Shown here: positions 1 through 42,405 of the stretch, piece after piece
How positions within the stretch are numbered: the stretch's first letter is position 1
How the letters are laid out: each line of letters opens with the position of its first letter
Assembly (NCBI GenBank): GCA_044373325.1
Contig: JBILQJ010000013.1
Span: 1 to 42,405, forward strand
Length of the DNA stretch: 42,405 bases
DNA from: Burkholderiales bacterium
GTDB taxonomy: Bacteria; Pseudomonadota; Gammaproteobacteria; Burkholderiales; JBILQJ01
Direction of reading: 5' to 3'
The notes under the pieces: generated by a model
What the model was told of the DNA's origin: nothing
Database searches by the model: none
The model's input: the letters and a program-made list of their open reading frames with translations, nothing else
Made by a program: the position numbers and the translations under genes

Positions 1-101
1 TTTGCGCCTTAAATTCACTGGGTTTCAAAATTACCAGTATCTCTGACGTGACGCCGGTTCCCCATAATGGGTGCCGTCCGTCTAAAAAACGTCGTATCTA
101 A
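1..101 (+). CDS. rpsK: 30S ribosomal protein S11, 3' partial
   Basis: Frame 3 translates ...[23 protein letters not shown], matching the conserved S11 C-terminus (E. coli ...[23 protein letters not shown]). Stop TAA at 99-101, and rpsD follows as in the alpha operon. Confidence 0.85.
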
Positions 102-122
102 CTTCTCGGAGATTGTGAGAAT

Positions 123-743
123 ATGGCACGTTATACTGGTCCAAAATGTAAACTCTCGCGTCGCGAAGGCACTGATCTATTTTTGAAAAGTGCCCGTCGT
201 TCGCTAGACTCAAAATGTAATGTTGAGAGTCGCCCAGGTCAGCATGGTGCGAAAGTACCAAGACTTTCTGACTTTGGGACGCAACTAAGAGAAAAACAAA
301 AAATTCGTCGTATCTACGGTGTTTTAGAGCGTCAATTTCGTCGTTATTTTGCTGAAGCAGAAAGACGCAAAGGCTCAACAGGCGAGAATCTATTAAAACT
401 TCTTGAATCTCGTTTAGATAACGTTGTTTATCGTATGGGATATGGCTCTACTCGCGCAGAATCGCGTCAGTTAGTTAGCCATAAAGGAATTTTAGTGAAT
501 GGAAAAGTAGTTAACATTCCTTCTTTTTCAGTAAAAGTGGGTGATGTGGTCTCTATTCGTGATAAAGCCAAAAAGCAAGTTCGTATCCAAGAAGCATTGG
601 CACTAGCCCTGCAAATTGGTTTGCCAGCTTGGGTGTCTGTAGATTCCAATAAAATGGAAGGTACATTCAAATCAATGCCAGAGCGAGCTGAATTGTCTAG
701 TGAGATCAACGAACAATTAGTCGTTGAGTTCTACTCGAAGTAA
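123..743 (+). CDS. rpsD: 30S ribosomal protein S4
   Basis: 206 aa starting [23 protein letters not shown]; classic S4 N-terminus and length; position between rpsK and rpoA. Confidence 0.97.
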
Positions 744-771
744 TCTCGCTAGCTCCCTTTAGGAAGAGACT

Positions 772-1755
772 ATGCAAAGCAATGTTTCGGAATTTTTAAG
801 ACCCCGTTTGATCGATGTGCAGTCAATTTCGTCTACCCGTGCACGTGTTTCCATGGAACCTTTTGAGCGTGGTTATGCTCATACTTTAGGTAATGCTTTG
901 CGTCGCATATTGTTATCATCTATGCAAGGTTTTGCACCGACAGAGGTAACCATTGCTGGTGTGTTGCATGAATATTCTGCGTTAGATGGTGTTAAAGAAG
1001 ATGTCGTTGACATTTTACTTAACCTAAAAGGCGTGGTATTTAAACTGCACGGACGAGAGCAAGTTATTTTAGCTTTAAAAAAGACTGGAGAAGGTCCAGT
1101 TAAGGCTAGTGATATTCTGATGTCACATGATGTTGAGGTAATGAATCCTGAACATATCATTTGTAATTTGTCTGCTGGTGGTCAAATTGAGATGGAAATT
1201 AAAGTTGTAAAAGGACGTGGTTACCAACCCGTTTCGGCTCGTATTGGTAAAGATGATAATCGTACTATCGGAGCCATTCAACTTGATGCTTCTTTCTCGC
1301 CAGTTCGTTGTGTGAGTTTTTCAGTAGAAAATGCACGCGTAGAACAAAGAACAGACTTAGATCGCCTTATTTTAGATATAGAAACGAATGGTATTATTGA
1401 ATCGGAAGAAGCTGTTCGGCTTGCTGCACGGATTCTGATTGATCAATTATCTATTTTTGCTGACCTAAAAAGTAGTGAAGAAGAAGTGGTGGTAGAAAAA
1501 GCGCCACCAGTTGATCCTATCTTACTTCGTCCCGTCGATGACTTAGAGTTAACCGTTCGTTCTGCTAATTGTTTAAAAGCAGAAAATATTTATTATATTG
1601 GTGACTTGATTCAACGCACTGAAACCGAGTTATTAAAAACCCCAAATTTAGGACGAAAATCTTTGAATGAAATCAAAGAGGTTCTTGCTTCTAAGGGGTT
1701 GATGCTAGGTGTCAAACTTGATAATTGGCCACCAGAAGGCGCTGATAAGCCCTAA
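772..1755 (+). CDS. rpoA: DNA-directed RNA polymerase alpha subunit
   Basis: 327 aa; [16 protein letters not shown]...[13 protein letters not shown] is near-identical to the E. coli RpoA N-terminal domain; the C-terminal domain motif is present. Confidence 0.97.
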
Positions 1756-1776
1756 GGTTGAAAAAAGGATAATATT

Positions 1777-2160
1777 ATGCGCCATCGCAATGGTAATCGT
1801 AAATTAAATCGTACCAGCAGCCATCGTATGGCTATGTTACGTAATATGGCAAATTCTTTGTTGCAGCACGAAATGATTATTACTACCGTGCCTAAAGCAA
1901 AAGAGTTACGCCGTATTGTTGAACCGCTTATTACATTAGGTAAGAAATCTTCTTTAGCTAATCGTCGTTTGGCTTTTGATCGTACTCGTGACAGAGATAT
2001 GGTTCTTAAGTTGTTTAGTGAATTGAGTGAGCGTTATGCGACTAGAAATGGTGGCTATACTCGAATCCTAAAATGCGGTTTCCGTAAAAATGACAATGCG
2101 CCTTTGGCTATGATAGAGTTAGTTGATCGTCCAGAAGTTGCAGAGCTAGAAGTTGCTTAA
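1777..2160 (+). CDS. rplQ: 50S ribosomal protein L17
   Basis: 127 aa; [56 protein letters not shown] matches L17; last gene of the alpha operon. Confidence 0.97.
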
Positions 2161-2187
2161 TTTAATAGCAATGCTTTATCTTTGATA

Positions 2188-2222
2188 AAAAGCCGACAAG
2201 TTTACTTGTCGGCTTTTTCTTT
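2188..2222 (+). terminator. rho-independent terminator after rplQ
   Basis: Stem AGCCGACAAG / CTTGTCGGCT (2191-2200 / 2205-2214) with loop TTTA, followed by TTTTTCTTTC; sits 28 bp after the rplQ stop. Confidence 0.7.
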
Positions 2223-2238
2223 CGGATTCTAATTCGAT

Positions 2239-2627
2239 TCATACCTCAACTTTATAATTGAGTGTCATCTCGTCACCGCACATACCTCGAATGCCCCAGT
2301 TGGCTTTTGGTGTTTCAAAAAGTGTAATTTCCACGTCTTGTGTTTTTATACCTGTTCTTTCTTGAATATTCTGAAAAATCAGTTGAATAAGCATCTTTTT
2401 TGCTTCGGTGGTGCGGCCTTCAAAAAGACTGATTTCTATGATGGTGTAGTGTTCACTTCTATCATTTGGATAAAGAAACTCTGTTGGGTTTAGCGCAAGC
2501 AGTCGATGAAATTTTTTATCTTTTGGATAGGCTAAGGCGCTTATTACCGCATCATGGATTGCATCACTAATGACAGAGCCATGATGTTGTAAGGTTGTTT
2601 TTAACGCGTATATTTTGACTTGTCCCA
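2239..2627 (-). CDS. tautomerase-family (Tautomerase_3 / 4-OT-like) protein lacking Pro1
   Basis: The track ORF 2239..2745 has a 40-aa N-terminal extension that overlaps an intergenic palindromic copy. An internal ATG at 2625-2627 has an excellent SD (AAAGAGGAAGTAAGT-ATG). The 128-aa product MGQVKIYALK...EGRTTEAKKML...DVEITLFETPKANWGIRG fits the ~130-aa tautomerase-superfamily pattern. Confidence 0.6.
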
Positions 2628-2716
2628 TACTTACTTCCTCTTTATTGAAAGTTGATCGTATCCAGCTTGCTACATTACCGTTTGGTAATATGAAAGATAA
2701 TACGTTAATCAAATGA

Positions 2717-2765
2717 TTGCGGCCAACTTTTTTGTCCAAAAACAAGGAAAAAAGGTTGGCCGCAA
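2717..2765. repeat. GGCCAACC palindromic element copy 1 (left arm slightly degenerate)
   Basis: TTGCGGCCAACTTTTTTG-[tccaaaaacaagg]-AAAAAAGGTTGGCCGCAA. Confidence 0.85.
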
Positions 2766-2793
2766 TGCTTAAAAAAAGAGATAGTTAGGGTTT

Positions 2794-3891
2794 TTATGTT
2801 GAGGTTTCTGTTCTAGCGCGCCCACGTTGCGTTGTGAGTGGTAATCGAATGCTCATGATAAGGCCGTGGGTATCGGTTCTGTTTTGAGCAACTATTGTTC
2901 CTTTGTGAGCAATCACGGCACGTTCAGAAATCGCCAACCCCAATCCAAAGCCACGAGGTTGATTGTCTACCCTGACAAAAGGTTTGAAAATGTGCTCTAA
3001 ATCTTTTTCAGGTACGCCTGGCCCTTCATCAATCACGCCAATTAAAACAAATTCACCATCTTCAGCGGATTCGAGTACGATCCAAACATTAACGGTTGTA
3101 TTCTCTTCAGAATATTTCACGGCATTTCGTATGATGTTTTCAATGGCACGGTAAAGGAGTTCTGGCTGTGCATCTAGCCATATTTCAATTTTTGGTTGTA
3201 TGAAATTGACGGCTTTGTTGTAGGATTGAGCCTCAAAATCAGCATCGTCTGCGATTTGAGCAACGCTTTCTACCAAGGCAATGCGTTCGATTTTTTGTTG
3301 TTGTAAAATGCCAGAATCTAAACGAGACAGGGTTAAGAGTTCTCCAACGAGTTCATCCAGCTGATTGGCTTCTCTTTCTATTCTCAGGATGGTTTCTTCG
3401 ATTTTGAGCGGATTTTGGCGCACGAGTCCAACGGCAGCATGCATGCGAGCTAAGGGCGAACGCAGTTCATGAGAAACATCGTGCAAGAGATTTTGTTGTG
3501 CGACCATCAATTTTTCAAGTTTTCTGACCATATTATCAAAATCATTTGAAAGGTCAGACAATTCATCTCGACGTCCTTTGAATTTGGGAGAAATTTTAAT
3601 ATTAAAATTGCCTGTGCCAATCTCTTTGAATACTTGGCGTAAATAACGAACTGGGCGAGCGATATATAATGAAAGCAAGGTGCTCACCGATAAGCTGGCC
3701 AGTAAACCGATTAACATCCAAATGCTTGGAGAAAGCGCTGCAAAATCGAGTATGGTTTCGGACGCTGGAATGCCATCAATGGGTACATCGCTTTGTTTTT
3801 GATAGAGCCAAACTACCCCAACCACCGTCAGATTGATAATCAGAGAAGTTCCTAAAAAAGCTAAAAAGATTTTCCAAAATAAACGTCCCAT
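2794..3891 (-). CDS. sensor histidine kinase (CpxA/MisS-like; two TMs, very short periplasmic loop, HAMP, HisKA, HATPase)
   Basis: 365 aa; H-box LHDVSHELRSPLARM; N and G boxes (IIRNAVKYS, DEGPGVP, GFGLGLAI); two N-terminal TM helices separated by a ~25-aa loop. Confidence 0.85.
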   Translation of the reverse strand: MGRLFWKIFLAFLGTSLIINLTVVGVVWLYQKQSDVPIDGIPASETILDFAALSPSIWMLIGLLASLSVSTLLSLYIARPVRYLRQVFKEIGTGNFNIKISPKFKGRRDELSDLSNDFDNMVRKLEKLMVAQQNLLHDVSHELRSPLARMHAAVGLVRQNPLKIEETILRIEREANQLDELVGELLTLSRLDSGILQQQKIERIALVESVAQIADDADFEAQSYNKAVNFIQPKIEIWLDAQPELLYRAIENIIRNAVKYSEENTTVNVWIVLESAEDGEFVLIGVIDEGPGVPEKDLEHIFKPFVRVDNQPRGFGLGLAISERAVIAHKGTIVAQNRTDTHGLIMSIRLPLTTQRGRARTETST

Positions 3892-3984
3892 AATGATTTC
3901 TTTCGTTTTAAAAATGAATTTATTTTTTGACTCTGTATGGATTTAAATCCAAGCCTTAACTCTAACCCGAATTGGCTTTAATGA

Positions 3985-4020
3985 AAACCCCATTACGAAA
4001 AGCATTTCATAATGGGGTTT
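3985..4020 (-). other. perfect 11-bp stem-loop in the 162-bp gap between the RR and HK genes
   Basis: AAACCCCATTA-[14 nt]-TAATGGGGTTT; on the coding (minus) strand it is followed only by a short TTTTC run. Confidence 0.35.
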
Positions 4021-4053
4021 GGTTTATCGGGGCTGATTACGATGAAGGCGTCA

Positions 4054-4758
4054 TTATTGCAAACGGATTAACATATAACCAGAGCCTCGGACGGTTTGTA
4101 TCCACGAGCGGCCATCGGGTGTTTTGCCTAATTTTTGGCGTATGCTACAAATATGAACGTCAACGCTGCGATCAAAGCGAGACAATGGCCGAGATAAAGC
4201 ATCTTGAGACAATTGGGTTTTACTGACGACTTTGCCTGCTTGTCGTGCCAAGGCTTCCAATAGGCTGAATTCTGCGCCAGTTAAGTCCAAATCGTGATCT
4301 TTCCACACGGCACGGCGTTGTTCTAAATACAAAGTTAAATCGCCTTGTGTTAATTCGCTTGATTCTATGGTAACGGGCAAGTGATTTTTTGTACGGCGCA
4401 AAATGGCGCGGATGCGTGCGATGAGTTCACGAGGTACGCAAGGCTTGGTGACATAATCGTCAGCTTCGAGCTCTAGTCCGATGATGCGATCGATTTCTTC
4501 ACCGCGTGCGGTTAATAAAATCACGGGTACTGAATTTTCAGCACGGATACGACGTAAGGCTTCAATGCCGTTTAATTTGGGCATCATGACATCTAAGACC
4601 ACCAAATCAAAGTGCTTAGACAGCGCCATAGAAACACCCGCTTCACCATCATGGGCAATCGAAACTTCAAAATTTTCTTGCTCGGCATATTCTTTGAGCA
4701 TAGAAACGAGAACAACGTCATCATCAACAAAAAGTAGTTTGAGTGGGGCGCTAGACAT
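4054..4758 (-). CDS. OmpR-family response regulator (CpxR/MisR-like)
   Basis: 234 aa; receiver domain (LLFVDDD...D54...LTARGEEIDRIIGLELEADDYVTKP) plus a winged-helix domain with LTGAEFSLLEALA, SRFDRSVDVHICSIRQKL and RGSGYML, close to E. coli CpxR. Confidence 0.9.
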   Translation of the reverse strand: MSSAPLKLLFVDDDVVLVSMLKEYAEQENFEVSIAHDGEAGVSMALSKHFDLVVLDVMMPKLNGIEALRRIRAENSVPVILLTARGEEIDRIIGLELEADDYVTKPCVPRELIARIRAILRRTKNHLPVTIESSELTQGDLTLYLEQRRAVWKDHDLDLTGAEFSLLEALARQAGKVVSKTQLSQDALSRPLSRFDRSVDVHICSIRQKLGKTPDGRSWIQTVRGSGYMLIRLQ

Positions 4759-4987
4759 GATTTTTCCTTTTTAAAAATTTAAGGGTTTAAATGGGTTAAT
4801 TTACAGCTGAAAACAGCGATGAAAAGTTGCAATCACCTTGTTTTTATATCGACAAGTAATGATGATGTCCTGATTATAGCCAAATGTTAAGAATACTCCA
4901 GCTTTAATGTAAAATAATTTGATAAAAATTGTATTTGTTCTTGCTTTAGTTGAGTTGTTTTTATTTAAATCTTTGATTTTTAATCAG

Positions 4988-5037
4988 TTGTGGTCAATAT
5001 TTTTATCCGAAAATTGGGCAAAAAGGTTGGCCGCACG
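4988..5037. repeat. palindromic element copy 2 (left arm decayed)
   Basis: TTGTGGTCAATATTTTT-[atccgaaaattgggc]-AAAAAGGTTGGCCGCAC. Confidence 0.6.
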
Positions 5038-5317
5038 ATTTCTAATCGGTGAATTCTGCTGGTAGAATAAGGCTAGGGTTTCCACTTTTGGCATTACAAA
5101 AAAATGAGTTTTGTGACTAAGCGCTTAAACATCGGCGGCAGTAGCGCGTTAAAGTGGCTTATGAACTGGCTTGCTAAAATAAGGCTAGCCCAGTCATTTT
5201 TTGCTTACCAAGGCGTTGGGTTTTTTTGGTTCGCGCGATTTTTTTATCACGATATGTCGGTTTCAAGTGTAGGATAGTTTTTTACCTGCATCCGCGCATA
5301 TTAACGAGGAGACACAC

Positions 5318-6961
5318 ATGCCCGCCTATACCGATAAAACAAAGCTCAATCTTACTTATTTTCAAACCCAATCACTCAACATGCCTCAATTTAAAAAAAT
5401 GGCCTTGGCGTTTGTGGTTTTGGCTGCGACGGCCAATTTAGCGCAAGCCGCTGGCACTTTGGTGTATTGTTCGGATGCCAGCCCTGTTTTTTTTGATGGC
5501 GCGCAATCGAATTCAGGTACCGATTTTAATGCGGGTTCTCGCGCCATGTTTGATACTTTGCTGGCTTACAAGCCAGGGACTACCGAATTGATTCCGAGTT
5601 TGGCTAAAACATGGGACATTTCAGCGGATGGCAAAACCTATATTTTTCATTTGCGCGAGGGCGTAAAGTTTCACACCACCGATTATTTTAAACCCACGCG
5701 CACCTTGCAAGCCGAAGATGTGGTGTTCAGTTTTGGGCGCATGGTCAATCCGCAGCACCCCGCCAATAAAGTTTATCCTGTTGAATATCCTTATGTGGTT
5801 TCTACGGGCTTGAGGGCGAATATTGCGTCCATTAAAAAAATCGATGCCTTGACGGTTGAATTCAAATTAAAAGAAGTCGATGCGCCATTTTTGTCTAAAG
5901 TGGCGATGGCTTTTGCTGCGATACAATCGGTCGAGTACGCGCAACAATTGGCTAATGCGGGGCGGTTGTCCGATATCAATCACAAGCCAATCGGTACGGG
6001 GCCATTTGTGTTCGGCAGTTACGTCAAAGATGAGGTCATTCGTTACAACGGCAATGTTGAGTATTGGAATCCTGCGGCGATTAAATTGGATAAATTGGTC
6101 TTTGCAATTACCAAAGATGCGGCGGTGCGTTCGCAAAAGCTGACTAAAGGCGAGTGCGATTTGATTGCCAACGCCAATCCTGCGGATATTGCCGCAATGA
6201 AAGCCCATCCTGCTTTAAAAATAGAAACGGGTACTTCGCTCAACGTGGCTTATGTGGCTTACAACACTGAAAAAGCCGAGTTGAAAAATCCGCTGGTGCG
6301 GCAAGCGTTAGATCTGGTCATCGACAGGCAAGCCATTGTTGCGGCGGCTTATCAAGGCTATGCCAAATCGGCGGCCAGCTTTTATCCGCCCATTTTGTGG
6401 TCGCACAATCGCAGCCTCAAAAACGCGGCAGCCGACCTCACCAAAGCCCGTGCTTTGTTGGCCAAAGCAGGTTATCCAAATGGTTTTGAAACCGATTTAT
6501 GGGCTTTGACCAGTAATCCGATTCGCAAAATCACCGCCGAATTAATCCAAGCTGATTGGGCAAAAATTGGTGTAAAAGCGAACATTGTGACCTTTGAATG
6601 GGGCGAATTTTTAAAGCGCATCAAACAAGGCGAGCACAAAACCACGTTGATGGGTTGGACGGCGGATTATGCCGACCCCGATGGATTTGCCAGCCCTTTA
6701 TTGACCTGTAAAGCCGTTAATGGCGTGAATTTTGCACGCTATTGCGCCCCAGAATTTGAAGCATTAGTGAATAAAGCTGTAAATATCACCAACGTGGCCG
6801 AACGAACCCAGCTTTACGAACTAGCGCAAACGGTGTTTAAAGCCGATTTGCCTTGGTCGCCCATTGCCTACGCTTCGATTAATCAACCCATGCGAAAAAT
6901 GGTGCAAGGCTTTAAAGTGGGTGCTTTTGGTGAATATGATTTCCGTTATGTGAGTAAATAA
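5318..6961 (+). CDS. dppA: ABC transporter substrate-binding protein, DppA family (family 5 SBP), paralogue 1
   Basis: Signal peptide MPQFKKMALAFVVLAATANLAQA followed by AGTLVYCSDASP...; DppA-like throughout (E. coli DppA KTLVYCSEGSPEGF...). The ATG at 5318 has a strong SD (GAGGAG-6nt-ATG) but gives a 21-aa N-terminal extension; alternative ATGs at 5381 and 5399 have no SD. Confidence 0.85.
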   Translation: MPAYTDKTKLNLTYFQTQSLNMPQFKKMALAFVVLAATANLAQAAGTLVYCSDASPVFFDGAQSNSGTDFNAGSRAMFDTLLAYKPGTTELIPSLAKTWDISADGKTYIFHLREGVKFHTTDYFKPTRTLQAEDVVFSFGRMVNPQHPANKVYPVEYPYVVSTGLRANIASIKKIDALTVEFKLKEVDAPFLSKVAMAFAAIQSVEYAQQLANAGRLSDINHKPIGTGPFVFGSYVKDEVIRYNGNVEYWNPAAIKLDKLVFAITKDAAVRSQKLTKGECDLIANANPADIAAMKAHPALKIETGTSLNVAYVAYNTEKAELKNPLVRQALDLVIDRQAIVAAAYQGYAKSAASFYPPILWSHNRSLKNAAADLTKARALLAKAGYPNGFETDLWALTSNPIRKITAELIQADWAKIGVKANIVTFEWGEFLKRIKQGEHKTTLMGWTADYADPDGFASPLLTCKAVNGVNFARYCAPEFEALVNKAVNITNVAERTQLYELAQTVFKADLPWSPIAYASINQPMRKMVQGFKVGAFGEYDFRYVSK

Positions 6962-6985
6962 CCCTGTCTTTTTTATGACTAACCC

Positions 6986-7033
6986 TTGCGGCCAACCTTT
7001 TTCTGAAAAATCAGGGAAAAAGGTTGGCCGCAA
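6986..7033. repeat. palindromic element copy 3
   Basis: TTGCGGCCAACCTTTTTCTGAAAAATCAGGGAAAAAGGTTGGCCGCAAG, preceded by the shared 20-bp flank CTTTTTTATGACTAACCCTTG (6968-6988). Confidence 0.95.
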
Positions 7034-7145
7034 GAGTTCTCAACATTAATAAACAAGACAAAACCGCTTTCATTGCGCTAAAATGGCGCGTTTTAAGCGA
7101 CAATGTGTCATTTTGCACCATCAACCCTCATTTTTGAAAGTTTTT

Positions 7146-8531
7146 ATGAACGAACTCTTGAGCAAATTCATTCCGATTATTTTCGCTATTTTATTCCTCA
7201 GCTTGATTGTTTATGTCGCGGTGTTGATTTTTAAACTGCGCCGAGTGGTGCCAACCAATGAAGTGCACATTATCCAATCGAGCAAAACCACCATGTCGTA
7301 CGGCAAAGACACCGAAAACGGCAACACCTATTATGAGTGGCCATCTTGGATGCCAAAAATCGGTTTGACCAAAATCATTTTGCCCGTCAGCGTGTTTGAT
7401 TTGGACTTGCAAGACTACGAAGCTTATGACAAAGGGCGCTTGCCGTTTGTTGTGGATGTGAAGTCCTTCTTTCGCATACACGACTCCAACCTTGCGGCGC
7501 AACGCGTGGCCTCATTTGACGACTTAAAAAGCCAACTTAAAGCCATTGTACAAGGCGCGGTGCGCACCATTTTGGCCTCCAACGAAATTGAAGCCATCAT
7601 GCAAGGGCGATCGGAGTTTGGCGAAGCATTTACCTCCGAAGTCAGAGAGCAGCTCACCAATTGGGGCGTGGTTCCTGTCAAAAACATTGAATTAATGGAC
7701 ATTCGCGACGCGACGGACAGTCAAGTGATACACAACATCATGGAAAAGAAAAAATCCCTGATTGAAATGCAAAGCCGCTCAGAAGTGGCCGAAAATATGA
7801 AAACCGCCAAAGTCGCCGAAATCAACGCCAAGCGTGAAACCGAAGTTCAGGAACAAGACGCCATCCAAAAAGTGGGCGAGCGCAAAGCCGAAACCGACAA
7901 AGCGGTTGGGATTGCCAATGAAAAATCCACTCAAGAAATTGCCGAACAAGTCAAAATCACCAAAGAACGCCAAATGGAAGTGGTGAAAGTGACTGAAGTC
8001 AAGCAAGCCGAAATCACCAAAGAAGTGCAATTGGTCAAGGCCGAACAAGACAAGCAAACCAGCATTATTAACGCCGAAGCGGCCAAGCAAAAACTCATGA
8101 TTGTGGCGGAGGGCGAAAAGCAAAAAACCGTTTTGGATGCGGAAGGGTTGCTCGAGTCCAAACAACGTGAATCGCAAGGGATTGCGCTGGAAGGTCAAGC
8201 TCGCGCAGATGCAGAAAAAGCCATGCAATTGGCGCCCGTTCAAGCGCAAATCGTGTTGGCCAACGAAATTGGTAGCAACGACAAATATCAGCAGTATTTG
8301 TTGGCGGTTGAACAAATTAAAGCCAATCAAGTTGTGGGTGTCGAACAAGCGCGTGCGCTTGAGAAAGCCGACATTAAAATTATTGCCAACACCGGCGATG
8401 TCAGCTCTGGCATCAGCAATTTGGGCGATGTTTTGAGCTCAAAAGGCGGTACGTCATTGGCGGCAATGCTTGAAGGTTTGTCGCAAACCGACGCTGGCAA
8501 AGCATTGGTGAATAAAATTTCGGGGAAGTAA
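7146..8531 (+). CDS. flotillin/SPFH (band 7) domain protein, YqiK/FloT-like
   Basis: N-terminal TM helix (FIPIIFAILFLSLIVYVAVLIF), an SPFH core, then a long E/A/K/Q-rich coiled coil (flotillin tail). The start is taken at the internal ATG (MNELLSKF); the track ORF begins 21 codons earlier. Confidence 0.8.
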   Translation: MNELLSKFIPIIFAILFLSLIVYVAVLIFKLRRVVPTNEVHIIQSSKTTMSYGKDTENGNTYYEWPSWMPKIGLTKIILPVSVFDLDLQDYEAYDKGRLPFVVDVKSFFRIHDSNLAAQRVASFDDLKSQLKAIVQGAVRTILASNEIEAIMQGRSEFGEAFTSEVREQLTNWGVVPVKNIELMDIRDATDSQVIHNIMEKKKSLIEMQSRSEVAENMKTAKVAEINAKRETEVQEQDAIQKVGERKAETDKAVGIANEKSTQEIAEQVKITKERQMEVVKVTEVKQAEITKEVQLVKAEQDKQTSIINAEAAKQKLMIVAEGEKQKTVLDAEGLLESKQRESQGIALEGQARADAEKAMQLAPVQAQIVLANEIGSNDKYQQYLLAVEQIKANQVVGVEQARALEKADIKIIANTGDVSSGISNLGDVLSSKGGTSLAAMLEGLSQTDAGKALVNKISGK

Positions 8532-8584
8532 TCGGTTTTTATCACACGTTTGAATCTGAGTGAGCTTTGTTTTTTTATGACTAA

Positions 8585-8638
8585 CCCTTGTGGCCAACCT
8601 TTTTCTGAAAAATCAGGGGAAAAGGTTGGCCGCAAGGG
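8585..8638. repeat. palindromic element copy 4
   Basis: CCCTTGTGGCCAACCTTTTTCTGAAAAATCAGGGGAAAAGGTTGGCCGCAAGGG, with the same 20-bp 5' flank (8571-8590) as copy 3. Confidence 0.95.
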
Positions 8639-8725
8639 TTTTGTGTTGTTGGCGTTTAAACTGCGTTAGAATAGTGGTTTTTTCTAGCGCTAAAAACAAG
8701 GGCTAGTCAACACAGGCGATGAACC

Positions 8726-10405
8726 ATGATTTCTTTTTTCAAACGCCATAAAGCGAGTCACGCATTTTCGACCCGCTTGCCTCCCAAACCCGCCACTTTT
8801 TTGAACACACACGCCCCACTGCTTTTCTTTGCGTTGGTGTTTACGGTTTTTTTTAATGTCACTTTTTTTAAGAAATTGCTGGCGCTGTACGCTTTGCCCC
8901 AAAATTTAGGCTTTGTGATTTCGGTGACTTTGTGCCTTTTTTTTGTGCATGCTTTGTTGTTGGGGCTGGTGTGTTGGGGGCGAGCGCGGCAATGGCTGCT
9001 GGCTGGATTGATTGTTGTTGGTGGTTTTTCTGCGTATTACATGGACAATTTTCGGGTGGTCATTGATCAAATTATGTTGGTGAATGCCGTGCAAACCAAT
9101 CCTGCTGAGGCGGCCGATTTGTTGACGTGGCGCTTGTTGCTGTATGTGGTTTTTTTGGTGATTTTGCCCATCATTTTGTTGATAAAAACCCCTTGGCCAC
9201 GCGCCACTTTTGTGCGGGGTTTAAAACACAGGCTGGTGTATTTGTTGTTGTGTTTATTGGGTTTTGTGTTGGGCGTGTTGCCCGCGTATTCGCATTATCC
9301 CAGCTTTTTACGCCAGCATAAAATGGTGCGTTTTTATTCGAATCCAATCACGCCGATTTATTCGGCGGTGCAATTTGCCCGTCATCTGATACCCAAAGCA
9401 ACCGTGATTGCGCGGGTGTTAGATCACAACCCTAAAGCGGATCAAAATGAGGGGCATCGTGAGTTGGTGATTTTGGTGCTGGGCGAAACGGCACGCGCCG
9501 ATCGATTCTCGCTCAATGGCTACAAGCGATACACCAATCCCTTGTTGTCGAATGAAGCCAACGTGATTAGCTTGCCCAATCTCAGTTCTTGCGGCACCAG
9601 CACGGCGGTTTCTGTGCCGTGTATGTTTTCGGCTTTGCCGCGCGAGTCCTTTTCTGATGAAGCCTTTAAAGCCGAAGAAAATGTCATAGACGTGTTGGCA
9701 CGAGCTGGCGTTAACGTGTTGTGGCGGGATAACAATTCGGACAGTAAAGGTGTGATGAGTCGTTTTACGATAGAAAATTACAAAGAACCCGCACTGAATT
9801 CGGTTTGTGACGTGGAATGTCGCGATGAAGGGATGTTGGTGGGTTTGCAAAAGTACATCGATTCGCACCCTAAAGGCGATATTTTGATTGTGTTGCACGC
9901 CATGGGCAGCCACGGGCCTGCTTATAGTAAACGTTATCCCAAAGCCTTTGAACAGTTTAAGCCTGCTTGCGACACGGTACAGATTGAACAATGCGACAAA
10001 GCGTCCATTGACAACGCTTATGACAACACGATTTTATACACCGATTATTTTTTGAGTGAAACCATTGCTTTGCTCAAGGCAAATTCGCCTAAATTTGAAG
10101 CGTCTATGATATACATGAGCGATCATGGCGAATCTTTGGGCGAAAATGGCTTGTATTTACACGGCTTGCCGTATGCGTTAGCACCCCAAGAACAAAAAAA
10201 TCCTGCGGCTTTAGTGTGGTTTAGCGACGGCGCTTTGGCAGACAACACCGAAGCAAAAAAATTTGAGACCTTAAAAAAACAAGCCTCGCATCCGTATACT
10301 CACGATAATTTATTTCACAGTTTGTTGGGCTTGTTTGAAGTGCAAACCAGCGTTTATCGCCCAGAGTTAGACGTCTTTGACGCGCGTAGCAGCGCCGCGC
10401 CTTAA
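8726..10405 (+). CDS. eptA: phosphoethanolamine--lipid A transferase (EptA/LptA/MCR family)
   Basis: 559 aa; five N-terminal TM helices plus a periplasmic sulfatase-type domain. Motifs align almost residue-for-residue with MCR-1 and Neisseria LptA: VLGETARADRFSLNGY, CGTSTAVSVPCMFS, WRDNNSDSKGVM, HAMGSHGPAYSKRYP, YMSDHGESLGENGLYLHG. Confidence 0.92.
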   Translation: MISFFKRHKASHAFSTRLPPKPATFLNTHAPLLFFALVFTVFFNVTFFKKLLALYALPQNLGFVISVTLCLFFVHALLLGLVCWGRARQWLLAGLIVVGGFSAYYMDNFRVVIDQIMLVNAVQTNPAEAADLLTWRLLLYVVFLVILPIILLIKTPWPRATFVRGLKHRLVYLLLCLLGFVLGVLPAYSHYPSFLRQHKMVRFYSNPITPIYSAVQFARHLIPKATVIARVLDHNPKADQNEGHRELVILVLGETARADRFSLNGYKRYTNPLLSNEANVISLPNLSSCGTSTAVSVPCMFSALPRESFSDEAFKAEENVIDVLARAGVNVLWRDNNSDSKGVMSRFTIENYKEPALNSVCDVECRDEGMLVGLQKYIDSHPKGDILIVLHAMGSHGPAYSKRYPKAFEQFKPACDTVQIEQCDKASIDNAYDNTILYTDYFLSETIALLKANSPKFEASMIYMSDHGESLGENGLYLHGLPYALAPQEQKNPAALVWFSDGALADNTEAKKFETLKKQASHPYTHDNLFHSLLGLFEVQTSVYRPELDVFDARSSAAP

Positions 10406-10431
10406 GCCCTGACGAGTGAGTGTGCAGTACT

Positions 10432-10493
10432 TTGCGGCCAACCTTTTTATCTTGATTTTCATGACGAAAAACAGGAAAAAAGGTTGGCCGCAA
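10432..10493. repeat. palindromic element copy 5 (33-nt loop)
   Basis: TTGCGGCCAACCTTTTTAT-[cttgattttcatgacgaaaaacagg]-AAAAAAGGTTGGCCGCAA. Confidence 0.9.
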
Positions 10494-10709
10494 CGGTTTC
10501 CTTACAAAAAAATGAGTGTTTTAACAAATTTATTATATAAAAATGCCAGCAAATGGCGATGGTTGGACCGAGAGCTTTTTAAAATATAGAAAATAGACTT
10601 ACTAATAAATTGGTTGCGGTGTCACACTGGTTTTTTGTGGTGGCCTGTCTCGGCGTGCTTAGCGTAAGATTGGTTTTCTTAACAAAAAGTTAACCCAAAG
10701 GAGAAGACG

Positions 10710-12308
10710 ATGCAAATCAGCGTCAAAAAACTGGCAACTGTTTTGAGTGTTTTGGTTTTGGCCACTTCGGCGCACTGGGCGATCGCCGACAAAGGCACTT
10801 TTGTGTATTGTTCGGAAGGCAGCCCTGCTGGGTTCGATTCTTCGCAATATACATCGGGTATTGATTTTAATGCAGGCGCTTACGCCCTATTTGATAAATT
10901 GGTGGCGTACAAACCCGGCACTTCAGAAATCATACCCAGCTTGGCCGAAAGTTGGGACGTGTCGCCCGATGGAAAAACATACACGTTTCATTTGCGCCCC
11001 AATGTCCAGTTTCATAGCACCGATTATTTTAAACCCACGCGCAATTTTCAGGCTGAAGATGTGTTATTTACCTTTGGGCGCATGATTAAAAAAGATCACC
11101 CATCTAACCGCTTGTACCCAGCCGAATACCCCAACGCGGTGGATATGGGTTTGACGCGCAACATCGTTTCCATCAAAAAAATAGATAATTTGACCGTTGA
11201 ATTTAAGCTGCAAAAAGTCGATGCGCCGTTTTTGAAAAAAATCGCAGTGCCCTTTGCGATGATACATTCGGCGGAATACGCGCAACAATTGGCCAACCGT
11301 GGGCAATTGGCTCAACTCAACCAAAAACCCATAGGCACAGGGCCGTTTATTTTTAGTAGTTACGCTAAAGATGAGGCCATTCGTTATCTTGGCAATAAAA
11401 ACTATTGGGACGCTGACGCGGTGAAAATTGATAAATTGGTTTTTTCTATCGTGCCTGATGCTGCTGTGCGCTATCAAAAAATGAAAAAAGGTGAATGCGA
11501 TTTAATCGGCACGCCCAACTTTACCGACATTGATGCCATGCGGAAAGAGCCTGATTTTAAAGTACAAGATGCCACGGGCGTGAATATCGGTTATTTGGCC
11601 TATAATACCGAAAAACCAGAAACCAAAAAACTGGCGGTACGTCAAGCCTTGGACATGGCCATCAATCGCCAAGCTTTGGTTGAAGCAGCGTATGGCAATC
11701 AAGGGGTTGTGGCCATTAACCCGTATCCAGCCGCTTTGTGGTCGCACAATACCAGCGTAAAAAATGCACCTTTTAATGTCGAAAAAGCCAAAGCTTTGTT
11801 GGCTCAAGCAGGCTATCCCAATGGTTTTGAAACCGACCTTTGGACGACGACGCACGACAAATCTTGGCGCAGAATGGCCGAAATGATACAAGCCGATTGG
11901 GCAAAAATTGGCGTTAAAGCCAACATCGTCAGCTACGAAACGGCGGAGTTTTTAAAGCGCATTAGCTTGGGCGAATACACGACGACTTTGTCTTCTTGGG
12001 GCGGTGGCTATGCCGATCCTGACCATTTTTTAGGCACGTTGTTGACCTGTCGTGCAGTGGGTGGTTCGAATGTGGCGCGTTATTGTTCTGCCGAATACGA
12101 TGCCTTGGTCGAAAAAGCGGTGACTCTGACCAATCAAACCGAGCGAAGCAAACTTTACGAACAAGCGCAAGTCCTTTTAAAACGCGATTTGCCATGGACA
12201 ACCTTGACGCACACCGCACGTAACCAGCCTATGCGCAAGTCGGTGCAAGGCTACAACGTCAGCCCTTCAGGTTCTCGAGATTTTCGTTACGTGAGTAAAT
12301 CGGAATAA
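10710..12308 (+). CDS. dppA: DppA-family substrate-binding protein, paralogue 2
   Basis: 532 aa; signal peptide MQISVKKLATVLSVLVLATSAHWAIA; SD AAGGAGAAG; paralogous to 5318..6961 along its whole length. Confidence 0.9.
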   Translation: MQISVKKLATVLSVLVLATSAHWAIADKGTFVYCSEGSPAGFDSSQYTSGIDFNAGAYALFDKLVAYKPGTSEIIPSLAESWDVSPDGKTYTFHLRPNVQFHSTDYFKPTRNFQAEDVLFTFGRMIKKDHPSNRLYPAEYPNAVDMGLTRNIVSIKKIDNLTVEFKLQKVDAPFLKKIAVPFAMIHSAEYAQQLANRGQLAQLNQKPIGTGPFIFSSYAKDEAIRYLGNKNYWDADAVKIDKLVFSIVPDAAVRYQKMKKGECDLIGTPNFTDIDAMRKEPDFKVQDATGVNIGYLAYNTEKPETKKLAVRQALDMAINRQALVEAAYGNQGVVAINPYPAALWSHNTSVKNAPFNVEKAKALLAQAGYPNGFETDLWTTTHDKSWRRMAEMIQADWAKIGVKANIVSYETAEFLKRISLGEYTTTLSSWGGGYADPDHFLGTLLTCRAVGGSNVARYCSAEYDALVEKAVTLTNQTERSKLYEQAQVLLKRDLPWTTLTHTARNQPMRKSVQGYNVSPSGSRDFRYVSKSE

Positions 12309-12312
12309 GCCT

Positions 12313-12362
12313 TTGCGGCCAACCTTTTTTAAGCCATTTCTCTGTTAAAAGGTTGGCCGCAA
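12313..12362. repeat. palindromic element copy 6
   Basis: TTGCGGCCAACCTTTTTTAAGCCATTTCTCTGTTAAAAGGTTGGCCGCAA, 5 bp after the dppA2 stop. Confidence 0.95.
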
Positions 12363-12532
12363 CCTGAACGGTTGTTTGTTTTTACTTTAATTTACCCAAA
12401 AATCAAAAAATGTTATATCTTTTGGCTGTTGAACGGTGGCAAGGTTCAACAGGTTTGAACTTTGCGCAATGAATCATTTTAGGGCGCGGGGCTTCTTTTT
12501 GAGGATTAATTTTTTGATGGGTTAAGATAAAA

Positions 12533-14146
12533 ATGAACGTTCAATTCAAAAAAATAGCAGTTGCCTTAAGCGTATTGGGCGCGTTGGGCGCGACCAGTTC
12601 GGCCATCGCAGCCGGAACTTTAGTTTATTGTTCTGATGCAAGTCCTGCTGGATTTGACGTGGCGCAGTTTACTGCTGGCACCGATTTCGACGCGGGCGCA
12701 CGCACCATGTTTGACAGCTTGTTGGCCTACAAACCGGGCACAACAGAAATGATTCCTGCTTTGGCCGAAAAATGGACGATTTCCGAAGATGGCAAAACGT
12801 ACACGTTTCAGTTGCGTACTGGCGTGAAGTTTCACACGACCGATTACTTTACGCCGACTCGTGATTTGCAAGCCGAAGATGTCATTTTTACCTTTGGGCG
12901 CATGATTAAAAAAGATCACCCGTCTAACCAAGCCTATCCTGCACAGTTTCCGTATGCAGGTTCTTTGGGCTTGGACAGCAACATTCTTTCGATTAAAAAA
13001 ATCGACAACTTAACGGTTGAATTTAAATTAAAAGAAGTTGATGCGCCATTTTTGGCCAAAATTGCCATGGATTTTGCGTCCATTCAATCGGTTGAATACG
13101 CACAAAAACTGGCGAATGCCGGGCGATTGGCCGAAATTAATCAAAAACCCATCGGCACGGGGCCTTTTGTGTTTAGCAGTTACACCAAAGACGAAACCAT
13201 CCGTTACACCGCCAATCCCAATTATTGGAATAAAGCAGCGGTTCAGTTGGATAAGTTGATTTTTTCAATCAACAAAGAAGCCTCTGTGCGCTATCAAAAG
13301 CTGAAAAAAGGCGAGTGTGATATTTTGGCTTATCCCAACCCCAGTGACGTGGCTGAAATGAAAAAAGATGCCACTTTGAAGGTGGACAGCGCGCCGGGCT
13401 TTAGCGTGGGTTATGTGGCTTACAACACTCAAAAAGCCGAAATGCAAAAACGAGAAGTACGACAAGCGTTAGACATGGCCATTAATCGTAAAGCCATCGT
13501 CGAGGCGGTGTATCAAGGTCAAGGCCAAGAAGCGACTAACCCTTTTCCACCTTCTTTGTGGTCGTACAATACCACGCTCAAAAATGCGCCTGTTGATATC
13601 ACGAAAGCCAAAGCTTTATTGGCCAAAGCAGGTTATCCAAATGGCTTTGAAACCGAGCTTTGGGCGATGCCAGTGCAACGCGCTTACAATCCCAACGCCA
13701 AATTAATGGCCGAAATGATACAAGCCGACTGGGCAAAGATAGGCGTTAAAACCAAAATCGTGAGCTTTGAATGGGGCGAATATTTGAAGCGCGCTCGCAA
13801 GGGCGAACACACAGCGGGGTTATTTGGCTGGTTGGGCGATTTTGCTGACCCAGATAATTTTTTGGGCGTGTTATTGACTTGTAAGTCAGTAGGCGGCCCG
13901 AATTATGCGCAATATTGTTCGCCAGAATTTGATGCCTTAGTCAATAAAGCCGCCCGCACCACCGACGTGGCCGAGCGGACAAAATTGTACGAAGAAGCGC
14001 AGGTGATTTTCAAACGCGATTTGCCGTGGACTACCATCGCCCATTCGACGGTTAATCAACCCATGCGCAAAGAAGTGATGGGCTTTAAAATCAGCCCTTT
14101 TGGTAATTATGACTTCCGTTATGTGAGTAAATCCGCCAGCAACTAA
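12533..14146 (+). CDS. dppA: DppA-family substrate-binding protein, paralogue 3
   Basis: 537 aa; signal peptide then AAGTLVYCSDASPAGFD; closest to paralogue 4 (shared IKKDHPSN, QGQGQEA, NPNAKLMAEMIQADWAKIGVKTKIV). Confidence 0.9.
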   Translation: MNVQFKKIAVALSVLGALGATSSAIAAGTLVYCSDASPAGFDVAQFTAGTDFDAGARTMFDSLLAYKPGTTEMIPALAEKWTISEDGKTYTFQLRTGVKFHTTDYFTPTRDLQAEDVIFTFGRMIKKDHPSNQAYPAQFPYAGSLGLDSNILSIKKIDNLTVEFKLKEVDAPFLAKIAMDFASIQSVEYAQKLANAGRLAEINQKPIGTGPFVFSSYTKDETIRYTANPNYWNKAAVQLDKLIFSINKEASVRYQKLKKGECDILAYPNPSDVAEMKKDATLKVDSAPGFSVGYVAYNTQKAEMQKREVRQALDMAINRKAIVEAVYQGQGQEATNPFPPSLWSYNTTLKNAPVDITKAKALLAKAGYPNGFETELWAMPVQRAYNPNAKLMAEMIQADWAKIGVKTKIVSFEWGEYLKRARKGEHTAGLFGWLGDFADPDNFLGVLLTCKSVGGPNYAQYCSPEFDALVNKAARTTDVAERTKLYEEAQVIFKRDLPWTTIAHSTVNQPMRKEVMGFKISPFGNYDFRYVSKSASN

Positions 14147-14174
14147 ACCCGAGCAATCAGGGCAAATAAACATA

Positions 14175-14229
14175 TTGCGGCCAGCCTTGCCGAGTTTTTC
14201 GTCAAAAACATTAAAAAGGTTGGCTGCAA
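14175..14229. repeat. palindromic element copy 7 (both arms mutated)
   Basis: TTGCGGCCAGCCTTGCC...AAAAAGGTTGGCTGCAA. Confidence 0.7.
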
Positions 14230-14409
14230 CTTTATGGCGAATTTGGCTTGCACTGCAACATAAAAAAGCGCTTGCCAATAGAATGTGCTTGTTATATTGT
14301 CTTGCCTTCAATTTTTAGATGGCTTATCAGCCCTTATGTCATAAATGATAGGCTTTTTTGTCTATGGCGCATACGCGCAAAGATTTTTACATCATAAAAA
14401 GGAAGAAAC

Positions 14410-15999
14410 ATGAAAATTAAAAAAATAGTCAGCGCCCTAGCGTTGTTGGTAGCCAGCACATCAGCGATGGCCGCTGGCGGCACGTTGGTCTATTGTTCTG
14501 AAGGCAGTCCTGCTGGGTTTGATGTGGCTCAATTTACATCAGGTACCGATTTTGATGCGGGCGCACGCACCATGATGGATAACTTGATTGCCTACAAAAA
14601 AGGCACAACAGAAATGGTGCCTGCGTTGGCTGAAAAATGGGACATTTCAGAAGATGGTAAAACTTACACTTTCCATTTACGCCCTAACGTTAAGTTCCAC
14701 ACAACAGAGTATTTTACGCCCACTCGTGACTTACAAGCCGAAGACGTGATTTTTAGCTTTGGGCGCATGATAAAAAAAGATCACCCGTCTAACAAATTTT
14801 ACCCAGCCGAATTTCCTTACGCAACGGATATGGCCTTGGATACCAATATTGTTTCTATTAAAAAAATCGATAACTTAACGGTTGAATTTAAATTAAAAGA
14901 AGTCGATGCGCCGTTCTTGGCCAAATTGGCCATGGCCTTTGCGTCGATTCAATCGGTGGAATACGCGCAACAATTGGCCAGCGCAGGTAAGTTGTCTGAT
15001 TTAAACCAAAAGCCCATCGGTACGGGGCCGTTTGTGTTTAGCAGTTACGAAAAAGACAGCACCATCCGTTACAACGCCAATAAAAATTATTGGAACCCAG
15101 CCGATGTTAAAGTCGATAAATTGATTTTTTCTATCACCAAAGATGCGGCCGTGCGTTATCAAAAATTGAAAAAAGGCGAGTGCGACATTTTGTCTTATCC
15201 TAGCGTCAGCGATTTGGCTGAAATGAAAAAAGATACGGCTTTAAAAGTGGACAGCGCCCCTGGATTCAACATTGGCTATGTGACGTATAACACCGAAAAA
15301 CCAGAAATGAAGAAGCTAGAAGTCCGTCAAGCATTGGACATGGCGATTAATCGCAAAGCCATTATTGATGCGGTTTATCAAGGTCAAGGTCAAGAAGCGA
15401 GTAATCCATATCCGTCTTCTTTGTGGTCGTATAACCCTGCCTTGAAAAATGCACCGCTGGACATCGCCAAAGCCAAAGCCCTGTTGGCCAAAGCAGGCTA
15501 TCCAAATGGTTTTGAAACCGACCTTTGGGCGATGCCCGTTTCGCGTCCTTACAATCCAAATGCCAAATTAATGGCCGAAATGATACAAGCCGATTGGGCG
15601 AAGATAGGCGTAAAAACCAAAATCGTGACCTTTGAATGGGGTGAGTATTTGAAACGCCTAAGACAAGGTGAACACATGGCGGCTTTGGTGGGCTGGACGG
15701 GCGATTATGCTGACCCAGATAATTTCTTGGGTGTGTTGTTGTCGTGCAAAGCCGTTGGTGGTTCTAACTATTCGCGCTATTGTTCTAAACCTTTTGATGA
15801 GTTAATCAACAAAGCGGTTGCAACCACCAATGTTGCTGAACGCACCAAATTGTACGAAGAAGCACAAGTCATCTTCAAACAAGAGTTGCCTTGGTCTACC
15901 ATTGCGCATTCAACCACCAACCAACCCATGCGCAAAGAATTGACAGGATTCCACATCAGCCCCTTTGGTGATTATGATTTCCGTGGCGTGAGTAAATAA
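14410..15999 (+). CDS. dppA: DppA-family substrate-binding protein, paralogue 4
   Basis: 529 aa; MKIKKIVSALALLVASTSAMAAGGTLVYCSEGSP; SD AAAGGAAG. Confidence 0.9.
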   Translation: MKIKKIVSALALLVASTSAMAAGGTLVYCSEGSPAGFDVAQFTSGTDFDAGARTMMDNLIAYKKGTTEMVPALAEKWDISEDGKTYTFHLRPNVKFHTTEYFTPTRDLQAEDVIFSFGRMIKKDHPSNKFYPAEFPYATDMALDTNIVSIKKIDNLTVEFKLKEVDAPFLAKLAMAFASIQSVEYAQQLASAGKLSDLNQKPIGTGPFVFSSYEKDSTIRYNANKNYWNPADVKVDKLIFSITKDAAVRYQKLKKGECDILSYPSVSDLAEMKKDTALKVDSAPGFNIGYVTYNTEKPEMKKLEVRQALDMAINRKAIIDAVYQGQGQEASNPYPSSLWSYNPALKNAPLDIAKAKALLAKAGYPNGFETDLWAMPVSRPYNPNAKLMAEMIQADWAKIGVKTKIVTFEWGEYLKRLRQGEHMAALVGWTGDYADPDNFLGVLLSCKAVGGSNYSRYCSKPFDELINKAVATTNVAERTKLYEEAQVIFKQELPWSTIAHSTTNQPMRKELTGFHISPFGDYDFRGVSK

Positions 16000-16018
16000 C
16001 ATCACCAACAGAGTGATT

Positions 16019-16077
16019 TGTGGCCAACCTTTTTAAGTGGTACTTGTTTTGTTTTTACTAAAAAGGTTGGCCGCAGT
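16019..16077. repeat. palindromic element copy 8
   Basis: TTGTGGCCAACCTTTTTAAG-[tggtacttgttttgtttttact]-AAAAAGGTTGGCCGCAG. Confidence 0.9.
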
Positions 16078-16105
16078 ATTGAGATGTCGCCTTGTGCTAA
16101 AAGTC

Positions 16106-16160
16106 GTTGGCCATTTTGTTGAGGCCAACCTTTTTGTTTTTGGCTGAAAACCAAGGCGCG
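16106..16160. repeat. decayed palindromic element copy 8b
   Basis: GTTGGCCATTTTGTTGAGGCCAACCTTTTTG...AAGGCGCG; the right arm is largely deleted. Confidence 0.5.
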
Positions 16161-16198
16161 TTATTGAATGATGTGGTTCTTTTTGCGGTGGATATCTT

Positions 16199-17227
16199 AT
16201 GTTTGCTTTTGCTTTTCGGCGTTTGTTTACGCTCATTCCAACGTTTTTTGGCATTACACTGTTGTCGTTTGTGTTGATTCATTCCATACCGGGAGACCCT
16301 GTTGAGGTCATGATGGGTGAAAAAACGGTTGACCCTGTGTTGCACGCACAAGCCTTAAAACGCTTGGGGCTGGATTTGCCTTTGCCCGAACAATATTGGA
16401 ATTACCTCAAACAGTTGGCTCATGGCGACTTAGGCACGTCTTTTCGCACGCAAAATCCTGTTTGGGCAGATTTTAAAATTGCCTTTACAGCCACGGCTGA
16501 ATTGGCGATTTTTGCGTTGACTTTGGCGGTTGTGTTGGGCTTGATTTTGGGGGTGACGGCGGCGGTTAAACGCGGTTCTATTTTTGATCATGGCGTGATG
16601 ACCTTGGCGCTCACAGGTTACTCTATGCCCATTTTTTGGTGGGGCTTGATGGCCATGATGTTTTTCTCGGTTTATTTGGGCTGGTTGCCTGTGTCTGGGC
16701 GTTTGGATTTGATGTTTGACATTCCGCGCGTGACGGGTTTTATGTTAATCGACAGTTTTTTGGCCGAAAACGCGCACCCATTAGAAAATAAAGGCGCATT
16801 TAAAGATGCGGTGATGCATTTGATTTTACCTGCCATTGTGTTGGGCACGAACTCTTTGGCCATTATTGCGCGCATGACGCGTTCGGCCATGTTGGAAGTG
16901 TTAAAAGAAGATTACATCCGAACCGCTAAAGCCAAAGGCTTGTCGCCGCTGCGCGTGATTTTTGTCCACGCTTTGCGCAACGCCTTAATCCCTGTGATTA
17001 CGATTATTGGTTTGCAATTGGGTGGCATTTTTAGTGGCGCTGTGTTGACTGAAACCATTTTTTCTTGGCCTGGTATCGGTACGTGGTTGGTGAACGCCAT
17101 TGGGCAACGTGATTATCCCATCGTACAAAGTGGCATTTTGATTATTGCGACTCTGGTGATATTGACCAATTTCATGGTGGATTTGTTGTACGGTGTTGTT
17201 AGCCCTCGCATTCGTCATGAAAAATAA
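16199..17227 (+). CDS. dppB: dipeptide ABC transporter permease DppB
   Basis: 342 aa; ~60% identical by eye to E. coli DppB (IPTFFGITLLSF, RGSIFDH, GYSMPIFWWG, EDYIRTAKAKGL, SWPGIG, LLYGVVSPRIRH). Confidence 0.93.
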   Translation: MFAFAFRRLFTLIPTFFGITLLSFVLIHSIPGDPVEVMMGEKTVDPVLHAQALKRLGLDLPLPEQYWNYLKQLAHGDLGTSFRTQNPVWADFKIAFTATAELAIFALTLAVVLGLILGVTAAVKRGSIFDHGVMTLALTGYSMPIFWWGLMAMMFFSVYLGWLPVSGRLDLMFDIPRVTGFMLIDSFLAENAHPLENKGAFKDAVMHLILPAIVLGTNSLAIIARMTRSAMLEVLKEDYIRTAKAKGLSPLRVIFVHALRNALIPVITIIGLQLGGIFSGAVLTETIFSWPGIGTWLVNAIGQRDYPIVQSGILIIATLVILTNFMVDLLYGVVSPRIRHEK

Positions 17228-17239
17228 AGGATATTTTAA

Positions 17240-18187
17240 ATGAATCAAACGGTTAAATTAGAAAGCTCTCCCAACACCACCAACCAAGTTGACACGACTG
17301 CCCCCGATTTTGTGCCGACACATCCTTCACCACTGCGTGAATTTTGGGCGACTTTTAGTCAAAACAAAGGCGCGGTCATCGGCTTGTGTTTGTTTGCGGT
17401 TTTGTTGTTTTGCGCCATATTTGCGCCCATTCTTGCGCCGCACGACCCCATCGAACAATACCGCGATTTTATGTTGACCCCGCCAAGCTGGACAGAAGGT
17501 GGCAATCCGCAATTTTTATTAGGGACAGATGAAGTGGGGCGCGATATTTTGTCGCGTCTGATGCACGGGGCGCAATTGTCTATGGGTGTGGGATTTATTT
17601 CTGTCATTCTTTCCATGATACCGGGCATTATTTTAGGTTTGGTTGCGGCGTTTTTTCCTAAATACATAGGCGCATTCATCATGCGCGTGGTTGACATTAC
17701 GATGGCATTCCCCTTTTTGTTGTTGGCGATTGTGATTGTAATTGTGCTGTCACCGTCTTTGGCGACCACTGTGGTGGCCGTGTCTATCGTGAATTTGCCC
17801 GCCTATGTGCGCATGATGCGCGCTGAAGCCATGAGCCAAATGAATCGCGATTACGTGATGGCCAGTCGCGTGTCGGGCGCTGGGTTGTTGCGCATTATGT
17901 TTGTGTCGGTGTTGCCCAATTGTATGGCACCGTTGATTGTGCAAGGCACGATGGGCTTTTCTTCGGCCATTTTAGAAATTGCGGCTTTGGGCTTTTTGGG
18001 CATGGGCATACAACCGCCAGCGGCAGAATGGGGCACCATGTTGTCCAGCGCGCGCGATTACATCAGCAGCGCTTGGTGGGTGGTGACTTTCCCAGGGATT
18101 ACCATTTTAATTTCGGTTTTGTCGATTAATTTGATGGGAGATGGCTTGCGTGATGCGCTAGACCCTAAAATGAAAAAAATAGGTTAA
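17240..18187 (+). CDS. dppC: dipeptide ABC transporter permease DppC
   Basis: 315 aa; LREFWATFSQNKGAV, LGTDEVGRDILSRLMHGA, NRDYVMASRVSGAG and WWVVTFPG match E. coli DppC. Confidence 0.93.
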   Translation: MNQTVKLESSPNTTNQVDTTAPDFVPTHPSPLREFWATFSQNKGAVIGLCLFAVLLFCAIFAPILAPHDPIEQYRDFMLTPPSWTEGGNPQFLLGTDEVGRDILSRLMHGAQLSMGVGFISVILSMIPGIILGLVAAFFPKYIGAFIMRVVDITMAFPFLLLAIVIVIVLSPSLATTVVAVSIVNLPAYVRMMRAEAMSQMNRDYVMASRVSGAGLLRIMFVSVLPNCMAPLIVQGTMGFSSAILEIAALGFLGMGIQPPAAEWGTMLSSARDYISSAWWVVTFPGITILISVLSINLMGDGLRDALDPKMKKIG

Positions 18188-18260
18188 GGCCAGCAGCCTT
18201 TAAAGTTGATTTTCAGACACAAGGTTGGCCGCAAGCGTATTGCCTGCTGCGGCCAACCTT
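18188..18260. repeat. composite palindromic element (1.5 copies) between dppC and dppD
   Basis: Decayed left arm AAGGCCAGCAGCCTTT, then spacer, then AAGGTTGGCCGCAAGC-[gtattgcct]-GCTGCGGCCAACCTT. The last two arms form a tight hairpin in the inverted configuration. Confidence 0.8.
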
Positions 18261-18304
18261 GAACGGGTTTCGATACTGAACGATTTGGATATTTGGAGTG
18301 GCGC

Positions 18305-19291
18305 ATGAGTTTATTAAATATAAAGAACCTTTCGGTTCAGTTTGGGTCAAAAAGCAACCCTTTTAAAGCCGTTGATGGCTTAGATTTGAGCGTGGCGCAA
18401 GGCGAAGTGGTTGGGATAGTCGGGGAATCGGGTTCGGGTAAATCGGTGACCATGATGGCCATGATGGGCTTGCTCGATGGGCAAGGCCGCATTTTGGCTG
18501 ATGAAATGCGGTTTGATGGCAAAGATTTGCAAGCACTAAGCGCCAAAGAACGCCGCAAAATCATGGGCAAAGACATTGCCATGATTTTTCAAGATCCCAT
18601 GACCAGTTTAAACCCCAGTTTTACGGTGGGCTATCAAATTGAAGAAGTCTTGAAATTGCATCAAGGTTTGCGCGGAGCGGCTTTAAAAAAACGCTTGTTA
18701 GAATTGATGAATCAAGTGGAAATTCCAGCGCCCGAATCGCGTTTGTCGGCGTATCCGCATCAATTGTCGGGCGGCATGAGCCAGCGGGTGGCCATCGCCA
18801 TGGCCATTGCGTGCCAACCTAAATTATTGATAGCGGACGAGCCAACCACGGCTTTGGACGTGACGATACAAGCCCAAATCATGAGCTTGTTGGTGAATTT
18901 GCAAAAAGAAAACAACATGAGTTTAATTATGATTACTCATGATTTGGCGGTGGTGGCCGAAGTGGCGCAGCGCTTGGTGGTCATGTATGCAGGGCAACAA
19001 GTCGAAATGGGCAACGTGCCTGATATTTTCCGCAAGCCCGCCCATCCTTATACCGAAGCTTTGTTGGCTTCTATTCCCGAACGCAGCAAAGGGGCGCACC
19101 GCTTAAGCACCTTGCCGGGCATTGTGCCGGGGTTGTACGACAGACCAAAAGGTTGTTTGTTGTCACCCCGTTGTCCGCACGTACAAGCCCAATGCCACGA
19201 AAAAGTGCCAGCTTTTGAATCATATGGACAAAGTTCGGCGCGGTGTTTTTATCCTTTGAATCTTGATGTTAATCAGAAAGTGAGCGCCTAA
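18305..19291 (+). CDS. dppD: dipeptide ABC transporter ATP-binding protein DppD
   Basis: Start moved to MSLLNIKNL (SD GGAG, 6 nt before the ATG). Walker A GESGSGKS, signature LSGGMSQRV, and the oligopeptide C-terminal domain. Confidence 0.92.
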
Positions 19292-19292
19292 T

Positions 19293-20261
19293 ATGCCCCA
19301 TCCAACGTTAGTCATGGAAGTGGAGAATCTGGCTCGCCATTATGAGATTTCTACGGGCTGGTTTAAACCCAAAGCAACGGTTAAAGCGTTAAATGGCGTT
19401 TCTTTTAAGTTGGCCGCAGGCAAAACTTTGGCGGTGGTGGGCGAATCGGGTTGCGGTAAATCGACCTTGGCGCGTCAACTCACGCTCATCGAATCGCCTT
19501 CGTCAGGCAGCATAGTGCTAGACGGCGTGCCCGTCAACACCGCTACGGCGGCAGAAATCAAAGCCATGCGCAGCAAAGTACAAATGGTATTTCAAAATCC
19601 TTACGGTTCTTTGAATCCACGCCAAAAAATCGGCGATCAATTGGCTGAACCTTTGTTGATGAACACGCCTTTGACTGCGCCAGAAAGAAAAGCGCGCGTG
19701 TTGGAGATGATGAAAATTGTTGGCCTGCGTGCCGAGCATTATCATCGCTATCCGCATATGTTTTCGGGCGGTCAACGTCAACGCATCGCCATTGCGCGCG
19801 CCATGATGTTGCACCCTAAAATTGTGATTGCGGACGAACCGACCAGTGCGCTGGACGTTTCCATACAAGCGCAAGTGTTGAATCTTTTCATGGATTTGCA
19901 GCAAGAATTAAAAACGGCGTATGTTTTTATTTCGCACAATTTATCGGTGGTTGAACACGTGGCCGATGAGGTGATGGTGATGTATTTGGGGCAAGTGGTT
20001 GAAATGGCGACTAAAACCGATTTGTTCGCAAACCCCAAACACCCGTACACAAAAGTGTTGTTGTCGGCGACGCCTTCTTTGTTTGAAGAAGATCGCAAAA
20101 TCAACATCGCCATCAAGGGCGAATTGCCCAGCCCATTGAATCCGCCGTCGGGTTGCGCGTTTCACAAACGTTGCCCTTACGCCGTGGCGCGTTGCCAAAC
20201 TGAAACGCCCGTCTTGCGCGAATTAGACGGGCATCAAGTCGCTTGTTTCGAGGCAAAATAA
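19293..20261 (+). CDS. dppF: dipeptide ABC transporter ATP-binding protein DppF
   Basis: 322 aa; GESGCGKST, FSGGQRQRIAIARA and YVFISHNLSVVEHVADEVMVMYLG are near-identical to E. coli DppF. The ATG lies 1 nt after the dppD stop. Confidence 0.93.
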   Translation: MPHPTLVMEVENLARHYEISTGWFKPKATVKALNGVSFKLAAGKTLAVVGESGCGKSTLARQLTLIESPSSGSIVLDGVPVNTATAAEIKAMRSKVQMVFQNPYGSLNPRQKIGDQLAEPLLMNTPLTAPERKARVLEMMKIVGLRAEHYHRYPHMFSGGQRQRIAIARAMMLHPKIVIADEPTSALDVSIQAQVLNLFMDLQQELKTAYVFISHNLSVVEHVADEVMVMYLGQVVEMATKTDLFANPKHPYTKVLLSATPSLFEEDRKINIAIKGELPSPLNPPSGCAFHKRCPYAVARCQTETPVLRELDGHQVACFEAK

Positions 20262-20290
20262 GCGGGGCTTGCCTTCCTGATACAAACTCC

Positions 20291-20340
20291 TTGCGGCCAA
20301 CCTTTTTCCCTATTTTTTGGGGTAAAAGGTTGGCCGCAAG
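20291..20340. repeat. palindromic element copy 10
   Basis: TTGCGGCCAACCTTTTTCCCTATTTTTTGGGGTAAAAGGTTGGCCGCAAG. Confidence 0.95.
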
Positions 20341-20370
20341 GGATTTTTTGAACCGAAATAAAAGCGCCTG

Positions 20371-20928
20371 TTATGGTGCGGTGTTTTTCTTGACTTCTAC
20401 CGCTTTGATTTTGTAAGAAGAAAGCCCTGTTCCCGTGGCCACTTGGGTGCTGCTTTTTTCTACTGTCATTTGGCCAGATACCCAAACCGTGTCCATGGCG
20501 TTGAGGTCTTTGATGGGTGTGGCGGCGGTGACGTAAATGATTTGATTTGATGGTGGTGGCGGTGTGTGGATGCAGGCGCCATAAAAAGGCACTAACAAAA
20601 ATTGCGTGACGTCTTTGCCTTTAAATTCGACAGGCACAACATAACCCGAAATTTTAAGGGCTTTGCCATTGAGCTCGGGGTTGATGGGCGCGTTAGACCA
20701 AGCTTTTTTCAAGTCGTCTAAAGCAGCTTGGGCGCGTGGGTCGTTGTCTTTCATGGTGGAATAATCAATGTCTTTGAACGCTTTGGTTGGGTCCCAATCT
20801 TTGGGCATTAATTTATCCCAATTGACAACGGGGTAAGTCGGTGCGGCATAAATGGGTGAACTCACCGCGCCTAGCGTGAGGCAAAGGAGTCCGACTAAAA
20901 AAAAATAAGAGCGAGAAAAGTAACTCAT
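20371..20928 (-). CDS. DUF3299-family secreted/lipoprotein
   Basis: 185 aa; signal peptide MSYFSRSYFFLVGLLCLTLGAVSSPIYA; the FYGACIHTPPPPSNQ motif characteristic of DUF3299; SD AAGGA. Confidence 0.7.
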   Translation of the reverse strand: MSYFSRSYFFLVGLLCLTLGAVSSPIYAAPTYPVVNWDKLMPKDWDPTKAFKDIDYSTMKDNDPRAQAALDDLKKAWSNAPINPELNGKALKISGYVVPVEFKGKDVTQFLLVPFYGACIHTPPPPSNQIIYVTAATPIKDLNAMDTVWVSGQMTVEKSSTQVATGTGLSSYKIKAVEVKKNTAP

Positions 20929-20966
20929 GTGTTGTCCTTTTTAAAAGTTGAGTGAAAAAGTTGAAT

Positions 20967-21164
20967 TTAGAGTAACCAAGAGACTAAAAACTCTTTAAAA
21001 ACATAACCCGTCACGCCCAGCCCTAAGGCCAAAAACATGATGGCTGTGCCGATTTTACCCGCTTGAGATTGTTTGGCCAGTTGCCAAATAATAAAACCCA
21101 TAATGAGGATTAAACCTGCCGGCAAAATGGTGAGTGATAAGTTAGAAAATTCGGCTTCTGTCAT
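20967..21164 (-). CDS. small two-TM membrane protein (65 aa)
   Basis: Good SD (CAAGGACA-5nt-ATG); two hydrophobic helices; co-oriented with the DUF3299 gene and 38 bp upstream of it. Confidence 0.55.
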   Translation of the reverse strand: MTEAEFSNLSLTILPAGLILIMGFIIWQLAKQSQAGKIGTAIMFLALGLGVTGYVFKEFLVSWLL

Positions 21165-21294
21165 GCTGCTGTCCTTGTTTTAGGGGAAGATGGCTGTATT
21201 TTAGCGCATTTTTTTGCGGGTGGCGTTGTCCAGTTGATATTTTGGGTTTGGATGTTAGGATAATTCACGACAAAAAAGCCATTTTGTGGTGTAA

Positions 21295-22629
<1,335 letters not shown>

Positions 22630-22646
22630 TTGTGATTGATTAAACC

Positions 22647-22693
22647 TTGCGGCCAACCTTTTAACCTAAAAAATAGGAAAAGGTTGGCCGCAA
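22647..22693. repeat. palindromic element copy 11
   Basis: TTGCGGCCAACCTTTTAACCTAAAAAATAGGAAAAGGTTGGCCGCAA, 18 bp after the eno stop. Confidence 0.95.
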
Positions 22694-22836
22694 ATATGGT
22701 GTAAGCCCTCAATTTATTTTGCTGACTCATCTTCACTTAAACTAAAGTCTATTAGTGAATTTCAATCAAAAAGCAATTGAAATTTGTTTTTAAAAAAATA
22801 TTAACAAACAAATGCTTGCTCTTTAATTTACTTTTC

Positions 22837-22864
22837 TTGACATGGGGGGGTAAGCAAATAAAAT
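22837..22864 (+). promoter_or_regulatory. near-consensus sigma70 promoter upstream of waaC
   Basis: TTGACA (22837-22842), 16-nt spacer, TAAAAT (22859-22864). Confidence 0.5.
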
Positions 22865-22922
22865 TCGATCGGTTATGAATGATTTCAAGGCCACTTATTT
22901 ATATTTTAAAAGGATATACCCG

Positions 22923-23987
22923 ATGCGTTTTTTGAGGCTGTTGGAGTCCATATTTTTCCGTTCTAAGGGTATGTCTGCTTGTTCGACTGGCGAAATTAAT
23001 AGTATTTTAATTGTCAAACTGACTGCCTTAGGCGATCAGTTATTTGCCATGGCCATGATAGCGGATTTAAAAAAACGTTGGCCGCAGGCTCACATAGATT
23101 GGGTTGTGGACTCTCAATTTCAGGCCATCCCGGCATTAAGCCCCGATTTGCGCTTTATCCATGCTGTGCCTTTAAAGTCTTACGCAAAATCTTGGTACAA
23201 ACTCAGTACTTGGGATGCGTTGTGGCAATTTATTCAACGCTTACGCCAGCAACGTTACGATTTATGCATTGATGCGCAAGGCTTATGGAAAAGCAGTTTA
23301 ATCACCGCTTTTAGCCGACATCAATCTTGCGTTGGCTTCGTGGCAGACGCTTGTGGAGAAAGCCCTGCGGCGTGGTTTTACGATAGACATTTTGCCCCGA
23401 AAATCCATCAACATGGCGCTGAACGGTTACGGGCGCTGGCGGCATTTGCGGCCGATACCAACACAAATGAAGCAATAAGTTTTCATGTTGTGCCACCTCA
23501 TCTGGATACTAAAAAGGTTTTGTTAGATACTGGCGGTCGGCCTATCGCCATCTTGTTGGTGTCAGCATCAAAGCCACACAAATTATGGACAAATGCCCAT
23601 TGGGCTGCGCTCGCCCAAGCCTTAAATCAAGCAGGTTATGTGTGCTATGTGTCATGGGGTAACCCTGAAGAACGGTTAAATGCCACCGAAATTATTGAAG
23701 CGGTTGGCCACGAGCGTACTCGATTATTACCGTATACGGCACTCAATGATTGGCCTGCCTTATTGAGTCTAAGCGCCTTGGTTATTGGCGTTGATACAGG
23801 TTTGTTGCATTTGGCCAACGTCATGCGCATCCCTTGCGTGGGCTTGTTTATTAATGAGACTTCCACTTTATTTCCTTTTAGTTGGGCTTTGAGTATCGAG
23901 CGCAAGGTTGTGTCAAACAACGATGAGCCTATGCCAAATGAAGTGTTTGAACGCTTAAAAAATTTACCGTTAGCTCACAAGGTGTGA
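22923..23987 (+). CDS. waaC: ADP-heptose:LPS heptosyltransferase I (GT9)
   Basis: Aligns with E. coli WaaC/RfaC (LIVKLTALGD, IDWVVDSQF, DAQGLWKS, HGAERLRAL, GVDTGLLHLA). Start uncertain: 22875, 22923 or 22971. 22923 is chosen because it has AAGGA-7nt-ATG and lies downstream of the predicted promoter. Confidence 0.8.
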   Translation: MRFLRLLESIFFRSKGMSACSTGEINSILIVKLTALGDQLFAMAMIADLKKRWPQAHIDWVVDSQFQAIPALSPDLRFIHAVPLKSYAKSWYKLSTWDALWQFIQRLRQQRYDLCIDAQGLWKSSLITAFSRHQSCVGFVADACGESPAAWFYDRHFAPKIHQHGAERLRALAAFAADTNTNEAISFHVVPPHLDTKKVLLDTGGRPIAILLVSASKPHKLWTNAHWAALAQALNQAGYVCYVSWGNPEERLNATEIIEAVGHERTRLLPYTALNDWPALLSLSALVIGVDTGLLHLANVMRIPCVGLFINETSTLFPFSWALSIERKVVSNNDEPMPNEVFERLKNLPLAHKV

Positions 23988-24036
23988 TGCTTGTTGTTTG
24001 GCTTTTGTCATTGATTAGAATCTCGTTATTCATCAT

Positions 24037-24086
24037 CTGCGGCCAACCTTTTCCCTGTTTTTTTTGGGTAAAAGGTTGGCCGCAAG
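24037..24086. repeat. palindromic element copy 12 (same sub-family as copy 10)
   Basis: CTGCGGCCAACCTTTTCCCTGTTTTTTTTGGGTAAAAGGTTGGCCGCAAG. Confidence 0.95.
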
Positions 24087-24107
24087 TTTTTTGCAAGGTT
24101 TTTGTTG

Positions 24108-24950
24108 TTATTCGGCGTAACCCACGGCAGGCGGTTGGGCATCAAATTTTGTTTGTTCGTCTTGATTGAATAGCGATAGCCAGATGAAATAAATCACCAA
24201 ATTAGAAGCCAAAATGAGCAGAATTGCCATTAAAGGTGCTAAAAACGGGACAGCGGCGAAAAAGAGAGCCAAAAATGAAATCCCCCAATAAATCACGAGG
24301 CAAAACAAACAAGCGCCCAAATGATTAAAAACCGTGCGCCCCACAATTTTGTAAGCTTCAAACAGCGGCACATTTTGTAACACCATCAGCGCAACGACCA
24401 AACTGTACACAAAAAAATGCACCGTATATAAGAAAAATACACACAGAAAAATGACGCTAGCCACTAAAATTAAGTGCGTCATAGGCTGACTTAATGCGGC
24501 AGGGTCGGGTGGATTGCCTGTTTGTTCGACTTGTTGAAAGAGTTGTTTGATTTGCGTGAGATTTTCAGCAGACAGATCCGCGCCGCTTAGCATAAATGCG
24601 GTAACAGCAAAGAAAGCCAACACGATAAAGAAACCAAAATACACCCCAGCCGAAGCCAATAAGCGATTGCGGTACGTGGCTGAAAAAGATGAGAAAAAAT
24701 CGGTCGAAGGTAGCGTTGAGCCATGACTGACCGCGCGTGCGGCCAAAAGAAAACTTGCCACGATAAAAGGCGTTAACAGCTGAGTGATGAGGCCACCAAC
24801 AAAAACATTCATACTTTGAAAAATCAAGTGCAGCAAAAAATCGAACAAACCAAAAAAAAGCCATAAACGCGGTTGCAAGCGAAATAAAGCGTAAGCTTGG
24901 CGGTACCAATTCAGGGCGATTTTGGCGCTGGAGGGCGAGGAACTTTGCAT
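24108..24950 (-). CDS. hypothetical polytopic inner-membrane protein
   Basis: 280 aa, about six predicted TM helices; I recognise no catalytic motif. Confidence 0.5.
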   Translation of the reverse strand: MQSSSPSSAKIALNWYRQAYALFRLQPRLWLFFGLFDFLLHLIFQSMNVFVGGLITQLLTPFIVASFLLAARAVSHGSTLPSTDFFSSFSATYRNRLLASAGVYFGFFIVLAFFAVTAFMLSGADLSAENLTQIKQLFQQVEQTGNPPDPAALSQPMTHLILVASVIFLCVFFLYTVHFFVYSLVVALMVLQNVPLFEAYKIVGRTVFNHLGACLFCLVIYWGISFLALFFAAVPFLAPLMAILLILASNLVIYFIWLSLFNQDEQTKFDAQPPAVGYAE

Positions 24951-24989
24951 AAAAAACTCCGTTTTTGAGTCAGGGGGTTACGGTTTCAA

Positions 24990-25025
24990 AAGGGTTGCGC
25001 TTCAATGGTTTGAGGCGCAACCCTT
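24990..25025 (-). terminator. putative terminator downstream of kdsA
   Basis: AAGGGTTGCGC-[14 nt]-GCGCAACCCTT; on the minus strand it is followed by CTTTTG; 28 bp past the kdsA stop. Confidence 0.45.
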
Positions 25026-25052
25026 GGTTTAAAAAATGGTTAACGACGTGGA

Positions 25053-25904
25053 TTATAAACTGTCTTCCGCACGAGGCTGGCTTTTGACCAAAGCATCGAG
25101 CGCTATGAGTGTGCGCAATAAATCTTCCATTTTATCCAAAGGCCAAGCGTTAGGGCCGTCTGATAAAGCCAAAGCTGGGTTAGGGTGGGTTTCCATAAAA
25201 ATGCCCGAGATGCCAACAGCTACCGCCGCGCGTGCCAATACGGGCACAAATTCGCGTTGACCACCCGAGCTGGTGCCTTGCCCACCGGGCAATTGCACCG
25301 AATGCGTGGCATCAAAGACCACGGGGTGACCCGTTTCGCGCATGATGGACAAGCCGCGCATATCAGAGACTAAGTTGTTGTACCCAAAACTCGCACCCCG
25401 TTCGCACGCCATAAAATTGTCGGTGGGTAAACTCACTTCAGCGGCGGCATCACGGGCTTTTTGCATGACGTGTACCATGTCGTGCGGTGCTAAAAATTGG
25501 CCTTTTTTGATGTTGACGGGCTTGCCACTTTGGGCAACCGCGCGGATGAAATCGGTTTGGCGGCATAAAAAAGCAGGCGTTTGCAACACATCGACCACTG
25601 CTGCGACTTCGGCGACTTGAAAAGCTTCATGTATGTCGGTTAACACGGGGACGCCAATTTGGCTTTTGACTTTGGCCAAAATATCCAAGCCGACTTGCAT
25701 GCCACAACCTCGGGCGGTTGAGCCTGAAGATCGATTGGCTTTGTCAAAGCTGGACTTGTAAATAAAAGGAATGTTGAGACGGTCTGTCATTTCTTTGAGT
25801 GCGCCTGCGGTGTCGATGGCAAATTGTTCGCCTTCTATGGCGCAAGGGCCAGCAATTAAAAACAAAGGGTGATTTAAGCCTGCTGAAAAATGAGCGAGTT
25901 TCAT
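25053..25904 (-). CDS. kdsA: 3-deoxy-8-phosphooctulonate (KDO8P) synthase
   Basis: 283 aa; [51 protein letters not shown] and ETHPNP match E. coli KdsA. Confidence 0.95.
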
Positions 25905-25955
25905 AATAAAATCCTTATATGAGATGAAAGTAAGAGTTGCAACGAAGTATTGTTG

Positions 25956-26009
25956 TTGCGGCCAACCTTTTTCTAAAATTCAGTGAAAAATTCGAGTTTT
26001 GGTGGCTGT
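25956..26009. repeat. palindromic element copy 13 (right arm decayed by insertion)
   Basis: TTGCGGCCAACCTTTTTCTAAAATTCAGTGAAAAA-ttcgagtttt-GGTGGCTGTG; spacer of the copy 3/4 sub-family. Confidence 0.6.
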
Positions 26010-26040
26010 GATATGATGCTTATAAAAGAGAGGGCGATAA

Positions 26041-26943
26041 ATGAACAACAAGACAAATCAGAACGATACCATAGACTGGTTTATAGACCAATTATTGTTG
26101 TACGATAATTTGTCGAATAATACTTTACAGGCGTATCGGCGGGATTTGGCGAAATTGGCCGATCAGTTGGCCGAATTGGGTGTCCCGCTGGCATTGGCGA
26201 GCGATGAAGACCTTGCGACTGTTTTTTTGGATGCTGCCGCCAATGCCAGCATCAAACCAGCCAGTTTGGCGCGGTTGATGTCGGTTGCAAAGCGGTTTTA
26301 TTTGCAGTTGGTGACCATGGAACGCCGCGCAGACAACCCAACGCGTTTTTTAAAATCGCCCAAACAAGGTTTGCGCTTGCCTCATTTTTTTTCGGAACGC
26401 GATGTGGATTTGCTGCTGAGTGCGCCCGATGTCGAAACGCGTTATGGTTTGCGAGACAAAGCCATGTTAGAAACCTTGTATGCCACGGGGCTACGGGTGT
26501 CGGAAATGGCCAGTTTGACTTTGTCTCAATTGGATTTGGTGAGGGGCGTGATTTTAACCACAGGCAAAGGCAATAAAGAGCGCATGGTGCCGTTAGGAGA
26601 AGTGGCGCAAGGGTGGTTAGAACGCTACTTAAGCACCGCAAGGCCAGATTTTTTGAAAGGGCGTTTGTGTGATTTTGTGTTTGTTTCGCAAAAAAAACAA
26701 GGCATCTCCCGTCAATTGGCTTGGATAGCGATTGATTTTTACGCCAAAAATCTGAACTTGCCTCATTTTAGCCCGCATGCTTTGCGGCATGCGTTTGCAA
26801 CGCATTTGGTGAATCGGGGTGCCGATTTGCGTTCGGTGCAGCTTCTGTTGGGACATGAAGACATTTCCACCACTGAGATTTATACCCACGTGGCCGACAT
26901 TCGCTTACAAACCCTTTTAAACACGCATCACCCAAGGGGTTAA
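26041..26943 (+). CDS. xerD: site-specific tyrosine recombinase XerD
   Basis: 300 aa; LRDKAMLETLYATGLRVSEM, GKGNKERMVPLG, HALRHAFATHL, LLGHEDISTTEIYTHV; closest to E. coli XerD. Confidence 0.9.
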   Translation: MNNKTNQNDTIDWFIDQLLLYDNLSNNTLQAYRRDLAKLADQLAELGVPLALASDEDLATVFLDAAANASIKPASLARLMSVAKRFYLQLVTMERRADNPTRFLKSPKQGLRLPHFFSERDVDLLLSAPDVETRYGLRDKAMLETLYATGLRVSEMASLTLSQLDLVRGVILTTGKGNKERMVPLGEVAQGWLERYLSTARPDFLKGRLCDFVFVSQKKQGISRQLAWIAIDFYAKNLNLPHFSPHALRHAFATHLVNRGADLRSVQLLLGHEDISTTEIYTHVADIRLQTLLNTHHPRG

Positions 26944-26947
26944 ATTT

Positions 26948-27886
26948 TTAGGGCGTTGAGTTGAGTCCCAGCCAATCTTTGACGGGCAAAAAGTCGGTAT
27001 ACAAACGGGACTCTGGCGAGTTCTCTTCTATGCGAGCCATGTATTCCCAGCGCACCAAAGGCGGCATAGACATGAGGATGGATTCGGTGCGCCCACCCGA
27101 TTGCAAGCCAAATAAAGTGCCTCGATCAAACACCAAGTTAAACTCAACATAGCGCCCTCTGCGGTAAAGTTGAAATTGACGCTCTTCCTCTGTCCAAGCT
27201 TGATGTTTTCGGGCTTGAACGATGGGCAAATAGGCCTCAATAAATCCATTGCCAACGGCCTGCATAAAGGCAAAATTTTGTGGATAATCGCCATTTAAAT
27301 CATCAAAAAACAAACCACCAACGCCCCGCGCTTCTTGACGATGCTTTAAATAGAAATACTCATCACACCAAGCCTTATATTTTGGGTAAACGTCTGCGCC
27401 AAAAGGGCGGCACAAATCAAAAGCCGTTTGATGCCAATGCACCACATCAGCTTCTACCCCGTAAAATGGGGTTAAGTCAAAGCCACCGCCAAACCACCAA
27501 ATGGGCGGAGAACCAGCTTGTGTGGCCATAAAAAAACGCACATTGGCATGGCTGGTTGGCACGTGCGGATTTTTGGGGTGAATAACCAGCGACACGCCAA
27601 CGGCCTCCCAATTGCGGCCAGCCAATTCGGGGCGATGCGCTGTGGCTGATGCGGGCAAGGTTGCGCCTTTGACGTGCGAATAATTGACTCCTGCGGATTC
27701 AAAAACCGCCCCATTTTTGAGTACGCACGACAAGCCACCGCCGCCTTCTTCCCTGCGCCAGCTTTCTTCTTGAAATGTGCCTAGGCCATCTATCTTGGTC
27801 AATGCCGCGCAAATGCGTTGTTGTAAATCGAGTAAAAAAGCTTGAATCTCGTTGATGTCAGGTTGCGGTGTCAGCGTTGTGTTCAC
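26948..27886 (-). CDS. hemF: oxygen-dependent coproporphyrinogen-III oxidase
   Basis: Strong identity to E. coli HemF ([64 protein letters not shown]). Start reassigned to GTG at 27884-27886, preceded by CCAAGGAGAACCCC. The track ORF to 27979 is an SD-less extension with no internal ATG. Confidence 0.85.
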
Positions 27887-28172
27887 GGGGTTCTCCTTGG
27901 CGTGGTTGAAGATAAAAGGCGGTTCAGTTTTTGGAATGCCATCGCTAGGCAATTCAAATAGGCTTGAATTATGCCACATTTCCCCCGAATGTTCGGCGCG
28001 GCAATTCTCGGACGAGATCTACCGCGAGCCTGATTTCAACGTCGCCTGCTAAACCCCCTTTTAAAGATAAAAACAAAAGACTGTTTGTCTATTTGACTTT
28101 TTTTTAGTACAATGGCGCTCGTTTGTCGTATTTTAACCAACAACCAATCAAAACACATTAAAGGATAATTAA

Positions 28173-28409
28173 ATGGATAACCTCGAAGCTCGCGTTAAAA
28201 AAATTGTTGCAGAACAACTGGGTGTCAACGAAGCTGAAGTCAGCTTGACTTCTTCTTTTGTTGATGATTTAGGCGCAGACTCTTTAGACACCGTTGAGCT
28301 TGTTATGGCTTTAGAAGAAGAGTTCGGCTGTGAAATCCCTGATGAAGATGCTGAAAAAATCACCAGCGTACAGCAAGCCATTGATTATGTGACGGCCAAC
28401 TTGAAATAA
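28173..28409 (+). CDS. acpP: acyl carrier protein
   Basis: 78 aa; [22 protein letters not shown] with the phosphopantetheine-attachment Ser. Confidence 0.97.
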
Positions 28410-28425
28410 GCATTCCGTTTTAATC

Positions 28426-28485
28426 TAAAAAGGTTAAATTGAGTTGTCTTAGCATTTGCTAACCCAACCAATTTAACCTTTTTTG
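28426..28485 (+). terminator. partial terminator/attenuator between acpP and fabF
   Basis: AAAAAGGTTAAATTG-[27 nt]-CAATTTAACCTTTTTT; 12-bp perfect stem followed by T6. Confidence 0.5.
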
Positions 28486-28600
28486 CTATGTTATTTTTTT
28501 GCGTTTATAATCGCACAACCGTTACGTGATTCGTTGCGTAATTACGAGTGCTTATGGTTTATTGTGCAATGTCTTATTACTTATATGATAGGAGTTTTAA

Positions 28601-29842
28601 GTGAGTAAACGTCGAGTCGTCATTACTGGGTTAGGTCAAGTTTCTCCGATTGGTAACGATATTGCCAGCGCATGGCAAAATTTAACGGCAGGTAAAAGTG
28701 GCATTGCGCCCATTACCCGCTTTGATGCATCTACGCTCACCACGCACATTGCGGGTGAGGTAAAGCAATTTGATGTGACGCAATACATTCCAGCCAAAGA
28801 TGCGCGACGCATGGACATTTTTTTGCATTATGGCGTGGCCGCAGCGTTGCAAGCCATTGAAGATGCAGGTTTAGATGACATTCCCAATTTGGACAAAAAC
28901 CGTGTGGGCGTGAGTATTGGATCGGGCATAGGTGGGTTGCCTAGCATAGAATCGACAACGCGTGATGTGGTTGCGGGCGGTACTCGTAAAATAGGCCCGT
29001 TTTTCACGCCAGGCTCTTTGATTAATTTGACGGCAGGGCACGTGACCATTTTAAAAGGGTATCGCGGACCTTCTTACGGCATCGTGTCGGCGTGTACGTC
29101 GGGTGCGCACAGCATAGGCGATTCTGCGCGCATGATACAATATGGCGACGTGGATATCATGGTCGCGGGTGGGACAGAATCAACCATCTCAACCTTAGGC
29201 GTGGGCGGCTTTGCGGCCATGAAAGCGTTGTCTGTTCGCAACGATGACCCAGAAGCTGCGTCACGTCCTTGGGACAAAAACCGCGATGGGTTTGTGATAG
29301 CCGAAGGTGCTGGCGTATTGGTTTTAGAAGAATATGAACACGCGGTTAAACGTGGCGCGAACATTTATGCAGAACTCATCGGCTTTGGCATGAGTTCTGA
29401 TGCGTATCACATCACATCGCCCACCCAAGAAGGCCCTGCTTTGGGCGTGAGTAACGCGTTGCGCGATGCAAAAATCAACCCTGACGACGTGCAATACGTT
29501 AACGCACACGGCACGTCTACGCCGCTGGGCGATGCTAATGAAAGCAATGCCTTAAAATTGGCGTTTGGCGACCACGCTTACAAATTGGCGGTCAATTCAA
29601 CCAAATCCATGACGGGACATTTGCTGGGTGGCGCAGGTGGTGTCGAAGCCATTTACACCATTTTGGCCATTAAAAACCAAGTGTCACCACCCACCATTAA
29701 TTTGTTGGATCAAGATCGTGAAAATGGTTGCGATTTGGATTATGTGGCCAATACGGCGCGTGACATGAAAATTGACATTGGCATTTCCAACTCTTTTGGT
29801 TTTGGCGGCACCAATGGGACTTTAGTGTTCAAAAAAGTCTAA
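28601..29842 (+). CDS. fabF: 3-oxoacyl-ACP synthase II
   Basis: 413 aa; MSKRRVVITGLG...ACTSG...NAHGTSTPLGD...GHLLGGAGGVEA...FGFGGTNGTLVFKK; E. coli FabF-like. Confidence 0.96.
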   Translation: MSKRRVVITGLGQVSPIGNDIASAWQNLTAGKSGIAPITRFDASTLTTHIAGEVKQFDVTQYIPAKDARRMDIFLHYGVAAALQAIEDAGLDDIPNLDKNRVGVSIGSGIGGLPSIESTTRDVVAGGTRKIGPFFTPGSLINLTAGHVTILKGYRGPSYGIVSACTSGAHSIGDSARMIQYGDVDIMVAGGTESTISTLGVGGFAAMKALSVRNDDPEAASRPWDKNRDGFVIAEGAGVLVLEEYEHAVKRGANIYAELIGFGMSSDAYHITSPTQEGPALGVSNALRDAKINPDDVQYVNAHGTSTPLGDANESNALKLAFGDHAYKLAVNSTKSMTGHLLGGAGGVEAIYTILAIKNQVSPPTINLLDQDRENGCDLDYVANTARDMKIDIGISNSFGFGGTNGTLVFKKV

Positions 29843-29850
29843 TAAAGTGC

Positions 29851-29898
29851 TTGTGGCCAACCTTTTTCTGCGGTTTTTAGTGAAAAAGGTTGGCCGCA
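29851..29898. repeat. palindromic element copy 14
   Basis: TTGTGGCCAACCTTTTTCTGCGGTTTTTAGTGAAAAAGGTTGGCCGCAG, 9 bp after the fabF stop. Confidence 0.95.
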
Positions 29899-29953
29899 GT
29901 GTTTTTTTTGAAACGAGTTAAACAGGATTTAATCGGCATGGAAAAGAGCGCAC

Positions 29954-30727
29954 ATGATACAGTTTCTTGCTAAATTAGGACAAGCTACGCAACAAATGAT
30001 TGCCCGTTTGGGCTTTGCCGCACGATTTTTATGGGCCATTGGACGGCATACGAGCATGACTTTTTTGCGTCCCACTTTGTTAATCCGTCAACTTTACGAT
30101 GCAGGCGTGCTGTCGCTGGTCATTATTGCGGTGTCGGGTTTATTTGTTGGCTTGGTGATGGGGCTGCAAATTTATAATACTTTGGCCGTGTACGGCTCAA
30201 CCGAAATGACGGGTGCGTTGGTGGCCTTGATTGTGCTGCGCGAATTGGGGCCAGTGTTAGCGGGCATCTTTTTCGCCAGTCGCGCGGGTTCGTCCATGAC
30301 GGCCGAAATTGGCTTGATGAAGGCAACCGAACAATTGGATGCGATGGCTGTGATGGCGATTAACCCGATGGCGCGGGTGGTTGCGCCTCGCTTTTGGGCT
30401 GGCGTAATCGCCTTGCCCATTTTGACGGCCTTGTTTAATGTGATGGCCATTTTTGGCAGTTACCTCATTTGCGTGCGGTTGATACACATGGATGAGGGCG
30501 TTTTTTGGGGACAAATTAAGGCCGTGGCTGATTTTCGTTATGATGTGATTAACAGCTTAATTAAAGCGTGTGTGTTTGGCGTTGCCGTGACTTTGATTGC
30601 GGTGATGGAAGGTTACGATGCCACGCCCACGGCTCAAGGCGTGTCAACGGCGACCACCCGCACGGTAGTCATTTCGGCCTTGACCATTTTGGCACTGGAT
30701 TTTGTGATGACTGCTTTTATGTTTTAA
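29954..30727 (+). CDS. mlaE: MlaE-family ABC transporter permease (phospholipid transport)
   Basis: 257 aa; RQLYDAGVLSLVIIAVSGLF, LRELGPVLAGIFFASRAGSSMTAEIGLMKATEQLDAM, RVVAPRFWAG and TTRTVV align with E. coli MlaE. No mlaF or mlaD is adjacent. Confidence 0.88.
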   Translation: MIQFLAKLGQATQQMIARLGFAARFLWAIGRHTSMTFLRPTLLIRQLYDAGVLSLVIIAVSGLFVGLVMGLQIYNTLAVYGSTEMTGALVALIVLRELGPVLAGIFFASRAGSSMTAEIGLMKATEQLDAMAVMAINPMARVVAPRFWAGVIALPILTALFNVMAIFGSYLICVRLIHMDEGVFWGQIKAVADFRYDVINSLIKACVFGVAVTLIAVMEGYDATPTAQGVSTATTRTVVISALTILALDFVMTAFMF

Positions 30728-30761
30728 GTCTCGTTTTTTTAAAATAAAAATTCTTTTAAAG

Positions 30762-30813
30762 ACAAAAGCTTGCCCACTCAACATTGAATTGTTGAGTGGG
30801 CAAGCTTTTTTTT
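30762..30813. terminator. bidirectional rho-independent terminator (mlaE / apt convergent)
   Basis: AGCTTGCCCACTCAAC-[loop]-GTTGAGTGGGCAAGCT; 16-bp perfect stem flanked by AAAAG upstream and T8 downstream. Confidence 0.8.
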
Positions 30814-30834
30814 AAGGATACGTTGAAGCCGTGT

Positions 30835-31392
30835 TTATTTGCCGTTAAATTCACACAAGGTAAACAAAGACAAGCCTTGTTCGCGAATTTTTGCGCTGCC
30901 ACCCAAATCGACCAAGTCGATAATGCCAGCCAATTCAACGACTTCAGCGCCTAATCGAGTCAATAGCTGGTAGCCAGCCAACAGGGTGCCACCCGTTGCA
31001 ATTAAATCGTCTATCAACAACACGCGATCGCCTTTTTTACAAGCATCGGTGTGAATTTCGACTTCGTCGGTGCCGTATTCCAAAGCGTAAGGTTCGGCGA
31101 TGGTTTGGAAGGGTAATTTGCCTTTTTTTCGGATGGGAATGAAACCGATATTCAGTTCGTAAGCAATGACCGCCCCAATGATGAATCCCCGCGCATCCAT
31201 GCCTGCCACGTAATCAATGTCGGCGTTAATGTAACGATGCACAAACAAATCCACCAAAATACGGAAGTATTTTTTGTCTTGCAACAAAGGCGTGATGTCA
31301 CGAAACATCACACCCGCCTCTGGCCAATTTTCGACGGTTCGGATGTGATTTTTGAGGTAAGCGGTATCGGCAAGGAAAGCGGCATTGGGCAT
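30835..31392 (-). CDS. apt: adenine phosphoribosyltransferase
   Basis: Start at ATG (plus-strand 31390-31392; [18 protein letters not shown]...); the track ORF begins at an upstream TTG. PRPP motif [13 protein letters not shown]; aligns with E. coli Apt. Confidence 0.92.
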
Positions 31393-31437
31393 GAGTTGGC
31401 TCGATTTAATCAATAAAAATAAAAAGGGTAATCCGTG

Positions 31438-31487
31438 TTGCGGCCAACCTTTTTCGCCTGAAAGTCAGTAAAAAGGTTGGCCGCAAG
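31438..31487. repeat. palindromic element copy 15
   Basis: TTGCGGCCAACCTTTTTCGCCTGAAAGTCAGTAAAAAGGTTGGCCGCAAG. Confidence 0.95.
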
Positions 31488-31519
31488 ACTAAGGTGACAA
31501 AATCAAAGTGCGTTAAGCT

Positions 31520-32482
31520 TTATTTTGACGCTTCAGGCGCGGAGGCGCTGGCTGGGCTTGCAATCTCAACGACAGGTGGCGTGTAACCTTCCGCTGCATT
31601 ATCCAAGGTTTTGATTTTAATCATTAATTCTTGGGCTTGTTTGTTGATGGCTTGACCTTGGATTTGGCGTTCGGCTGGTTTTAGCTGTAAAAATTTGATG
31701 TTTAATTGCGCAAATTCGACTTGAGCCGCTTGCAAAGCTTTAACCGCTGGCGTATTGGTTGGAATGGCCGCCATTTTCTTTTCTAGCTCCACTTGTAACG
31801 GCAAGGCATCGCTGTCAATTTTGGCCATTTGTTTTTCTTTGTCGGTGATGCTTTTGATTTCAGCGGACAGTTTTTCCATTTTTTTGCGGAACTCATTTTG
31901 CGCGTCCAAGCTCAAAATGCGGTAACGCACCAAATCATCGGCTTGCGTGGTTGGCGCAGGCAAAGTCGCCAAGCTGCGCGTTGCTTCGGCTTGCGCGGCT
32001 TCACTTAAAGCGCTAACGGCTTGAGTCAATTGTGACAATTGGGTTTGGATAGTTTTTTCTTGTGCTTTGAGTTCGGTTTGGCTTAGTTTGCGCCAAGCGA
32101 TATTGGCTTGATTCAGTTCTAAGGCTTTGTCTTGAACGGCTTTCACCAAAGGCGTTTTGACGACGATGGCTTTACGTTTTTCTAAGGCTTCGGCTTGTAA
32201 GGCCGAGTCGGCTTTTTGGAATTCAGCTTGCAAGGCCGCTTCTTTTTCTTTGCCTTCTTTGGCACGTAAAGAGGCAATCAACGCCTCTGTTTTGGCTTGC
32301 TGCTCTTGGGCAATGCGATTGTCCATGGACATGTAATTGACCCAATCGCTGGCCGCAGAAACCGCAGCAGCGGGGACTTCGGCGCTGGCCGTTTTGTCAT
32401 TGGTGGCGGCCGTTTTATCTTGGCAGGCCGTCAAGCTCAAAGCCAAAAGAACCGCACTAAAGCATAAAGAATAACGTTTCAT
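31520..32482 (-). CDS. coiled-coil lipoprotein with internal tandem duplication (possibly OmpH/Skp-like)
   Basis: Lipobox LSLTAC-Q; 320 aa rich in A/Q/E/K. Two homologous segments: KTPLVKAVQDKALELNQANIAWRKL / NTPAVKALQAAQVEFAQLNIKFLQL. Confidence 0.55.
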   Translation of the reverse strand: MKRYSLCFSAVLLALSLTACQDKTAATNDKTASAEVPAAAVSAASDWVNYMSMDNRIAQEQQAKTEALIASLRAKEGKEKEAALQAEFQKADSALQAEALEKRKAIVVKTPLVKAVQDKALELNQANIAWRKLSQTELKAQEKTIQTQLSQLTQAVSALSEAAQAEATRSLATLPAPTTQADDLVRYRILSLDAQNEFRKKMEKLSAEIKSITDKEKQMAKIDSDALPLQVELEKKMAAIPTNTPAVKALQAAQVEFAQLNIKFLQLKPAERQIQGQAINKQAQELMIKIKTLDNAAEGYTPPVVEIASPASASAPEASK

Positions 32483-32520
32483 GAATAAAACCTTTGTAAA
32501 ATAAAAAGATGAAAGTAAGT

Positions 32521-32550
32521 AAAAAGCAAAAAGGGGCGAAATCCCCCCAG
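32521..32550 (-). terminator. rho-independent terminator after glyA
   Basis: On the minus strand: GGGGGG-ATTTCG-CCCC followed by TTTTTGCTTTTT, 10 nt after the glyA stop. Confidence 0.65.
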
Positions 32551-32559
32551 TTTTGGCGA

Positions 32560-33804
32560 TTAACCGTAAACAGGAAAACGAGCCGTCAACGCTTGAACTT
32601 CGCCTCGGACTTTTTGCAAGACCGCGGCGTCATTGGGTGACAAGACAATATCGGCGACCCAATTGGCCACTTGTGCGGCCTCAGCTTCTTTAAATCCGCG
32701 CGTGGTAATGGCTGGCGACCCTAGGCGGATGCCCGAGGTGATGAATGGGCTTTCTGGATCGTTGGGAATGGCATTTTTGTTGACGGTAATGTGGGCTAGC
32801 CCCAGTAAAACGTCGGCGGCTTTGCCCGTTAGCCCTGTGCTGCGTAAGTCCACCAAAAACACGTGCGATTCGGTGCGGCCAGAAATGATACGCAAACCGC
32901 GTTGAGTTAGGGTTTCGGCCATCACTTGCGCATTTTTAACGACTTGAGCTTGATAGCTTTTAAACTCGGGTGTCATGGCTTCTTTAAAAGCGACTGCTTT
33001 GGCGGCAATCACGTGCATTAAAGGCCCACCTTGCAAGGTAGGGAAAACGCTGCTGTTAAGGCTTTTTTCAAATTCGGCTTTGGCTAAAATCAAGCCACCA
33101 CGAGGGCCACGCAAGGTTTTGTGGGTGGTTGACGTCACAAAATCAGCGTGAGGTACAGGGTTGGGGTAAACGCCTGCCGCAATTAAGCCTGCATAATGCG
33201 CCATATCGACCATAAAGTAAGCGCCGCATTTTTTGGCGATGTCAGCCATGCGCGCCCAATCAAAGCGCAAGGCATAAGCCGAAGCGCCGCCAATAATCAA
33301 TTTGGGTTTGGTTGCCATGGCCACGCGTTCCATGTCGTCGTAATCAATTTCTTCGGATTCGTTTAAACCGTAAGCGACGATGTTAAACATTTTGCCTGAT
33401 AAATTGGCGGGTGAACCGTGGGTTAAATGGCCACCGTGTCCCAAATTCATGCCCATCACCGTGTCGCCTGGTTTTAAGATAGAGAAATAAACGGCTTGAT
33501 TGGCTTGCGAGCCAGAATGCGGTTGCACATTGGCATATTCAGCGCCAAACAAAGCTTTGACGCGATCTAACGCAATTTGTTCTATGCCATCGACAAATTC
33601 ACAGCCGCCATAAAAGCGTTTTCCAGGGTAGCCTTCAGCGTATTTATTGGTCAATTGCGAGCCTTGCGCCGCCATCACCGCTGGGCTGGTGTAGTTTTCT
33701 GATGCAATCAATTCGATGTGATCTTCTTGACGGGTGATTTCTTGGCCGATTAAAGCGGTGATTTCGGCATCGGCAATTTCGAGGGTAAGTGCTTTAGAAA
33801 ACAT
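32560..33804 (-). CDS. glyA: serine hydroxymethyltransferase
   Basis: 414 aa; [44 protein letters not shown] and the PLP-Lys motif region [12 protein letters not shown]. Confidence 0.97.
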
Positions 33805-33894
33805 GGAAAACGTCCTTAAAAGTTGGATAAACGGGAAAGAAAGTAAGAGAAGTTGGGATAAACGCGCTATTGTAATTCATTTTATTTTAAAGGT

Positions 33895-34884
33895 TCAGCT
33901 TTTTTGCAGTGCGGGACGTGCTTGGCCGAGTATTTGTAAATAATGGCTTAATTCTGGCGGTAAAGGGGCAATAAAGGTCATCATTTCGCCGCTGCTTGGG
34001 TGGGGCAGCTTCAAGCGCCTTGCGTGTAAAAACATGCGCTTTAAGCCTTTGCTGCTCAAGGCACGGTTGGCCGCAAAGTCGCCGTATTTAGGATCGCCCG
34101 CAATTGGACAGCCAAGGTGTTGCATATGCACGCGAATTTGGTGCGTGCGCCCTGTTTTTAGCAAGACATCGACCAAGGTACAGTCTTGGTATTGCTGTTC
34201 GACGGTAAAAATGGAATGCGCATAAATGCCATCGTTTTCGTTGACTTGCACCATGCGCTCGCCGTTGGGCAAATGAAAACGCAATAAAGGGGCTTTGACG
34301 TGGCTGACTGGCTGACCGTTGTGCGTGGGCCACACGCCCAATCCCAGCGCAGTATAAGATTTTTCAGGTACATCGGCGCGTATCATGGCGTGGAGCTTGA
34401 CCAGCGCCGACCGTTTTTTGGCTATCATTAACAAGCCAGACGTTTCGCGGTCTAAGCGATGAACCAATTCTAAATATCGCGCTTCAGGACGATTTTTGCG
34501 CAATTGTTCGATGACCCCAAAGCTCACGCCACTGCCGCCATGAACCGCCGTGCCGCAGGGCTTGTTAATGACCAGCAGATCGTCATCTTCAAAAATAATC
34601 GGAAATTGCCCCGCAGGAATCAAGGCCTCTTTATTTAAATCTTTTTGGGCGGTGCGGATGGGCGGAATACGGATGACGTCGTCAGTTTCTAAGCGATAAT
34701 CGATTTTGACGCGCCCTTTGTTGACCCGCACTTCGCCACCGCGCACAATGCGATAAATATGGCTTTTTGGAACGCCTTTTAAAATTTTAATGAGGAAGTT
34801 ATCCAAACGTTGGCCACACTCTTCGTTAGAAATGGTGTACATCTGAACATTTTGTTGCATAGAATCTTTGCGTGTTGGGTTCAT
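33895..34884 (-). CDS. rluC: 23S rRNA pseudouridine synthase RluC (RluA family)
   Basis: S4 domain plus PseudoU_synth_2 domain; VKGVPKSHIYRIVRGGEVRVNKGRVK, HRLDRETSGLLMIAKK and GRTHQIRVH match E. coli RluC. Divergent from rne as in E. coli. Start codon uncertain (MNPTRKDSM / MQQNVQMY). Confidence 0.88.
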   Translation of the reverse strand: MNPTRKDSMQQNVQMYTISNEECGQRLDNFLIKILKGVPKSHIYRIVRGGEVRVNKGRVKIDYRLETDDVIRIPPIRTAQKDLNKEALIPAGQFPIIFEDDDLLVINKPCGTAVHGGSGVSFGVIEQLRKNRPEARYLELVHRLDRETSGLLMIAKKRSALVKLHAMIRADVPEKSYTALGLGVWPTHNGQPVSHVKAPLLRFHLPNGERMVQVNENDGIYAHSIFTVEQQYQDCTLVDVLLKTGRTHQIRVHMQHLGCPIAGDPKYGDFAANRALSSKGLKRMFLHARRLKLPHPSSGEMMTFIAPLPPELSHYLQILGQARPALQKS

Positions 34885-35402
34885 ATTGCTCTATACTTGC
34901 GCTGTTTTAAAAAGTGAACTTCGCTTTGGGTGAAGTGAAATCTGATCGAGAAAAGGCAATCGGGGCGCGAGTCTACCGCCCCGATGTTAAAAGTTTAAGC
35001 TCCGTAAGACTTTGTTTTTTAGCTGGGTTTATGGCTTAAGGTTTTCTTATGCGCCTAAAAATAGACAGTTTTTCATTATACCACCGTTTTGTTTTAGCGA
35101 GACCTGGGCTTTATTTTCCCTTGTTTTTTGTCCCAAAATTTGACGATGCAAAGCCGTTTTTGGTGGCAATTGCGCCGCCTTTTTTAAAACCGTCACCCGC
35201 AAGAAAATTTGGTTTTTCTGGCGAATAAAAAATCATTCTATTTAAATTTAAAATTTAAACTTTTTAAAAGAGTGTCGGTTTCATTCGATGCTCATTAATA
35301 AATCAGGTCAGTTTTGTTTGAAAACAAAAAACTATTGTATAACTGGGTTAGTCAAAAAAAACAGTGCATTAATCTAATTTTTAAAAATTCAAAAAAAATA
35401 GA

Positions 35403-35452
35403 ACGCCAACTTTCATTAATTCTAAAAAAGCATTAAAAAGGTTGGCCGAAAA
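35403..35452. repeat. decayed palindromic element copy 16 in the rne leader region
   Basis: ACGCCAACTTTCATT...AAAAAGGTTGGCCGAAAAG. Confidence 0.45.
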
Positions 35453-35626
35453 GTTCTCGTGTTAGCGCACGTCTTTTTTATTTGTATTGATTTTTAATGG
35501 CTCAAAAATAGACTTTCTATAACTTAAAATTAATAATTGAAAAGTCGTTTTTGCTGTCTTTTTTTGATATTCAATCGCTTTTTTTGTTTTTATGCGCTCG
35601 GCCTCTAACGATTAGGACTTATAGTT

Positions 35627-38443
35627 ATGAAGCGTATGTTATTTAATGCCACGCAAGCCGAAGAGCTGCGCGTGGCCATTGTTGACGGTCAGAAATTGGT
35701 TGACTTAGACATAGAAACCCACAGCAAAGCCCAGAAAAAAGGCAATATTTATAAAGGCACCATCACTCGCATAGAGCCGTCTTTAGAAGCTTGCTTTGTG
35801 GATTACGGTGGCAATCGACATGGGTTTTTGCCGTTTAAAGAAGTGTCGAAAACGTACTTTGAAAATTACACGGGTGGTCGCGCAAAAATTCAAGAAGTAC
35901 TGAAAGAAGGTATGACGGTTTTGGTGCAGGTTGAAAAAGACGAGCGGGGTAATAAAGGCGCGGCTTTGACGACTTTTGTGAGTATGGCGGGGCGATATTT
36001 GGTTTTGATGCCGAATAATCCTCGCGGCGGCGGTGTGTCGCGCCGCATCGAAGGCGAAGAACGTCAAGAACTTAAAGACATTTTGATGAATTTGGATATG
36101 CCAGCCAATATGAGCGTGATTGCGCGCACCGCTGGCATAGGGCGCAATGCCGAAGAATTAAAGTGGGATTTGGATTGTTTGGTTCGGGTTTGGCGTGCTT
36201 GTGAAGCCGCTGAAAAAACCTACGCCGCCCCCAAATTAATTCACGAAGAAAGCAATTTGATTATTCGCGCCATACGCGATTATTTTAATCCCGATATCGG
36301 TGAAATCTTAATTGATACCGAGATGGTTTTTGATGAAGCCACGCAATTCATGTCGCACATCATGCCCGATATGTTGCCGCGCTTAAAACGTTACAAAGAT
36401 CACGTGCCCTTGTTTTCTCGTTATCAAATTGAGCACCAAATTGAATTGGCTTTTTCGCGCACGGTGGATTTGCCGTCAGGCGGCGCGATTGTCATCGACC
36501 ACACTGAAGCCTTGGTGTCGGTTGACGTAAACTCGGCGCGCGCCACCAAAGGCGCAGATATTGAAGATACGGCATTTCGCACGAATTTAGAGGCCGCCGA
36601 AGAGGTGGCGCGTCAAATGCGTTTGCGCGATTTGGGCGGCTTGGTGGTCATCGATTTCATCGACATGGAAAACAGTAAAAATCAGCGCGAGGTTGAAAAT
36701 CGACTGTCAGAATCGCTGCGCCCCGATCGCGCGAGAGTGCAAAAAGGCAAATTATCACGCTTTGGGTTGTTAGAGCTGTCTCGTCAGCGCTTGCGGCCAG
36801 CCTTGGGCGAAAGCAGTCACGAAAGCTGTCCGCGTTGCTCGGGTACGGGCTTTATTCGTGGCACCCAGTCATCGGCCTTGCACATTTTGCGTTTGATTCA
36901 AGATGCAGCTATGAAAGAAGGCACGGGCGCAGTTCACGTCCAAGTGCCTGTTGACGTGGCCACTTTCTTGTTGAATGAAAAGCGCAATGACATTTACGCG
37001 GTCGAAGCACGTCAACGTGTCCAAGTGGTTTTGATTCCGAATACCCATTTAGAAACACCGCATTACAAAATTTCACGCGTGCGCGGTGACGATTTGGAAA
37101 ACATCGGTGATGCGCCAAGTTATATGCGTTTTGATTTGCCTGTAGAAGAGGTCTTGACCAACGTCGTTGTCAAAGTGGCGGGGCGTGAAGAAGCTGCGGT
37201 CAAAAATGTGGCGCCTGCTACACCTGCGCCTGTGCGCGCGGTGGTAGAAACGCCGTCCCTTTTCCAAGCCGCGGTGCTTAAGGTGAAAGTTTGGTTTGCA
37301 GGTTTGTTTGGTGCAGACGTTGCCGCATCGACTGAGCCTGCGCCCAAATCAACGGCACCGCGCCGCGCCGAAACGCGTCGCCCTGCCAACGCTAAAAATG
37401 GCCGTCAACGCGCAGAGCGCATAGAAAAAATCGAAAAAATCGGTGATAACGCCGCTTTGCCACAAAATGCCAATGCGCCGAAAGCCGAGCGTCCTGCCCG
37501 TCCTGAGCGAGCCCCAAGACCGCCACGCGAGCCGCGTCCACCTCGAGTAGAAACGGTTCAAACTCGCGAAGAAAAAGTCTCTGCGCCTGTTGCACCCAAA
37601 GTGGCGGTGCCTGTTGCTGCTGTGGCCAACCTTGCCGAACAAACGCGAGTTGTGGACGAAGTACCGTTGATTGTTGTGCCGTTGGAAGATTTACCTTTGC
37701 AAGTTTACGACATTCCTGCGCCTGTGTTAGACCGAAGCGAGGACGGGGTCAAACGCCGTCGCCGTAACCCCCGCGACCGTCATCGCCGCCGTCATGAAAA
37801 TGCTCACCCTGTCGACGAAAATGGCTTGGGCGAATCGACTTTGCCGAATGAGCCTGTTGCTGTCGAGCCCTTGAATCAAGCCCCTTTACAAGTGCAAACT
37901 TTGCAACGTCAAGAACCCGTGGTTGCTGGAGCAGTGGTCGTTGAAACAGTACCCACGGAGGCCGTGGTTGCGCCTCAAATCATGCCCGTGGCGGACGCTC
38001 AACAACCTAAAGCAGTTCAAGTGGTTGAGACGCTTGCGCCTCAAGTTGTGGTGGCCAAACCAGCACCAGCGCCTATGAAAGAAAAATCGCCTGCCCCGCA
38101 ACCTCAAGCCGAAGTTATGCCCCCGAAAAAAGAGAGCAAACTGCAAATGGTGGAAACTGTGGTGAAATTACCAGGTTTATCGGGCATGGTTGAGCCGAAT
38201 TTGGCCGCACAAGCGCGTCGAGGCAATCGGTCGGTGATGGCCAGTTCTGTTGCCAACGCCTTGAGCTTGCAAATGATAGAAACGGCTCATAAACCAGTGC
38301 CGAGCGTCGTCACGCCAGCTCCAGTTAAACCAGAGCAGGTTGGTGGTGTGCGTCGTCGCAACAGCCAAAAATTGGCCAGTGACACCAGCGCGCCTGCTGC
38401 ACCTTTGCAGCAGGTTGAAACCGCGCGGTCAGCGCCGCAGTAA
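35627..38443 (+). CDS. rne: ribonuclease E
   Basis: 938 aa. The N-terminal ~500 aa is highly similar to E. coli RNase E (MKRMLFNATQAEELRVAIVDGQKL...S1, DNase I-like and Zn-link CPRCSGTG), followed by a low-complexity Arg/Pro/Glu/Ala-rich scaffold tail. Confidence 0.96.
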   Translation: MKRMLFNATQAEELRVAIVDGQKLVDLDIETHSKAQKKGNIYKGTITRIEPSLEACFVDYGGNRHGFLPFKEVSKTYFENYTGGRAKIQEVLKEGMTVLVQVEKDERGNKGAALTTFVSMAGRYLVLMPNNPRGGGVSRRIEGEERQELKDILMNLDMPANMSVIARTAGIGRNAEELKWDLDCLVRVWRACEAAEKTYAAPKLIHEESNLIIRAIRDYFNPDIGEILIDTEMVFDEATQFMSHIMPDMLPRLKRYKDHVPLFSRYQIEHQIELAFSRTVDLPSGGAIVIDHTEALVSVDVNSARATKGADIEDTAFRTNLEAAEEVARQMRLRDLGGLVVIDFIDMENSKNQREVENRLSESLRPDRARVQKGKLSRFGLLELSRQRLRPALGESSHESCPRCSGTGFIRGTQSSALHILRLIQDAAMKEGTGAVHVQVPVDVATFLLNEKRNDIYAVEARQRVQVVLIPNTHLETPHYKISRVRGDDLENIGDAPSYMRFDLPVEEVLTNVVVKVAGREEAAVKNVAPATPAPVRAVVETPSLFQAAVLKVKVWFAGLFGADVAASTEPAPKSTAPRRAETRRPANAKNGRQRAERIEKIEKIGDNAALPQNANAPKAERPARPERAPRPPREPRPPRVETVQTREEKVSAPVAPKVAVPVAAVANLAEQTRVVDEVPLIVVPLEDLPLQVYDIPAPVLDRSEDGVKRRRRNPRDRHRRRHENAHPVDENGLGESTLPNEPVAVEPLNQAPLQVQTLQRQEPVVAGAVVVETVPTEAVVAPQIMPVADAQQPKAVQVVETLAPQVVVAKPAPAPMKEKSPAPQPQAEVMPPKKESKLQMVETVVKLPGLSGMVEPNLAAQARRGNRSVMASSVANALSLQMIETAHKPVPSVVTPAPVKPEQVGGVRRRNSQKLASDTSAPAAPLQQVETARSAPQ

Positions 38444-38452
38444 TTAGTGAGA

Positions 38453-38491
38453 AAAAAGGTTGGCCGCAGAATGTTTGCGGCCAACCTTTTT
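38453..38491. repeat. palindromic element copy 17, inverted tight-hairpin configuration; likely bidirectional terminator after rne
   Basis: AAAAAAGGTTGGCCGCAG-[aatgtt]-TGCGGCCAACCTTTTTG; stem flanked by A6 and T5; 10 bp after the rne stop. Confidence 0.85.
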
Positions 38492-38529
38492 GCCCTTTTT
38501 TAGTTATTCTTCGATTTTAAGGAAAATAC

Positions 38530-39114
38530 GTGACAACATTAGTATTGGCTTCTACTTCTCCTTACCGCCTTGAAGTGGTTAAACGCTTACAATTGCCCGT
38601 TGTGGCGGCACGTCCCCATTGTGACGAAACGCCTTTTGCGCATGAAACCGCTTTAGAAACCGCCGTGCGTTTGGCAGAAACCAAAGCGATGTCTTTGCAG
38701 ACTGATTATCCGGATAGCCTGATTATTGGCGGCGATCAGGTGGCTTTGCTGGATGATCAACAAATTGGTAAACCCAAAGATGTGGCGCATGCCGTTGAAA
38801 TGCTGTTGTGGATGAGTGGGCGCACCGTGATTTTTTATTCGGCGCTGTGTTTGCTCAACGCCAAAACAGGACGCACACAAGCCGCCGTCGGTGTGACCAA
38901 AGTGACGTTTCGGCCCTTAACGGAAGCTAAAATCCGCCGCTATTTGGCGGCTGAACCCGATGCATTAAACTGCGCTGGGGCGGCAAAAAGCGAGGCTTTG
39001 GGCGGAGCATTGATTTTAAAAATCGAAAGCGACGACCCAGCCGCCCTCATCGGCGTGCCTTTGTTTCAGTTGGTGACTTTTTTAGAAAACGAAGGCTTAA
39101 ACGTGTTGGCTTAG
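38530..39114 (+). CDS. Maf-family nucleoside-triphosphate pyrophosphatase (YceF-like)
   Basis: 194 aa; GTG start preceded by AAGGAAAA; LVLASTSPYR...LIIGGDQV...ALIGVPLF typical of Maf/YceF. Confidence 0.8.
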   Translation: MTTLVLASTSPYRLEVVKRLQLPVVAARPHCDETPFAHETALETAVRLAETKAMSLQTDYPDSLIIGGDQVALLDDQQIGKPKDVAHAVEMLLWMSGRTVIFYSALCLLNAKTGRTQAAVGVTKVTFRPLTEAKIRRYLAAEPDALNCAGAAKSEALGGALILKIESDDPAALIGVPLFQLVTFLENEGLNVLA

Positions 39115-39166
39115 AGCCAGCGTTTTATCGTCATCACTCAATTTTTTCAGTTGGATACTAAGATTT

Positions 39167-41257
39167 ATGGGGCAACTTGTACTAAACGGCTTGCCGTTTT
39201 TGGCTTTTTTTTGTTTGATTTTGGCGTTAATCGTTGCGCGTCCTGATGGCTTGTGGGTTTGGTTGGGTGTGTTAATCCTGCCGTTTTTATCTCCGGTACA
39301 TTTGTCGCCCTTGCCTCAGTTTACGGCCGAGGCGACGGTGTTTGGGCTGACTTGTGTCGTGGTTTTGGTGCAATTATGTCGCGGTTTGTGGGCGCGGCAG
39401 TTGCCATCGATGGCCATTTTTTGGTTGATGTTGGCGCTGATTTGGGGCGTGCAGCCACTGTTTGTGCCTGTCTTTTATGGCGGATTGAATGCAATTGCGG
39501 CGCTGGTTTTTGTGGGCTTGGCTTTGTTGTCAACGACCAGTTTTGCGTATGTGCAACAATTTGAACGCGAACACAGCCCAGAAGCCTTGATGTGTTTGGT
39601 TGCTCAAGCGGTCATTTTAGGCAGTGTTTTGCAGTCTTTTATTGGCTTTGCGCAATTAACCGAGCTGGTGTTGTATCTCAAAGATGCTTTGTTTTACGAC
39701 GCCAATCGCGTGTCCAGCAACATTGTTGGCCACATCGGCCAACGCAATCAATATGGACAATATGTATTTTGGGGCATCGTGGCGGCCGCGTATTTGTTGG
39801 CCACTCGCACTCGACAAGGCGCAGCGACCTCGACAGGCTTGCCGCTGTTATCTGCCCAAATTGGCTTTGCTTTGGTGTGGGTAAGTCCTTTAGTGATAGG
39901 GCTGGCGGCTTTGTATTTTGGCGAGCCGACTTTGTGGTTTAAATACCGTTTGCCCATCTGCGCCCTTGCTTTTATTTGGCTTAATGGCGGTGTTTGGTGG
40001 TTTTACGAGCAATCTGCCGAGCGCCAAGTGGTCATCAGTTTGGTGTTGGTGATGCTGTGGTTGAGTATTGCGTTGGTGTTTAGCGGATCGCGCACGGTGT
40101 TGTTGTATGCCGCCGCCCTGCTGGCTTTGGCTTTCTTTTGGTGGTTGTTGCCCAAAGACAGTTTACAAGCAGCGAGAGAGCGGAAATCTTTGGTGAAGTG
40201 GAGCTGTGCGGCCGTTTTTTTTGTGTTTAGCATGCAGTTGGTGGTGCCTTGGACGGTGGACAATGCACAACGCCTCAGCGGTTACAGTCAAACATCGGTA
40301 GAAAGTGGTTTGTCTCGTTTGGCGGGCAATGCCGATGGCATGAGCGCACGGCGCATGGTGGAATGGAAAAAAGCATGGATGAGCTTTGAAACTGCGCCTG
40401 TATACGGCGTGGGTTTTATGCAATATTCGGCGCGTAGCGTAGCCTATCAGGCTCTGCCTGAATTTCGCCACAGCGCCATGAATAGCAGTTTGTTTGCGCA
40501 TTCGCACAACATCGTCACGCAATTGTTGGCTGAAATGGGTTTAATCGGGGCGGTGGTTGCTGTGGGCGGCTTCTTGTTGTTGTGTTTGCGTTTGTTGCGT
40601 AGCCCTGCAAAAACACGCTATTTTTTGCCGTTTACGCTACTTTGTGTGATGTTAATTCACAGTTTCTTAGAATATCCTTTGTGGTACGTGTATTTTTTAG
40701 GCGCATTTGCTGTCTTGAGCGCTTTGTTGCCCCAAGCGCATTACAAATTGCCTTTGCTTGGGCGCTGGTTGGGCGGATTCTTGGCGCTGGGTTTGGTGTT
40801 TGCTTTGGTGTGGGGAAGCAGCAGTTATTTGCTCTTAAGAAAATTGCGTGCGCCTGAAAAAGCAGAATACAAACCGCTGTATTATCAAAAACTATTGAAG
40901 ATGGAAAGCACGCATCCGCTGTTGGGGTTTTATGCCTTGAACGAGTTGAGCAATTTTGTGGCGGTTTCCACCGACAACTTGGCCGAAAAACGGGCTTTGT
41001 TGATAAAAATGGCCGCGACGCGTCCTTATCCCAACGTGTTGTTGCGCTTGGCTCAAGTACAAACCTTGTCGGGCAATCCAGCGGCGGCGCAGAGAGCGCT
41101 TGAATTGGCCATGGCTTCTTATCCCATTTATGCGCCTTCTTTTTTGAGCCGTTTGGGCGACGATGTCCGTTGGCAAGGCTTGGCCGAGGAAATCAAGCGC
41201 TTGGCGGCCGCCGATAAACAAGCCCGCGCGCAGGCCAAACTCAACGCAGTGAAGTAA
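39167..41257 (+). CDS. O-antigen ligase-domain (Wzy_C) membrane protein, PglL/TfpO-like O-oligosaccharyltransferase candidate with C-terminal soluble domain
   Basis: 696 aa, about 12 TM helices. The Wzy_C core includes FSGSRTVLLYAAALLALAFFWWLL...SAMNSSLFAHSHNIVTQLLAEMGLIG (the H/R-containing periplasmic loop). A ~150-aa hydrophilic C-terminus follows, as in Neisseria PglL. Confidence 0.7.
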   Translation: MGQLVLNGLPFLAFFCLILALIVARPDGLWVWLGVLILPFLSPVHLSPLPQFTAEATVFGLTCVVVLVQLCRGLWARQLPSMAIFWLMLALIWGVQPLFVPVFYGGLNAIAALVFVGLALLSTTSFAYVQQFEREHSPEALMCLVAQAVILGSVLQSFIGFAQLTELVLYLKDALFYDANRVSSNIVGHIGQRNQYGQYVFWGIVAAAYLLATRTRQGAATSTGLPLLSAQIGFALVWVSPLVIGLAALYFGEPTLWFKYRLPICALAFIWLNGGVWWFYEQSAERQVVISLVLVMLWLSIALVFSGSRTVLLYAAALLALAFFWWLLPKDSLQAARERKSLVKWSCAAVFFVFSMQLVVPWTVDNAQRLSGYSQTSVESGLSRLAGNADGMSARRMVEWKKAWMSFETAPVYGVGFMQYSARSVAYQALPEFRHSAMNSSLFAHSHNIVTQLLAEMGLIGAVVAVGGFLLLCLRLLRSPAKTRYFLPFTLLCVMLIHSFLEYPLWYVYFLGAFAVLSALLPQAHYKLPLLGRWLGGFLALGLVFALVWGSSSYLLLRKLRAPEKAEYKPLYYQKLLKMESTHPLLGFYALNELSNFVAVSTDNLAEKRALLIKMAATRPYPNVLLRLAQVQTLSGNPAAAQRALELAMASYPIYAPSFLSRLGDDVRWQGLAEEIKRLAAADKQARAQAKLNAVK

Positions 41258-41271
41258 GAGGTTGGCCGCAG
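41258..41271. repeat. half palindromic element (right arm only) abutting the pglL-like stop
   Basis: AGAGGTTGGCCGCAG; a degenerate left-arm-like CAGGCCAAACTC lies inside the last codons of the CDS. Confidence 0.5.
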
Positions 41272-41386
41272 TGAGATTTTGATGGTTTGTTTTTTGTATT
41301 TTTTGTGGTTCTTCTTGTCGATGTTTTGTCGATTTATTTTTTCCCTTTCTTTTTTATGATGTGATTTGGACTTTTTATGATGAATT

Positions 41387-42405
41387 TTCTGGATGCTTTT
41401 TTCAAGTTAAAACAAAACGGCACAACGGTCAAAACCGAGGTGTTGGCGGGTTTTACGACTTTTTTAACCATGGCCTACATTATTGTGGTCAACCCGTTGA
41501 TGCTGCAAGATGCGGGCATGGATTATAACGCCGTGTTTGTGGCTACCTGTTTATCGGCGGCTTTGGGGACGGCGATTATGGGGTTGGTGGCCAATTACCC
41601 CATCGCGTTGGCGCCGGGCATGGGCTTGAATGGCTATTTTACGTATTCTGTTGTGAAAGGCATGGGCGTTTCTTGGGAAGTCGCTTTGGGCGCGGTTTTT
41701 TTATCGGGTTTGTTGTTTTTGTTTATTACGGTGGTGAAGTTGCGCGAAGTGTTGGTTCGTGCCATTCCGCGCTCGATTAAATTTGCCATTGCGGCAGGCT
41801 TGGGTTTATTTTTGGCCTTGTTGGGCATGAAATCGGCGGGTTTGGTGGTGGCGCATCCTGCGACGTTGGTGACCTTGGGTAACTTACACAGTCCTACCGT
41901 TTTATTGTCGATTTTGGGCTTCTTTTTGATTATTGCGTTGGAATACCGCAAAGTCCCAGGCGGCGTAATTATCGGAATTTTGAGCGTGACGTTGTTGGGT
42001 GCTTTTATGGGACTGACTAAGTTTCAAGGCATCATGGCGCCGATACCCAGCGTAGAACCCACATTCATGAAAATGGACTTGGCTGGCGCTTTGTCGGGAA
42101 GCTTAATCGGGATTATTTTTGTCTTCTTTTTGGTGGATTTGTTTGACACCACAGGCACGTTGATGGGCGTGGCGCACCGTGCCAAATTGTTGGACGAAAA
42201 AGGCTCATTGCCTCACATTAACAAAGCCTTATTGGCCGATTCGGTGGCCATTACCGTGGGTGCGGTTTTGGGTACGTCTTCGACAACGGCTTATGTTGAA
42301 TCGGCGGCAGGCACGGCGGTGGGCGGGCGCACAGGCTTAACGGCTTTGGTGGTGGCCATTTTGTTTGTTGCCGCGTTGTGGTTTTCGCCCTTGGCGGCTT
42401 CGGTG
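41387..42405 (+). CDS. NCS2-family purine (adenine/guanine/hypoxanthine) permease, 5' partial (runs off window)
   Basis: Open frame from ATGATG at 41387 to the window end. TKVKTEVLAGFTTFLTMAYIIVVNP and later helices are typical of PbuG/AdeP/GhxP permeases. Not in the supplied track because no stop is reached. Confidence 0.85.

Follow-up and report, generated by a model that had tools for sequence, protein, structure and literature searches.

The window, that is the whole stretch of 42,405 nucleotides analysed, carried cpxA, cpxR, dppA1 to dppA4, eptA, the dppBCDF operon, eno, rfaC, kdsA, xerD, fabF, apt, rluC and rne, together with a dense family of short repeats. All 19 repeat loci listed in a preliminary description of this DNA were confirmed. 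Most repeats were inverted pairs, here called inside-out: the T5/A5 tracts lie inside the stem, and three A/T tracts are spaced approximately 10 bp apart. Nine of the 13 inside-out elements measured 47-49 bp and shared this three-tract layout.

Inside-out pairs were located as follows (dG in kcal/mol): a 49 bp pair (2717-2765, dG -25.4) 29 nt past the stop codon of cpxA (minus strand); a perfect pair (6986-7033, dG -31.7) 25 nt past the dppA1 stop; a pair past orf482 (SPFH/Band_7; 8588-8635); and a long-loop pair of 62 bp with four phased A/T tracts (10432-10493, dG -36.6) 27 nt past the eptA stop. The 2717 element carried one arm mismatch (CCAACT) that was absent from sister strains. The pairs at 6986 and 8588 lay within the two copies of a 70-bp direct repeat (6969-7038 and 8571-8640), which were 96% identical and included flanking sequence. 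Past dppA2, a pair started 5 nt after the stop codon (12313-12362) and was followed by a small hairpin and T-run (12359-12385). The pair past dppA3 (14175-14229) was partly decayed, with arms GCGGCCAGCC and GGTTGGCTGC; both arm changes retain G.U pairs in the sense RNA. A further pair (16018-16076, dG -29.3) lay 19 nt past the dppA4 stop. Convergent gene ends carried pairs followed by a T-run between dppF and a DUF3299 gene (20291-20339) and between rfaC and a BPSS1780-family gene (24037-24085). The remaining pairs were found 18 nt past the eno stop (22647-22693), 9 nt past the fabF stop, followed by T8 (29851-29899, dG -30.0, nine T in the 10-nt tail), and, with perfect arms, 34 nt past the stop of orf320 (minus strand) and upstream of apt (31438-31486).

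Tight pairs, of opposite arm order, occurred twice. The first, GGTTGGCCGC-loop-GCGGCCAACC without A/T tracts (18218-18263, dG -30.0), lay in the dppC/dppD gap of the dppBCDF operon; the second, A5-GGTTGGCCGCAG-loop-TTGCGGCCAACC-T5 (38453-38491, dG -27.6), was 10 nt past the rne stop and had the canonical shape of a bidirectional intrinsic terminator, a form shared by pairs in Vogesella. Single copies comprised an extra half-site TTGAGGCCAACCTTTTT upstream of dppB (16119-16135, plus strand), followed by a T-run and perfect in strain L076; a near-copy with two mismatches, AAAAACGTTGGCCGCAG, within the rfaC coding sequence (CDS) (23071-23087, minus strand), which was kept in sister strains; a copy with an exact 10-mer core (34065-34074) within the rluC CDS (34060-34076, minus strand); and a half-site across the stop codon of a PglL/Wzy_C-like gene (41255-41271, minus strand). 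Copies had been described as following stop codons, which held for most of them; three lay in divergent promoter regions, and all three were decayed or half copies: a decayed inside-out pair with left arm TTGTGGTCAATATTTTT between cpxR and dppA1 (4988-5036, dG -19.3 / -8.5), an exact 17-mer half-site with a decayed partner between kdsA and xerD (25956-26010), and half-site GGTTGGCCGAAA with a decayed partner between rluC and rne (35400-35451), where sister strains had GGTTGGCCGCAA.

The repeat family was strongly over-represented. With up to one mismatch, GCGGCCAACC had 41 matches in the window (4.1 expected; no more than 10 in each of 100 shuffles), and the exact 10-mer core was present 26 times, where Markov models of order 0 to 3 predict 0.05-0.45. 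Every one of the most frequent 10-mers and 12-mers of the window was a fragment of the motif. Using the 17-mer TTGCGGCCAACCTTTTT with up to four mismatches, 40 half-sites were obtained (about one in shuffles): 33 intergenic, six in CDS and one across a stop codon. The claim that every copy is intergenic was thus right for almost all copies, the exact core inside rluC and the two-mismatch copy inside rfaC having been missed. Near-matches with up to two mismatches in the window's genes numbered five, versus 0.96 expected under a synonymous-codon null (P ~0.002). The motif continued beyond the window: one more copy followed the next gene past the right end, and metagenome contigs of sister strains started or stopped within elements.

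Mean pairwise identity of the 17-mers in the window was 93.6%, in agreement with the reported arm identity above 90%, while the loops between them were 13-28 nt long with a mean identity of 56%. The repeated unit is a non-palindromic, sequence-specific word of 14-17 nt, tTGCGGCCAACCTT(TTT), and a mobile palindrome of 50 bp was rejected as the unit. A half-site by itself forms no hairpin. The nine uniform inside-out units and the 70-bp duplicate give some indication of occasional copying of entire units.

Copies were borne by 17 of the 34 gene 3' ends in the window, downstream of genes of all kinds (eno, rfaC, fabF, eptA, rne and others), so the earlier suggestion that they set stoichiometry at the dppA genes is not specific. 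A general role as hairpins at mRNA 3' ends is plausible. On folding, inverted pairs past stop codons would be transcribed into hairpins of 15-17 bp with energies of -25 to -37 kcal/mol, and arm mismatches in the sense transcript were G.U in seven cases and A.C in two. Where the hairpin is followed by a T-run (8588, 20291, 24037, 29851 and the tight pair at 38453), transcription would terminate; where it is not (after dppA1, eptA, dppA3, dppA4 and eno, and inside dppBCDF), the hairpin may act as a 3'-exonuclease barrier or attenuator with continued read-through. Most inside-out hairpins lacked a 3' U-tract and went undetected when positions 1-20000 were scanned for terminators by a simple method, and other gene ends in this organism had ordinary terminators of unique sequence. 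Inside-out pairs probably act as RNA 3'-end hairpins. The tracts inside the stem are a real peculiarity, for which intrinsic DNA curvature or an extended stem can be offered as guesses.

Orthologous element sites were compared between strains that were 96-97% identical. Variable columns made up 5/340 of arm positions (1.5%), 64/560 of flank positions (11.4%) and 36/163 of loop positions (22.1%). Because arms vary far less than flanks and loops at the same sites, the high identity of the arms does not indicate a recent origin. Between unchanged arms, loops were swapped or inverted among strains: the dppA2 element (12313) had a loop of different sequence in strain L076, the loop of the dppF/DUF3299 element (20291) was inverted in strains L078, L080 and L082, and the eno element (22647) had the same arms with unrelated loop and flanks in sister strains. 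Divergence between strains was mosaic, ranging from 0 to 27% per 300 bp, and changed stepwise at the elements 16018 and 24037. No empty site was found among the 14 element sites compared, the element being present in every sister strain with data; presence/absence polymorphism between sister strains was accordingly not seen.

These comparisons bear on the proposal of recent spread by transposition and do not support it. If the elements were minute non-autonomous transposons (MITEs) with the 17-bp arms as terminal inverted repeats, the length of the arms, the fairly uniform element size and the intergenic location would be accounted for. Such an origin is nevertheless very improbable: target-site duplications were found in none of 13 copies, internal sequence is much less conserved than the ends, the family also includes single half-sites and tight pairs with the arms in reverse order, the element was present at all 14 sites compared, and the supposed terminal repeat is abundant within genes of other genera. 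Mobilisation by a RAYT (IS200/IS605-like tyrosine transposase) acting in trans, with the 50-bp palindrome as a REP/REPIN substrate that recently spread between genes, is somewhat less improbable but still unlikely. Copies in the window are nearly all extragenic, palindromic and dense, and they lie at gene 3' ends as the REPs of E. coli and Pseudomonas do; their size is mostly uniform (47-49 bp) and the 70-bp duplicate takes in flanking sequence. Against this, a half-site is not itself palindromic, as a REP within a REPIN would be, and the arms are conserved around loops of varying sequence and length, whether copies are compared within the genome or at orthologous sites. The window contained no transposase or RAYT gene, which is weak evidence given its size of only 42 kb. 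The family matched none of the named REP, BIME, Correia or ERIC families, as had been stated; no matching Rfam family was found, nor was the word found as a repeat in published paper texts.

Chromosomal integron attC sites, cassette recombination sites at gene 3' ends, were also considered. The attC core is RYYYAAC...GTTRRRY, and the elements are imperfect palindromes directly past ORFs. Their left side carries AAC and their right side GTT, and the arms GGCCAAC...GTTGGCC are close to this core. This candidate was effectively refuted, and we regard it as extremely improbable: each core site is one base off the consensus, the elements flank large housekeeping genes of either strand (eno, fabF, rne, dppBCDF), the divergent arrangement of rluC and rne recurs in other genera, copies occur within genes elsewhere, and the sole tyrosine recombinase scored far better as XerD (1.5e-92) than as integron integrase (5.4e-30).

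The 17-mer was scanned over 185,579 species genomes. Among the matches listed, repeated 17-mer matches were found in at least seven Vogesella species, "Beta proteobacterium L13" and at least two Neisseriaceae MAGs, where the motif formed A5-stem-loop-stem-T5 hairpins directly past stop codons. In 212 kb of the loci listed, with seed hits masked, TGCGGCCAAC and GCGGCCAACC were the two commonest 10-mers (90 and 82 copies; Markov models of order 0 to 3 predict 1.5-3.8, and one of order 5 predicts 10.6). Most of these copies were single and within ORFs; both orientations and all six reading frames were represented (29, 20, 10, 9, 8 and 4). In Vogesella (GC 60-68%) the word was the top 10-mer at approximately 0.4 copies per kb; besides tight inverted pairs resembling terminators, hundreds of copies were unpaired and intragenic, with neither hairpin nor 3'-end position.

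A second set of loci was picked via rluC, independently of the motif, and genes were called. GTTGGCCGCA was the top 10-mer in V. urethralis (11 copies in 21 kb), where 9 of 14 matches to the 8-mer core GTTGGCCG lay in CDS; JGI metagenome contig L104 gave the same picture. In JH1-16 the dialect GTTGGCCGAA was the top 10-mer, and no enrichment of the word was found at the loci of Aquitalea, Crenobacter and Paludibacterium. TTGCGGCCAACC is common to Vogesella and the uncultured lineage studied here (45% GC), while the one-base dialect TTTCGGCCAACC (10-mer GTTGGCCGAA) predominates in Pseudogulbenkiania, Lutiella and strain JH1-16. The 14-17-mer is thus conserved across genera with RluC only 65-67% identical and GC of 60-68%, whereas REPs are typically species-specific; we know of no REPs or MITEs found mostly as intragenic single copies in all six frames.

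A hairpin or protein-binding module apart from DNA uptake, with the pairs serving as transcript 3'-end structures only, is possible but rather doubtful. Its binder could be a nucleoid or gyrase/IHF-type protein (as at BIMEs), an Ssn-type ssDNA nuclease or an RNA-binding factor. Sequence-specific arm conservation, placement past stop codons, very stable RNA hairpins and G.U-biased mismatches are in keeping with it, the phasing of the three A/T tracts suggests that a particular DNA shape is needed, and hairpin repeats with a dedicated protein have a precedent in NTS/SsnA of Neisseria. The word is unlike the NTS/SRM consensus, and no GIY-YIG gene was found in the window. A purely RNA-structural role cannot explain the family, because the intragenic single copies of Vogesella have neither hairpin nor 3'-end position.

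To our knowledge, a word of about 13 nt with 20- to 50-fold or greater over-representation, intragenic copies and one-base dialects between genera is found only among uptake sequences. The same word being scattered through genes in Vogesella and relatives, the family has the look of an uptake signal. The best explanation, in which our confidence is middling, is that the word is distributed as a DNA uptake sequence (DUS/USS kind) and also builds gene-end hairpins. Described DUS/USS words were not found in the window. A CTG core is the defining feature of every accepted DUS dialect, and this word lacks the neisserial CTG core; it opens with GCGGCC, which is identical to positions 1-6 of vitDUS GCGGCCTGTA from Vitreoscilla massiliensis. 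In the assessment of Frye et al., the 10-mer of Pseudogulbenkiania/Lutiella was "not an obvious DUS", and they did not find ComP in Chromobacterium violaceum. Locally the distribution is REP-like rather than DUS-like, since just one exact core out of 26 falls within CDS (approximately 0.03 per kb of coding DNA, against approximately 0.4 in V. urethralis): copies in this lineage are nearly all intergenic with inside-out pairs, as opposed to the intragenic singles and tight pairs that prevail in Vogesella.

Under the uptake reading, a type IV pilus or competence DNA receptor would favour double-stranded DNA bearing the word, and biased uptake with homologous recombination would re-seed and repair it. 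Arms would thereby be kept near-invariant while loops and flanks drift and strains turn mosaic. In this organism the word would persist almost solely at places where it does no harm and serves a purpose, in the form of inverted pairs located 5-57 nt past stop codons. Judged from sequence, the repeats look like an undescribed family of uptake signals, not a recently spread jumping element, and the word is, for one subgroup of the Neisseriales, a lineage "watermark".

The preliminary description had reported a family of ~50-bp palindromic, REP/MITE-like elements with at least 19 copies in the window. The repetition itself was confirmed: allowing up to one mismatch, the window has 41 matches to GCGGCCAACC, where dinucleotide-preserving shuffles predict 4.1 and never exceed 10, and all 19 loci (19/19) were present. 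The exact 10-mer occurred in 26 copies where order-0 to order-3 Markov models of the 42-kb window predict 0.05-0.45, and the most frequent 8-, 10- and 12-mers of the window were all overlapping fragments of AAAAAGGTTGGCCGCAA. When the window was scanned with the 17-mer TTGCGGCCAACCTTTTT (four mismatches or fewer), 40 half-sites (single copies of the 17-mer) were detected, compared with about one in shuffled sequence. An Rfam scan of the window at gathering thresholds returned no family, a tRNA scan of the window returned no tRNA, and the described words of the DNA uptake sequence (DUS) and uptake signal sequence (USS) type had no copy in it. Operator sites of one regulon were ruled out by the variable spacing, the location at gene 3' ends and the unrelated genes concerned. 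A polar word of the Chi/KOPS type was rejected because the repeated word is too long and favours neither orientation with respect to genes (38 forward versus 42 reverse). Integron attC sites were also rejected: the neighbouring genes are of the housekeeping kind and occupy both strands, the recombinase encoded in the window is XerD, and the window cores are one base off each of the attC cores RYYYAAC and GTTRRRY.

The window, a complete metagenomic contig, is ordinary chromosome, carrying in order rpsD, rpoA, rplQ, a CpxRA-like pair, four dppA paralogues, dppBCDF, eno, rfaC, kdsA, xerD, hemF, acpP, fabF, mlaE, apt, glyA, rluC, rne, maf and a gene for a PglL/Wzy_C-type ligase, with a GC content of 40-53%. 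The dppA paralogues (5318, 10710, 12533 and 14410; ~60-80% identical in DNA) lie upstream of the single dppBCDF operon (region 5318-20261) and are interrupted by genes for an SPFH protein and for an EptA/MCR-like phosphoethanolamine transferase (8726-10405). Other metagenomic copies of RluC share 99% identity with that of the window; below them came Vogesella urethralis (67%), JH1-16 and Crenobacter (65%), Aquitalea (62%) and Kingella (60%), and this drop to 65-67% in the nearest named relatives points to a deep-branching uncultured member of the Neisseriales. The 696-aa membrane protein encoded at 39167-41257 (domains Wzy_C, Wzy_C_2 and PglL_A) is predicted to be of the O-oligosaccharyltransferase/O-antigen-ligase type, resembling the pilin glycosylation ligase of Neisseria, and may be a weak hint that pili are present. 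Two further conserved genes encode a 320-aa protein (31520-32482) with no Pfam or NCBIfam match and a 280-aa membrane protein (24108-24950) with sub-threshold matches only, to BPSS1780 and DUF7544.

Within the window, copies of the word were mostly paired. Among the 19 loci, 13 were inside-out pairs (TTGCGGCCAACCTTTTT-loop-AAAAAGGTTGGCCGCAA), two (18218 and 38453) were tight pairs in the reverse order, and four (16119, 25956, 35435 and 41255) were single or decayed half-sites; the copy at 35435 carries the variant GTTGGCCGAA, seen once in the window, as a private mutation. A copy was located 5-57 nt past the stop codon at 17 of the 34 gene 3' ends, in tandem or convergent intergenic regions. 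Divergent promoter regions hold three copies (4988, 25956 and 35400), which are exactly the decayed ones, and the copy within the operon, between dppC and dppD, is a tight hairpin without A and T tracts. A further element is found 24 nt past a xanthine/uracil permease gene, just past the right end of the window, on the sister-strain contig L098. Downstream of genes there are 14 pairs, and in 12 of them the inside-out order places T5 and A5 within the stem, not outside it. A length of 47-49 bp and a central A- or T-run are common to nine of the 13 inside-out elements, giving three A/T tracts spaced 8-11.5 bp apart. Such an arrangement may reflect a need for a particular DNA shape, by helical phasing as in USS flanks, or else the whole unit may be copied now and then. 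Coding sequences hold one of the 26 exact cores (rluC, 34065). Near-matches within genes numbered 5, against 0.96 expected at two mismatches or fewer (synonymous-codon null, P about 0.002), at a density ~15-fold below that of V. urethralis.

Folding of the full copies gave hairpins of -25 to -37 kcal/mol. The tight copy at 38453 has the full shape of an intrinsic terminator (A-tract, GC stem, loop, stem, T-tract), and in this it resembles bidirectional Rho-independent terminators, as do the pairs of Vogesella. The window pairs differ from such terminators in that 12/14 have their T and A tracts within the stem, and a T-run follows only about five of the 12 inside-out copies (8588, 20291, 24037, 29851 and 12313, where a small additional hairpin intervenes). 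No element was called when positions 1-20000 were scanned with a terminator consensus. Gene ends without an element (rplQ/tautomerase, mlaE/apt, the kdsA end and the cpxR end) have ordinary bidirectional terminators with unique stems. Arm mismatches in the sense transcript were biased to G.U (7, versus 2 A.C), a weak hint of selection on an RNA hairpin.

The preliminary description had taken the high identity of the arms as a sign of recent spread, and the arms could then be read as the terminal inverted repeats of a MITE. Within the window, arms are 93.6% identical pairwise, and loops (13-28 nt) are 56% identical even in the best orientation. Ten orthologous element sites were aligned across syntenic contigs of sister strains, which are 96-97% identical overall: variable columns made up 5/340 (1.5%) of the arms, 64/560 (11.4%) of the flanks and 36/163 (22.1%) of the loops. 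After eno and after dppA2, unrelated loop sequences lie between unchanged arms in sister strains, and some strains have an inverted loop in the element after dppF. The element was present at every orthologous site compared, in all strains with data, so the presence/absence polymorphism that a MITE would leave was not seen, and the common interior of a MITE is missing too (loops 56% versus arms 94% identical). No consistent target-site duplication was found at the 13 inside-out copies (0-1 nt at 12/13, and one 3-nt chance match). Conserved arms around drifting loops imply constraint on, or biased repair of, a specific word, not recent transposition of a 50-bp unit. The claim of recent spread was therefore not borne out, and a MITE is disfavoured.

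Copying of the unit together with flanking sequence did occur at least once: a direct repeat of 70 bp (6969-7038 and 8571-8640, 96% identical) extends beyond the element into 17 nt of flank (TTTTTTATGACTAACCC) in both copies. The two repeats bracket the SPFH/Band_7 gene (7083-8531), which may have been inserted or duplicated through recombination at the element.

Divergence between strains was strongly mosaic (0-27% per 300 bp, window 10039-39844 versus the sister-strain contigs L076, L080 and L081), changing abruptly at two elements, those following dppA4 (16018) and rfaC (24037), and the BPSS1780-family gene is ~25% divergent in L076. This pattern suggests frequent homologous recombination. 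The eno-rfaC spacer (window 22694-22904) is ~190 bp longer than in all sister strains (L076, L080-L082 and L084), and the BLAST alignments to these contigs all break at 22644/22904. In L078, a 17-bp tandem duplication (CGGGTTTCGATACTGAA) directly follows the dppC|dppD tight hairpin (window about 18270-18290). The element fragments metagenome assemblies of the window organism: the sister-strain contigs L077-L079 and L098 end inside an element and L086 starts beside one.

The taxonomic range of the word was assessed by scanning one genome per species (185,579 species) with the 17-mer. Among the matches listed, repeated matches were found in at least seven Vogesella species, in "Beta proteobacterium L13" and in at least two Neisseriaceae MAGs (GC 59-68%), alongside scattered single chance matches in other species; viral contigs gave 11 single matches, about the chance level as estimated. 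In the Vogesella set, the pairs are AAAAAGGTTGGCCGCAA-N(2-20)-TTGCGGCCAACCTTTTT hairpins straight after stop codons, the classic shape of a bidirectional terminator (30 tight pairs versus 4 doubtful inside-out pairs). After the seed elements were masked, the two commonest 10-mers of the remaining 212 kb were TGCGGCCAAC, with 90 copies, and GCGGCCAACC, with 82, where order-0 to order-3 Markov models predict 1.5-3.8, and the extended consensus was tTGCGGCCAACCTTg. Most copies in the masked set are single and lie within high-GC3 ORFs, in both orientations and all six frames (for example in the DEVGRGTSTF box of mutS).

As a safeguard against ascertainment bias, ~20-kb loci around rluC, with called genes, were taken from named relatives. 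In V. urethralis, GTTGGCCGCA was the top 10-mer (11 copies), and 9 of the 14 matches to the 8-mer core GTTGGCCG were in coding sequence; a JGI metagenome contig (L104, RluC 67% identical) had the same pattern. The top 10-mer of the Neisseriaceae bacterium JH1-16 locus was the one-base variant GTTGGCCGAA, and the loci of Aquitalea, Crenobacter and Paludibacterium had no enrichment of the word. A metagenome search for RluC relatives yielded one distant locus only (47% identity), without the motif. The variants follow taxonomy as one-base dialects, with GTTGGCCGCA in Vogesella and the window, GTTGGCCGAA in JH1-16, Pseudogulbenkiania and Lutiella, and no enrichment in more distant genera. The latter 10-mer, one base apart from the window word, was tabulated for Pseudogulbenkiania/Lutiella at ~1100 copies per genome (1153 in NH8B) in a supplementary listing that gives no anatomy, pairing, genomic position or function, and these genomes were described as being without "obvious DUS" (Frye et al., 2013, Table S1D, PMC3630211). 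This dialect was never analysed after its tabulation in 2013, and the literature searches brought up no account of the form seen in Vogesella, of the pairing, of the distribution among taxa or of the inside-out 49-bp element. Full-text searches for the 10-mers (both strands) and for the dialect gave only primers and unrelated papers, with no description as a repeat.

These observations bear on whether the elements are REP or REPIN sequences spread by a RAYT, as the preliminary description had considered. In the window genome the elements resemble the REP/BIME/REPIN elements of Enterobacteria and Pseudomonas in that the copies are extragenic, form palindromes and lie at gene 3' ends, and by analogy with the malE-malF precedent they may plausibly stabilise upstream mRNA. 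The REP unit is a short imperfect palindrome, whereas the 17-nt half-site is not palindromic and forms no hairpin of its own (-0.2 kcal/mol); the loops are unconstrained and the word is kept across genera. The extragenic restriction of REPs nearly holds in the window but is false for the family, since most Vogesella copies are intragenic. The 42 kb of the window include no RAYT gene and encode no transposase, and we know of no RAYT for this word. The make-up and distribution of the word disfavour mobilisation by a RAYT, although a RAYT gene may lie elsewhere in the genome.

DUS and USS are told by a genomic signature that combines an over-represented word, intragenic copies, terminator pairs and dialects. 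Uptake sequences are short (~9-14 nt) and outnumber every other oligomer of the genome, at ~0.3-1 copy per kb; the word likewise heads the k-mer counts of the window and of the Vogesella set, and both have the inverted pairs forming terminator-like hairpins after genes that are typical of uptake sequences (14 pairs in the window, 30 tight pairs in the Vogesella set). Likeness to the USS of Pasteurellaceae lies in a core that contains GCGG, in the A/T-rich tracts that come after it in helical phase and in inverted pairs acting as terminators. USS are a different word (AAGTGCGGT / ACAAGCGGT, both missing from the window) of another bacterial class, and their copies are mostly intragenic. Parallels also come from the DUS of the Neisseriaceae, a family of the order to which the host lineages of the word belong: the commonest oligomer is a word of 10-14 nt, present at about 0.4-0.6 copies per kb, sister genera have dialects that differ by one base and, in Vogesella, there are single intragenic copies in both orientations together with A-tract/stem/loop/stem/T-tract inverted pairs after stop codons. 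Positions 1-6 of the word (GCGGCC) are also positions 1-6 of vitDUS of Vitreoscilla massiliensis, GCGGCCTGTA. Unlike DUS, the word is nearly missing from the window genes, and its pairs there have the opposite, inside-out order. It also lacks the CTG core (positions 6-8) and the A at position 10 that define DUS (Frye et al., 2013): GCGGCCAACC keeps C6 but has AACC at positions 7-10, where DUS have TGAA or TGTA, and is thus without the core of all accepted dialects. DUS are thought to have arisen in the Neisseriaceae after the split from Chromobacterium, with the CTG core held indispensable, and the host lineages of the word lie outside the Neisseriaceae sensu stricto. For want of that core, the word was filed outside the DUS dialects, as one that works like an uptake sequence. 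Genomic signatures of this kind are still the basis for assigning new DUS dialects (bioRxiv 10.1101/2025.10.24.684340). Literature searches gave no paper on competence in either Vogesella or Pseudogulbenkiania.

The main alternative is a protein-binding or hairpin module apart from uptake, either with a BIME-like binder or with an Ssn-like nuclease. Hundreds of NTS/dRS3 hairpin repeats, paired with the SsnA ssDNA nuclease, surround genes in Neisseriales and are tied to transformation (Chenal et al., 2025, PMC11893778). The elements resemble these repeats in being hairpins around genes of Neisseriales, but the word has no sequence similarity to the Ssn (NTS) motif CGTCATTCCCGCGMAVGCGGGAATCYRG, and no GIY-YIG gene was found within the window. 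Any such module would leave the unpaired intragenic copies unexplained.

The favoured reading is that the word is of the uptake-signal type and would be maintained by biased uptake and recombination, because four features coincide: a word of ~13 nt over-represented 20- to 50-fold or more, single intragenic copies, terminator pairs and one-base dialects. Biased uptake with recombination would also fit the mosaic strain divergence and its steps at elements. In this reading the receptor is putative, and so are the uptake bias and the drive. In the AT-biased window lineage, the word would persist chiefly in the form of paired hairpins that mark the ends of transcripts, where elements backed by a T-run would terminate transcription and the others would serve as exonuclease barriers or attenuators. 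Tentatively, and at somewhat short of an even chance, these genomic signatures may reflect a DUS system outside the Neisseriaceae proper (in Vogesella, in Pseudogulbenkiania/Lutiella/JH1-16 and in the deep-branching 45%-GC Neisseriales lineage) with the word TT[G/T]CGGCCAACC and no CTG core. DUS would then be older, with a retargeted receptor, or the system would be an independent third invention; in the AT-rich lineage the signal would have become a composite 47-49-bp element, with two inverted words and three helically phased A/T tracts, that doubles as the main transcript-end hairpin.

To our knowledge, uptake sequences are known from two bacterial families only. The word would, if this is true, be a third case, with a different core, in sister lineages that include the culturable Vogesella, and the origin and retargeting of uptake specificity would become directly testable, since relatives can be cultured. 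The two lineages constitute a natural experiment, in which the word is spread through genes in one and forms paired hairpins at half of the gene ends in the other, and the contrast between them bears on the interconversion of uptake signals, terminators and REP-like elements.

Follow-up and report, generated by a model that had tools for sequence, protein, structure and literature searches.

Introduction

In Escherichia coli, a single dipeptide-binding protein, DppA, holds its ligand with two residues, R383 and D436 (precursor numbering, here and below), each of which makes a salt bridge to one end of the dipeptide, R383 to the carboxyl end and D436 to the amino end, and binding is abolished in the R383D+D436R mutant (PMC12136057). 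In Pseudomonas aeruginosa, dppA1–dppA4 lie beside dppBCDF and dppA5 lies elsewhere (PMC4206461, PMC12728205); DppA1 and DppA3 favour dipeptides, whereas tripeptides are preferred by DppA2 and DppA4 (PMC12728205), and the Asp anchor is reported to be conserved in all five proteins. In the HbpA2 clade of Pasteurellaceae DppA/GbpA homologues, the Asp for the amino terminus of the ligand is replaced, and dipeptides are unlikely ligands (PMC3295651). A different kind of element that is pertinent here, the REPIN, is a doublet of REP sequences that forms a hairpin (PMC3116915).

Here, we describe the region that encodes the dipeptide permease in an uncultured Neisseriaceae bacterium from freshwater, contained in a 42-kb window (the whole stretch of DNA that was analysed). 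The initial annotation of this region had invoked Pseudomonas as a precedent for several DppA paralogues with one permease, and that precedent is real (PMC4206461, PMC12728205).

Organization of the dpp locus

The window contains four full-length SBP_bac_5/DppA-like open reading frames (A1–A4) and one dppBCDF (Table 1), and no extra fragments of solute-binding proteins (SBPs) were found in it. The paralogues had been described initially as four tandem genes. All four are present, but only A2, A3 and A4 form a tandem, directly upstream of dppBCDF; A1 lies outside it, 3.7 kb upstream of the array and 9 kb from dppB, with the SPFH and eptA-like genes in between. The single dppBCDF beside the paralogues was confirmed within these 42 kb of the genome, and other Dpp- or Opp-type permeases could lie elsewhere. 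The start of A1 is ambiguous: the ATG at 5318 has a GAGGAG Shine-Dalgarno sequence, and the signal peptide begins near residue 22–28.

The best NCBIfam families of the permease genes are DppB, DppC, DppD and DppF, their order is that of E. coli dppBCDF, and the charge of the E. coli DppB scoop loop is kept (E41-K42 here, E41-R42 in E. coli). The arrangement also resembles that of P. aeruginosa, where the several dppA genes ahead of a single dppBCDF are likewise interrupted by unrelated genes, although these are eptA and the SPFH gene here and mdpA, psdR and opdP in Pseudomonas. The number of dppA copies upstream of one dppBCDF is two in Crenobacter and Paraburkholderia, three in Pelistega (on a contig that ends before dppB) and four in Pseudomonas.

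Table 1. Features of the dpp locus and its surroundings (positions in the window)
Feature	Position	Strand	Remarks
CpxA/CpxR-like two-component pair	2794..4758	-	next to A1
dppA paralogue 1 (A1)	5318..6961	+	NCBIfam/Pfam matches; apart from array
REPIN-like hairpin	6981..7038	.	-38 kcal/mol; after A1; left bracket of SPFH cassette
SPFH/Band-7 (flotillin-like) gene, non-dpp	7083..8531	+	missing from strain contig L084
REPIN-like hairpin	8583..8640	.	after SPFH gene; right bracket of SPFH cassette
EptA-like phosphoethanolamine-lipid A transferase gene, non-dpp	8726..10405	+	NF028537, 610 bits, above cut-off
REPIN-like hairpin	10432..10493	.	3' of eptA, upstream of A2
dppA paralogue 2 (A2)	10710..12308	+	NCBIfam/Pfam matches
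REPIN-like hairpin	12313..12362	.	after A2; followed by small stem and T-run, 12359-12385
dppA paralogue 3 (A3)	12533..14146	+	NCBIfam/Pfam matches
Degenerate REPIN-like hairpin	14175..14229	.	after A3; left arm with 4 mismatches; folds at -27.5 kcal/mol
dppA paralogue 4 (A4)	14410..15999	+	NCBIfam/Pfam matches
REPIN-like hairpin (16019-16075) and third arm (16120-16135)	16019..16135	.	after A4
dppB permease gene	16199..17227	+	NCBIfam/Pfam matches
dppC permease gene	17240..18187	+	NCBIfam/Pfam matches
Same-word hairpin, opposite arm order	18220..18261	.	within operon, dppC-dppD gap
dppD ATPase gene	18293..19291	+	TTG start; ATG at 18305 is an alternative
dppF ATPase gene	19293..20261	+	NCBIfam/Pfam matches
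REPIN-like hairpin, operon end	20284..20346	.	-43.5 kcal/mol, then U-run; common to convergent gene 20371-20928

Family identity of the four binding proteins

All four proteins match Pfam SBP_bac_5 (PF00496, cluster C fold; E = 1e-97 to 1e-107), and DppA is the top NCBIfam family of each (517, 513, 619 and 645 bits for A1 to A4). These scores are under the DppA equivalog cut-off (NF043070, 1005 bits), so strict orthology to E. coli DppA is not established. The second-best family for all four is SapA, which was rejected (376–419 bits against a cut-off of 560, with permease genes that are Dpp and not Sap by best match). The nickel binder NikA (168–200 bits; TIGR02294 cut-off 393) and the opine-metal binder CntA (103–131 bits; cut-off 800) were likewise rejected, both far under the DppA score, as is GsiB. 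The four paralogues are therefore of the DppA type and do not belong to nickel or opine sub-families. A search of the PDB with A1, A2 and A4 retrieved E. coli DppA (8z1y/1dpp) with E = 3e-140, 8e-140 and 9e-178, respectively, the last being a full-length match; it is the top-ranking solved structure for A1 and A4, and for A2 it ties with GbpA (3m8u), a close DppA relative. A4 is the copy nearest to the DppA of other bacteria, with 68% identity to a Vogesella or Aquitalea protein.

Divergence, phylogeny and selection

The identity matrix agrees with the initial view that A3 and A4 are the most similar pair (79% amino-acid identity, against 61–65% for the remaining pairs). In a neighbor-joining tree, A1–A4 and their metagenome relatives (P0005–P0009) are monophyletic with a bootstrap of 100, and their sister is the canonical DppA group with Vogesella, Leeia, Crenobacter and Hydrogenophaga proteins. 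Within the clade, A1 pairs with P0007 (bootstrap 100) and A2 clusters with P0008 and P0009 (bootstrap 71). By these sequence comparisons, A1–A4 represent a lineage-specific expansion inside canonical betaproteobacterial DppA, independent of that in Pseudomonas: the copies here form one clade of 61–79% identity, whereas those of Pseudomonas include two deep branches at only ~42%.

The duplications are old, since dS between paralogues is saturated (1.1–1.6). The locus order is retained in three strain contigs (L083, L084 and L085). Where strain contigs cover them, A1–A3 are intact and full-length, and A4 is intact over its first 463 aa, after which a scaffold gap follows; dN/dS between the window and strain contigs therefore refers to A1–A3 and is 0.098 for A1 (against L084), 0.024–0.029 for A2 and 0.045 for A3. 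Purifying selection thus acts on A1–A3 and is strongest on A2, and no pseudogenization of the copies was seen in these strains. In relatives, the order of the paralogues differs: A2-like, A1-like and A3-like in L086, and A4-like and A2-like in L082.

Ligand-anchoring residues

The initial annotation had suggested distinct specificities for the paralogues. Comparison with the binding pocket of E. coli DppA makes this plausible, because the two ligand-anchoring residues vary between the copies, and the ligand ranges predicted on this basis likely differ. A3 has both anchors, in PVQRAYNPNA and GWLGD, and A4 also has both; these two proteins keep the Arg and Asp clamp of E. coli DppA, and the prediction for them is ordinary binding of dipeptides. 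A1 keeps D436 and has lost the R383 loop through a 4-residue deletion. A2 carries Gly in place of D436 and an altered R383 loop, and thus lacks both dipeptide anchors. The alignment is ambiguous around the 4-residue deletion, and an Arg or Lys in NPIRK (A1) or SWRR (A2) might replace R383.

Both anchors are kept in 230 of the 248 homologues examined outside the window. The exceptions belong to the A1–A4 clade (P0007 and P0009 have lost both Arg and Asp, like A2), to nine Pseudomonas-type deep paralogues (one of them from Chitinimonas) that are only about 42–46% identical, and to two extra copies in Albidiferax and Pelistega. Two of the four copies of P. nitroreducens lack the R383 loop, like A1 and A2. 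In contrast to the five P. aeruginosa proteins, A2 has lost the Asp anchor, and in this respect it resembles HbpA2, which also combines a DppA fold with a replaced Asp; dipeptides would accordingly be unlikely ligands of A2 too. However, the replacement is by Gly in A2 and by Arg in HbpA2, the Arg loop is changed as well in A2, and the lineages differ.

A palindromic repeat at gene 3' ends

The palindromes of the locus belong to a genome-wide extragenic REPIN-like repeat. It pairs two inverted copies of a 16-nt word, with a sharply bounded core and unrelated flanks and loops, and occurs in both arm orders. The 33 half-sites in the window (about 17 doublets, ~0.8 per kb) are intergenic with one exception, in a window that is 85% coding; with at most two mismatches, 32 half-sites were observed against 0.34 expected. 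Every apparently single half-site has a decayed partner arm, which identifies the hairpin doublet as the unit. The folding energies of the hairpins range from -27 to -49 kcal/mol (z-scores -4.4 to -9). The word is carried unchanged by relatives with DppA orthologues of only 64–71% identity, and it was absent from Rfam and from the searchable literature.

The invariant word, the inverted doublets around a spacer of lower conservation, the restriction to extragenic DNA, the singlets derived from decayed doublets and the high density are all features of REP/REPIN elements. The spacer differs, being short and very variable (7–44 nt) where that of REPINs has a characteristic length. No RAYT transposase gene was seen in the 42-kb window, which leaves the assignment to REPINs incomplete.

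A copy after every dppA paralogue, as initially noted, is indeed present (at 6981, 12313, 14175, where it is degenerate, and 16019), but this is not specific to dpp genes. The repeat also lies 3' of the SPFH gene, eptA, dppC, dppF, eno, a heptosyltransferase gene, fabF, rne and others. Among intergenic gaps of 100 bp or more that hold a gene 3' end, the word is present in 15 of 19, and those without it hold other, unique hairpins. Outside dppA, 11 of 15 such gaps carry the word, and the probability that all four dppA gaps do so is then ~0.29; the background rate alone thus predicts a repeat after each paralogue.

Differential mRNA stabilization, proposed in the initial annotation, is a reasonable inference: the hairpins probably act at mRNA 3' ends, where they would terminate, attenuate or stabilize transcripts. 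A U-run follows the hairpins at 16120–16135, 20284–20346 and 38453–38491 and the small second stem at 12359. There is none after the copies at 6981, 10432 and 14175, whose arms are in the common order, and most hairpins of this order are without a U-tail; simple promoter and terminator scans gave no enrichment. Behind A4, the third arm makes a second hairpin that is followed by TTTTTGTTTTT, and together these likely form an attenuator or terminator ahead of dppB.

Origin of the duplications and alternative explanations

The initial annotation had also taken the palindromes as a sign of repeat-driven duplication, that is, of unequal crossing-over between copies flanking an ancestral dppA. The layout is as this predicts, with repeat and gene alternating (10432, A2, 12313, A3, 14175, A4, 16019), and the relatives L082 and L086 also carry a copy between tandem paralogues. 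Recombination or insertion at repeat copies is visible once in the locus, at the SPFH cassette, which is a presence/absence element: it is absent from L084 and is bracketed by two direct copies (6981 and 8583), which agree in their loop and 5' flank. Rearrangement mediated by the repeat is therefore real in this locus, although the dppA duplications are not shown to share this cause. Against repeat-driven duplication, junction copies are expected anyway from the frequency of the word at gene 3' ends, the duplications are old (dS above 1.1), the loops and flanks of the junction copies are unrelated, and the paralogue order differs in L086 and L082, with no duplication junction surviving. The array is accordingly unlikely to have arisen by this route.

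It is less probable still that some paralogues, A1 above all, are sensory or protective binders (for example SapA-like) tied to the CpxRA-like system and EptA and are not partners of DppBCDF. The position of A1 between the CpxA/CpxR-like pair and eptA, the second rank of SapA for all four proteins and the reported participation of P. aeruginosa DppA in chemotaxis and signalling (PMC12728205) would fit such a role. However, the SapA scores are below their cut-off and well under those for DppA, A1 is nested in the DppA clade, its orthologue in L086 is part of a simple tandem array of dppA genes that lacks eptA, and the eptA/SPFH neighbourhood varies between strains. A1, 9 kb from dppB and beside these genes, could nonetheless have another role.

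DNA uptake signals are often inverted pairs downstream of genes, and the DUS dialects are 10–12-nt words with a conserved CTG core that are frequent within genes too. That the 16-nt word is an uptake signal of a Neisseriaceae lineage (a DUS/USS analogue) and not a REP/REPIN mobile repeat is very improbable: its density, its sharply bounded core with unrelated flanks and loops, the two arm orders, its presence in the relatives with diverged DppA orthologues and the absence of any copy of eight DUS dialects from the window speak for this, but a single coding half-site out of 33 is far more extreme than is the case for DUS/USS, the decayed partners of the singles make the doublet the unit, which is a REPIN signature (PMC3116915), and the word is without the CTG core. 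The last point, the zero copies of the eight dialects and the scarcity of coding copies also speak against a known DUS dialect.

Discussion

We consider it probable that the locus arose by an old, lineage-specific radiation of DppA. Gene identity, phylogeny, selection, anchor states, the repeat distribution and the SPFH indel are directly seen in the sequences; the common use of DppBCDF, the differences in ligands and the part of the hairpins in RNA are inferred. One ancestral dppA would have been duplicated repeatedly in this lineage long ago, giving four functional periplasmic binding proteins, and A1 would have become detached once eptA, together with the SPFH gene in some strains, had come to separate it from the other three genes. 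A3 and A4 would serve DppBCDF as ordinary dipeptide binders. A1 and A2 would most likely bring other ligands (longer or end-blocked peptides, or non-peptides) to the same translocator and so widen its substrate range, as DppA1–4 do in P. aeruginosa. The hairpins may uncouple the expression of each binding-protein gene from that of the permease genes and allow it to exceed the latter, and the repeat copies are also substrates for recombination.

The occurrence of several DppA proteins beside one permease is already known from Pseudomonas, and what is mildly interesting in this locus is its altered pockets and the previously undescribed repeat. A2 has lost both anchors and is nevertheless the most strongly purified of the copies tested. 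On this basis, it can be suggested, tentatively and with the odds against it, that the DppA radiation has yielded binding proteins that no longer recognize a free peptide backbone. DppBCDF would then be a hub that imports, alongside ordinary dipeptides, a class of ligands not yet linked to Dpp, which may be, for example, peptides that are gamma-linked or blocked at their ends, or a compound other than a peptide.

Locus architecture and chromosomal context

Ten plus-strand genes make up the dpp region, in which the DppA paralogues A1–A4 precede dppBCDF. The coordinates that the initial annotation gave for the four DppA genes were correct, but its description of them as four tandem copies was not, since two unrelated genes part A1 from the array.

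Genes of the dpp region and the adjacent two-component pair
Feature	Position	Strand	Family match
A1, DppA-like gene	5318–6961	+	
SPFH/Band-7 gene	7083–8531	+	
EptA-like phosphoethanolamine-lipid A transferase gene	8726–10405	+	NF028537, 610 bits
A2, DppA-like gene	10710–12308	+	
A3, DppA-like gene	12533–14146	+	
A4, DppA-like gene	14410–15999	+	
dppB, dppC, dppD, dppF	16199–20261	+	
CpxA/CpxR-like two-component pair	2794–4758	minus	

The flanking DNA is ordinary chromosome, with rpsD-rpoA-rplQ, the CpxRA-like pair, eno, a heptosyltransferase gene, kdsA, xerD, hemF, fabF, glyA, and rne. The window spans the whole of a 42,405-bp metagenome contig, and NCBI proteins near-identical to those it encodes are labelled 'MAG: Neisseriaceae bacterium'. 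The best identity to A2 in representative genomes, according to the genome-collection scan, was 55–56% (Leeia, Crenobacter, Vogesella, and several Comamonadaceae), and A4 is 66–68% identical to proteins of Vogesella, Aquitalea, and Chromobacterium. The CpxA/CpxR-like pair is divergent from A1 and lies near the EptA-like gene; together they may form a module for envelope stress or polymyxin-type resistance, set among the dpp genes.

Where A1 begins is ambiguous (5318–5400): the ATG at 5318 has a GAGGAG ribosome-binding site and adds about 21 residues ahead of the signal peptide, this N-terminal extension is not conserved in the orthologue of a relative, and an internal Met at 5381 is replaced by Ile in P0004, a strain variant. 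A search of the upstream regions of the paralogues for common regulatory motifs returned a single A-rich 16-mer and none besides; this sequence, TTACAAAAAAATGAGT, occurs at 5093–5108 and 10502–10517, upstream of A1 and A2, both of which have altered pockets, and could be a common operator or a chance match in A-rich DNA.

Origin, age and selection of the paralogues

All four paralogues matched Pfam SBP_bac_5 (E = 1e-97 to 1e-107), and NCBIfam DppA was the top family for each, at 513–645 bits against an equivalog cut-off of 1005, which was not reached. SapA came second (376–419 bits, under its own cut-off), and the scores for NikA, CntA, GsiB, and OppA were far below those for DppA. These scores and the phylogenetic tree rule out the nickel and opine sub-families, which the initial annotation had raised as grounds for doubt, as well as the glutathione GsiB, OppA, and SapA sub-families.

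In an NJ tree of 50 sequences (530 columns, 100 bootstraps), A1–A4 and five metagenome proteins (P0005–P0009) formed a single clade with a bootstrap value of 100, whose sister is the canonical DppA group that includes Vogesella, Leeia, Crenobacter, and Hydrogenophaga proteins. Transfer from Pseudomonas-type loci is ruled out by the position of the four copies in a clade of their own within betaproteobacterial DppA. Inside this clade, A1 grouped with P0007 (bootstrap 100) and A2 with P0008 and P0009 (bootstrap 71), so the A1 and A2 duplications are older than the split from these relatives. A3 and A4 are the youngest pair in the tree and, as had been noted from the sequence, the closest one, with 79% identity versus 61–65% for all other pairs. 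Paralogue dS is 1.1–1.6 and saturated; no duplication is therefore recent, dS exceeding 1.1 in every pair. Tandem arrays are ordered otherwise in relatives (A2-like, A1-like, A3-like in contig L086; A4-like, A2-like in contig L082), and L083, a contig of a second strain, preserves the order eptA-A2-A3-A4-dppBCDF.

Comparison with strain-level contigs gave dN/dS values of 0.098 for A1, 0.024–0.029 for A2, and 0.045 for A3, similar to those of dppB and dppC. Pseudogenization in relatives had been considered a possible objection; it is ruled out by ORFs that are intact both in the window and in those strain contigs that cover them, by dN/dS of 0.02–0.10 in the three testable copies, and by a search for extra DppA fragments within the window, which found none. 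The A4 orthologue in L083 (4308–5876) is broken by 100 N, a scaffolding gap rather than a pseudogene, and was missed by the gene caller for that reason.

Ligand anchors and binding pockets

E. coli DppA clamps the carboxyl and amino ends of a dipeptide through R383 and D436 (precursor numbering); the double mutant R383D+D436R loses binding, and both residues also serve to dock DppA on the scoop loop of DppB, at E41 and R42 (PMC12136057). With the numbering confirmed on an alignment to chain 8z1y_F, both anchors are present in A3 (PVQRAYNPNA, GWLGD) and A4 (PVSRPYNPNA, GWTGD). A1 retains the Asp and has a 4-residue deletion where the Arg loop would be, the alignment around the deletion being ambiguous, and in A2 the Asp is replaced by Gly (SWGGGY) and the Arg loop is changed. 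The DppB of the window retains a charged scoop loop (E41-K42). On this basis, A3 and A4 would be dipeptide binders of the ordinary kind, and other ligands are predicted for A1 and above all for A2.

The comparison outside the window drew on 131 ORFs of 80 genome loci plus 117 cluster representatives; of these 248 homologues, 230 keep both anchors. Seven of the other 18 belong to the A1–A4 clade, nine are deep paralogues without the Arg (about 42–46% identity; eight from Pseudomonas-type loci and one from Chitinimonas), and two are extra copies without the Asp, from Albidiferax and Pelistega. Both of the latter belong to multi-copy dpp loci and keep the Arg loop, the Asp being replaced by Ala in the Albidiferax MAG (L010, 8052–9659) and by Gln in Pelistega indica (L050, 9995–11593), and their Asp loss hints at a recurrent re-targeting of surplus copies. 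E. coli DppA and the five P. aeruginosa proteins are all reported to retain the amino-anchoring Asp (PMC12728205); it is replaced in the HbpA2 clade of Pasteurellaceae, and dipeptides were excluded as ligands there on that ground (PMC3295651).

Several binding proteins beside one permease

The number of dppA copies at the dpp locus ranged from one to four across 80 related genome loci, with two in Crenobacter and most Paraburkholderia, three in Pelistega (on a contig that stops short of dppB), and four in P. nitroreducens-type Pseudomonas. In P. aeruginosa, four dppA genes lie by dppBCDF, interspersed with other genes, and a fifth is distant; dipeptides are preferred by DppA1 and DppA3 and tripeptides by DppA2 and DppA4 (PMC4206461, PMC12728205). 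The window locus has the same arrangement and is an independent instance of it. The observation in the initial annotation was real, although partly mis-described, and its reading that several binding proteins feed one permease, a known pattern, is the best explanation.

A dense REPIN-like repeat between genes

The hairpin arms consist of a sharply bounded 16-nt word, yTGCGGCCAACCTTTT, whose flanks and loops (7–44 nt) are unrelated between copies. The window contains 32–33 half-sites versus 0.34 expected (word density about 0.8 per kb), almost solely between genes, and only one half-site is coding, though 85% of the window is. These half-sites make up about 17 hairpins of −27 to −49 kcal/mol, and what look like single sites (5020, 25958, and 35436) each retain a decayed partner arm. 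The repeat matches the traits described for REPINs, namely invariant 16-mers, inverted doublets, a less conserved spacer, a hairpin, an extragenic position, and singlets arising via decay (PMC3116915). The 42 kb of the window contain no cognate RAYT gene. A DNA uptake signal (DUS) is unlikely, given that the word is nearly absent from coding DNA and always a doublet. To our knowledge, the word is also unlike the DUS dialects.

None of 80 loci from cultured or representative genomes contained the word, an Rfam scan of the whole window reached the gathering score for no family, and a string search of the literature returned unrelated primer matches only. It is present in contigs of relatives (L082 and L086) and in L087 and L088–L094, and has not changed in relatives with DppA orthologues of only 64–71% identity. 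A metagenome scan for the hairpin pattern retrieved only seven short contigs, none overlapping the window, and the word in these contigs shows little more than that the repeat is dispersed in related genomes. Five hairpins are packed into 1.45 kb in L090.

Nineteen intergenic gaps in the window measure 100 bp or more and include the 3′ end of a gene; the word is present in 15 of them. A palindrome does follow each dppA, as originally proposed, but a copy after all four matches the background expectation (probability about 0.29) and is not special to these genes. The 3′-end gaps without the repeat each contain a different, unique hairpin (2187–2218, 3985–4020, 24990–25025, 28427–28483, and 30764–30809), which suggests that the repeat hairpins fill the niche of ordinary terminators. 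Some of the unique hairpins have A/T-run flanks, like bidirectional terminators.

Hairpins of the dpp region and their proposed role in mRNA

A spacer of 200–300 bp precedes every paralogue, and every 3′ end has a stable hairpin; the A4–dppB spacer ends with a second hairpin and then a T-run, and a hairpin with a U-run follows dppF. Inside the operon, the unusually long dppC–dppD gap (about 105–117 bp) contains a hairpin (18220–18261) formed by the repeat word with its arms in the opposite order and no T/A runs. A promoter and terminator consensus scan of 4700–21300 revealed no enrichment over shuffles, which neither supports nor contradicts an RNA role of the hairpins; with loops longer than 8 nt, the repeat hairpins escaped the scan. 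REP elements downstream of malE (malE–malF) and hisJ (hisJ–hisQ) shield the upstream mRNA and attenuate read-through. By analogy, the repeat hairpins may protect upstream mRNA and attenuate read-through, which would result in binding protein in excess of permease.

Rearrangement at the repeat

The SPFH/Band-7 gene is a presence/absence cassette between strains, flanked by two direct repeat copies of about 70 bp (6966–7038 and 8568–8640) with the loop and 5′ flank in common. At this site, strain contig L084 (7855–8016) lacks the SPFH gene and has one repeat copy, flanked on the left by the A1 end and on the right by the eptA leader. Rearrangement at the repeat is therefore real and visible in this one case, either as a deletion by recombination between copies or as an insertion at a copy. 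No junction evidence for a repeat origin of the dppA duplications survives; the suggestion that the repeat drove them is possible but is not supported by co-occurrence.

Implications

The repeat is mainly of interest as a REPIN-like family that is undescribed and very dense; alongside it, a young DppA radiation that rewrites both ligand anchors is likewise of modest interest. Several binding proteins on one ABC translocator are a known bacterial way to broaden the imports of a single transporter, and P. aeruginosa Dpp has been studied for its substrate breadth and as a way into the cell for peptide-conjugated 'Trojan horse' antimicrobials (PMC12728205). For annotation, the lesson is that the label 'DppA' on extra copies can mask proteins unable to bind dipeptides canonically. 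The window locus is an independent, compact example from an uncultured freshwater Neisseriaceae lineage, and its paralogues, 61–79% identical and differing at exactly the two dipeptide-recognition residues, represent a natural series for how few changes re-target a DppA pocket.

What the first reader, a model, noticed from the sequence alone, without database searches (positions are those of the whole stretch)
6968..8638. Flotillin gene bracketed by near-identical ~70-bp direct repeats
Copies 3 and 4 share not only the palindrome but a 20-bp 5' flank (CTTTTTTATGACTAACCCTTG) and the same loop (TCTGAAAAATCAGGG). They are ~95% identical over ~70 bp and lie in direct orientation on either side of the flotillin gene (6968-7033 and 8571-8638). 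Flanking direct repeats permit looping-out or duplication of the 1.6-kb flotillin module, suggesting recent mobility of this cassette into the dpp locus.
Basis: seen in the sequence. Interest (0 to 1): 0.6.

Follow-up and report, generated by a model that had tools for sequence, protein, structure and literature searches.

The report
Strain-variable flotillin gene between repeat hairpins
The two repeats around the flotillin gene are real, but they belong to a hairpin family found after almost every gene in this uncultured Neisseriaceae bacterium; recombination between them has cleanly removed the gene in close relatives, which is an ordinary kind of gene loss rather than a newly arrived mobile cassette.

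Summary
Window 6969-7038 and 8571-8640 are 67/70 identical direct repeats on either side of the flotillin (SPFH) gene.

They are not a special bracket. Each is the 3' hairpin of the gene before it (dppA1, then flotillin). Both belong to a family built from the 16-mer AAAAGGTTGGCCGCAA, which has 32 arms in 42 kb against 0.13 expected, 31 of them intergenic.

This pair is still an outlier. Its flank and loop are 95% identical, against 66% or less for the other 54 pairs.

Contigs about 98% identical (L087, L089) and a more diverged lineage (L083, L084) read dppA1, one repeat, eptA, with 1,602 bp missing.

Flotillin also sits at the same site in six other contigs. Four of them (L096, L097, L098 and L141, which is identical to the window over 1.76 kb) have a different loop in the downstream hairpin. 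Its GC content and divergence match its neighbours, and no mobility gene is nearby.

Best reading: an old resident gene module lost by recombination between dispersed hairpin repeats, with both alleles shuffled by homologous recombination. A recent insertion into the dpp locus is not supported.

Side lead: the 16-mer may be an undescribed DNA uptake sequence.

The parts
6965..7040 (+). Repeat copy 3 (E3), the 3' hairpin of dppA1. 5' flank TTTTTTATGACT, stem arms 6981-7003 and 7016-7038, loop CTGAAAAATCAG.
   Evidence: D3, I5; -39.4 kcal/mol. It starts 25 nt after the dppA1 stop. It is present unchanged in L141, L087 and L089.
8568..8642 (+). Repeat copy 4 (E4), the 3' hairpin of flotillin. 67/70 identical to copy 3 and followed by a T-rich run (GGGTTTTGTGTTGTT).
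   Evidence: D3, I10; -42.2 kcal/mol. In L096, L097, L098 and L141 the element at this position has a different loop (CCCCATTTTTTTGAATGC or similar).
7041..8567 (+). The unique part of the 1,602-bp unit that is missing from empty-site alleles: flotillin promoter region, coding sequence and 36-nt 3' tail.
   Evidence: L087 and L089 align to window 1-7038 and then 8568 onward, overlapping by 74 nt. L083 and L084 do the same.
7055..7084 (+). Promoter-like site of the flotillin module (AAGACA, 18 nt, TAAAAT). The second hexamer reads TATAAT in the other flotillin-carrying contigs.
   Evidence: This is a consensus match only and has not been tested.
7146..8531 (+). Flotillin/SPFH coding sequence, 461 aa. 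The mechanical ORF from 7083 (482 aa) probably starts too early.
   Evidence: PF01145. Homologues are 465-470 aa and do not cover the first 21 residues. Most members of its 90% cluster are 461 aa. The ATG at 7146 is in frame.
4985..5036 (+). Copy 2 (E2), a decayed element of the same loop type, lying between the divergent response-regulator and dppA1 genes. It is the left breakpoint of the dppA1-less contig L001.
5318..6961 (+). dppA1, a second module that varies between strains. It is absent from L001.
8610..8935 (+). Block that is 0-3 mismatches from the flotillin-less alleles (L086, L087, L089) and diverged from the flotillin-carrying L141, L096 and L098. It includes the right half of E4, the eptA promoter region and the first 200 nt of eptA.
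8726..10405 (+). eptA (phosphoethanolamine--lipid A transferase), the right-hand anchor gene.
10432..10493 (+). Next family member (E5), the 3' hairpin of eptA. It has the same arms but an unrelated 28-nt loop.
   Evidence: (I14).

Best explanation
Shown:
- The two repeats are the 3' hairpins of dppA1 and of flotillin.
- They belong to a lineage-specific family of intergenic hairpins whose stems carry a sharply bounded 16-mer, AAAAGGTTGGCCGCAA.
- Flotillin here looks like a self-contained module: promoter-like site, coding sequence, hairpin.
- It sits between dppA1 and eptA in several diverged lineages of one uncultured Neisseriaceae population.
- Flotillin-less alleles carry one hybrid hairpin.
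- Identity to other contigs is mosaic, with sharp block boundaries.

Inferred:
- The hairpins are dispersed stretches of homology in direct orientation. Recombination between the one before and the one after the module (RecA-type crossover or replication slippage) deletes exactly module plus one hairpin. dppA1 keeps a terminator and eptA keeps its own promoter.
- This has happened at least once for flotillin, probably twice on two backgrounds, and probably once for dppA1.
- Both alleles are then shuffled by homologous recombination, plausibly natural transformation.
- The unusually high identity of copies 3 and 4 is a feature of this haplotype. It reflects local recombination or gene conversion, not the scar of a recent insertion.
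For: 1. Family. There are 32 arms in 42.4 kb against 0.13 expected, and 31 of 32 are intergenic although 84% of the window is coding. Complete pairs lie 5-60 nt after stop codons. Only positions -4 to +11 of the arm are conserved, and loops of 12-28 nt are unrelated. The hairpins fold at -29 to -44 kcal/mol.

2. Empty site. L087 and L089 align to window 1-7038 and then 8568 onward with a 74-nt overlap. Their single element equals copy 3 at the two left differences and copy 4 at the right one, which places the crossover in the 19-nt right arm. Copies 3 and 4 share no exact stretch of 31 nt or more, so a k-mer collapse during assembly cannot explain these contigs.

3. Recent relationship. L087 matches the window with 0-3 mismatches over 6882-7038 plus 8610-8935, with diverged sequence outside.

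4. Second background. L083 and L084 (no flotillin) have the left part of an L096/L140-type E3 joined to the right part and flank of the L140-type E4.

5. Old residence. Flotillin is at the same site in L096 (8.4-kb contig running from the kinase gene to dppA2), L097, L098, L140, L141 and L142. It is 95.9-97.3% identical between lineages, and its GC and GC3 equal its neighbours'.

6. Near-identity is haplotype-specific. L141 is identical to the window over 6118-7880 yet carries loop b in E4.

7. A similar event for dppA1. L001 reads response regulator, one element, flotillin. Its junction is an L090-type left arm of E2 joined to the loop of E3.

8. Mosaicism. Block boundaries lie near 7880 and 8935.
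Against: - The direction of the original event cannot be fixed. There is no outgroup with this synteny: the next relative, L085 (eptA 70% identical), has a different gene context.
- Flotillin's nearest homologues outside this population are only 73-76% identical and are named Methylotenera or come from environmental bacteria. An old horizontal acquisition is therefore possible.
- The 72-nt duplication is also what single-crossover integration of a circle would leave.
- All evidence comes from metagenome contigs of different samples. L001 is a single short Logan contig, seen in 2 samples.
- No recombination was observed directly.
- Whether the hairpins terminate transcription is untested. The simple terminator scan did not flag them because their loops exceed its 8-nt limit.
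Confidence: 0.7

Rival explanations
1. One reading: flotillin recently inserted into an empty dppA1-[repeat]-eptA site in the window's lineage. This could be single-crossover (Campbell-type) integration of a circular module at the resident hairpin, which duplicates the 72-nt unit.
For: Empty sites exist on two backgrounds. The duplication includes a non-palindromic flank. The flanks of the window and of L087 are almost identical, so the event that separates them is recent. Flotillin has no homologue closer than 76% outside this population.
Against: Any donor circle must itself come from an arrangement like the window's, so that arrangement has to exist first. Flotillin occupies the same site, with the same 5' junction, in six other contigs, and four of them have a non-identical downstream hairpin. 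Its composition and divergence look native. No integrase is adjacent. Copy 4 differs from copy 3 and from the empty-site copy at 2 positions.
Confidence: 0.2
2. The hairpins are attC-like sites and the region is an integron-like cassette array, so flotillin is excised and inserted by an integron-type tyrosine recombinase.
For: Each gene is followed by an imperfect palindrome. The arms contain GGCCAAC and GTTGGCC, each 6/7 to the attC core consensus RYYYAAC / GTTRRRY (consensus from my own knowledge; sequence). The crossover in the empty-site allele maps to the right arm, which contains GTTGGCC.
Against: The same hairpins follow housekeeping genes (eno, fabF, rne, a sensor kinase) on both strands and between convergent genes. 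Flotillin and eptA have their own promoter-like regions. The only tyrosine recombinase in the window passes the general Xer-type tyrosine recombinase model (339.8 bits, cut-off 279); its best specific match is XerD (310.0, below that model's cut-off of 329.6), and it scores 104.8 against a cut-off of 265 for integron integrase. The dppA1 deletion in L001 has its crossover in the left arm.
Confidence: 0.04
3. The flotillin-less contigs are assembly artefacts, produced when an assembler jumps across the two similar repeats.
For: The repeats are 96% identical, and metagenome assemblies often break or misjoin at repeats. L002, L086 and L142 do end inside the elements.
Against: The longest exact match between copies 3 and 4 is 27 nt, below usual k-mer sizes. 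L087 and L089 come from different samples and differ from the window by 5-20% in parts of dppA1, so they are other strains. L083's single element has its own sequence and the contig recurs in 16 samples. Contig lengths in the cluster listings suggest further contigs that hold dppA1 and eptA without flotillin (16,439 and 5,727 bp).
Confidence: 0.03

Closest known systems
Minimal mobile elements (MMEs) of Neisseria: sites between conserved genes where strains carry different or no genes, exchanged by transformation and flanking homology. Listed (for example PMC1538595, PMC3082526); I did not read those papers, so the concept is from my own knowledge.
   Same: Same bacterial family. One gene is present or absent between the same two conserved genes. 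No mobility gene is involved. Flanks are mosaic, as expected from recombination.
   Different: Here the breakpoints fall inside a dispersed hairpin repeat and leave one hybrid copy, so the loss itself is repeat-mediated. MMEs are defined by flanking-gene homology, not by a bounding repeat.
Neisseriaceae DNA uptake sequences (DUS dialects), often found as inverted pairs in terminators (PMC3630211, title and abstract as listed; bioRxiv 10.1101/2025.10.24.684340, read).
   Same: The density is about one arm per 1.3 kb. It is a short, sharply bounded motif with free flanks, paired in 3' hairpins. A sister lineage has a variant flank and many copies inside genes. It shares GCGGCC with the proposed Vitreoscilla massiliensis dialect AGCGGCCTGTAA.
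   Different: It is 16 nt with an A-tract and lacks the CTG core. It has no match to any of ten known DUS dialect 10-mers. In the window, 31 of 32 arms are intergenic, against about 34% of DUS inside coding sequences in N. meningitidis (PMC11893778). Uptake has not been tested.
dRS3 / NTS hairpin repeats of Neisseria and Ssn-related motifs (PMC11893778).
   Same: They are intergenic hairpin repeats, rarely inside genes, that cluster around variable genes in a repeat-gene-repeat layout and are proposed to influence recombination of transforming DNA.
   Different: There is no sequence match to dRS3, NTS or NTSvar (0 hits). NTS is a compact hairpin of fixed geometry with an oriented flank, whereas here arm spacing varies from 5 to 28 nt. 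No GIY-YIG (Ssn-type) match appeared among the ORFs I scanned; several ORFs were not scanned, and the rest of the genome was not seen.
REP / BIME / REPIN elements mobilised by RAYT transposases, and deletions between REP copies (my own knowledge; mentioned in PMC11893778).
   Same: They are abundant extragenic palindromes at gene 3' ends, often as inverted doublets, and can act as substrates for rearrangement.
   Different: The 16-nt unit is not itself a palindrome. Doublet spacing and loops are not conserved. No RAYT gene is in the window.

Membership tests
Neisseriaceae DNA uptake sequence (DUS) | A short motif present about once per kb on both strands and far above chance | tested here: met
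   32 arms in 42.4 kb against 0.13 expected. It is the only over-represented k-mer series.
Neisseriaceae DNA uptake sequence (DUS) | Sequence related to GCCGTCTGAA, with the conserved CTG core | tested here: not met
   0 copies of ten known DUS dialect 10-mers. In DUS orientation the motif reads TTGCGGCC-AAC-CTTTT, so it has no CTG. It shares only GCGGCC with the Vitreoscilla dialect.
Neisseriaceae DNA uptake sequence (DUS) | A sizeable fraction of copies inside coding sequences | tested here: inconclusive
   In the window 1 of 32 arms is inside a gene. In the related contig L085, TTGGCCGC occurs 21 times in 16.5 kb, and 15 of these are inside called genes.
Neisseriaceae DNA uptake sequence (DUS) | Frequent inverted pairs in 3' terminator hairpins | tested here: met
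   11 complete pairs, all directly after stop codons; strong hairpins.
Neisseriaceae DNA uptake sequence (DUS) | Enhances DNA uptake through the ComP minor pilin | not testable with these tools
   This needs uptake or transformation assays and the full genome.
Minimal mobile element (Neisseria) | Different gene content between the same conserved flanking genes in different strains | tested here: met
   dppA1-flotillin-eptA (window, L096, L098, L140, L141) against dppA1-eptA (L083, L084, L087, L089).
Minimal mobile element (Neisseria) | No transposase, integrase or terminal inverted repeats of its own | tested here: met
   Pfam and NCBIfam scans of the neighbouring genes.
Minimal mobile element (Neisseria) | Exchanged by transformation and homologous recombination in the flanks | tested here: inconclusive
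   Mosaic identity blocks with sharp boundaries fit this. Transformation itself is not testable here.
Integron gene cassette (attC) | intI, attI and the Pc promoter next to an array of co-oriented, promoterless cassettes | tested here: not met
   No IntI: the Xer-type recombinase at 26041-26943 scores 104.8 against a cut-off of 265 for integron integrase. The hairpins follow housekeeping genes on both strands.
Integron gene cassette (attC) | R''/R' core sites RYYYAAC / GTTRRRY | tested here: inconclusive
   GGCCAAC and GTTGGCC are each 6/7 to the consensus (consensus from my own knowledge).
REP / REPIN (RAYT-associated) | The unit is itself an imperfect palindrome, and doublets have conserved spacing | tested here: not met
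   The 16-mer is not self-complementary. Loops are 12-28 nt and unrelated in sequence.
REP / REPIN (RAYT-associated) | A RAYT (Y1 transposase) gene in the genome, flanked by the repeats | not testable with these tools
   None was found in the window. The rest of the genome was not available.
dRS3 / NTS / Ssn-related motif | Match to ATTCCC-N8-GGGAAT, NTS or NTSvar | tested here: not met
   0 hits even with 1-4 mismatches allowed.
Transposon / IS / MITE (such as the Correia element) | Terminal inverted repeats with a target-site duplication, and a conserved internal sequence | tested here: not met
Internal loops are not conserved. The 72-nt duplication is far longer than a transposase target duplication.

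The most novel reading that the evidence does not exclude
The 16-mer AAAAGGTTGGCCGCAA (core TTGGCCGCA) is an undescribed DNA uptake sequence, lacking the CTG core, of an uncultured Neisseriaceae clade. A dialect (AAGCTTGGCCGCA) occurs in a sister lineage. Built into the terminator of nearly every gene, it would do three jobs: uptake tag, 3' hairpin, and portable homology. Single promoter-gene-hairpin modules such as flotillin and dppA1 would then be easy to lose and to regain by transformation.
Probability: 0.3. Interest if true: 0.6.

Novelty: new member of a known kind. Interest (0 to 1): 0.35.

Why it matters
For the finding itself, the value is a correction. A tidy 'cassette with flanking direct repeats' turns out to be the ordinary result of a genome full of dispersed hairpin repeats plus frequent recombination. 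It is a clean natural example of a precise deletion product, its parent allele and mosaic flanks all recovered from metagenomes.

It also shows that near-identical flanking repeats need not mark a recent insertion. Here they are specific to one haplotype.

The wider lead is the repeat family. No known uptake sequence is present in this Neisseriaceae lineage, and this 16-mer occupies the genomic niche that uptake sequences fill in its relatives. If it does drive DNA uptake, it would extend the known sequence range of such signals and of their receptor.

Tried and rejected
- Scan of genome contigs with EptA: no relatives found.
- Scan of genome contigs with RpoA: only other genera at 82% identity or less (Chromobacterium, Aquitalea, Aquaspirillum). 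None carries the repeat. This places the organism but gives no synteny.
- Scan of metagenome contigs with flotillin: only relatives at 76% or less, and no further haplotypes.
- Rfam at gathering threshold: no family anywhere in the window.
- Full-text search for the motif strings: only unrelated primer-type hits.
- The simple terminator scan does not flag the elements, because their loops exceed its 8-nt limit.
- I looked for the L001-specific 3' tail in the window and loci; it was found only in L001 at first and later in L140.
- L142 adds no new haplotype; it is of the L141 type.
- Rejected: transposon or MITE, integron cassette, dRS3/NTS and assembly artefact. Reasons are in the membership table and the rival explanations.
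- Not used: structure prediction and fold search. The flotillin protein's fold is not in question.
Full report
**1. The observation**

The region reads as described. The repeat finder gives one two-copy direct family, 6969-7038 and 8571-8640, 70 nt and 96% identical, 1,602 nt apart (D3).

Each copy has three parts:
- a 12-nt non-palindromic flank, TTTTTTATGACT;
- a 21-23-bp perfect stem;
- the loop CTGAAAAATCAG (I5 and I10).

As RNA the two copies fold at -39.4 and -42.2 kcal/mol, and no shuffle folds as well.

The ORF between them is an SPFH/Band 7 protein that sources name flotillin. Its true start is most likely the ATG at 7146, giving 461 aa. Homologues do not cover the first 21 residues of the 7083 ORF, and most members of its cluster are 461 aa.

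The gene to the left is a DppA-type binding protein. The gene to the right is an EptA-type lipid A phosphoethanolamine transferase. Upstream, on the other strand, lies a two-component pair. Downstream are three more dppA paralogues and dppBCDF.

**2. The repeats belong to a genome-wide family**

The arm AAAAGGTTGGCCGCAA occurs 32 times in the window with at most 2 mismatches. The expectation is 0.13, and no shuffle reached 32. Seventeen copies are exact.

The arms form 11 complete hairpins plus single or decayed arms. Thirty-one of 32 arms are intergenic although 84% of the window is coding. The complete hairpins begin 5-60 nt after a stop codon. They follow the sensor kinase gene, dppA1-4, flotillin, eptA, dppF, eno, waaC, fabF and rne, among others.

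A position matrix shows a sharply bounded 16-nt conserved block. The flanks are unconserved and the loops are unrelated, 12-28 nt long.

So a palindrome on each side of flotillin is what any gene here would show. One is the dppA1 hairpin and the other is flotillin's own.

What is unusual is the identity outside the arms. It is 95% for this pair, and at most 66% (median 54%) for the other 54 pairs.

**3. The organism**

The window is a whole 42,405-bp metagenome contig held by NCBI and JGI. A 91%-identical EptA cluster carries the name 'MAG: Neisseriaceae bacterium'.

RpoA is 81-82% identical to Chromobacterium, Aquitalea and Aquaspirillum serpens. The loci from those genera lack the repeat.

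**4. Related alleles**

Exact-protein look-ups gave contigs from the same population:

| Type | Contigs | Arrangement |
|---|---|---|
| Empty site | L087 (16.7 kb) and L089 (11.9 kb), two JGI samples, about 98% identical | Response regulator, dppA1, eptA, dppA2. They align to window 1-7038 and then 8568 onward with a 74-nt overlap, so they hold exactly one copy of the unit |
| Empty site, second background | L083 (seen in 16 samples) and L084, 86-94% identical | dppA1, one element, eptA |
| Flotillin present, downstream loop differs | L096 (8.4 kb, kinase gene to dppA2), L097, L098, L141; L142 (L141 type) ends before that hairpin | Same arrangement and same 5' junction; the downstream hairpin has loop CCCCATTTTTTTGAATGC or similar, and the eptA promoter region is diverged |
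| Flotillin present, third 3' junction | L140 | A different tail, an a-like loop, and the L083-type eptA promoter. It is the flotillin-carrying counterpart of L083 |
| dppA1 absent | L001 | Response regulator, one element, flotillin |

In L087 and L089 the single copy equals copy 3 at the two left differences and copy 4 at the right one. The crossover therefore lies in the 19-nt right arm.

In L001 the junction is an L090-type left arm of copy 2 joined to the loop and right side of copy 3.

Contig lengths in the cluster listings suggest more contigs that hold dppA1 and eptA without flotillin, at 16,439 and 5,727 bp.

**5. These are not assembly artefacts**

Copies 3 and 4 share at most 27 exact bases. 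L087 and L089 differ from the window by 5-20% in parts of dppA1. L083 has its own element sequence.

**6. Mosaic structure**

- The window is identical to L141 over 6118-7880. That span covers the end of dppA1, copy 3 and the first half of flotillin.
- It is about 3% diverged from all sampled alleles over 7880-8540.
- It is 0-3 mismatches from the flotillin-less L087, L089 and L086 over 8610-8935.
- It is closest to L096 over 8939-9230.

In L087, the parts matching window 6882-7038 and 8610-8935 form one contiguous block of about 520 nt around its single hairpin. The window and L087 therefore differ, inside an otherwise identical block, only by the 1,602-bp unit. That event is recent.

Any donor for an insertion would already need the flotillin, tail, flank, hairpin order seen in the window. 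The simpler direction is deletion from a window-like allele.

L141 is the window's closest flotillin-carrying relative on the left and has loop b. So the near-identity of copies 3 and 4 is specific to this haplotype. It could come from local gene conversion, or from recombination with an allele that carries the a-type element. My data do not decide between these.

**7. Is flotillin foreign?**

Its GC is 47.3% and its GC3 is 55%, the same as its neighbours. Its divergence between lineages (95.9-97.3%) is within the range of the flanking genes.

Outside this population the best homologues are 73-76% identical, from Methylotenera-like and other environmental bacteria. An old acquisition is possible, but nothing points to a recent one.

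No mobility gene is nearby. The only recombinase in the window is Xer-type, with XerD as its best specific match.

**8. How it most likely works**

Shown:
- The module is a promoter-like site (7055-7084; TATAAT in other alleles), then the coding sequence, then a strong hairpin followed by a T-rich run.
- Hairpins of the same family lie in direct orientation before and after it.
- The precise deletion product exists.

Inferred:
- Crossover or slippage between the hairpins removes the module plus one hairpin. dppA1 keeps a terminator and eptA keeps its own promoter, so the loss has no polar cost.
- Both alleles persist and are shuffled by homologous recombination. In this family that is plausibly natural transformation.

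**9. What the repeat family is**

None of ten known DUS dialect 10-mers, nor the Haemophilus USS core, occurs in the window; the Actinobacillus-type USS core occurs once. The arm is the only over-represented k-mer series.

Several features fit an uptake sequence built into terminator stems. Any stem that carries the motif automatically carries its complement in the other arm.
- The density is about one arm per 1.3 kb.
- The motif has sharp edges, and the loops are free to vary.
- The arms occur in both relative orders: most pairs are arranged the usual way, but 18219-18258 and 38454-38490 have the reverse order.
- In the more distant L085, TTGGCCGC occurs 21 times in 16.5 kb, 15 times inside genes. 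The flank there is either AAGC or AAAAGG, which looks like a dialect.
- A 2025 preprint proposes AGCGGCCTGTAA for Vitreoscilla massiliensis, which shares GCGGCC with this motif.

Other features count against it. The motif has no CTG core and is 16 nt long. In the window it is almost entirely intergenic, which is more like NTS/dRS3 hairpins (2% inside genes) than DUS (34%).

I put the uptake-sequence reading at about 0.3-0.4. A protein-recognised hairpin repeat of the REP or NTS kind is about equally likely.

**10. Verdict**

It is partly wrong: this is not a recently arrived mobile cassette, and the bracket is a by-product of a hairpin after every gene.

This is a new example of a known kind of event, repeat-mediated gene loss at a site that resembles a Neisseria minimal mobile element. 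Interest is modest. The repeat family itself is the more interesting lead.

Noticed in passing
whole window (for example 2717-2765, 12313-12362, 20291-20339, 31438-31486); L085: The 16-mer AAAAGGTTGGCCGCAA is the only hyper-abundant k-mer: 17 exact copies and 32 with up to 2 mismatches in 42 kb. None of ten known DUS dialects occurs (one copy of one USS core). The related contig L085 has the core TTGGCCGC 21 times in 16.5 kb, mostly inside genes, with a variant flank (AAGCTTGGCCGCA). It is a candidate undescribed uptake sequence or hairpin-repeat system.
   Followed up: partly
window 5037-6985 compared with L001:927-1010: dppA1 is absent from contig L001, which reads response regulator, one hairpin, flotillin. 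The junction joins the left arm of copy 2 to the loop of copy 3. This is a second gene module lost between hairpins at the same locus. It rests on one short Logan contig seen in 2 samples.
   Followed up: partly
L140:540-600: In L140 the hairpin after dppA1 has lost its whole left arm. It looks like a 14-nt slippage deletion between two CCAACCTT repeats, which shows how these elements decay.
   Followed up: no
window 8532-8725 compared with L096, L098, L141 and L140: The region downstream of flotillin has at least three structurally different versions, differing in tail, flank, loop and eptA promoter. The upstream junction is constant. The eptA promoter region is unusually diverged between alleles.
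   Followed up: partly
window 18219-18258 and 38454-38490: Two pairs have the arms in the reverse order (AAAAGGTTGGCCGCA..TGCGGCCAACCTTTT) with very short spacers of 5-14 nt. This suggests the 16-mer, not the whole hairpin, is the unit.
   Followed up: no
window 5318-15999: There are four dppA paralogues, about 71-76% identical in DNA, each with its own hairpin, upstream of dppBCDF. Flotillin and eptA split the first paralogue from the other three.
   Followed up: no
window 7083-7145: The flotillin ORF as called (482 aa from 7083) probably starts 21 codons too early. The ATG at 7146 gives the 461-aa form seen in most relatives.
   Followed up: yes
window 39167-41257: A 696-aa protein with O-antigen ligase domains (Wzy_C and Wzy_C_2) and no NCBIfam name. 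It might be a PglL-type protein glycosylation ligase, as in Neisseria, but that is my guess.
   Followed up: no
window near 7880 and near 8935: Sharp switches in which contig the window is identical to (L141, then none, then L087, then L096) within 2 kb. This indicates very frequent short-patch recombination in this population.
   Followed up: partly

Follow-up and report, generated by a model that had tools for sequence, protein, structure and literature searches.

Lipid A phosphoethanolamine transferases of the EptA/LptA type (N. meningitidis EptA, PDB 5FGN; E. coli/Klebsiella EptA/PmrC) consist of an EptA_B_N domain and a sulfatase-fold domain, and MCR-1 (PDB 9NWW, 5GRR and others) is known from ISApl1, plasmid, and pap2 contexts. 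SPFH scaffolds, such as flotillin-1/2 (9BQ2, 9L3G), FloT/YqiK, QmcA (8Z5G), and HflK/C (7WI3), have an N-terminal anchor, an SPFH domain, and long coiled coils. We analyzed a stretch of 42,405 nucleotides, here called the window, in which one gene of each kind, eptA and flot, lie side by side in the order dppA1, flot, eptA, dppA2-4, dppBCDF. Pfam and NCBIfam matches, together with dppA genes on both sides, confirmed the earlier note's reading of a flotillin gene and an EptA-family gene inside a peptide-transporter locus.

The plus-strand gene dppA1 (5318-6961; SBP_bac_5 324.6 bits, DppA model 516.8 bits) is the first of four DppA-like substrate-binding paralogs and shares 60-81% nucleotide identity over repeat families with the other three. 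These SBP_bac_5/DppA-like genes, dppA2 (10710-12308), dppA3 (12533-14146), and dppA4 (14410-15999), are likewise on the plus strand, each with a palindrome pair 3' of the gene, and are followed by dppB, dppC, dppD, and dppF (16199-20261, plus strand) for the permease and ATPase subunits of the ABC-type peptide transporter. Upstream, on the minus strand, Pfam identified a 365-aa sensor histidine kinase with HAMP-HisKA-HATPase_c architecture (2794-3891) and an OmpR-family response regulator (4054-4758), for which CpxA and CpxR are the best matches. The kinase scored 247 and 225 bits with the NCBIfam CpxA models, which is under their cutoffs, and 118 bits with PmrB, while the regulator scored 234.6 bits with CpxR (cutoff 341) and 151 bits with PmrA. 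The kinase gene adjoining dppA1 is also kept in the related contigs L005 and L094; any tie between this CpxRA-like system and eptA could only be surmised. Among the housekeeping genes of the 42-kb window, we found no IS, integrase, transposase, or plasmid genes, and competence genes were likewise absent from the window. RpoA and GlyA match those of Chromobacteriaceae/Methylophilaceae at 81-84% and place the contig in the Betaproteobacteria, which contradicts the Moraxella framing of the earlier note. By these markers, the host is an uncultured betaproteobacterium and not Moraxella and, as far as can be told, lies outside the Neisseriaceae.

The gene eptA (8726-10405, plus strand) was identified by Pfam, NCBIfam, motif alignment, and phylogeny as encoding a lipid A phosphoethanolamine transferase of 559 aa. 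About five transmembrane helices, seen as hydropathy peaks, precede the periplasmic sulfatase-fold domain, and the two-domain architecture of EptA/LptA is evident from the matches to EptA_B_N (PF08019, 139 bits, cutoff 22.3) and Sulfatase (PF00884, 201 bits, cutoff 25). The protein passes NCBIfam NF028537 "phosphoethanolamine--lipid A transferase" with 609.7 bits (cutoff 500); unlike E. coli-type EptA, it stays under the cutoff of the corresponding equivalog NF008619 (472.5 versus 660 bits). The motifs GETARAD, SCGTSTA, SHGPAY, SDHGES, and LHG line up with MCR-1 and NmEptA, and Glu254, Thr293, His396, Asp466, His467, and His479 align to the matching residues of both, so that the Thr nucleophile and the Zn-binding Glu, Asp, and His residues are all conserved. 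In MCR-1, the catalytic Thr and the Zn ligands are E246, T285, H395, D465, H466, and H478. Six periplasmic Cys residues are also conserved at the positions that they have in MCR-1 in the alignment. Like eptA/lptA, the gene is chromosomal and apparently monocistronic, but unlike Klebsiella eptA, it does not adjoin pmrAB and instead lies in the dppA array near the CpxRA-like system. Its product would be expected to have transferase activity, with lipid A or another molecule as the acceptor.

Identity of this enzyme to MCR-1 is 50% within the aligned catalytic region and 43% in the HMMER alignment, and 39.6% to MCR-1.1 in the trimmed multiple alignment; it is 33-37% to MCR-3, -4, -5, -8, and -9 and about 34-36% to Neisseria and Klebsiella EptA. 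The great closeness to MCR-1/LptA that the earlier note saw in the catalytic-domain motifs does not hold as worded: the motifs conserved here are those of the family as a whole, and identity amounts to only 40-43% with MCR-1 and 34-35% with Neisseria EptA. Although MCR-1 was the best-scoring solved structure among those searched (395 bits), every NCBIfam MCR model gave only 313-401 bits against cutoffs of 1075-1250. Membership in MCR-1, MCR-2, or MCR-6 was rejected because scores of about 400 bits (398.8 with NF000465, cutoff 1100; 401.1 with NF012159, cutoff 1200; 396.3 with NF033670, cutoff 1235) and 39.6% identity to MCR-1.1 are too low. A mobilized MCR of any family (MCR-1 to MCR-13) was also rejected, as PLSDB contained no plasmid homolog of at least 60% identity (all 1,796 plasmid matches were below this value, the best at 42.9%) and the window contains no IS or transposase. 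In a neighbor-joining tree, the protein clusters with EptAs of Ephemeroptericola, Hydromonas, and Formosimonas (90% bootstrap), and this environmental clade joins MCR-1, apart from MCR-3/4/8/9 and Klebsiella and Neisseria EptA (98% bootstrap).

In all related contigs that reach the position (12/12: the window, L001, L003-L009, and L092-L094), eptA lies between dppA1, with or without flot, and dppA2. The synteny among relatives by which the earlier note would have had its own reading refuted is thus essentially what is seen for eptA. These are short metagenomic contigs of an uncultured lineage that span about 85-100% nucleotide identity and form about four haplotype groups. The composition of eptA is native, with a GC3 of 0.530 (window mean 0.486±0.081) and a codon distance of 0.081 (window mean 0.116±0.038). 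At greater depth, the position is not conserved, as the next relative L002 (70% EptA identity) carries the gene in another context (PAP2-eptA-astA). An insertion of eptA into the dpp array therefore did happen at some point. By these sequence criteria, eptA appears to be a native chromosomal gene and an ordinary member of the known EptA family, neither mobilized nor an MCR.

The neighboring gene flot (7146-8531, plus strand) encodes a flotillin-like SPFH protein of 461 aa, as judged from PF01145, hydropathy, and AF2 and Foldseek analyses. Its reading frame can start at 7083 or 7146, and the latter start is favored because the -10 element of a promoter-like site (AAGACA-18-TAAAAT, 7055-7084, plus strand) overlaps the ATG at 7083. 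Homologs have 457-472 aa, and the NCBI-called flot of L189 also has 461 aa. The Band_7/SPFH domain scored 53.1 bits with PF01145 (cutoff 23.6), and hydropathy indicated an N-terminal transmembrane helix at residues 11-29. The AF2 model, which is of low confidence (pLDDT 61, pTM 0.30), contains two long coiled-coil helices (192-278 and 286-376), and with this model Foldseek found as best matches the flotillin complexes 9L3G and 9BQ2 (full-length, 424-448 columns, E about 1e-7, TM-scores 0.22-0.26). Further Foldseek matches were stomatin, QmcA, HflK/C, and prohibitin, with SPFH domains at TMt 0.7-0.8, and phmmer also returned QmcA and stomatin. The protein differs from eukaryotic flotillins (17-18% identity) and does not reach the bacterial FloT equivalog NF058507 (22.3 versus 700 bits). 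Unlike QmcA-YbbJ and YqiK-YqiJ, flot has no NfeD partner gene beside it, its neighbors being dppA1 and eptA, and neither do the homologs of 72-73% identity. The closest relatives outside its own lineage share 73% identity, and flot represents a distinct family that is widespread, with proteins of about 465 aa whose genes are found solitary. By analogy to other SPFH proteins, it may form an oligomeric membrane scaffold.

Palindromes follow all three genes. A 70-nt direct repeat occurs after dppA1 (copy 1, 6969-7038, plus strand), where it consists of a 17-nt flank "L" (TTTTTTATGACTAACCC) and the palindrome 6986-7034, and again after flot (copy 2, 8571-8640, plus strand), with flank L and the palindrome 8588-8636 followed by a U-rich tract; the two copies are 96% identical, and the L flank of copy 2 is homologous to the flot 3' flank in L094 and L189. 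The terminator-like hairpins fold at -39.4 kcal/mol after dppA1 (z -8.8), at -42.8 kcal/mol after flot, and at -40.3 kcal/mol after eptA (10432-10493, plus strand; z -7.6), and the z values of the three range from -6.6 to -8.8. The hairpins probably act as terminators. The promoter-like site before flot and the stable hairpins after all three genes point to dppA1, flot, and eptA as separate transcription units. Each of these palindromes represents a 16-nt motif, AAAAGGTTGGCCGCAA, that is found genome-wide, and none of them is an insertion scar at this site. The motif occurs 37 times in 42 kb (about 0.9 per kb), with 37 copies of its 13-mer core observed in the window against an expectation of 0.17. 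Most copies form inverted pairs, 14 in all, whose loops vary and which stand in terminator-like positions behind almost every gene or operon; there are also 9 single copies, and some copies are intragenic. The palindromes to which the earlier note had pointed are thus present, but they do not delimit flot and eptA specifically.

What varies at the locus is flot. The variable segment of 1,602 bp (7039-8640, plus strand) comprises the flot promoter region, flot, 38 nt, and repeat copy 2. It is present in six contigs that represent three haplotypes (the window, L009-L011, L094, and L189) and absent from seven contigs with two junction types (L003-L008 and L092), which match the window up to 7034/7038 and again from 8571/8588. 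The alignment breakpoints fall exactly in the flanking repeats, and four junction architectures were found between dppA1 and eptA. The lone repeat of the flot-lacking contigs L005-L008 is a chimera of copy 1 and copy 2 that retains the 17-nt flank native to the flot 3' end in L094 and L189, and the flot-containing L189 shares with the flot-lacking L003 a 97% identical dppA1 and the common X-P1 junction. Moreover, the nearest contig switches among the dppA1-3', eptA-5', eptA-3', and dppA2-5' segments. As the breakpoints lie in palindromes and the segment-wise identities are incongruent, the locus is a recombination mosaic, and the repeat-punctuated mosaic that the earlier note had suspected is borne out. 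The chimeric repeats and the incongruent identities support an exchange at the flot locus by recombination. It appears that flot alone is an accessory element that varies by homologous recombination at palindromes, and the accessory character proposed in the earlier note holds for flot but not for eptA, which is fixed at its site in the related contigs.

A dedicated mechanism, whether a mobile element of the transposon or MITE type or a site-specific cassette system with the palindromes as its recombination sites, could also be thought to have moved the flot segment, as the segment in the window haplotype is bounded by 70-nt direct repeats with inverted repeats inside them, and as xerD is encoded in the window (26041-26943). 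We consider this hardly credible, since there is no sign of a mobile-element insertion and no transposase or integrase in or beside the segment, and since the breakpoints are unlike between junction types II and IV and the flanking genes are themselves mosaic. The flanking palindromes of L094 and L189 differ in loop and flank, so there are no fixed element ends, and the motif follows most genes with variable loops or as single copies, so there is no discrete element. Transposon, IS, or MITE insertion was rejected on the grounds that a transposase is lacking and that the flanking palindromes differ among the flot-containing haplotypes L094, L189, and the window. It is even harder to believe that the polymorphism is an assembly artifact, with short-read metagenome assemblies collapsed or wrongly joined where the 70-nt repeat occurs. 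Some contigs do end at palindromes (L001 begins at 8608; L010, L011, and L189 stop inside the hairpin after flot), but the flot-lacking contigs come from at least seven independent samples with two junction sequences, and junction type II has no 70-nt repeat that could collapse. Furthermore, the flot-lacking haplotypes deviate by 4-8% from the window in the flanking genes and hence represent different strains rather than collapsed copies of the window.

Two further explanations concern eptA. The reading of the earlier note would make eptA, together with flot, a recent accessory insertion and place it, as an MCR-like progenitor on a chromosome, in the reservoir of mobile colistin resistance. 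That eptA breaks up a tandem paralog array, that it has another position in L002 with an adjoining PAP2 gene as is the case with mcr-1, and that its clade joins MCR-1 in the tree are aspects in line with such an origin. Nevertheless, this is very improbable and already largely refuted by the conserved synteny in the related contigs, the native GC3 and codon usage, the lack of mobility genes nearby and of plasmid homologs at the 60% level, the identity of about 40% to MCR-1, scores that reach a third of the MCR cutoffs, and a host that is not Moraxella. A functional module, in which a flotillin cage forms a microdomain that recruits or stabilizes EptA, and perhaps Dpp, so that lipid A modification would be enhanced or regulated wherever flot is present, is unlikely. 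Both genes code for envelope proteins and lie on one strand only 195 nt apart, with the CpxRA-like envelope-stress system 2.3 kb upstream, and when the window is compared with L094, flot goes together with the 5' half of eptA (97.7% identity). In addition, detergent-resistant membranes of E. coli were reported to be 2.3-fold enriched in EptC, together with SPFH proteins (PMC6788730). However, eptA is intact without flot in seven contigs, the stretch between the two genes contains a strong hairpin as well as a separate promoter-like region, and in L002 and on plasmids, the EptA homologs are found beside other genes. The 72-73% flotillin homologs of other taxa sit among unrelated housekeeping genes, and because none of them adjoins eptA, the adjacency looks incidental. 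It is indeed unusual, in line with the earlier note, which knew of no such context: neither the 80 distant dppA loci nor the 80 rpoA loci surveyed had flot or eptA nearby, and our full-text literature search returned no report of a flotillin-EptA partnership.

Most likely, the locus therefore combines a resident eptA with a dispensable flot cassette as unrelated chance neighbors among the tandemly arranged dppA genes of the core chromosome, and the two envelope genes would be transcribed independently. The vertically inherited eptA would encode an inner-membrane enzyme, as expected from homology, in whose periplasmic domain the Zn-activated Thr293 would take phosphoethanolamine from phosphatidylethanolamine and pass it on to a lipid A phosphate. 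The less negative surface charge resulting from this modification would then increase the tolerance to cationic peptides and polymyxins, probably as an intrinsic housekeeping function. The flot product is predicted to be a membrane-anchored SPFH scaffold that, like its homologs, could form large oligomeric cages. Together with the promoter and the terminator hairpin that belong to it, flot would be gained or lost in the population as a dispensable single-gene cassette of 1.6 kb, presumably as the flanking palindromic, terminator-like repeats undergo homologous recombination with one another.

Regarding known systems, the enzyme thus combines catalytic features of EptA/LptA and the six Cys positions of MCR-1 with a chromosomal location that has none of the ISApl1, plasmid, or pap2 surroundings of MCR-1, in a host that is neither Moraxella nor an enterobacterium. 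The protein encoded by flot shares with SPFH scaffolds the N-terminal anchor, the SPFH domain, and, in the low-confidence model, the long coiled coils. As to the repeats, AAAAGGTTGGCCGCAA is to our knowledge unlike the Neisseriaceae DUS dialects or Pasteurellaceae USS. Its sequence pattern is nevertheless similar to DUS/USS, being short, over-represented, and mostly arranged as inverted pairs downstream of genes, an inverted-pair, terminator-associated organization that has been described for all DUS dialects (Frye et al., PMC3630211). With due reservation, we consider that AAAAGGTTGGCCGCAA could be a DNA uptake sequence not described before, in a lineage of uncultured betaproteobacteria with natural competence, with the pairs serving both as terminators and as homology anchors for an exchange of flot; a REP-like, a purely terminator, or an mRNA-stability element is equally possible. 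If the uptake reading is true, single-gene cassettes would be deleted and re-inserted at the pairs, which would yield the four dppA1-eptA junction types, and the lineage would lie outside the known DUS-bearing Neisseriaceae. A less likely extension of this reading is that the flot cassette influences how EptA remodels the envelope, in which case its gain or loss would tune the tolerance to cationic peptides. An exchange of flot at the pairs would come close to the minimal mobile elements of neisseriae. Unlike those, the flot locus shows presence or absence only and no alternative cassettes, and its breakpoints lie in short palindromic repeats and not only in flanking genes. Conserved flanks, differing whole-gene content, and no mobility genes are traits of a minimal mobile element that are found at the dppA1-flot-eptA locus, with dppA1 and eptA as the flanks and flot as the variable gene.

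The flotillin-like gene flot and the EptA-family gene eptA are probably two independent transcription units, namely a resident EptA and a dispensable flotillin-like scaffold that is moved by recombination. The ORF listing and the domain scans, from which the gene order was taken, agree with the earlier note that both genes exist inside the dppA array. Upstream, rpsD-rpoA-rplQ and a tautomerase-like gene are followed by a histidine kinase and a response regulator on the minus strand, and then by dppA1 (5318-6961), an SPFH/Band_7 gene (flot, + strand, 7083 or 7146 to 8531), a gene with EptA_B_N and Sulfatase domains (eptA, + strand, 8726-10405), dppA2, dppA3, and dppA4 (10710-15999), and dppBCDF (16199-20261), the permeases and ATPases of a peptide ABC transporter. 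Downstream of these lie eno, waaC, kdsA, xerD, hemF, fabF, mlaE, apt, glyA, rluC, rne, maf, and the gene of a PglL/Wzy_C-like ligase. This 696-aa membrane protein (39167-41257) has Wzy_C, Wzy_C_2, and PglL_A domains and is an O-antigen ligase or a protein O-glycosylation ligase-like enzyme of the Neisseria PglL type. Poorly characterised genes among the housekeeping genes encode a DUF3299 protein (20371-20928, minus strand) and a BPSS1780-family membrane protein (24108-24950, minus strand), and a 320-aa protein without family match is encoded at 31520-32482 (minus strand). The window comprises one entire metagenome contig of 42,405 bp, and an Rfam scan across all of it gave no family at gathering score.

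Four tandem DppA-like paralogs (5318-6961, 10710-12308, 12533-14146, and 14410-15999) precede the one dppBCDF set. They are 60-81% identical in nucleotides over the repeat families, and all four score higher with the DppA than with the SapA model. This paralog array, in which each gene has its own hairpin, suggests that several peptide specificities feed one transporter.

The presence of flot differs between related contigs. It was found in the window, in three contigs identical to it (L009-L011), in L094 (94.6% nucleotide identity), and in L189 from the NCBI MAG GCA_964927985.1 (96.1% nucleotide identity). In L005-L008 and L092, whose eptA is about 95-96% identical to that of the window at the nucleotide level, as well as in L003/L004, which belong to a 91% amino-acid lineage, dppA1 is directly followed by eptA. 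According to BLAST, the contigs without flot match the window to 7034/7038 and resume at 8571/8588, and the absent segment comprises 1,602 bp (7039-8640). In the window, two copies of a 70-nt direct repeat (6969-7038 and 8571-8640), which differ at three positions, mark the limits of this segment. Of the two genes for which an accessory insertion was proposed earlier, only flot varies, and eptA is fixed at the depth sampled.

Junction alignments distinguished four dppA1-eptA architectures, in which P denotes a palindrome and L a 17-nt flank (TTTTTTATGACTAACCC). Type I (L094 and L189, with flot) is dppA1-X-P1-flot-L'-P2-eptA, whose two palindromes have different loops and flanks; type II (L003/L004, without flot) is dppA1-X-P1-eptA; type III (the window, with flot) is dppA1-L-P-flot-L-P-eptA; and type IV (L005-L008 and L092, without flot) is dppA1-L-P-eptA. 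L shows homology to the sequence that natively follows flot in L094 and L189; type IV thus retains a scar of the flot 3' end, which argues for a deletion. For the copy of L directly after dppA1 in the flot-containing window, the most plausible source would be a type-IV-like locus, either by re-insertion into it or by conversion from it. Type IV has a chimeric single repeat, which corresponds to copy 1 at diagnostic positions one and two and to copy 2 at the third position and in the right flank. L189, which contains flot, and L003, which lacks it, have 97% identical dppA1 genes and the X-P1 junction in common. The palindromes must have been the site of two or more independent recombination events. 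Segment-wise identity matrices were incongruent, in line with the mosaic proposed earlier: in L094, the 3' part of dppA1 is nearest to the group without flot (95.7% vs 93.0% to the window), as is the 3' part of eptA (98.2%), and the 5' part of eptA is nearest to the window (97.7%); the 5' part of dppA2 of the window is nearest to L005 (98.7%). By these comparisons, the locus is a recombination mosaic. The 1.6-kb flot unit would be lost or regained by homologous recombination at the terminator-like palindromes, and flot itself would be a dispensable flotillin-like scaffold.

Palindromes are indeed present after dppA1, flot, and eptA, and folding yielded very stable hairpins of -39 to -43 kcal/mol (z -6.6 to -8.8) at these places; folding was used in place of a simple terminator scan, which misses the palindromes because their loops are longer than 8 nt. 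With one mismatch allowed, the 13-mer core AAGGTTGGCCGCA has 37 copies in 42 kb vs 0.17 expected, and alignment of all copies gave a conserved 16-nt motif, AAAAGGTTGGCCGCAA, with unconserved flanks. Fourteen inverted pairs of this motif, whose inner gaps vary within 7-34 nt, lie 3' of nearly every gene or operon, and nine further copies are single, four of them intragenic. Example sites are 2717-2765, 12313-12362, 20291-20339, 24037-24085, 29851-29899, 31438-31486, and 38456-38488. As the motif is found throughout the window and after most genes, the palindromes bounding flot and eptA, previously taken as a sign of insertion, are uninformative in this respect. Short-read metagenome contigs of the lineage repeatedly break inside palindromes (the start of L001, corresponding to window position 8608, and the 3' ends of L010, L011, and L189). 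The palindromic repeat limits assembly, and therefore the frequencies of loci with and without flot are not readable from contig counts alone. The upstream regions of flot (7066-7095) and eptA (8655-8700) have a -10-like motif, GCG(C/T)TA(A/G)AAT, and similar surroundings in common. As a shared regulatory motif of both genes, GCGYTARAAT was rejected, with three matches vs 0.79 expected and three being reached in 6 of 100 shuffles, which is not significant.

The position of eptA, between dppA1 (or flot) and dppA2, is the same in every related contig that reaches it (the window, L001, L003-L009, and L092-L094), a set spanning about 85-100% nucleotide identity. The composition of eptA is typical of the window (GC 0.466, GC3 0.530, synonymous-codon distance 0.081; window means GC3 0.486+/-0.081 and codon distance 0.116+/-0.038), and that of flot is unremarkable (GC3 0.554, codon distance 0.131); a foreign composition was thus dismissed for both genes, which lie within the window's usual GC3 and codon usage. 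There are no mobility genes near eptA. With this occupancy and native composition, eptA itself does not appear to be an accessory insertion at the depth sampled. Deeper in the lineage's relationships, conservation of the position is lost: L002, a contig with a 70%-identical EptA, has the context PAP2-eptA-astA, and no eptA was found near 80 rpoA loci from other Betaproteobacteria or near 80 distant dppA loci. A search of metagenome contigs with DppA1 gave only relatives of at most 54% identity, which serve solely as a negative control for dppA-eptA adjacency and add nothing to the tally of loci with and without flot. As the position differs at greater depth, eptA entered the dpp array at some point in the history of the lineage and is now fixed at the depth sampled.

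EptA passes the generic NCBIfam phosphoethanolamine--lipid A transferase model (609.7 bits, cutoff 500) and scores below the E. coli-type EptA equivalog (472.5 bits vs 660) and below every MCR family model (313-401 bits vs cutoffs of 1075-1250). Among solved structures, the best matches are full-length MCR-1 (9NWW, 395 bits) and Neisseria EptA (5FGN, 311 bits). The motifs GETARAD, SCGTSTA, SHGPAY, SDHGES, and LHG of these structures are all conserved, with the residues Glu254, Thr293, His396, Asp466, His467, and His479, and there are six periplasmic cysteines. By homology with 5FGN and MCR-1, EptA would add phosphoethanolamine to lipid A. The earlier note had called the protein very close to MCR-1/LptA in its catalytic motifs, which is true of the motifs, but HMMER alignments give an overall identity of only 43% to MCR-1, with 50% over the aligned catalytic portion, and of 35% to NmEptA; the corresponding values from a trimmed multiple alignment are 39.6% and 34.1%. 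The closest of all proteins come from metagenomes (97%, 91%, and 70% identity), and beyond these, identities do not exceed 54% (Ephemeroptericola, Hydromonas, Formosimonas). A neighbor-joining tree with 200 bootstraps, which comprised MCR-1.1, -3.1, -4.3, -5.1, -8.2, and -9.1, Klebsiella EptA, and a Pseudoalteromonas plasmid gene (all from PLSDB) as well as NmEptA and contained no Moraxella sequences, placed EptA in one group with its 91% and 70% metagenomic relatives (100% bootstrap), inside a betaproteobacterial environmental clade (90%). The larger environmental group joined MCR-1 (98%), apart from the branches of MCR-3/4/8/9, Klebsiella EptA, and Neisseria EptA. Judged from these sequences, MCR-1 is the nearest MCR, but it is as distant as unrelated chromosomal EptAs typically are. 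Among 1,796 PLSDB plasmid records with a match, none reached 60% identity (best 42.9%), and nothing suggests a mobilisation of eptA. The gene adds a new, divergent member to a known family, and within the population its context is ordinary. A false lead for resistance surveillance is thereby removed: an environmental betaproteobacterium has here its own resident, divergent EptA and not an MCR-like progenitor.

RpoA is at best 81-82% identical to proteins of Chromobacterium, Aquitalea, and Aquaspirillum. GlyA has many metagenomic matches at 96-100% identity and, beyond these, is 83-84% identical to proteins of Iodobacter, Silvimonas, Aquitalea, Chromobacterium, and Methylophilaceae. The host is thus an uncultured betaproteobacterium and not Moraxella, so that the Moraxella origin of mcr-1, which had been cited as context, is not relevant to the locus. 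Searches of genome contigs found no relative of EptA, the lineage not being among the species representatives reached, and only RpoA relatives of at most 82% identity, in none of which dpp, flot, or eptA lies 3' of rplQ.

The flot product has a Band_7 domain and one N-terminal transmembrane helix by hydropathy, residues 216-400 consist to 58% of E/K/A/Q/R/D, and its phmmer matches are QmcA and stomatin. An AlphaFold2 model from a 32-sequence alignment was of low confidence (pLDDT 61, pTM 0.30), and only its secondary-structure layout (a transmembrane helix, an SPFH region of alpha/beta type, and a pair of helices, each about 90 residues long) and its Foldseek ranking were used, not its geometry. 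Flotillin-1/2 complexes ranked top in the PDB, with full-length alignments and E values of about 1e-7 at TM-scores of only 0.22-0.26; the next ranks were those of stomatin, QmcA, HflK/C, and prohibitin cages. The flot gene falls within a known superfamily. "Flotillin-like SPFH scaffold" seems a fair label, but a FloT equivalog was rejected (22 bits vs 700). No NfeD partner gene was found. As the ATG further upstream, at 7083, shares bases with the promoter-like -10 TAAAAT (7079-7084), homologs have 457-472 aa, and NCBI annotates 461 aa in L189, translation likely starts at 7146, giving 461 aa. Those homologs that are 72-73% identical stand alone with housekeeping neighbours, as in bamB-der-flot-bamD of a Methylotenera MAG, and no eptA was found beside them in the contexts examined. 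Among the PADLOC defence models, none matched the flot product or EptA.

The two-component system at 2794-4758 (minus strand) scores best with the CpxA/CpxR models, below cutoffs. A PmrAB identity was rejected, with CpxA/CpxR models scoring about twice as high as PmrB/PmrA models, all below cutoffs. The CpxA-like kinase almost lacks a periplasmic domain, its HAMP domain beginning at residue 72, and a 560-nt AT-rich spacer separates the system from the divergently transcribed dppA1. The system is kept beside the locus in L005 and L094 and may be a MisRS-like envelope regulator.

Its proximity would also suit a functional module of flot and EptA, which lie on the same strand: the Neisseria two-component system MisRS affects PEA decoration and CAMP sensitivity (PMC3526765), and EptC of E. 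coli was 2.3-fold enriched in detergent-resistant membranes (PMC6788730). This reading is less favoured all the same, since seven contigs keep eptA but lack flot, and hairpins stand between the two genes; a full-text literature search found no report of a flotillin-EptA partnership.

At L002:4076-6477, the gene of the 70%-identical EptA relative lies directly 3' of a PAP2-family phosphatase gene, and this PAP2-eptA order recalls the mcr-1-pap2 pairing on plasmid NZ_CP027257.1 (L101). AAAAGGTTGGCCGCAA is possibly an uptake-sequence-like motif of an uncultured betaproteobacterial lineage, although it is not known to resemble the uptake-sequence dialects. DNA uptake sequences of Neisseriaceae form inverted pairs tied to terminators (Frye et al., PMC3630211), and the window motif is alike in this organisation. 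The presence/absence polymorphism of flot is likewise an event of a known kind, and the locus provides a clean natural case of a single housekeeping-type gene, a flotillin, gained and lost via recombination at genome-wide hairpin repeats. Neisserial minimal mobile elements are defined by conserved flanking genes, differing whole-gene content, and homologous recombination (PMC3082526), and the dppA1-flot-eptA locus fits this definition.
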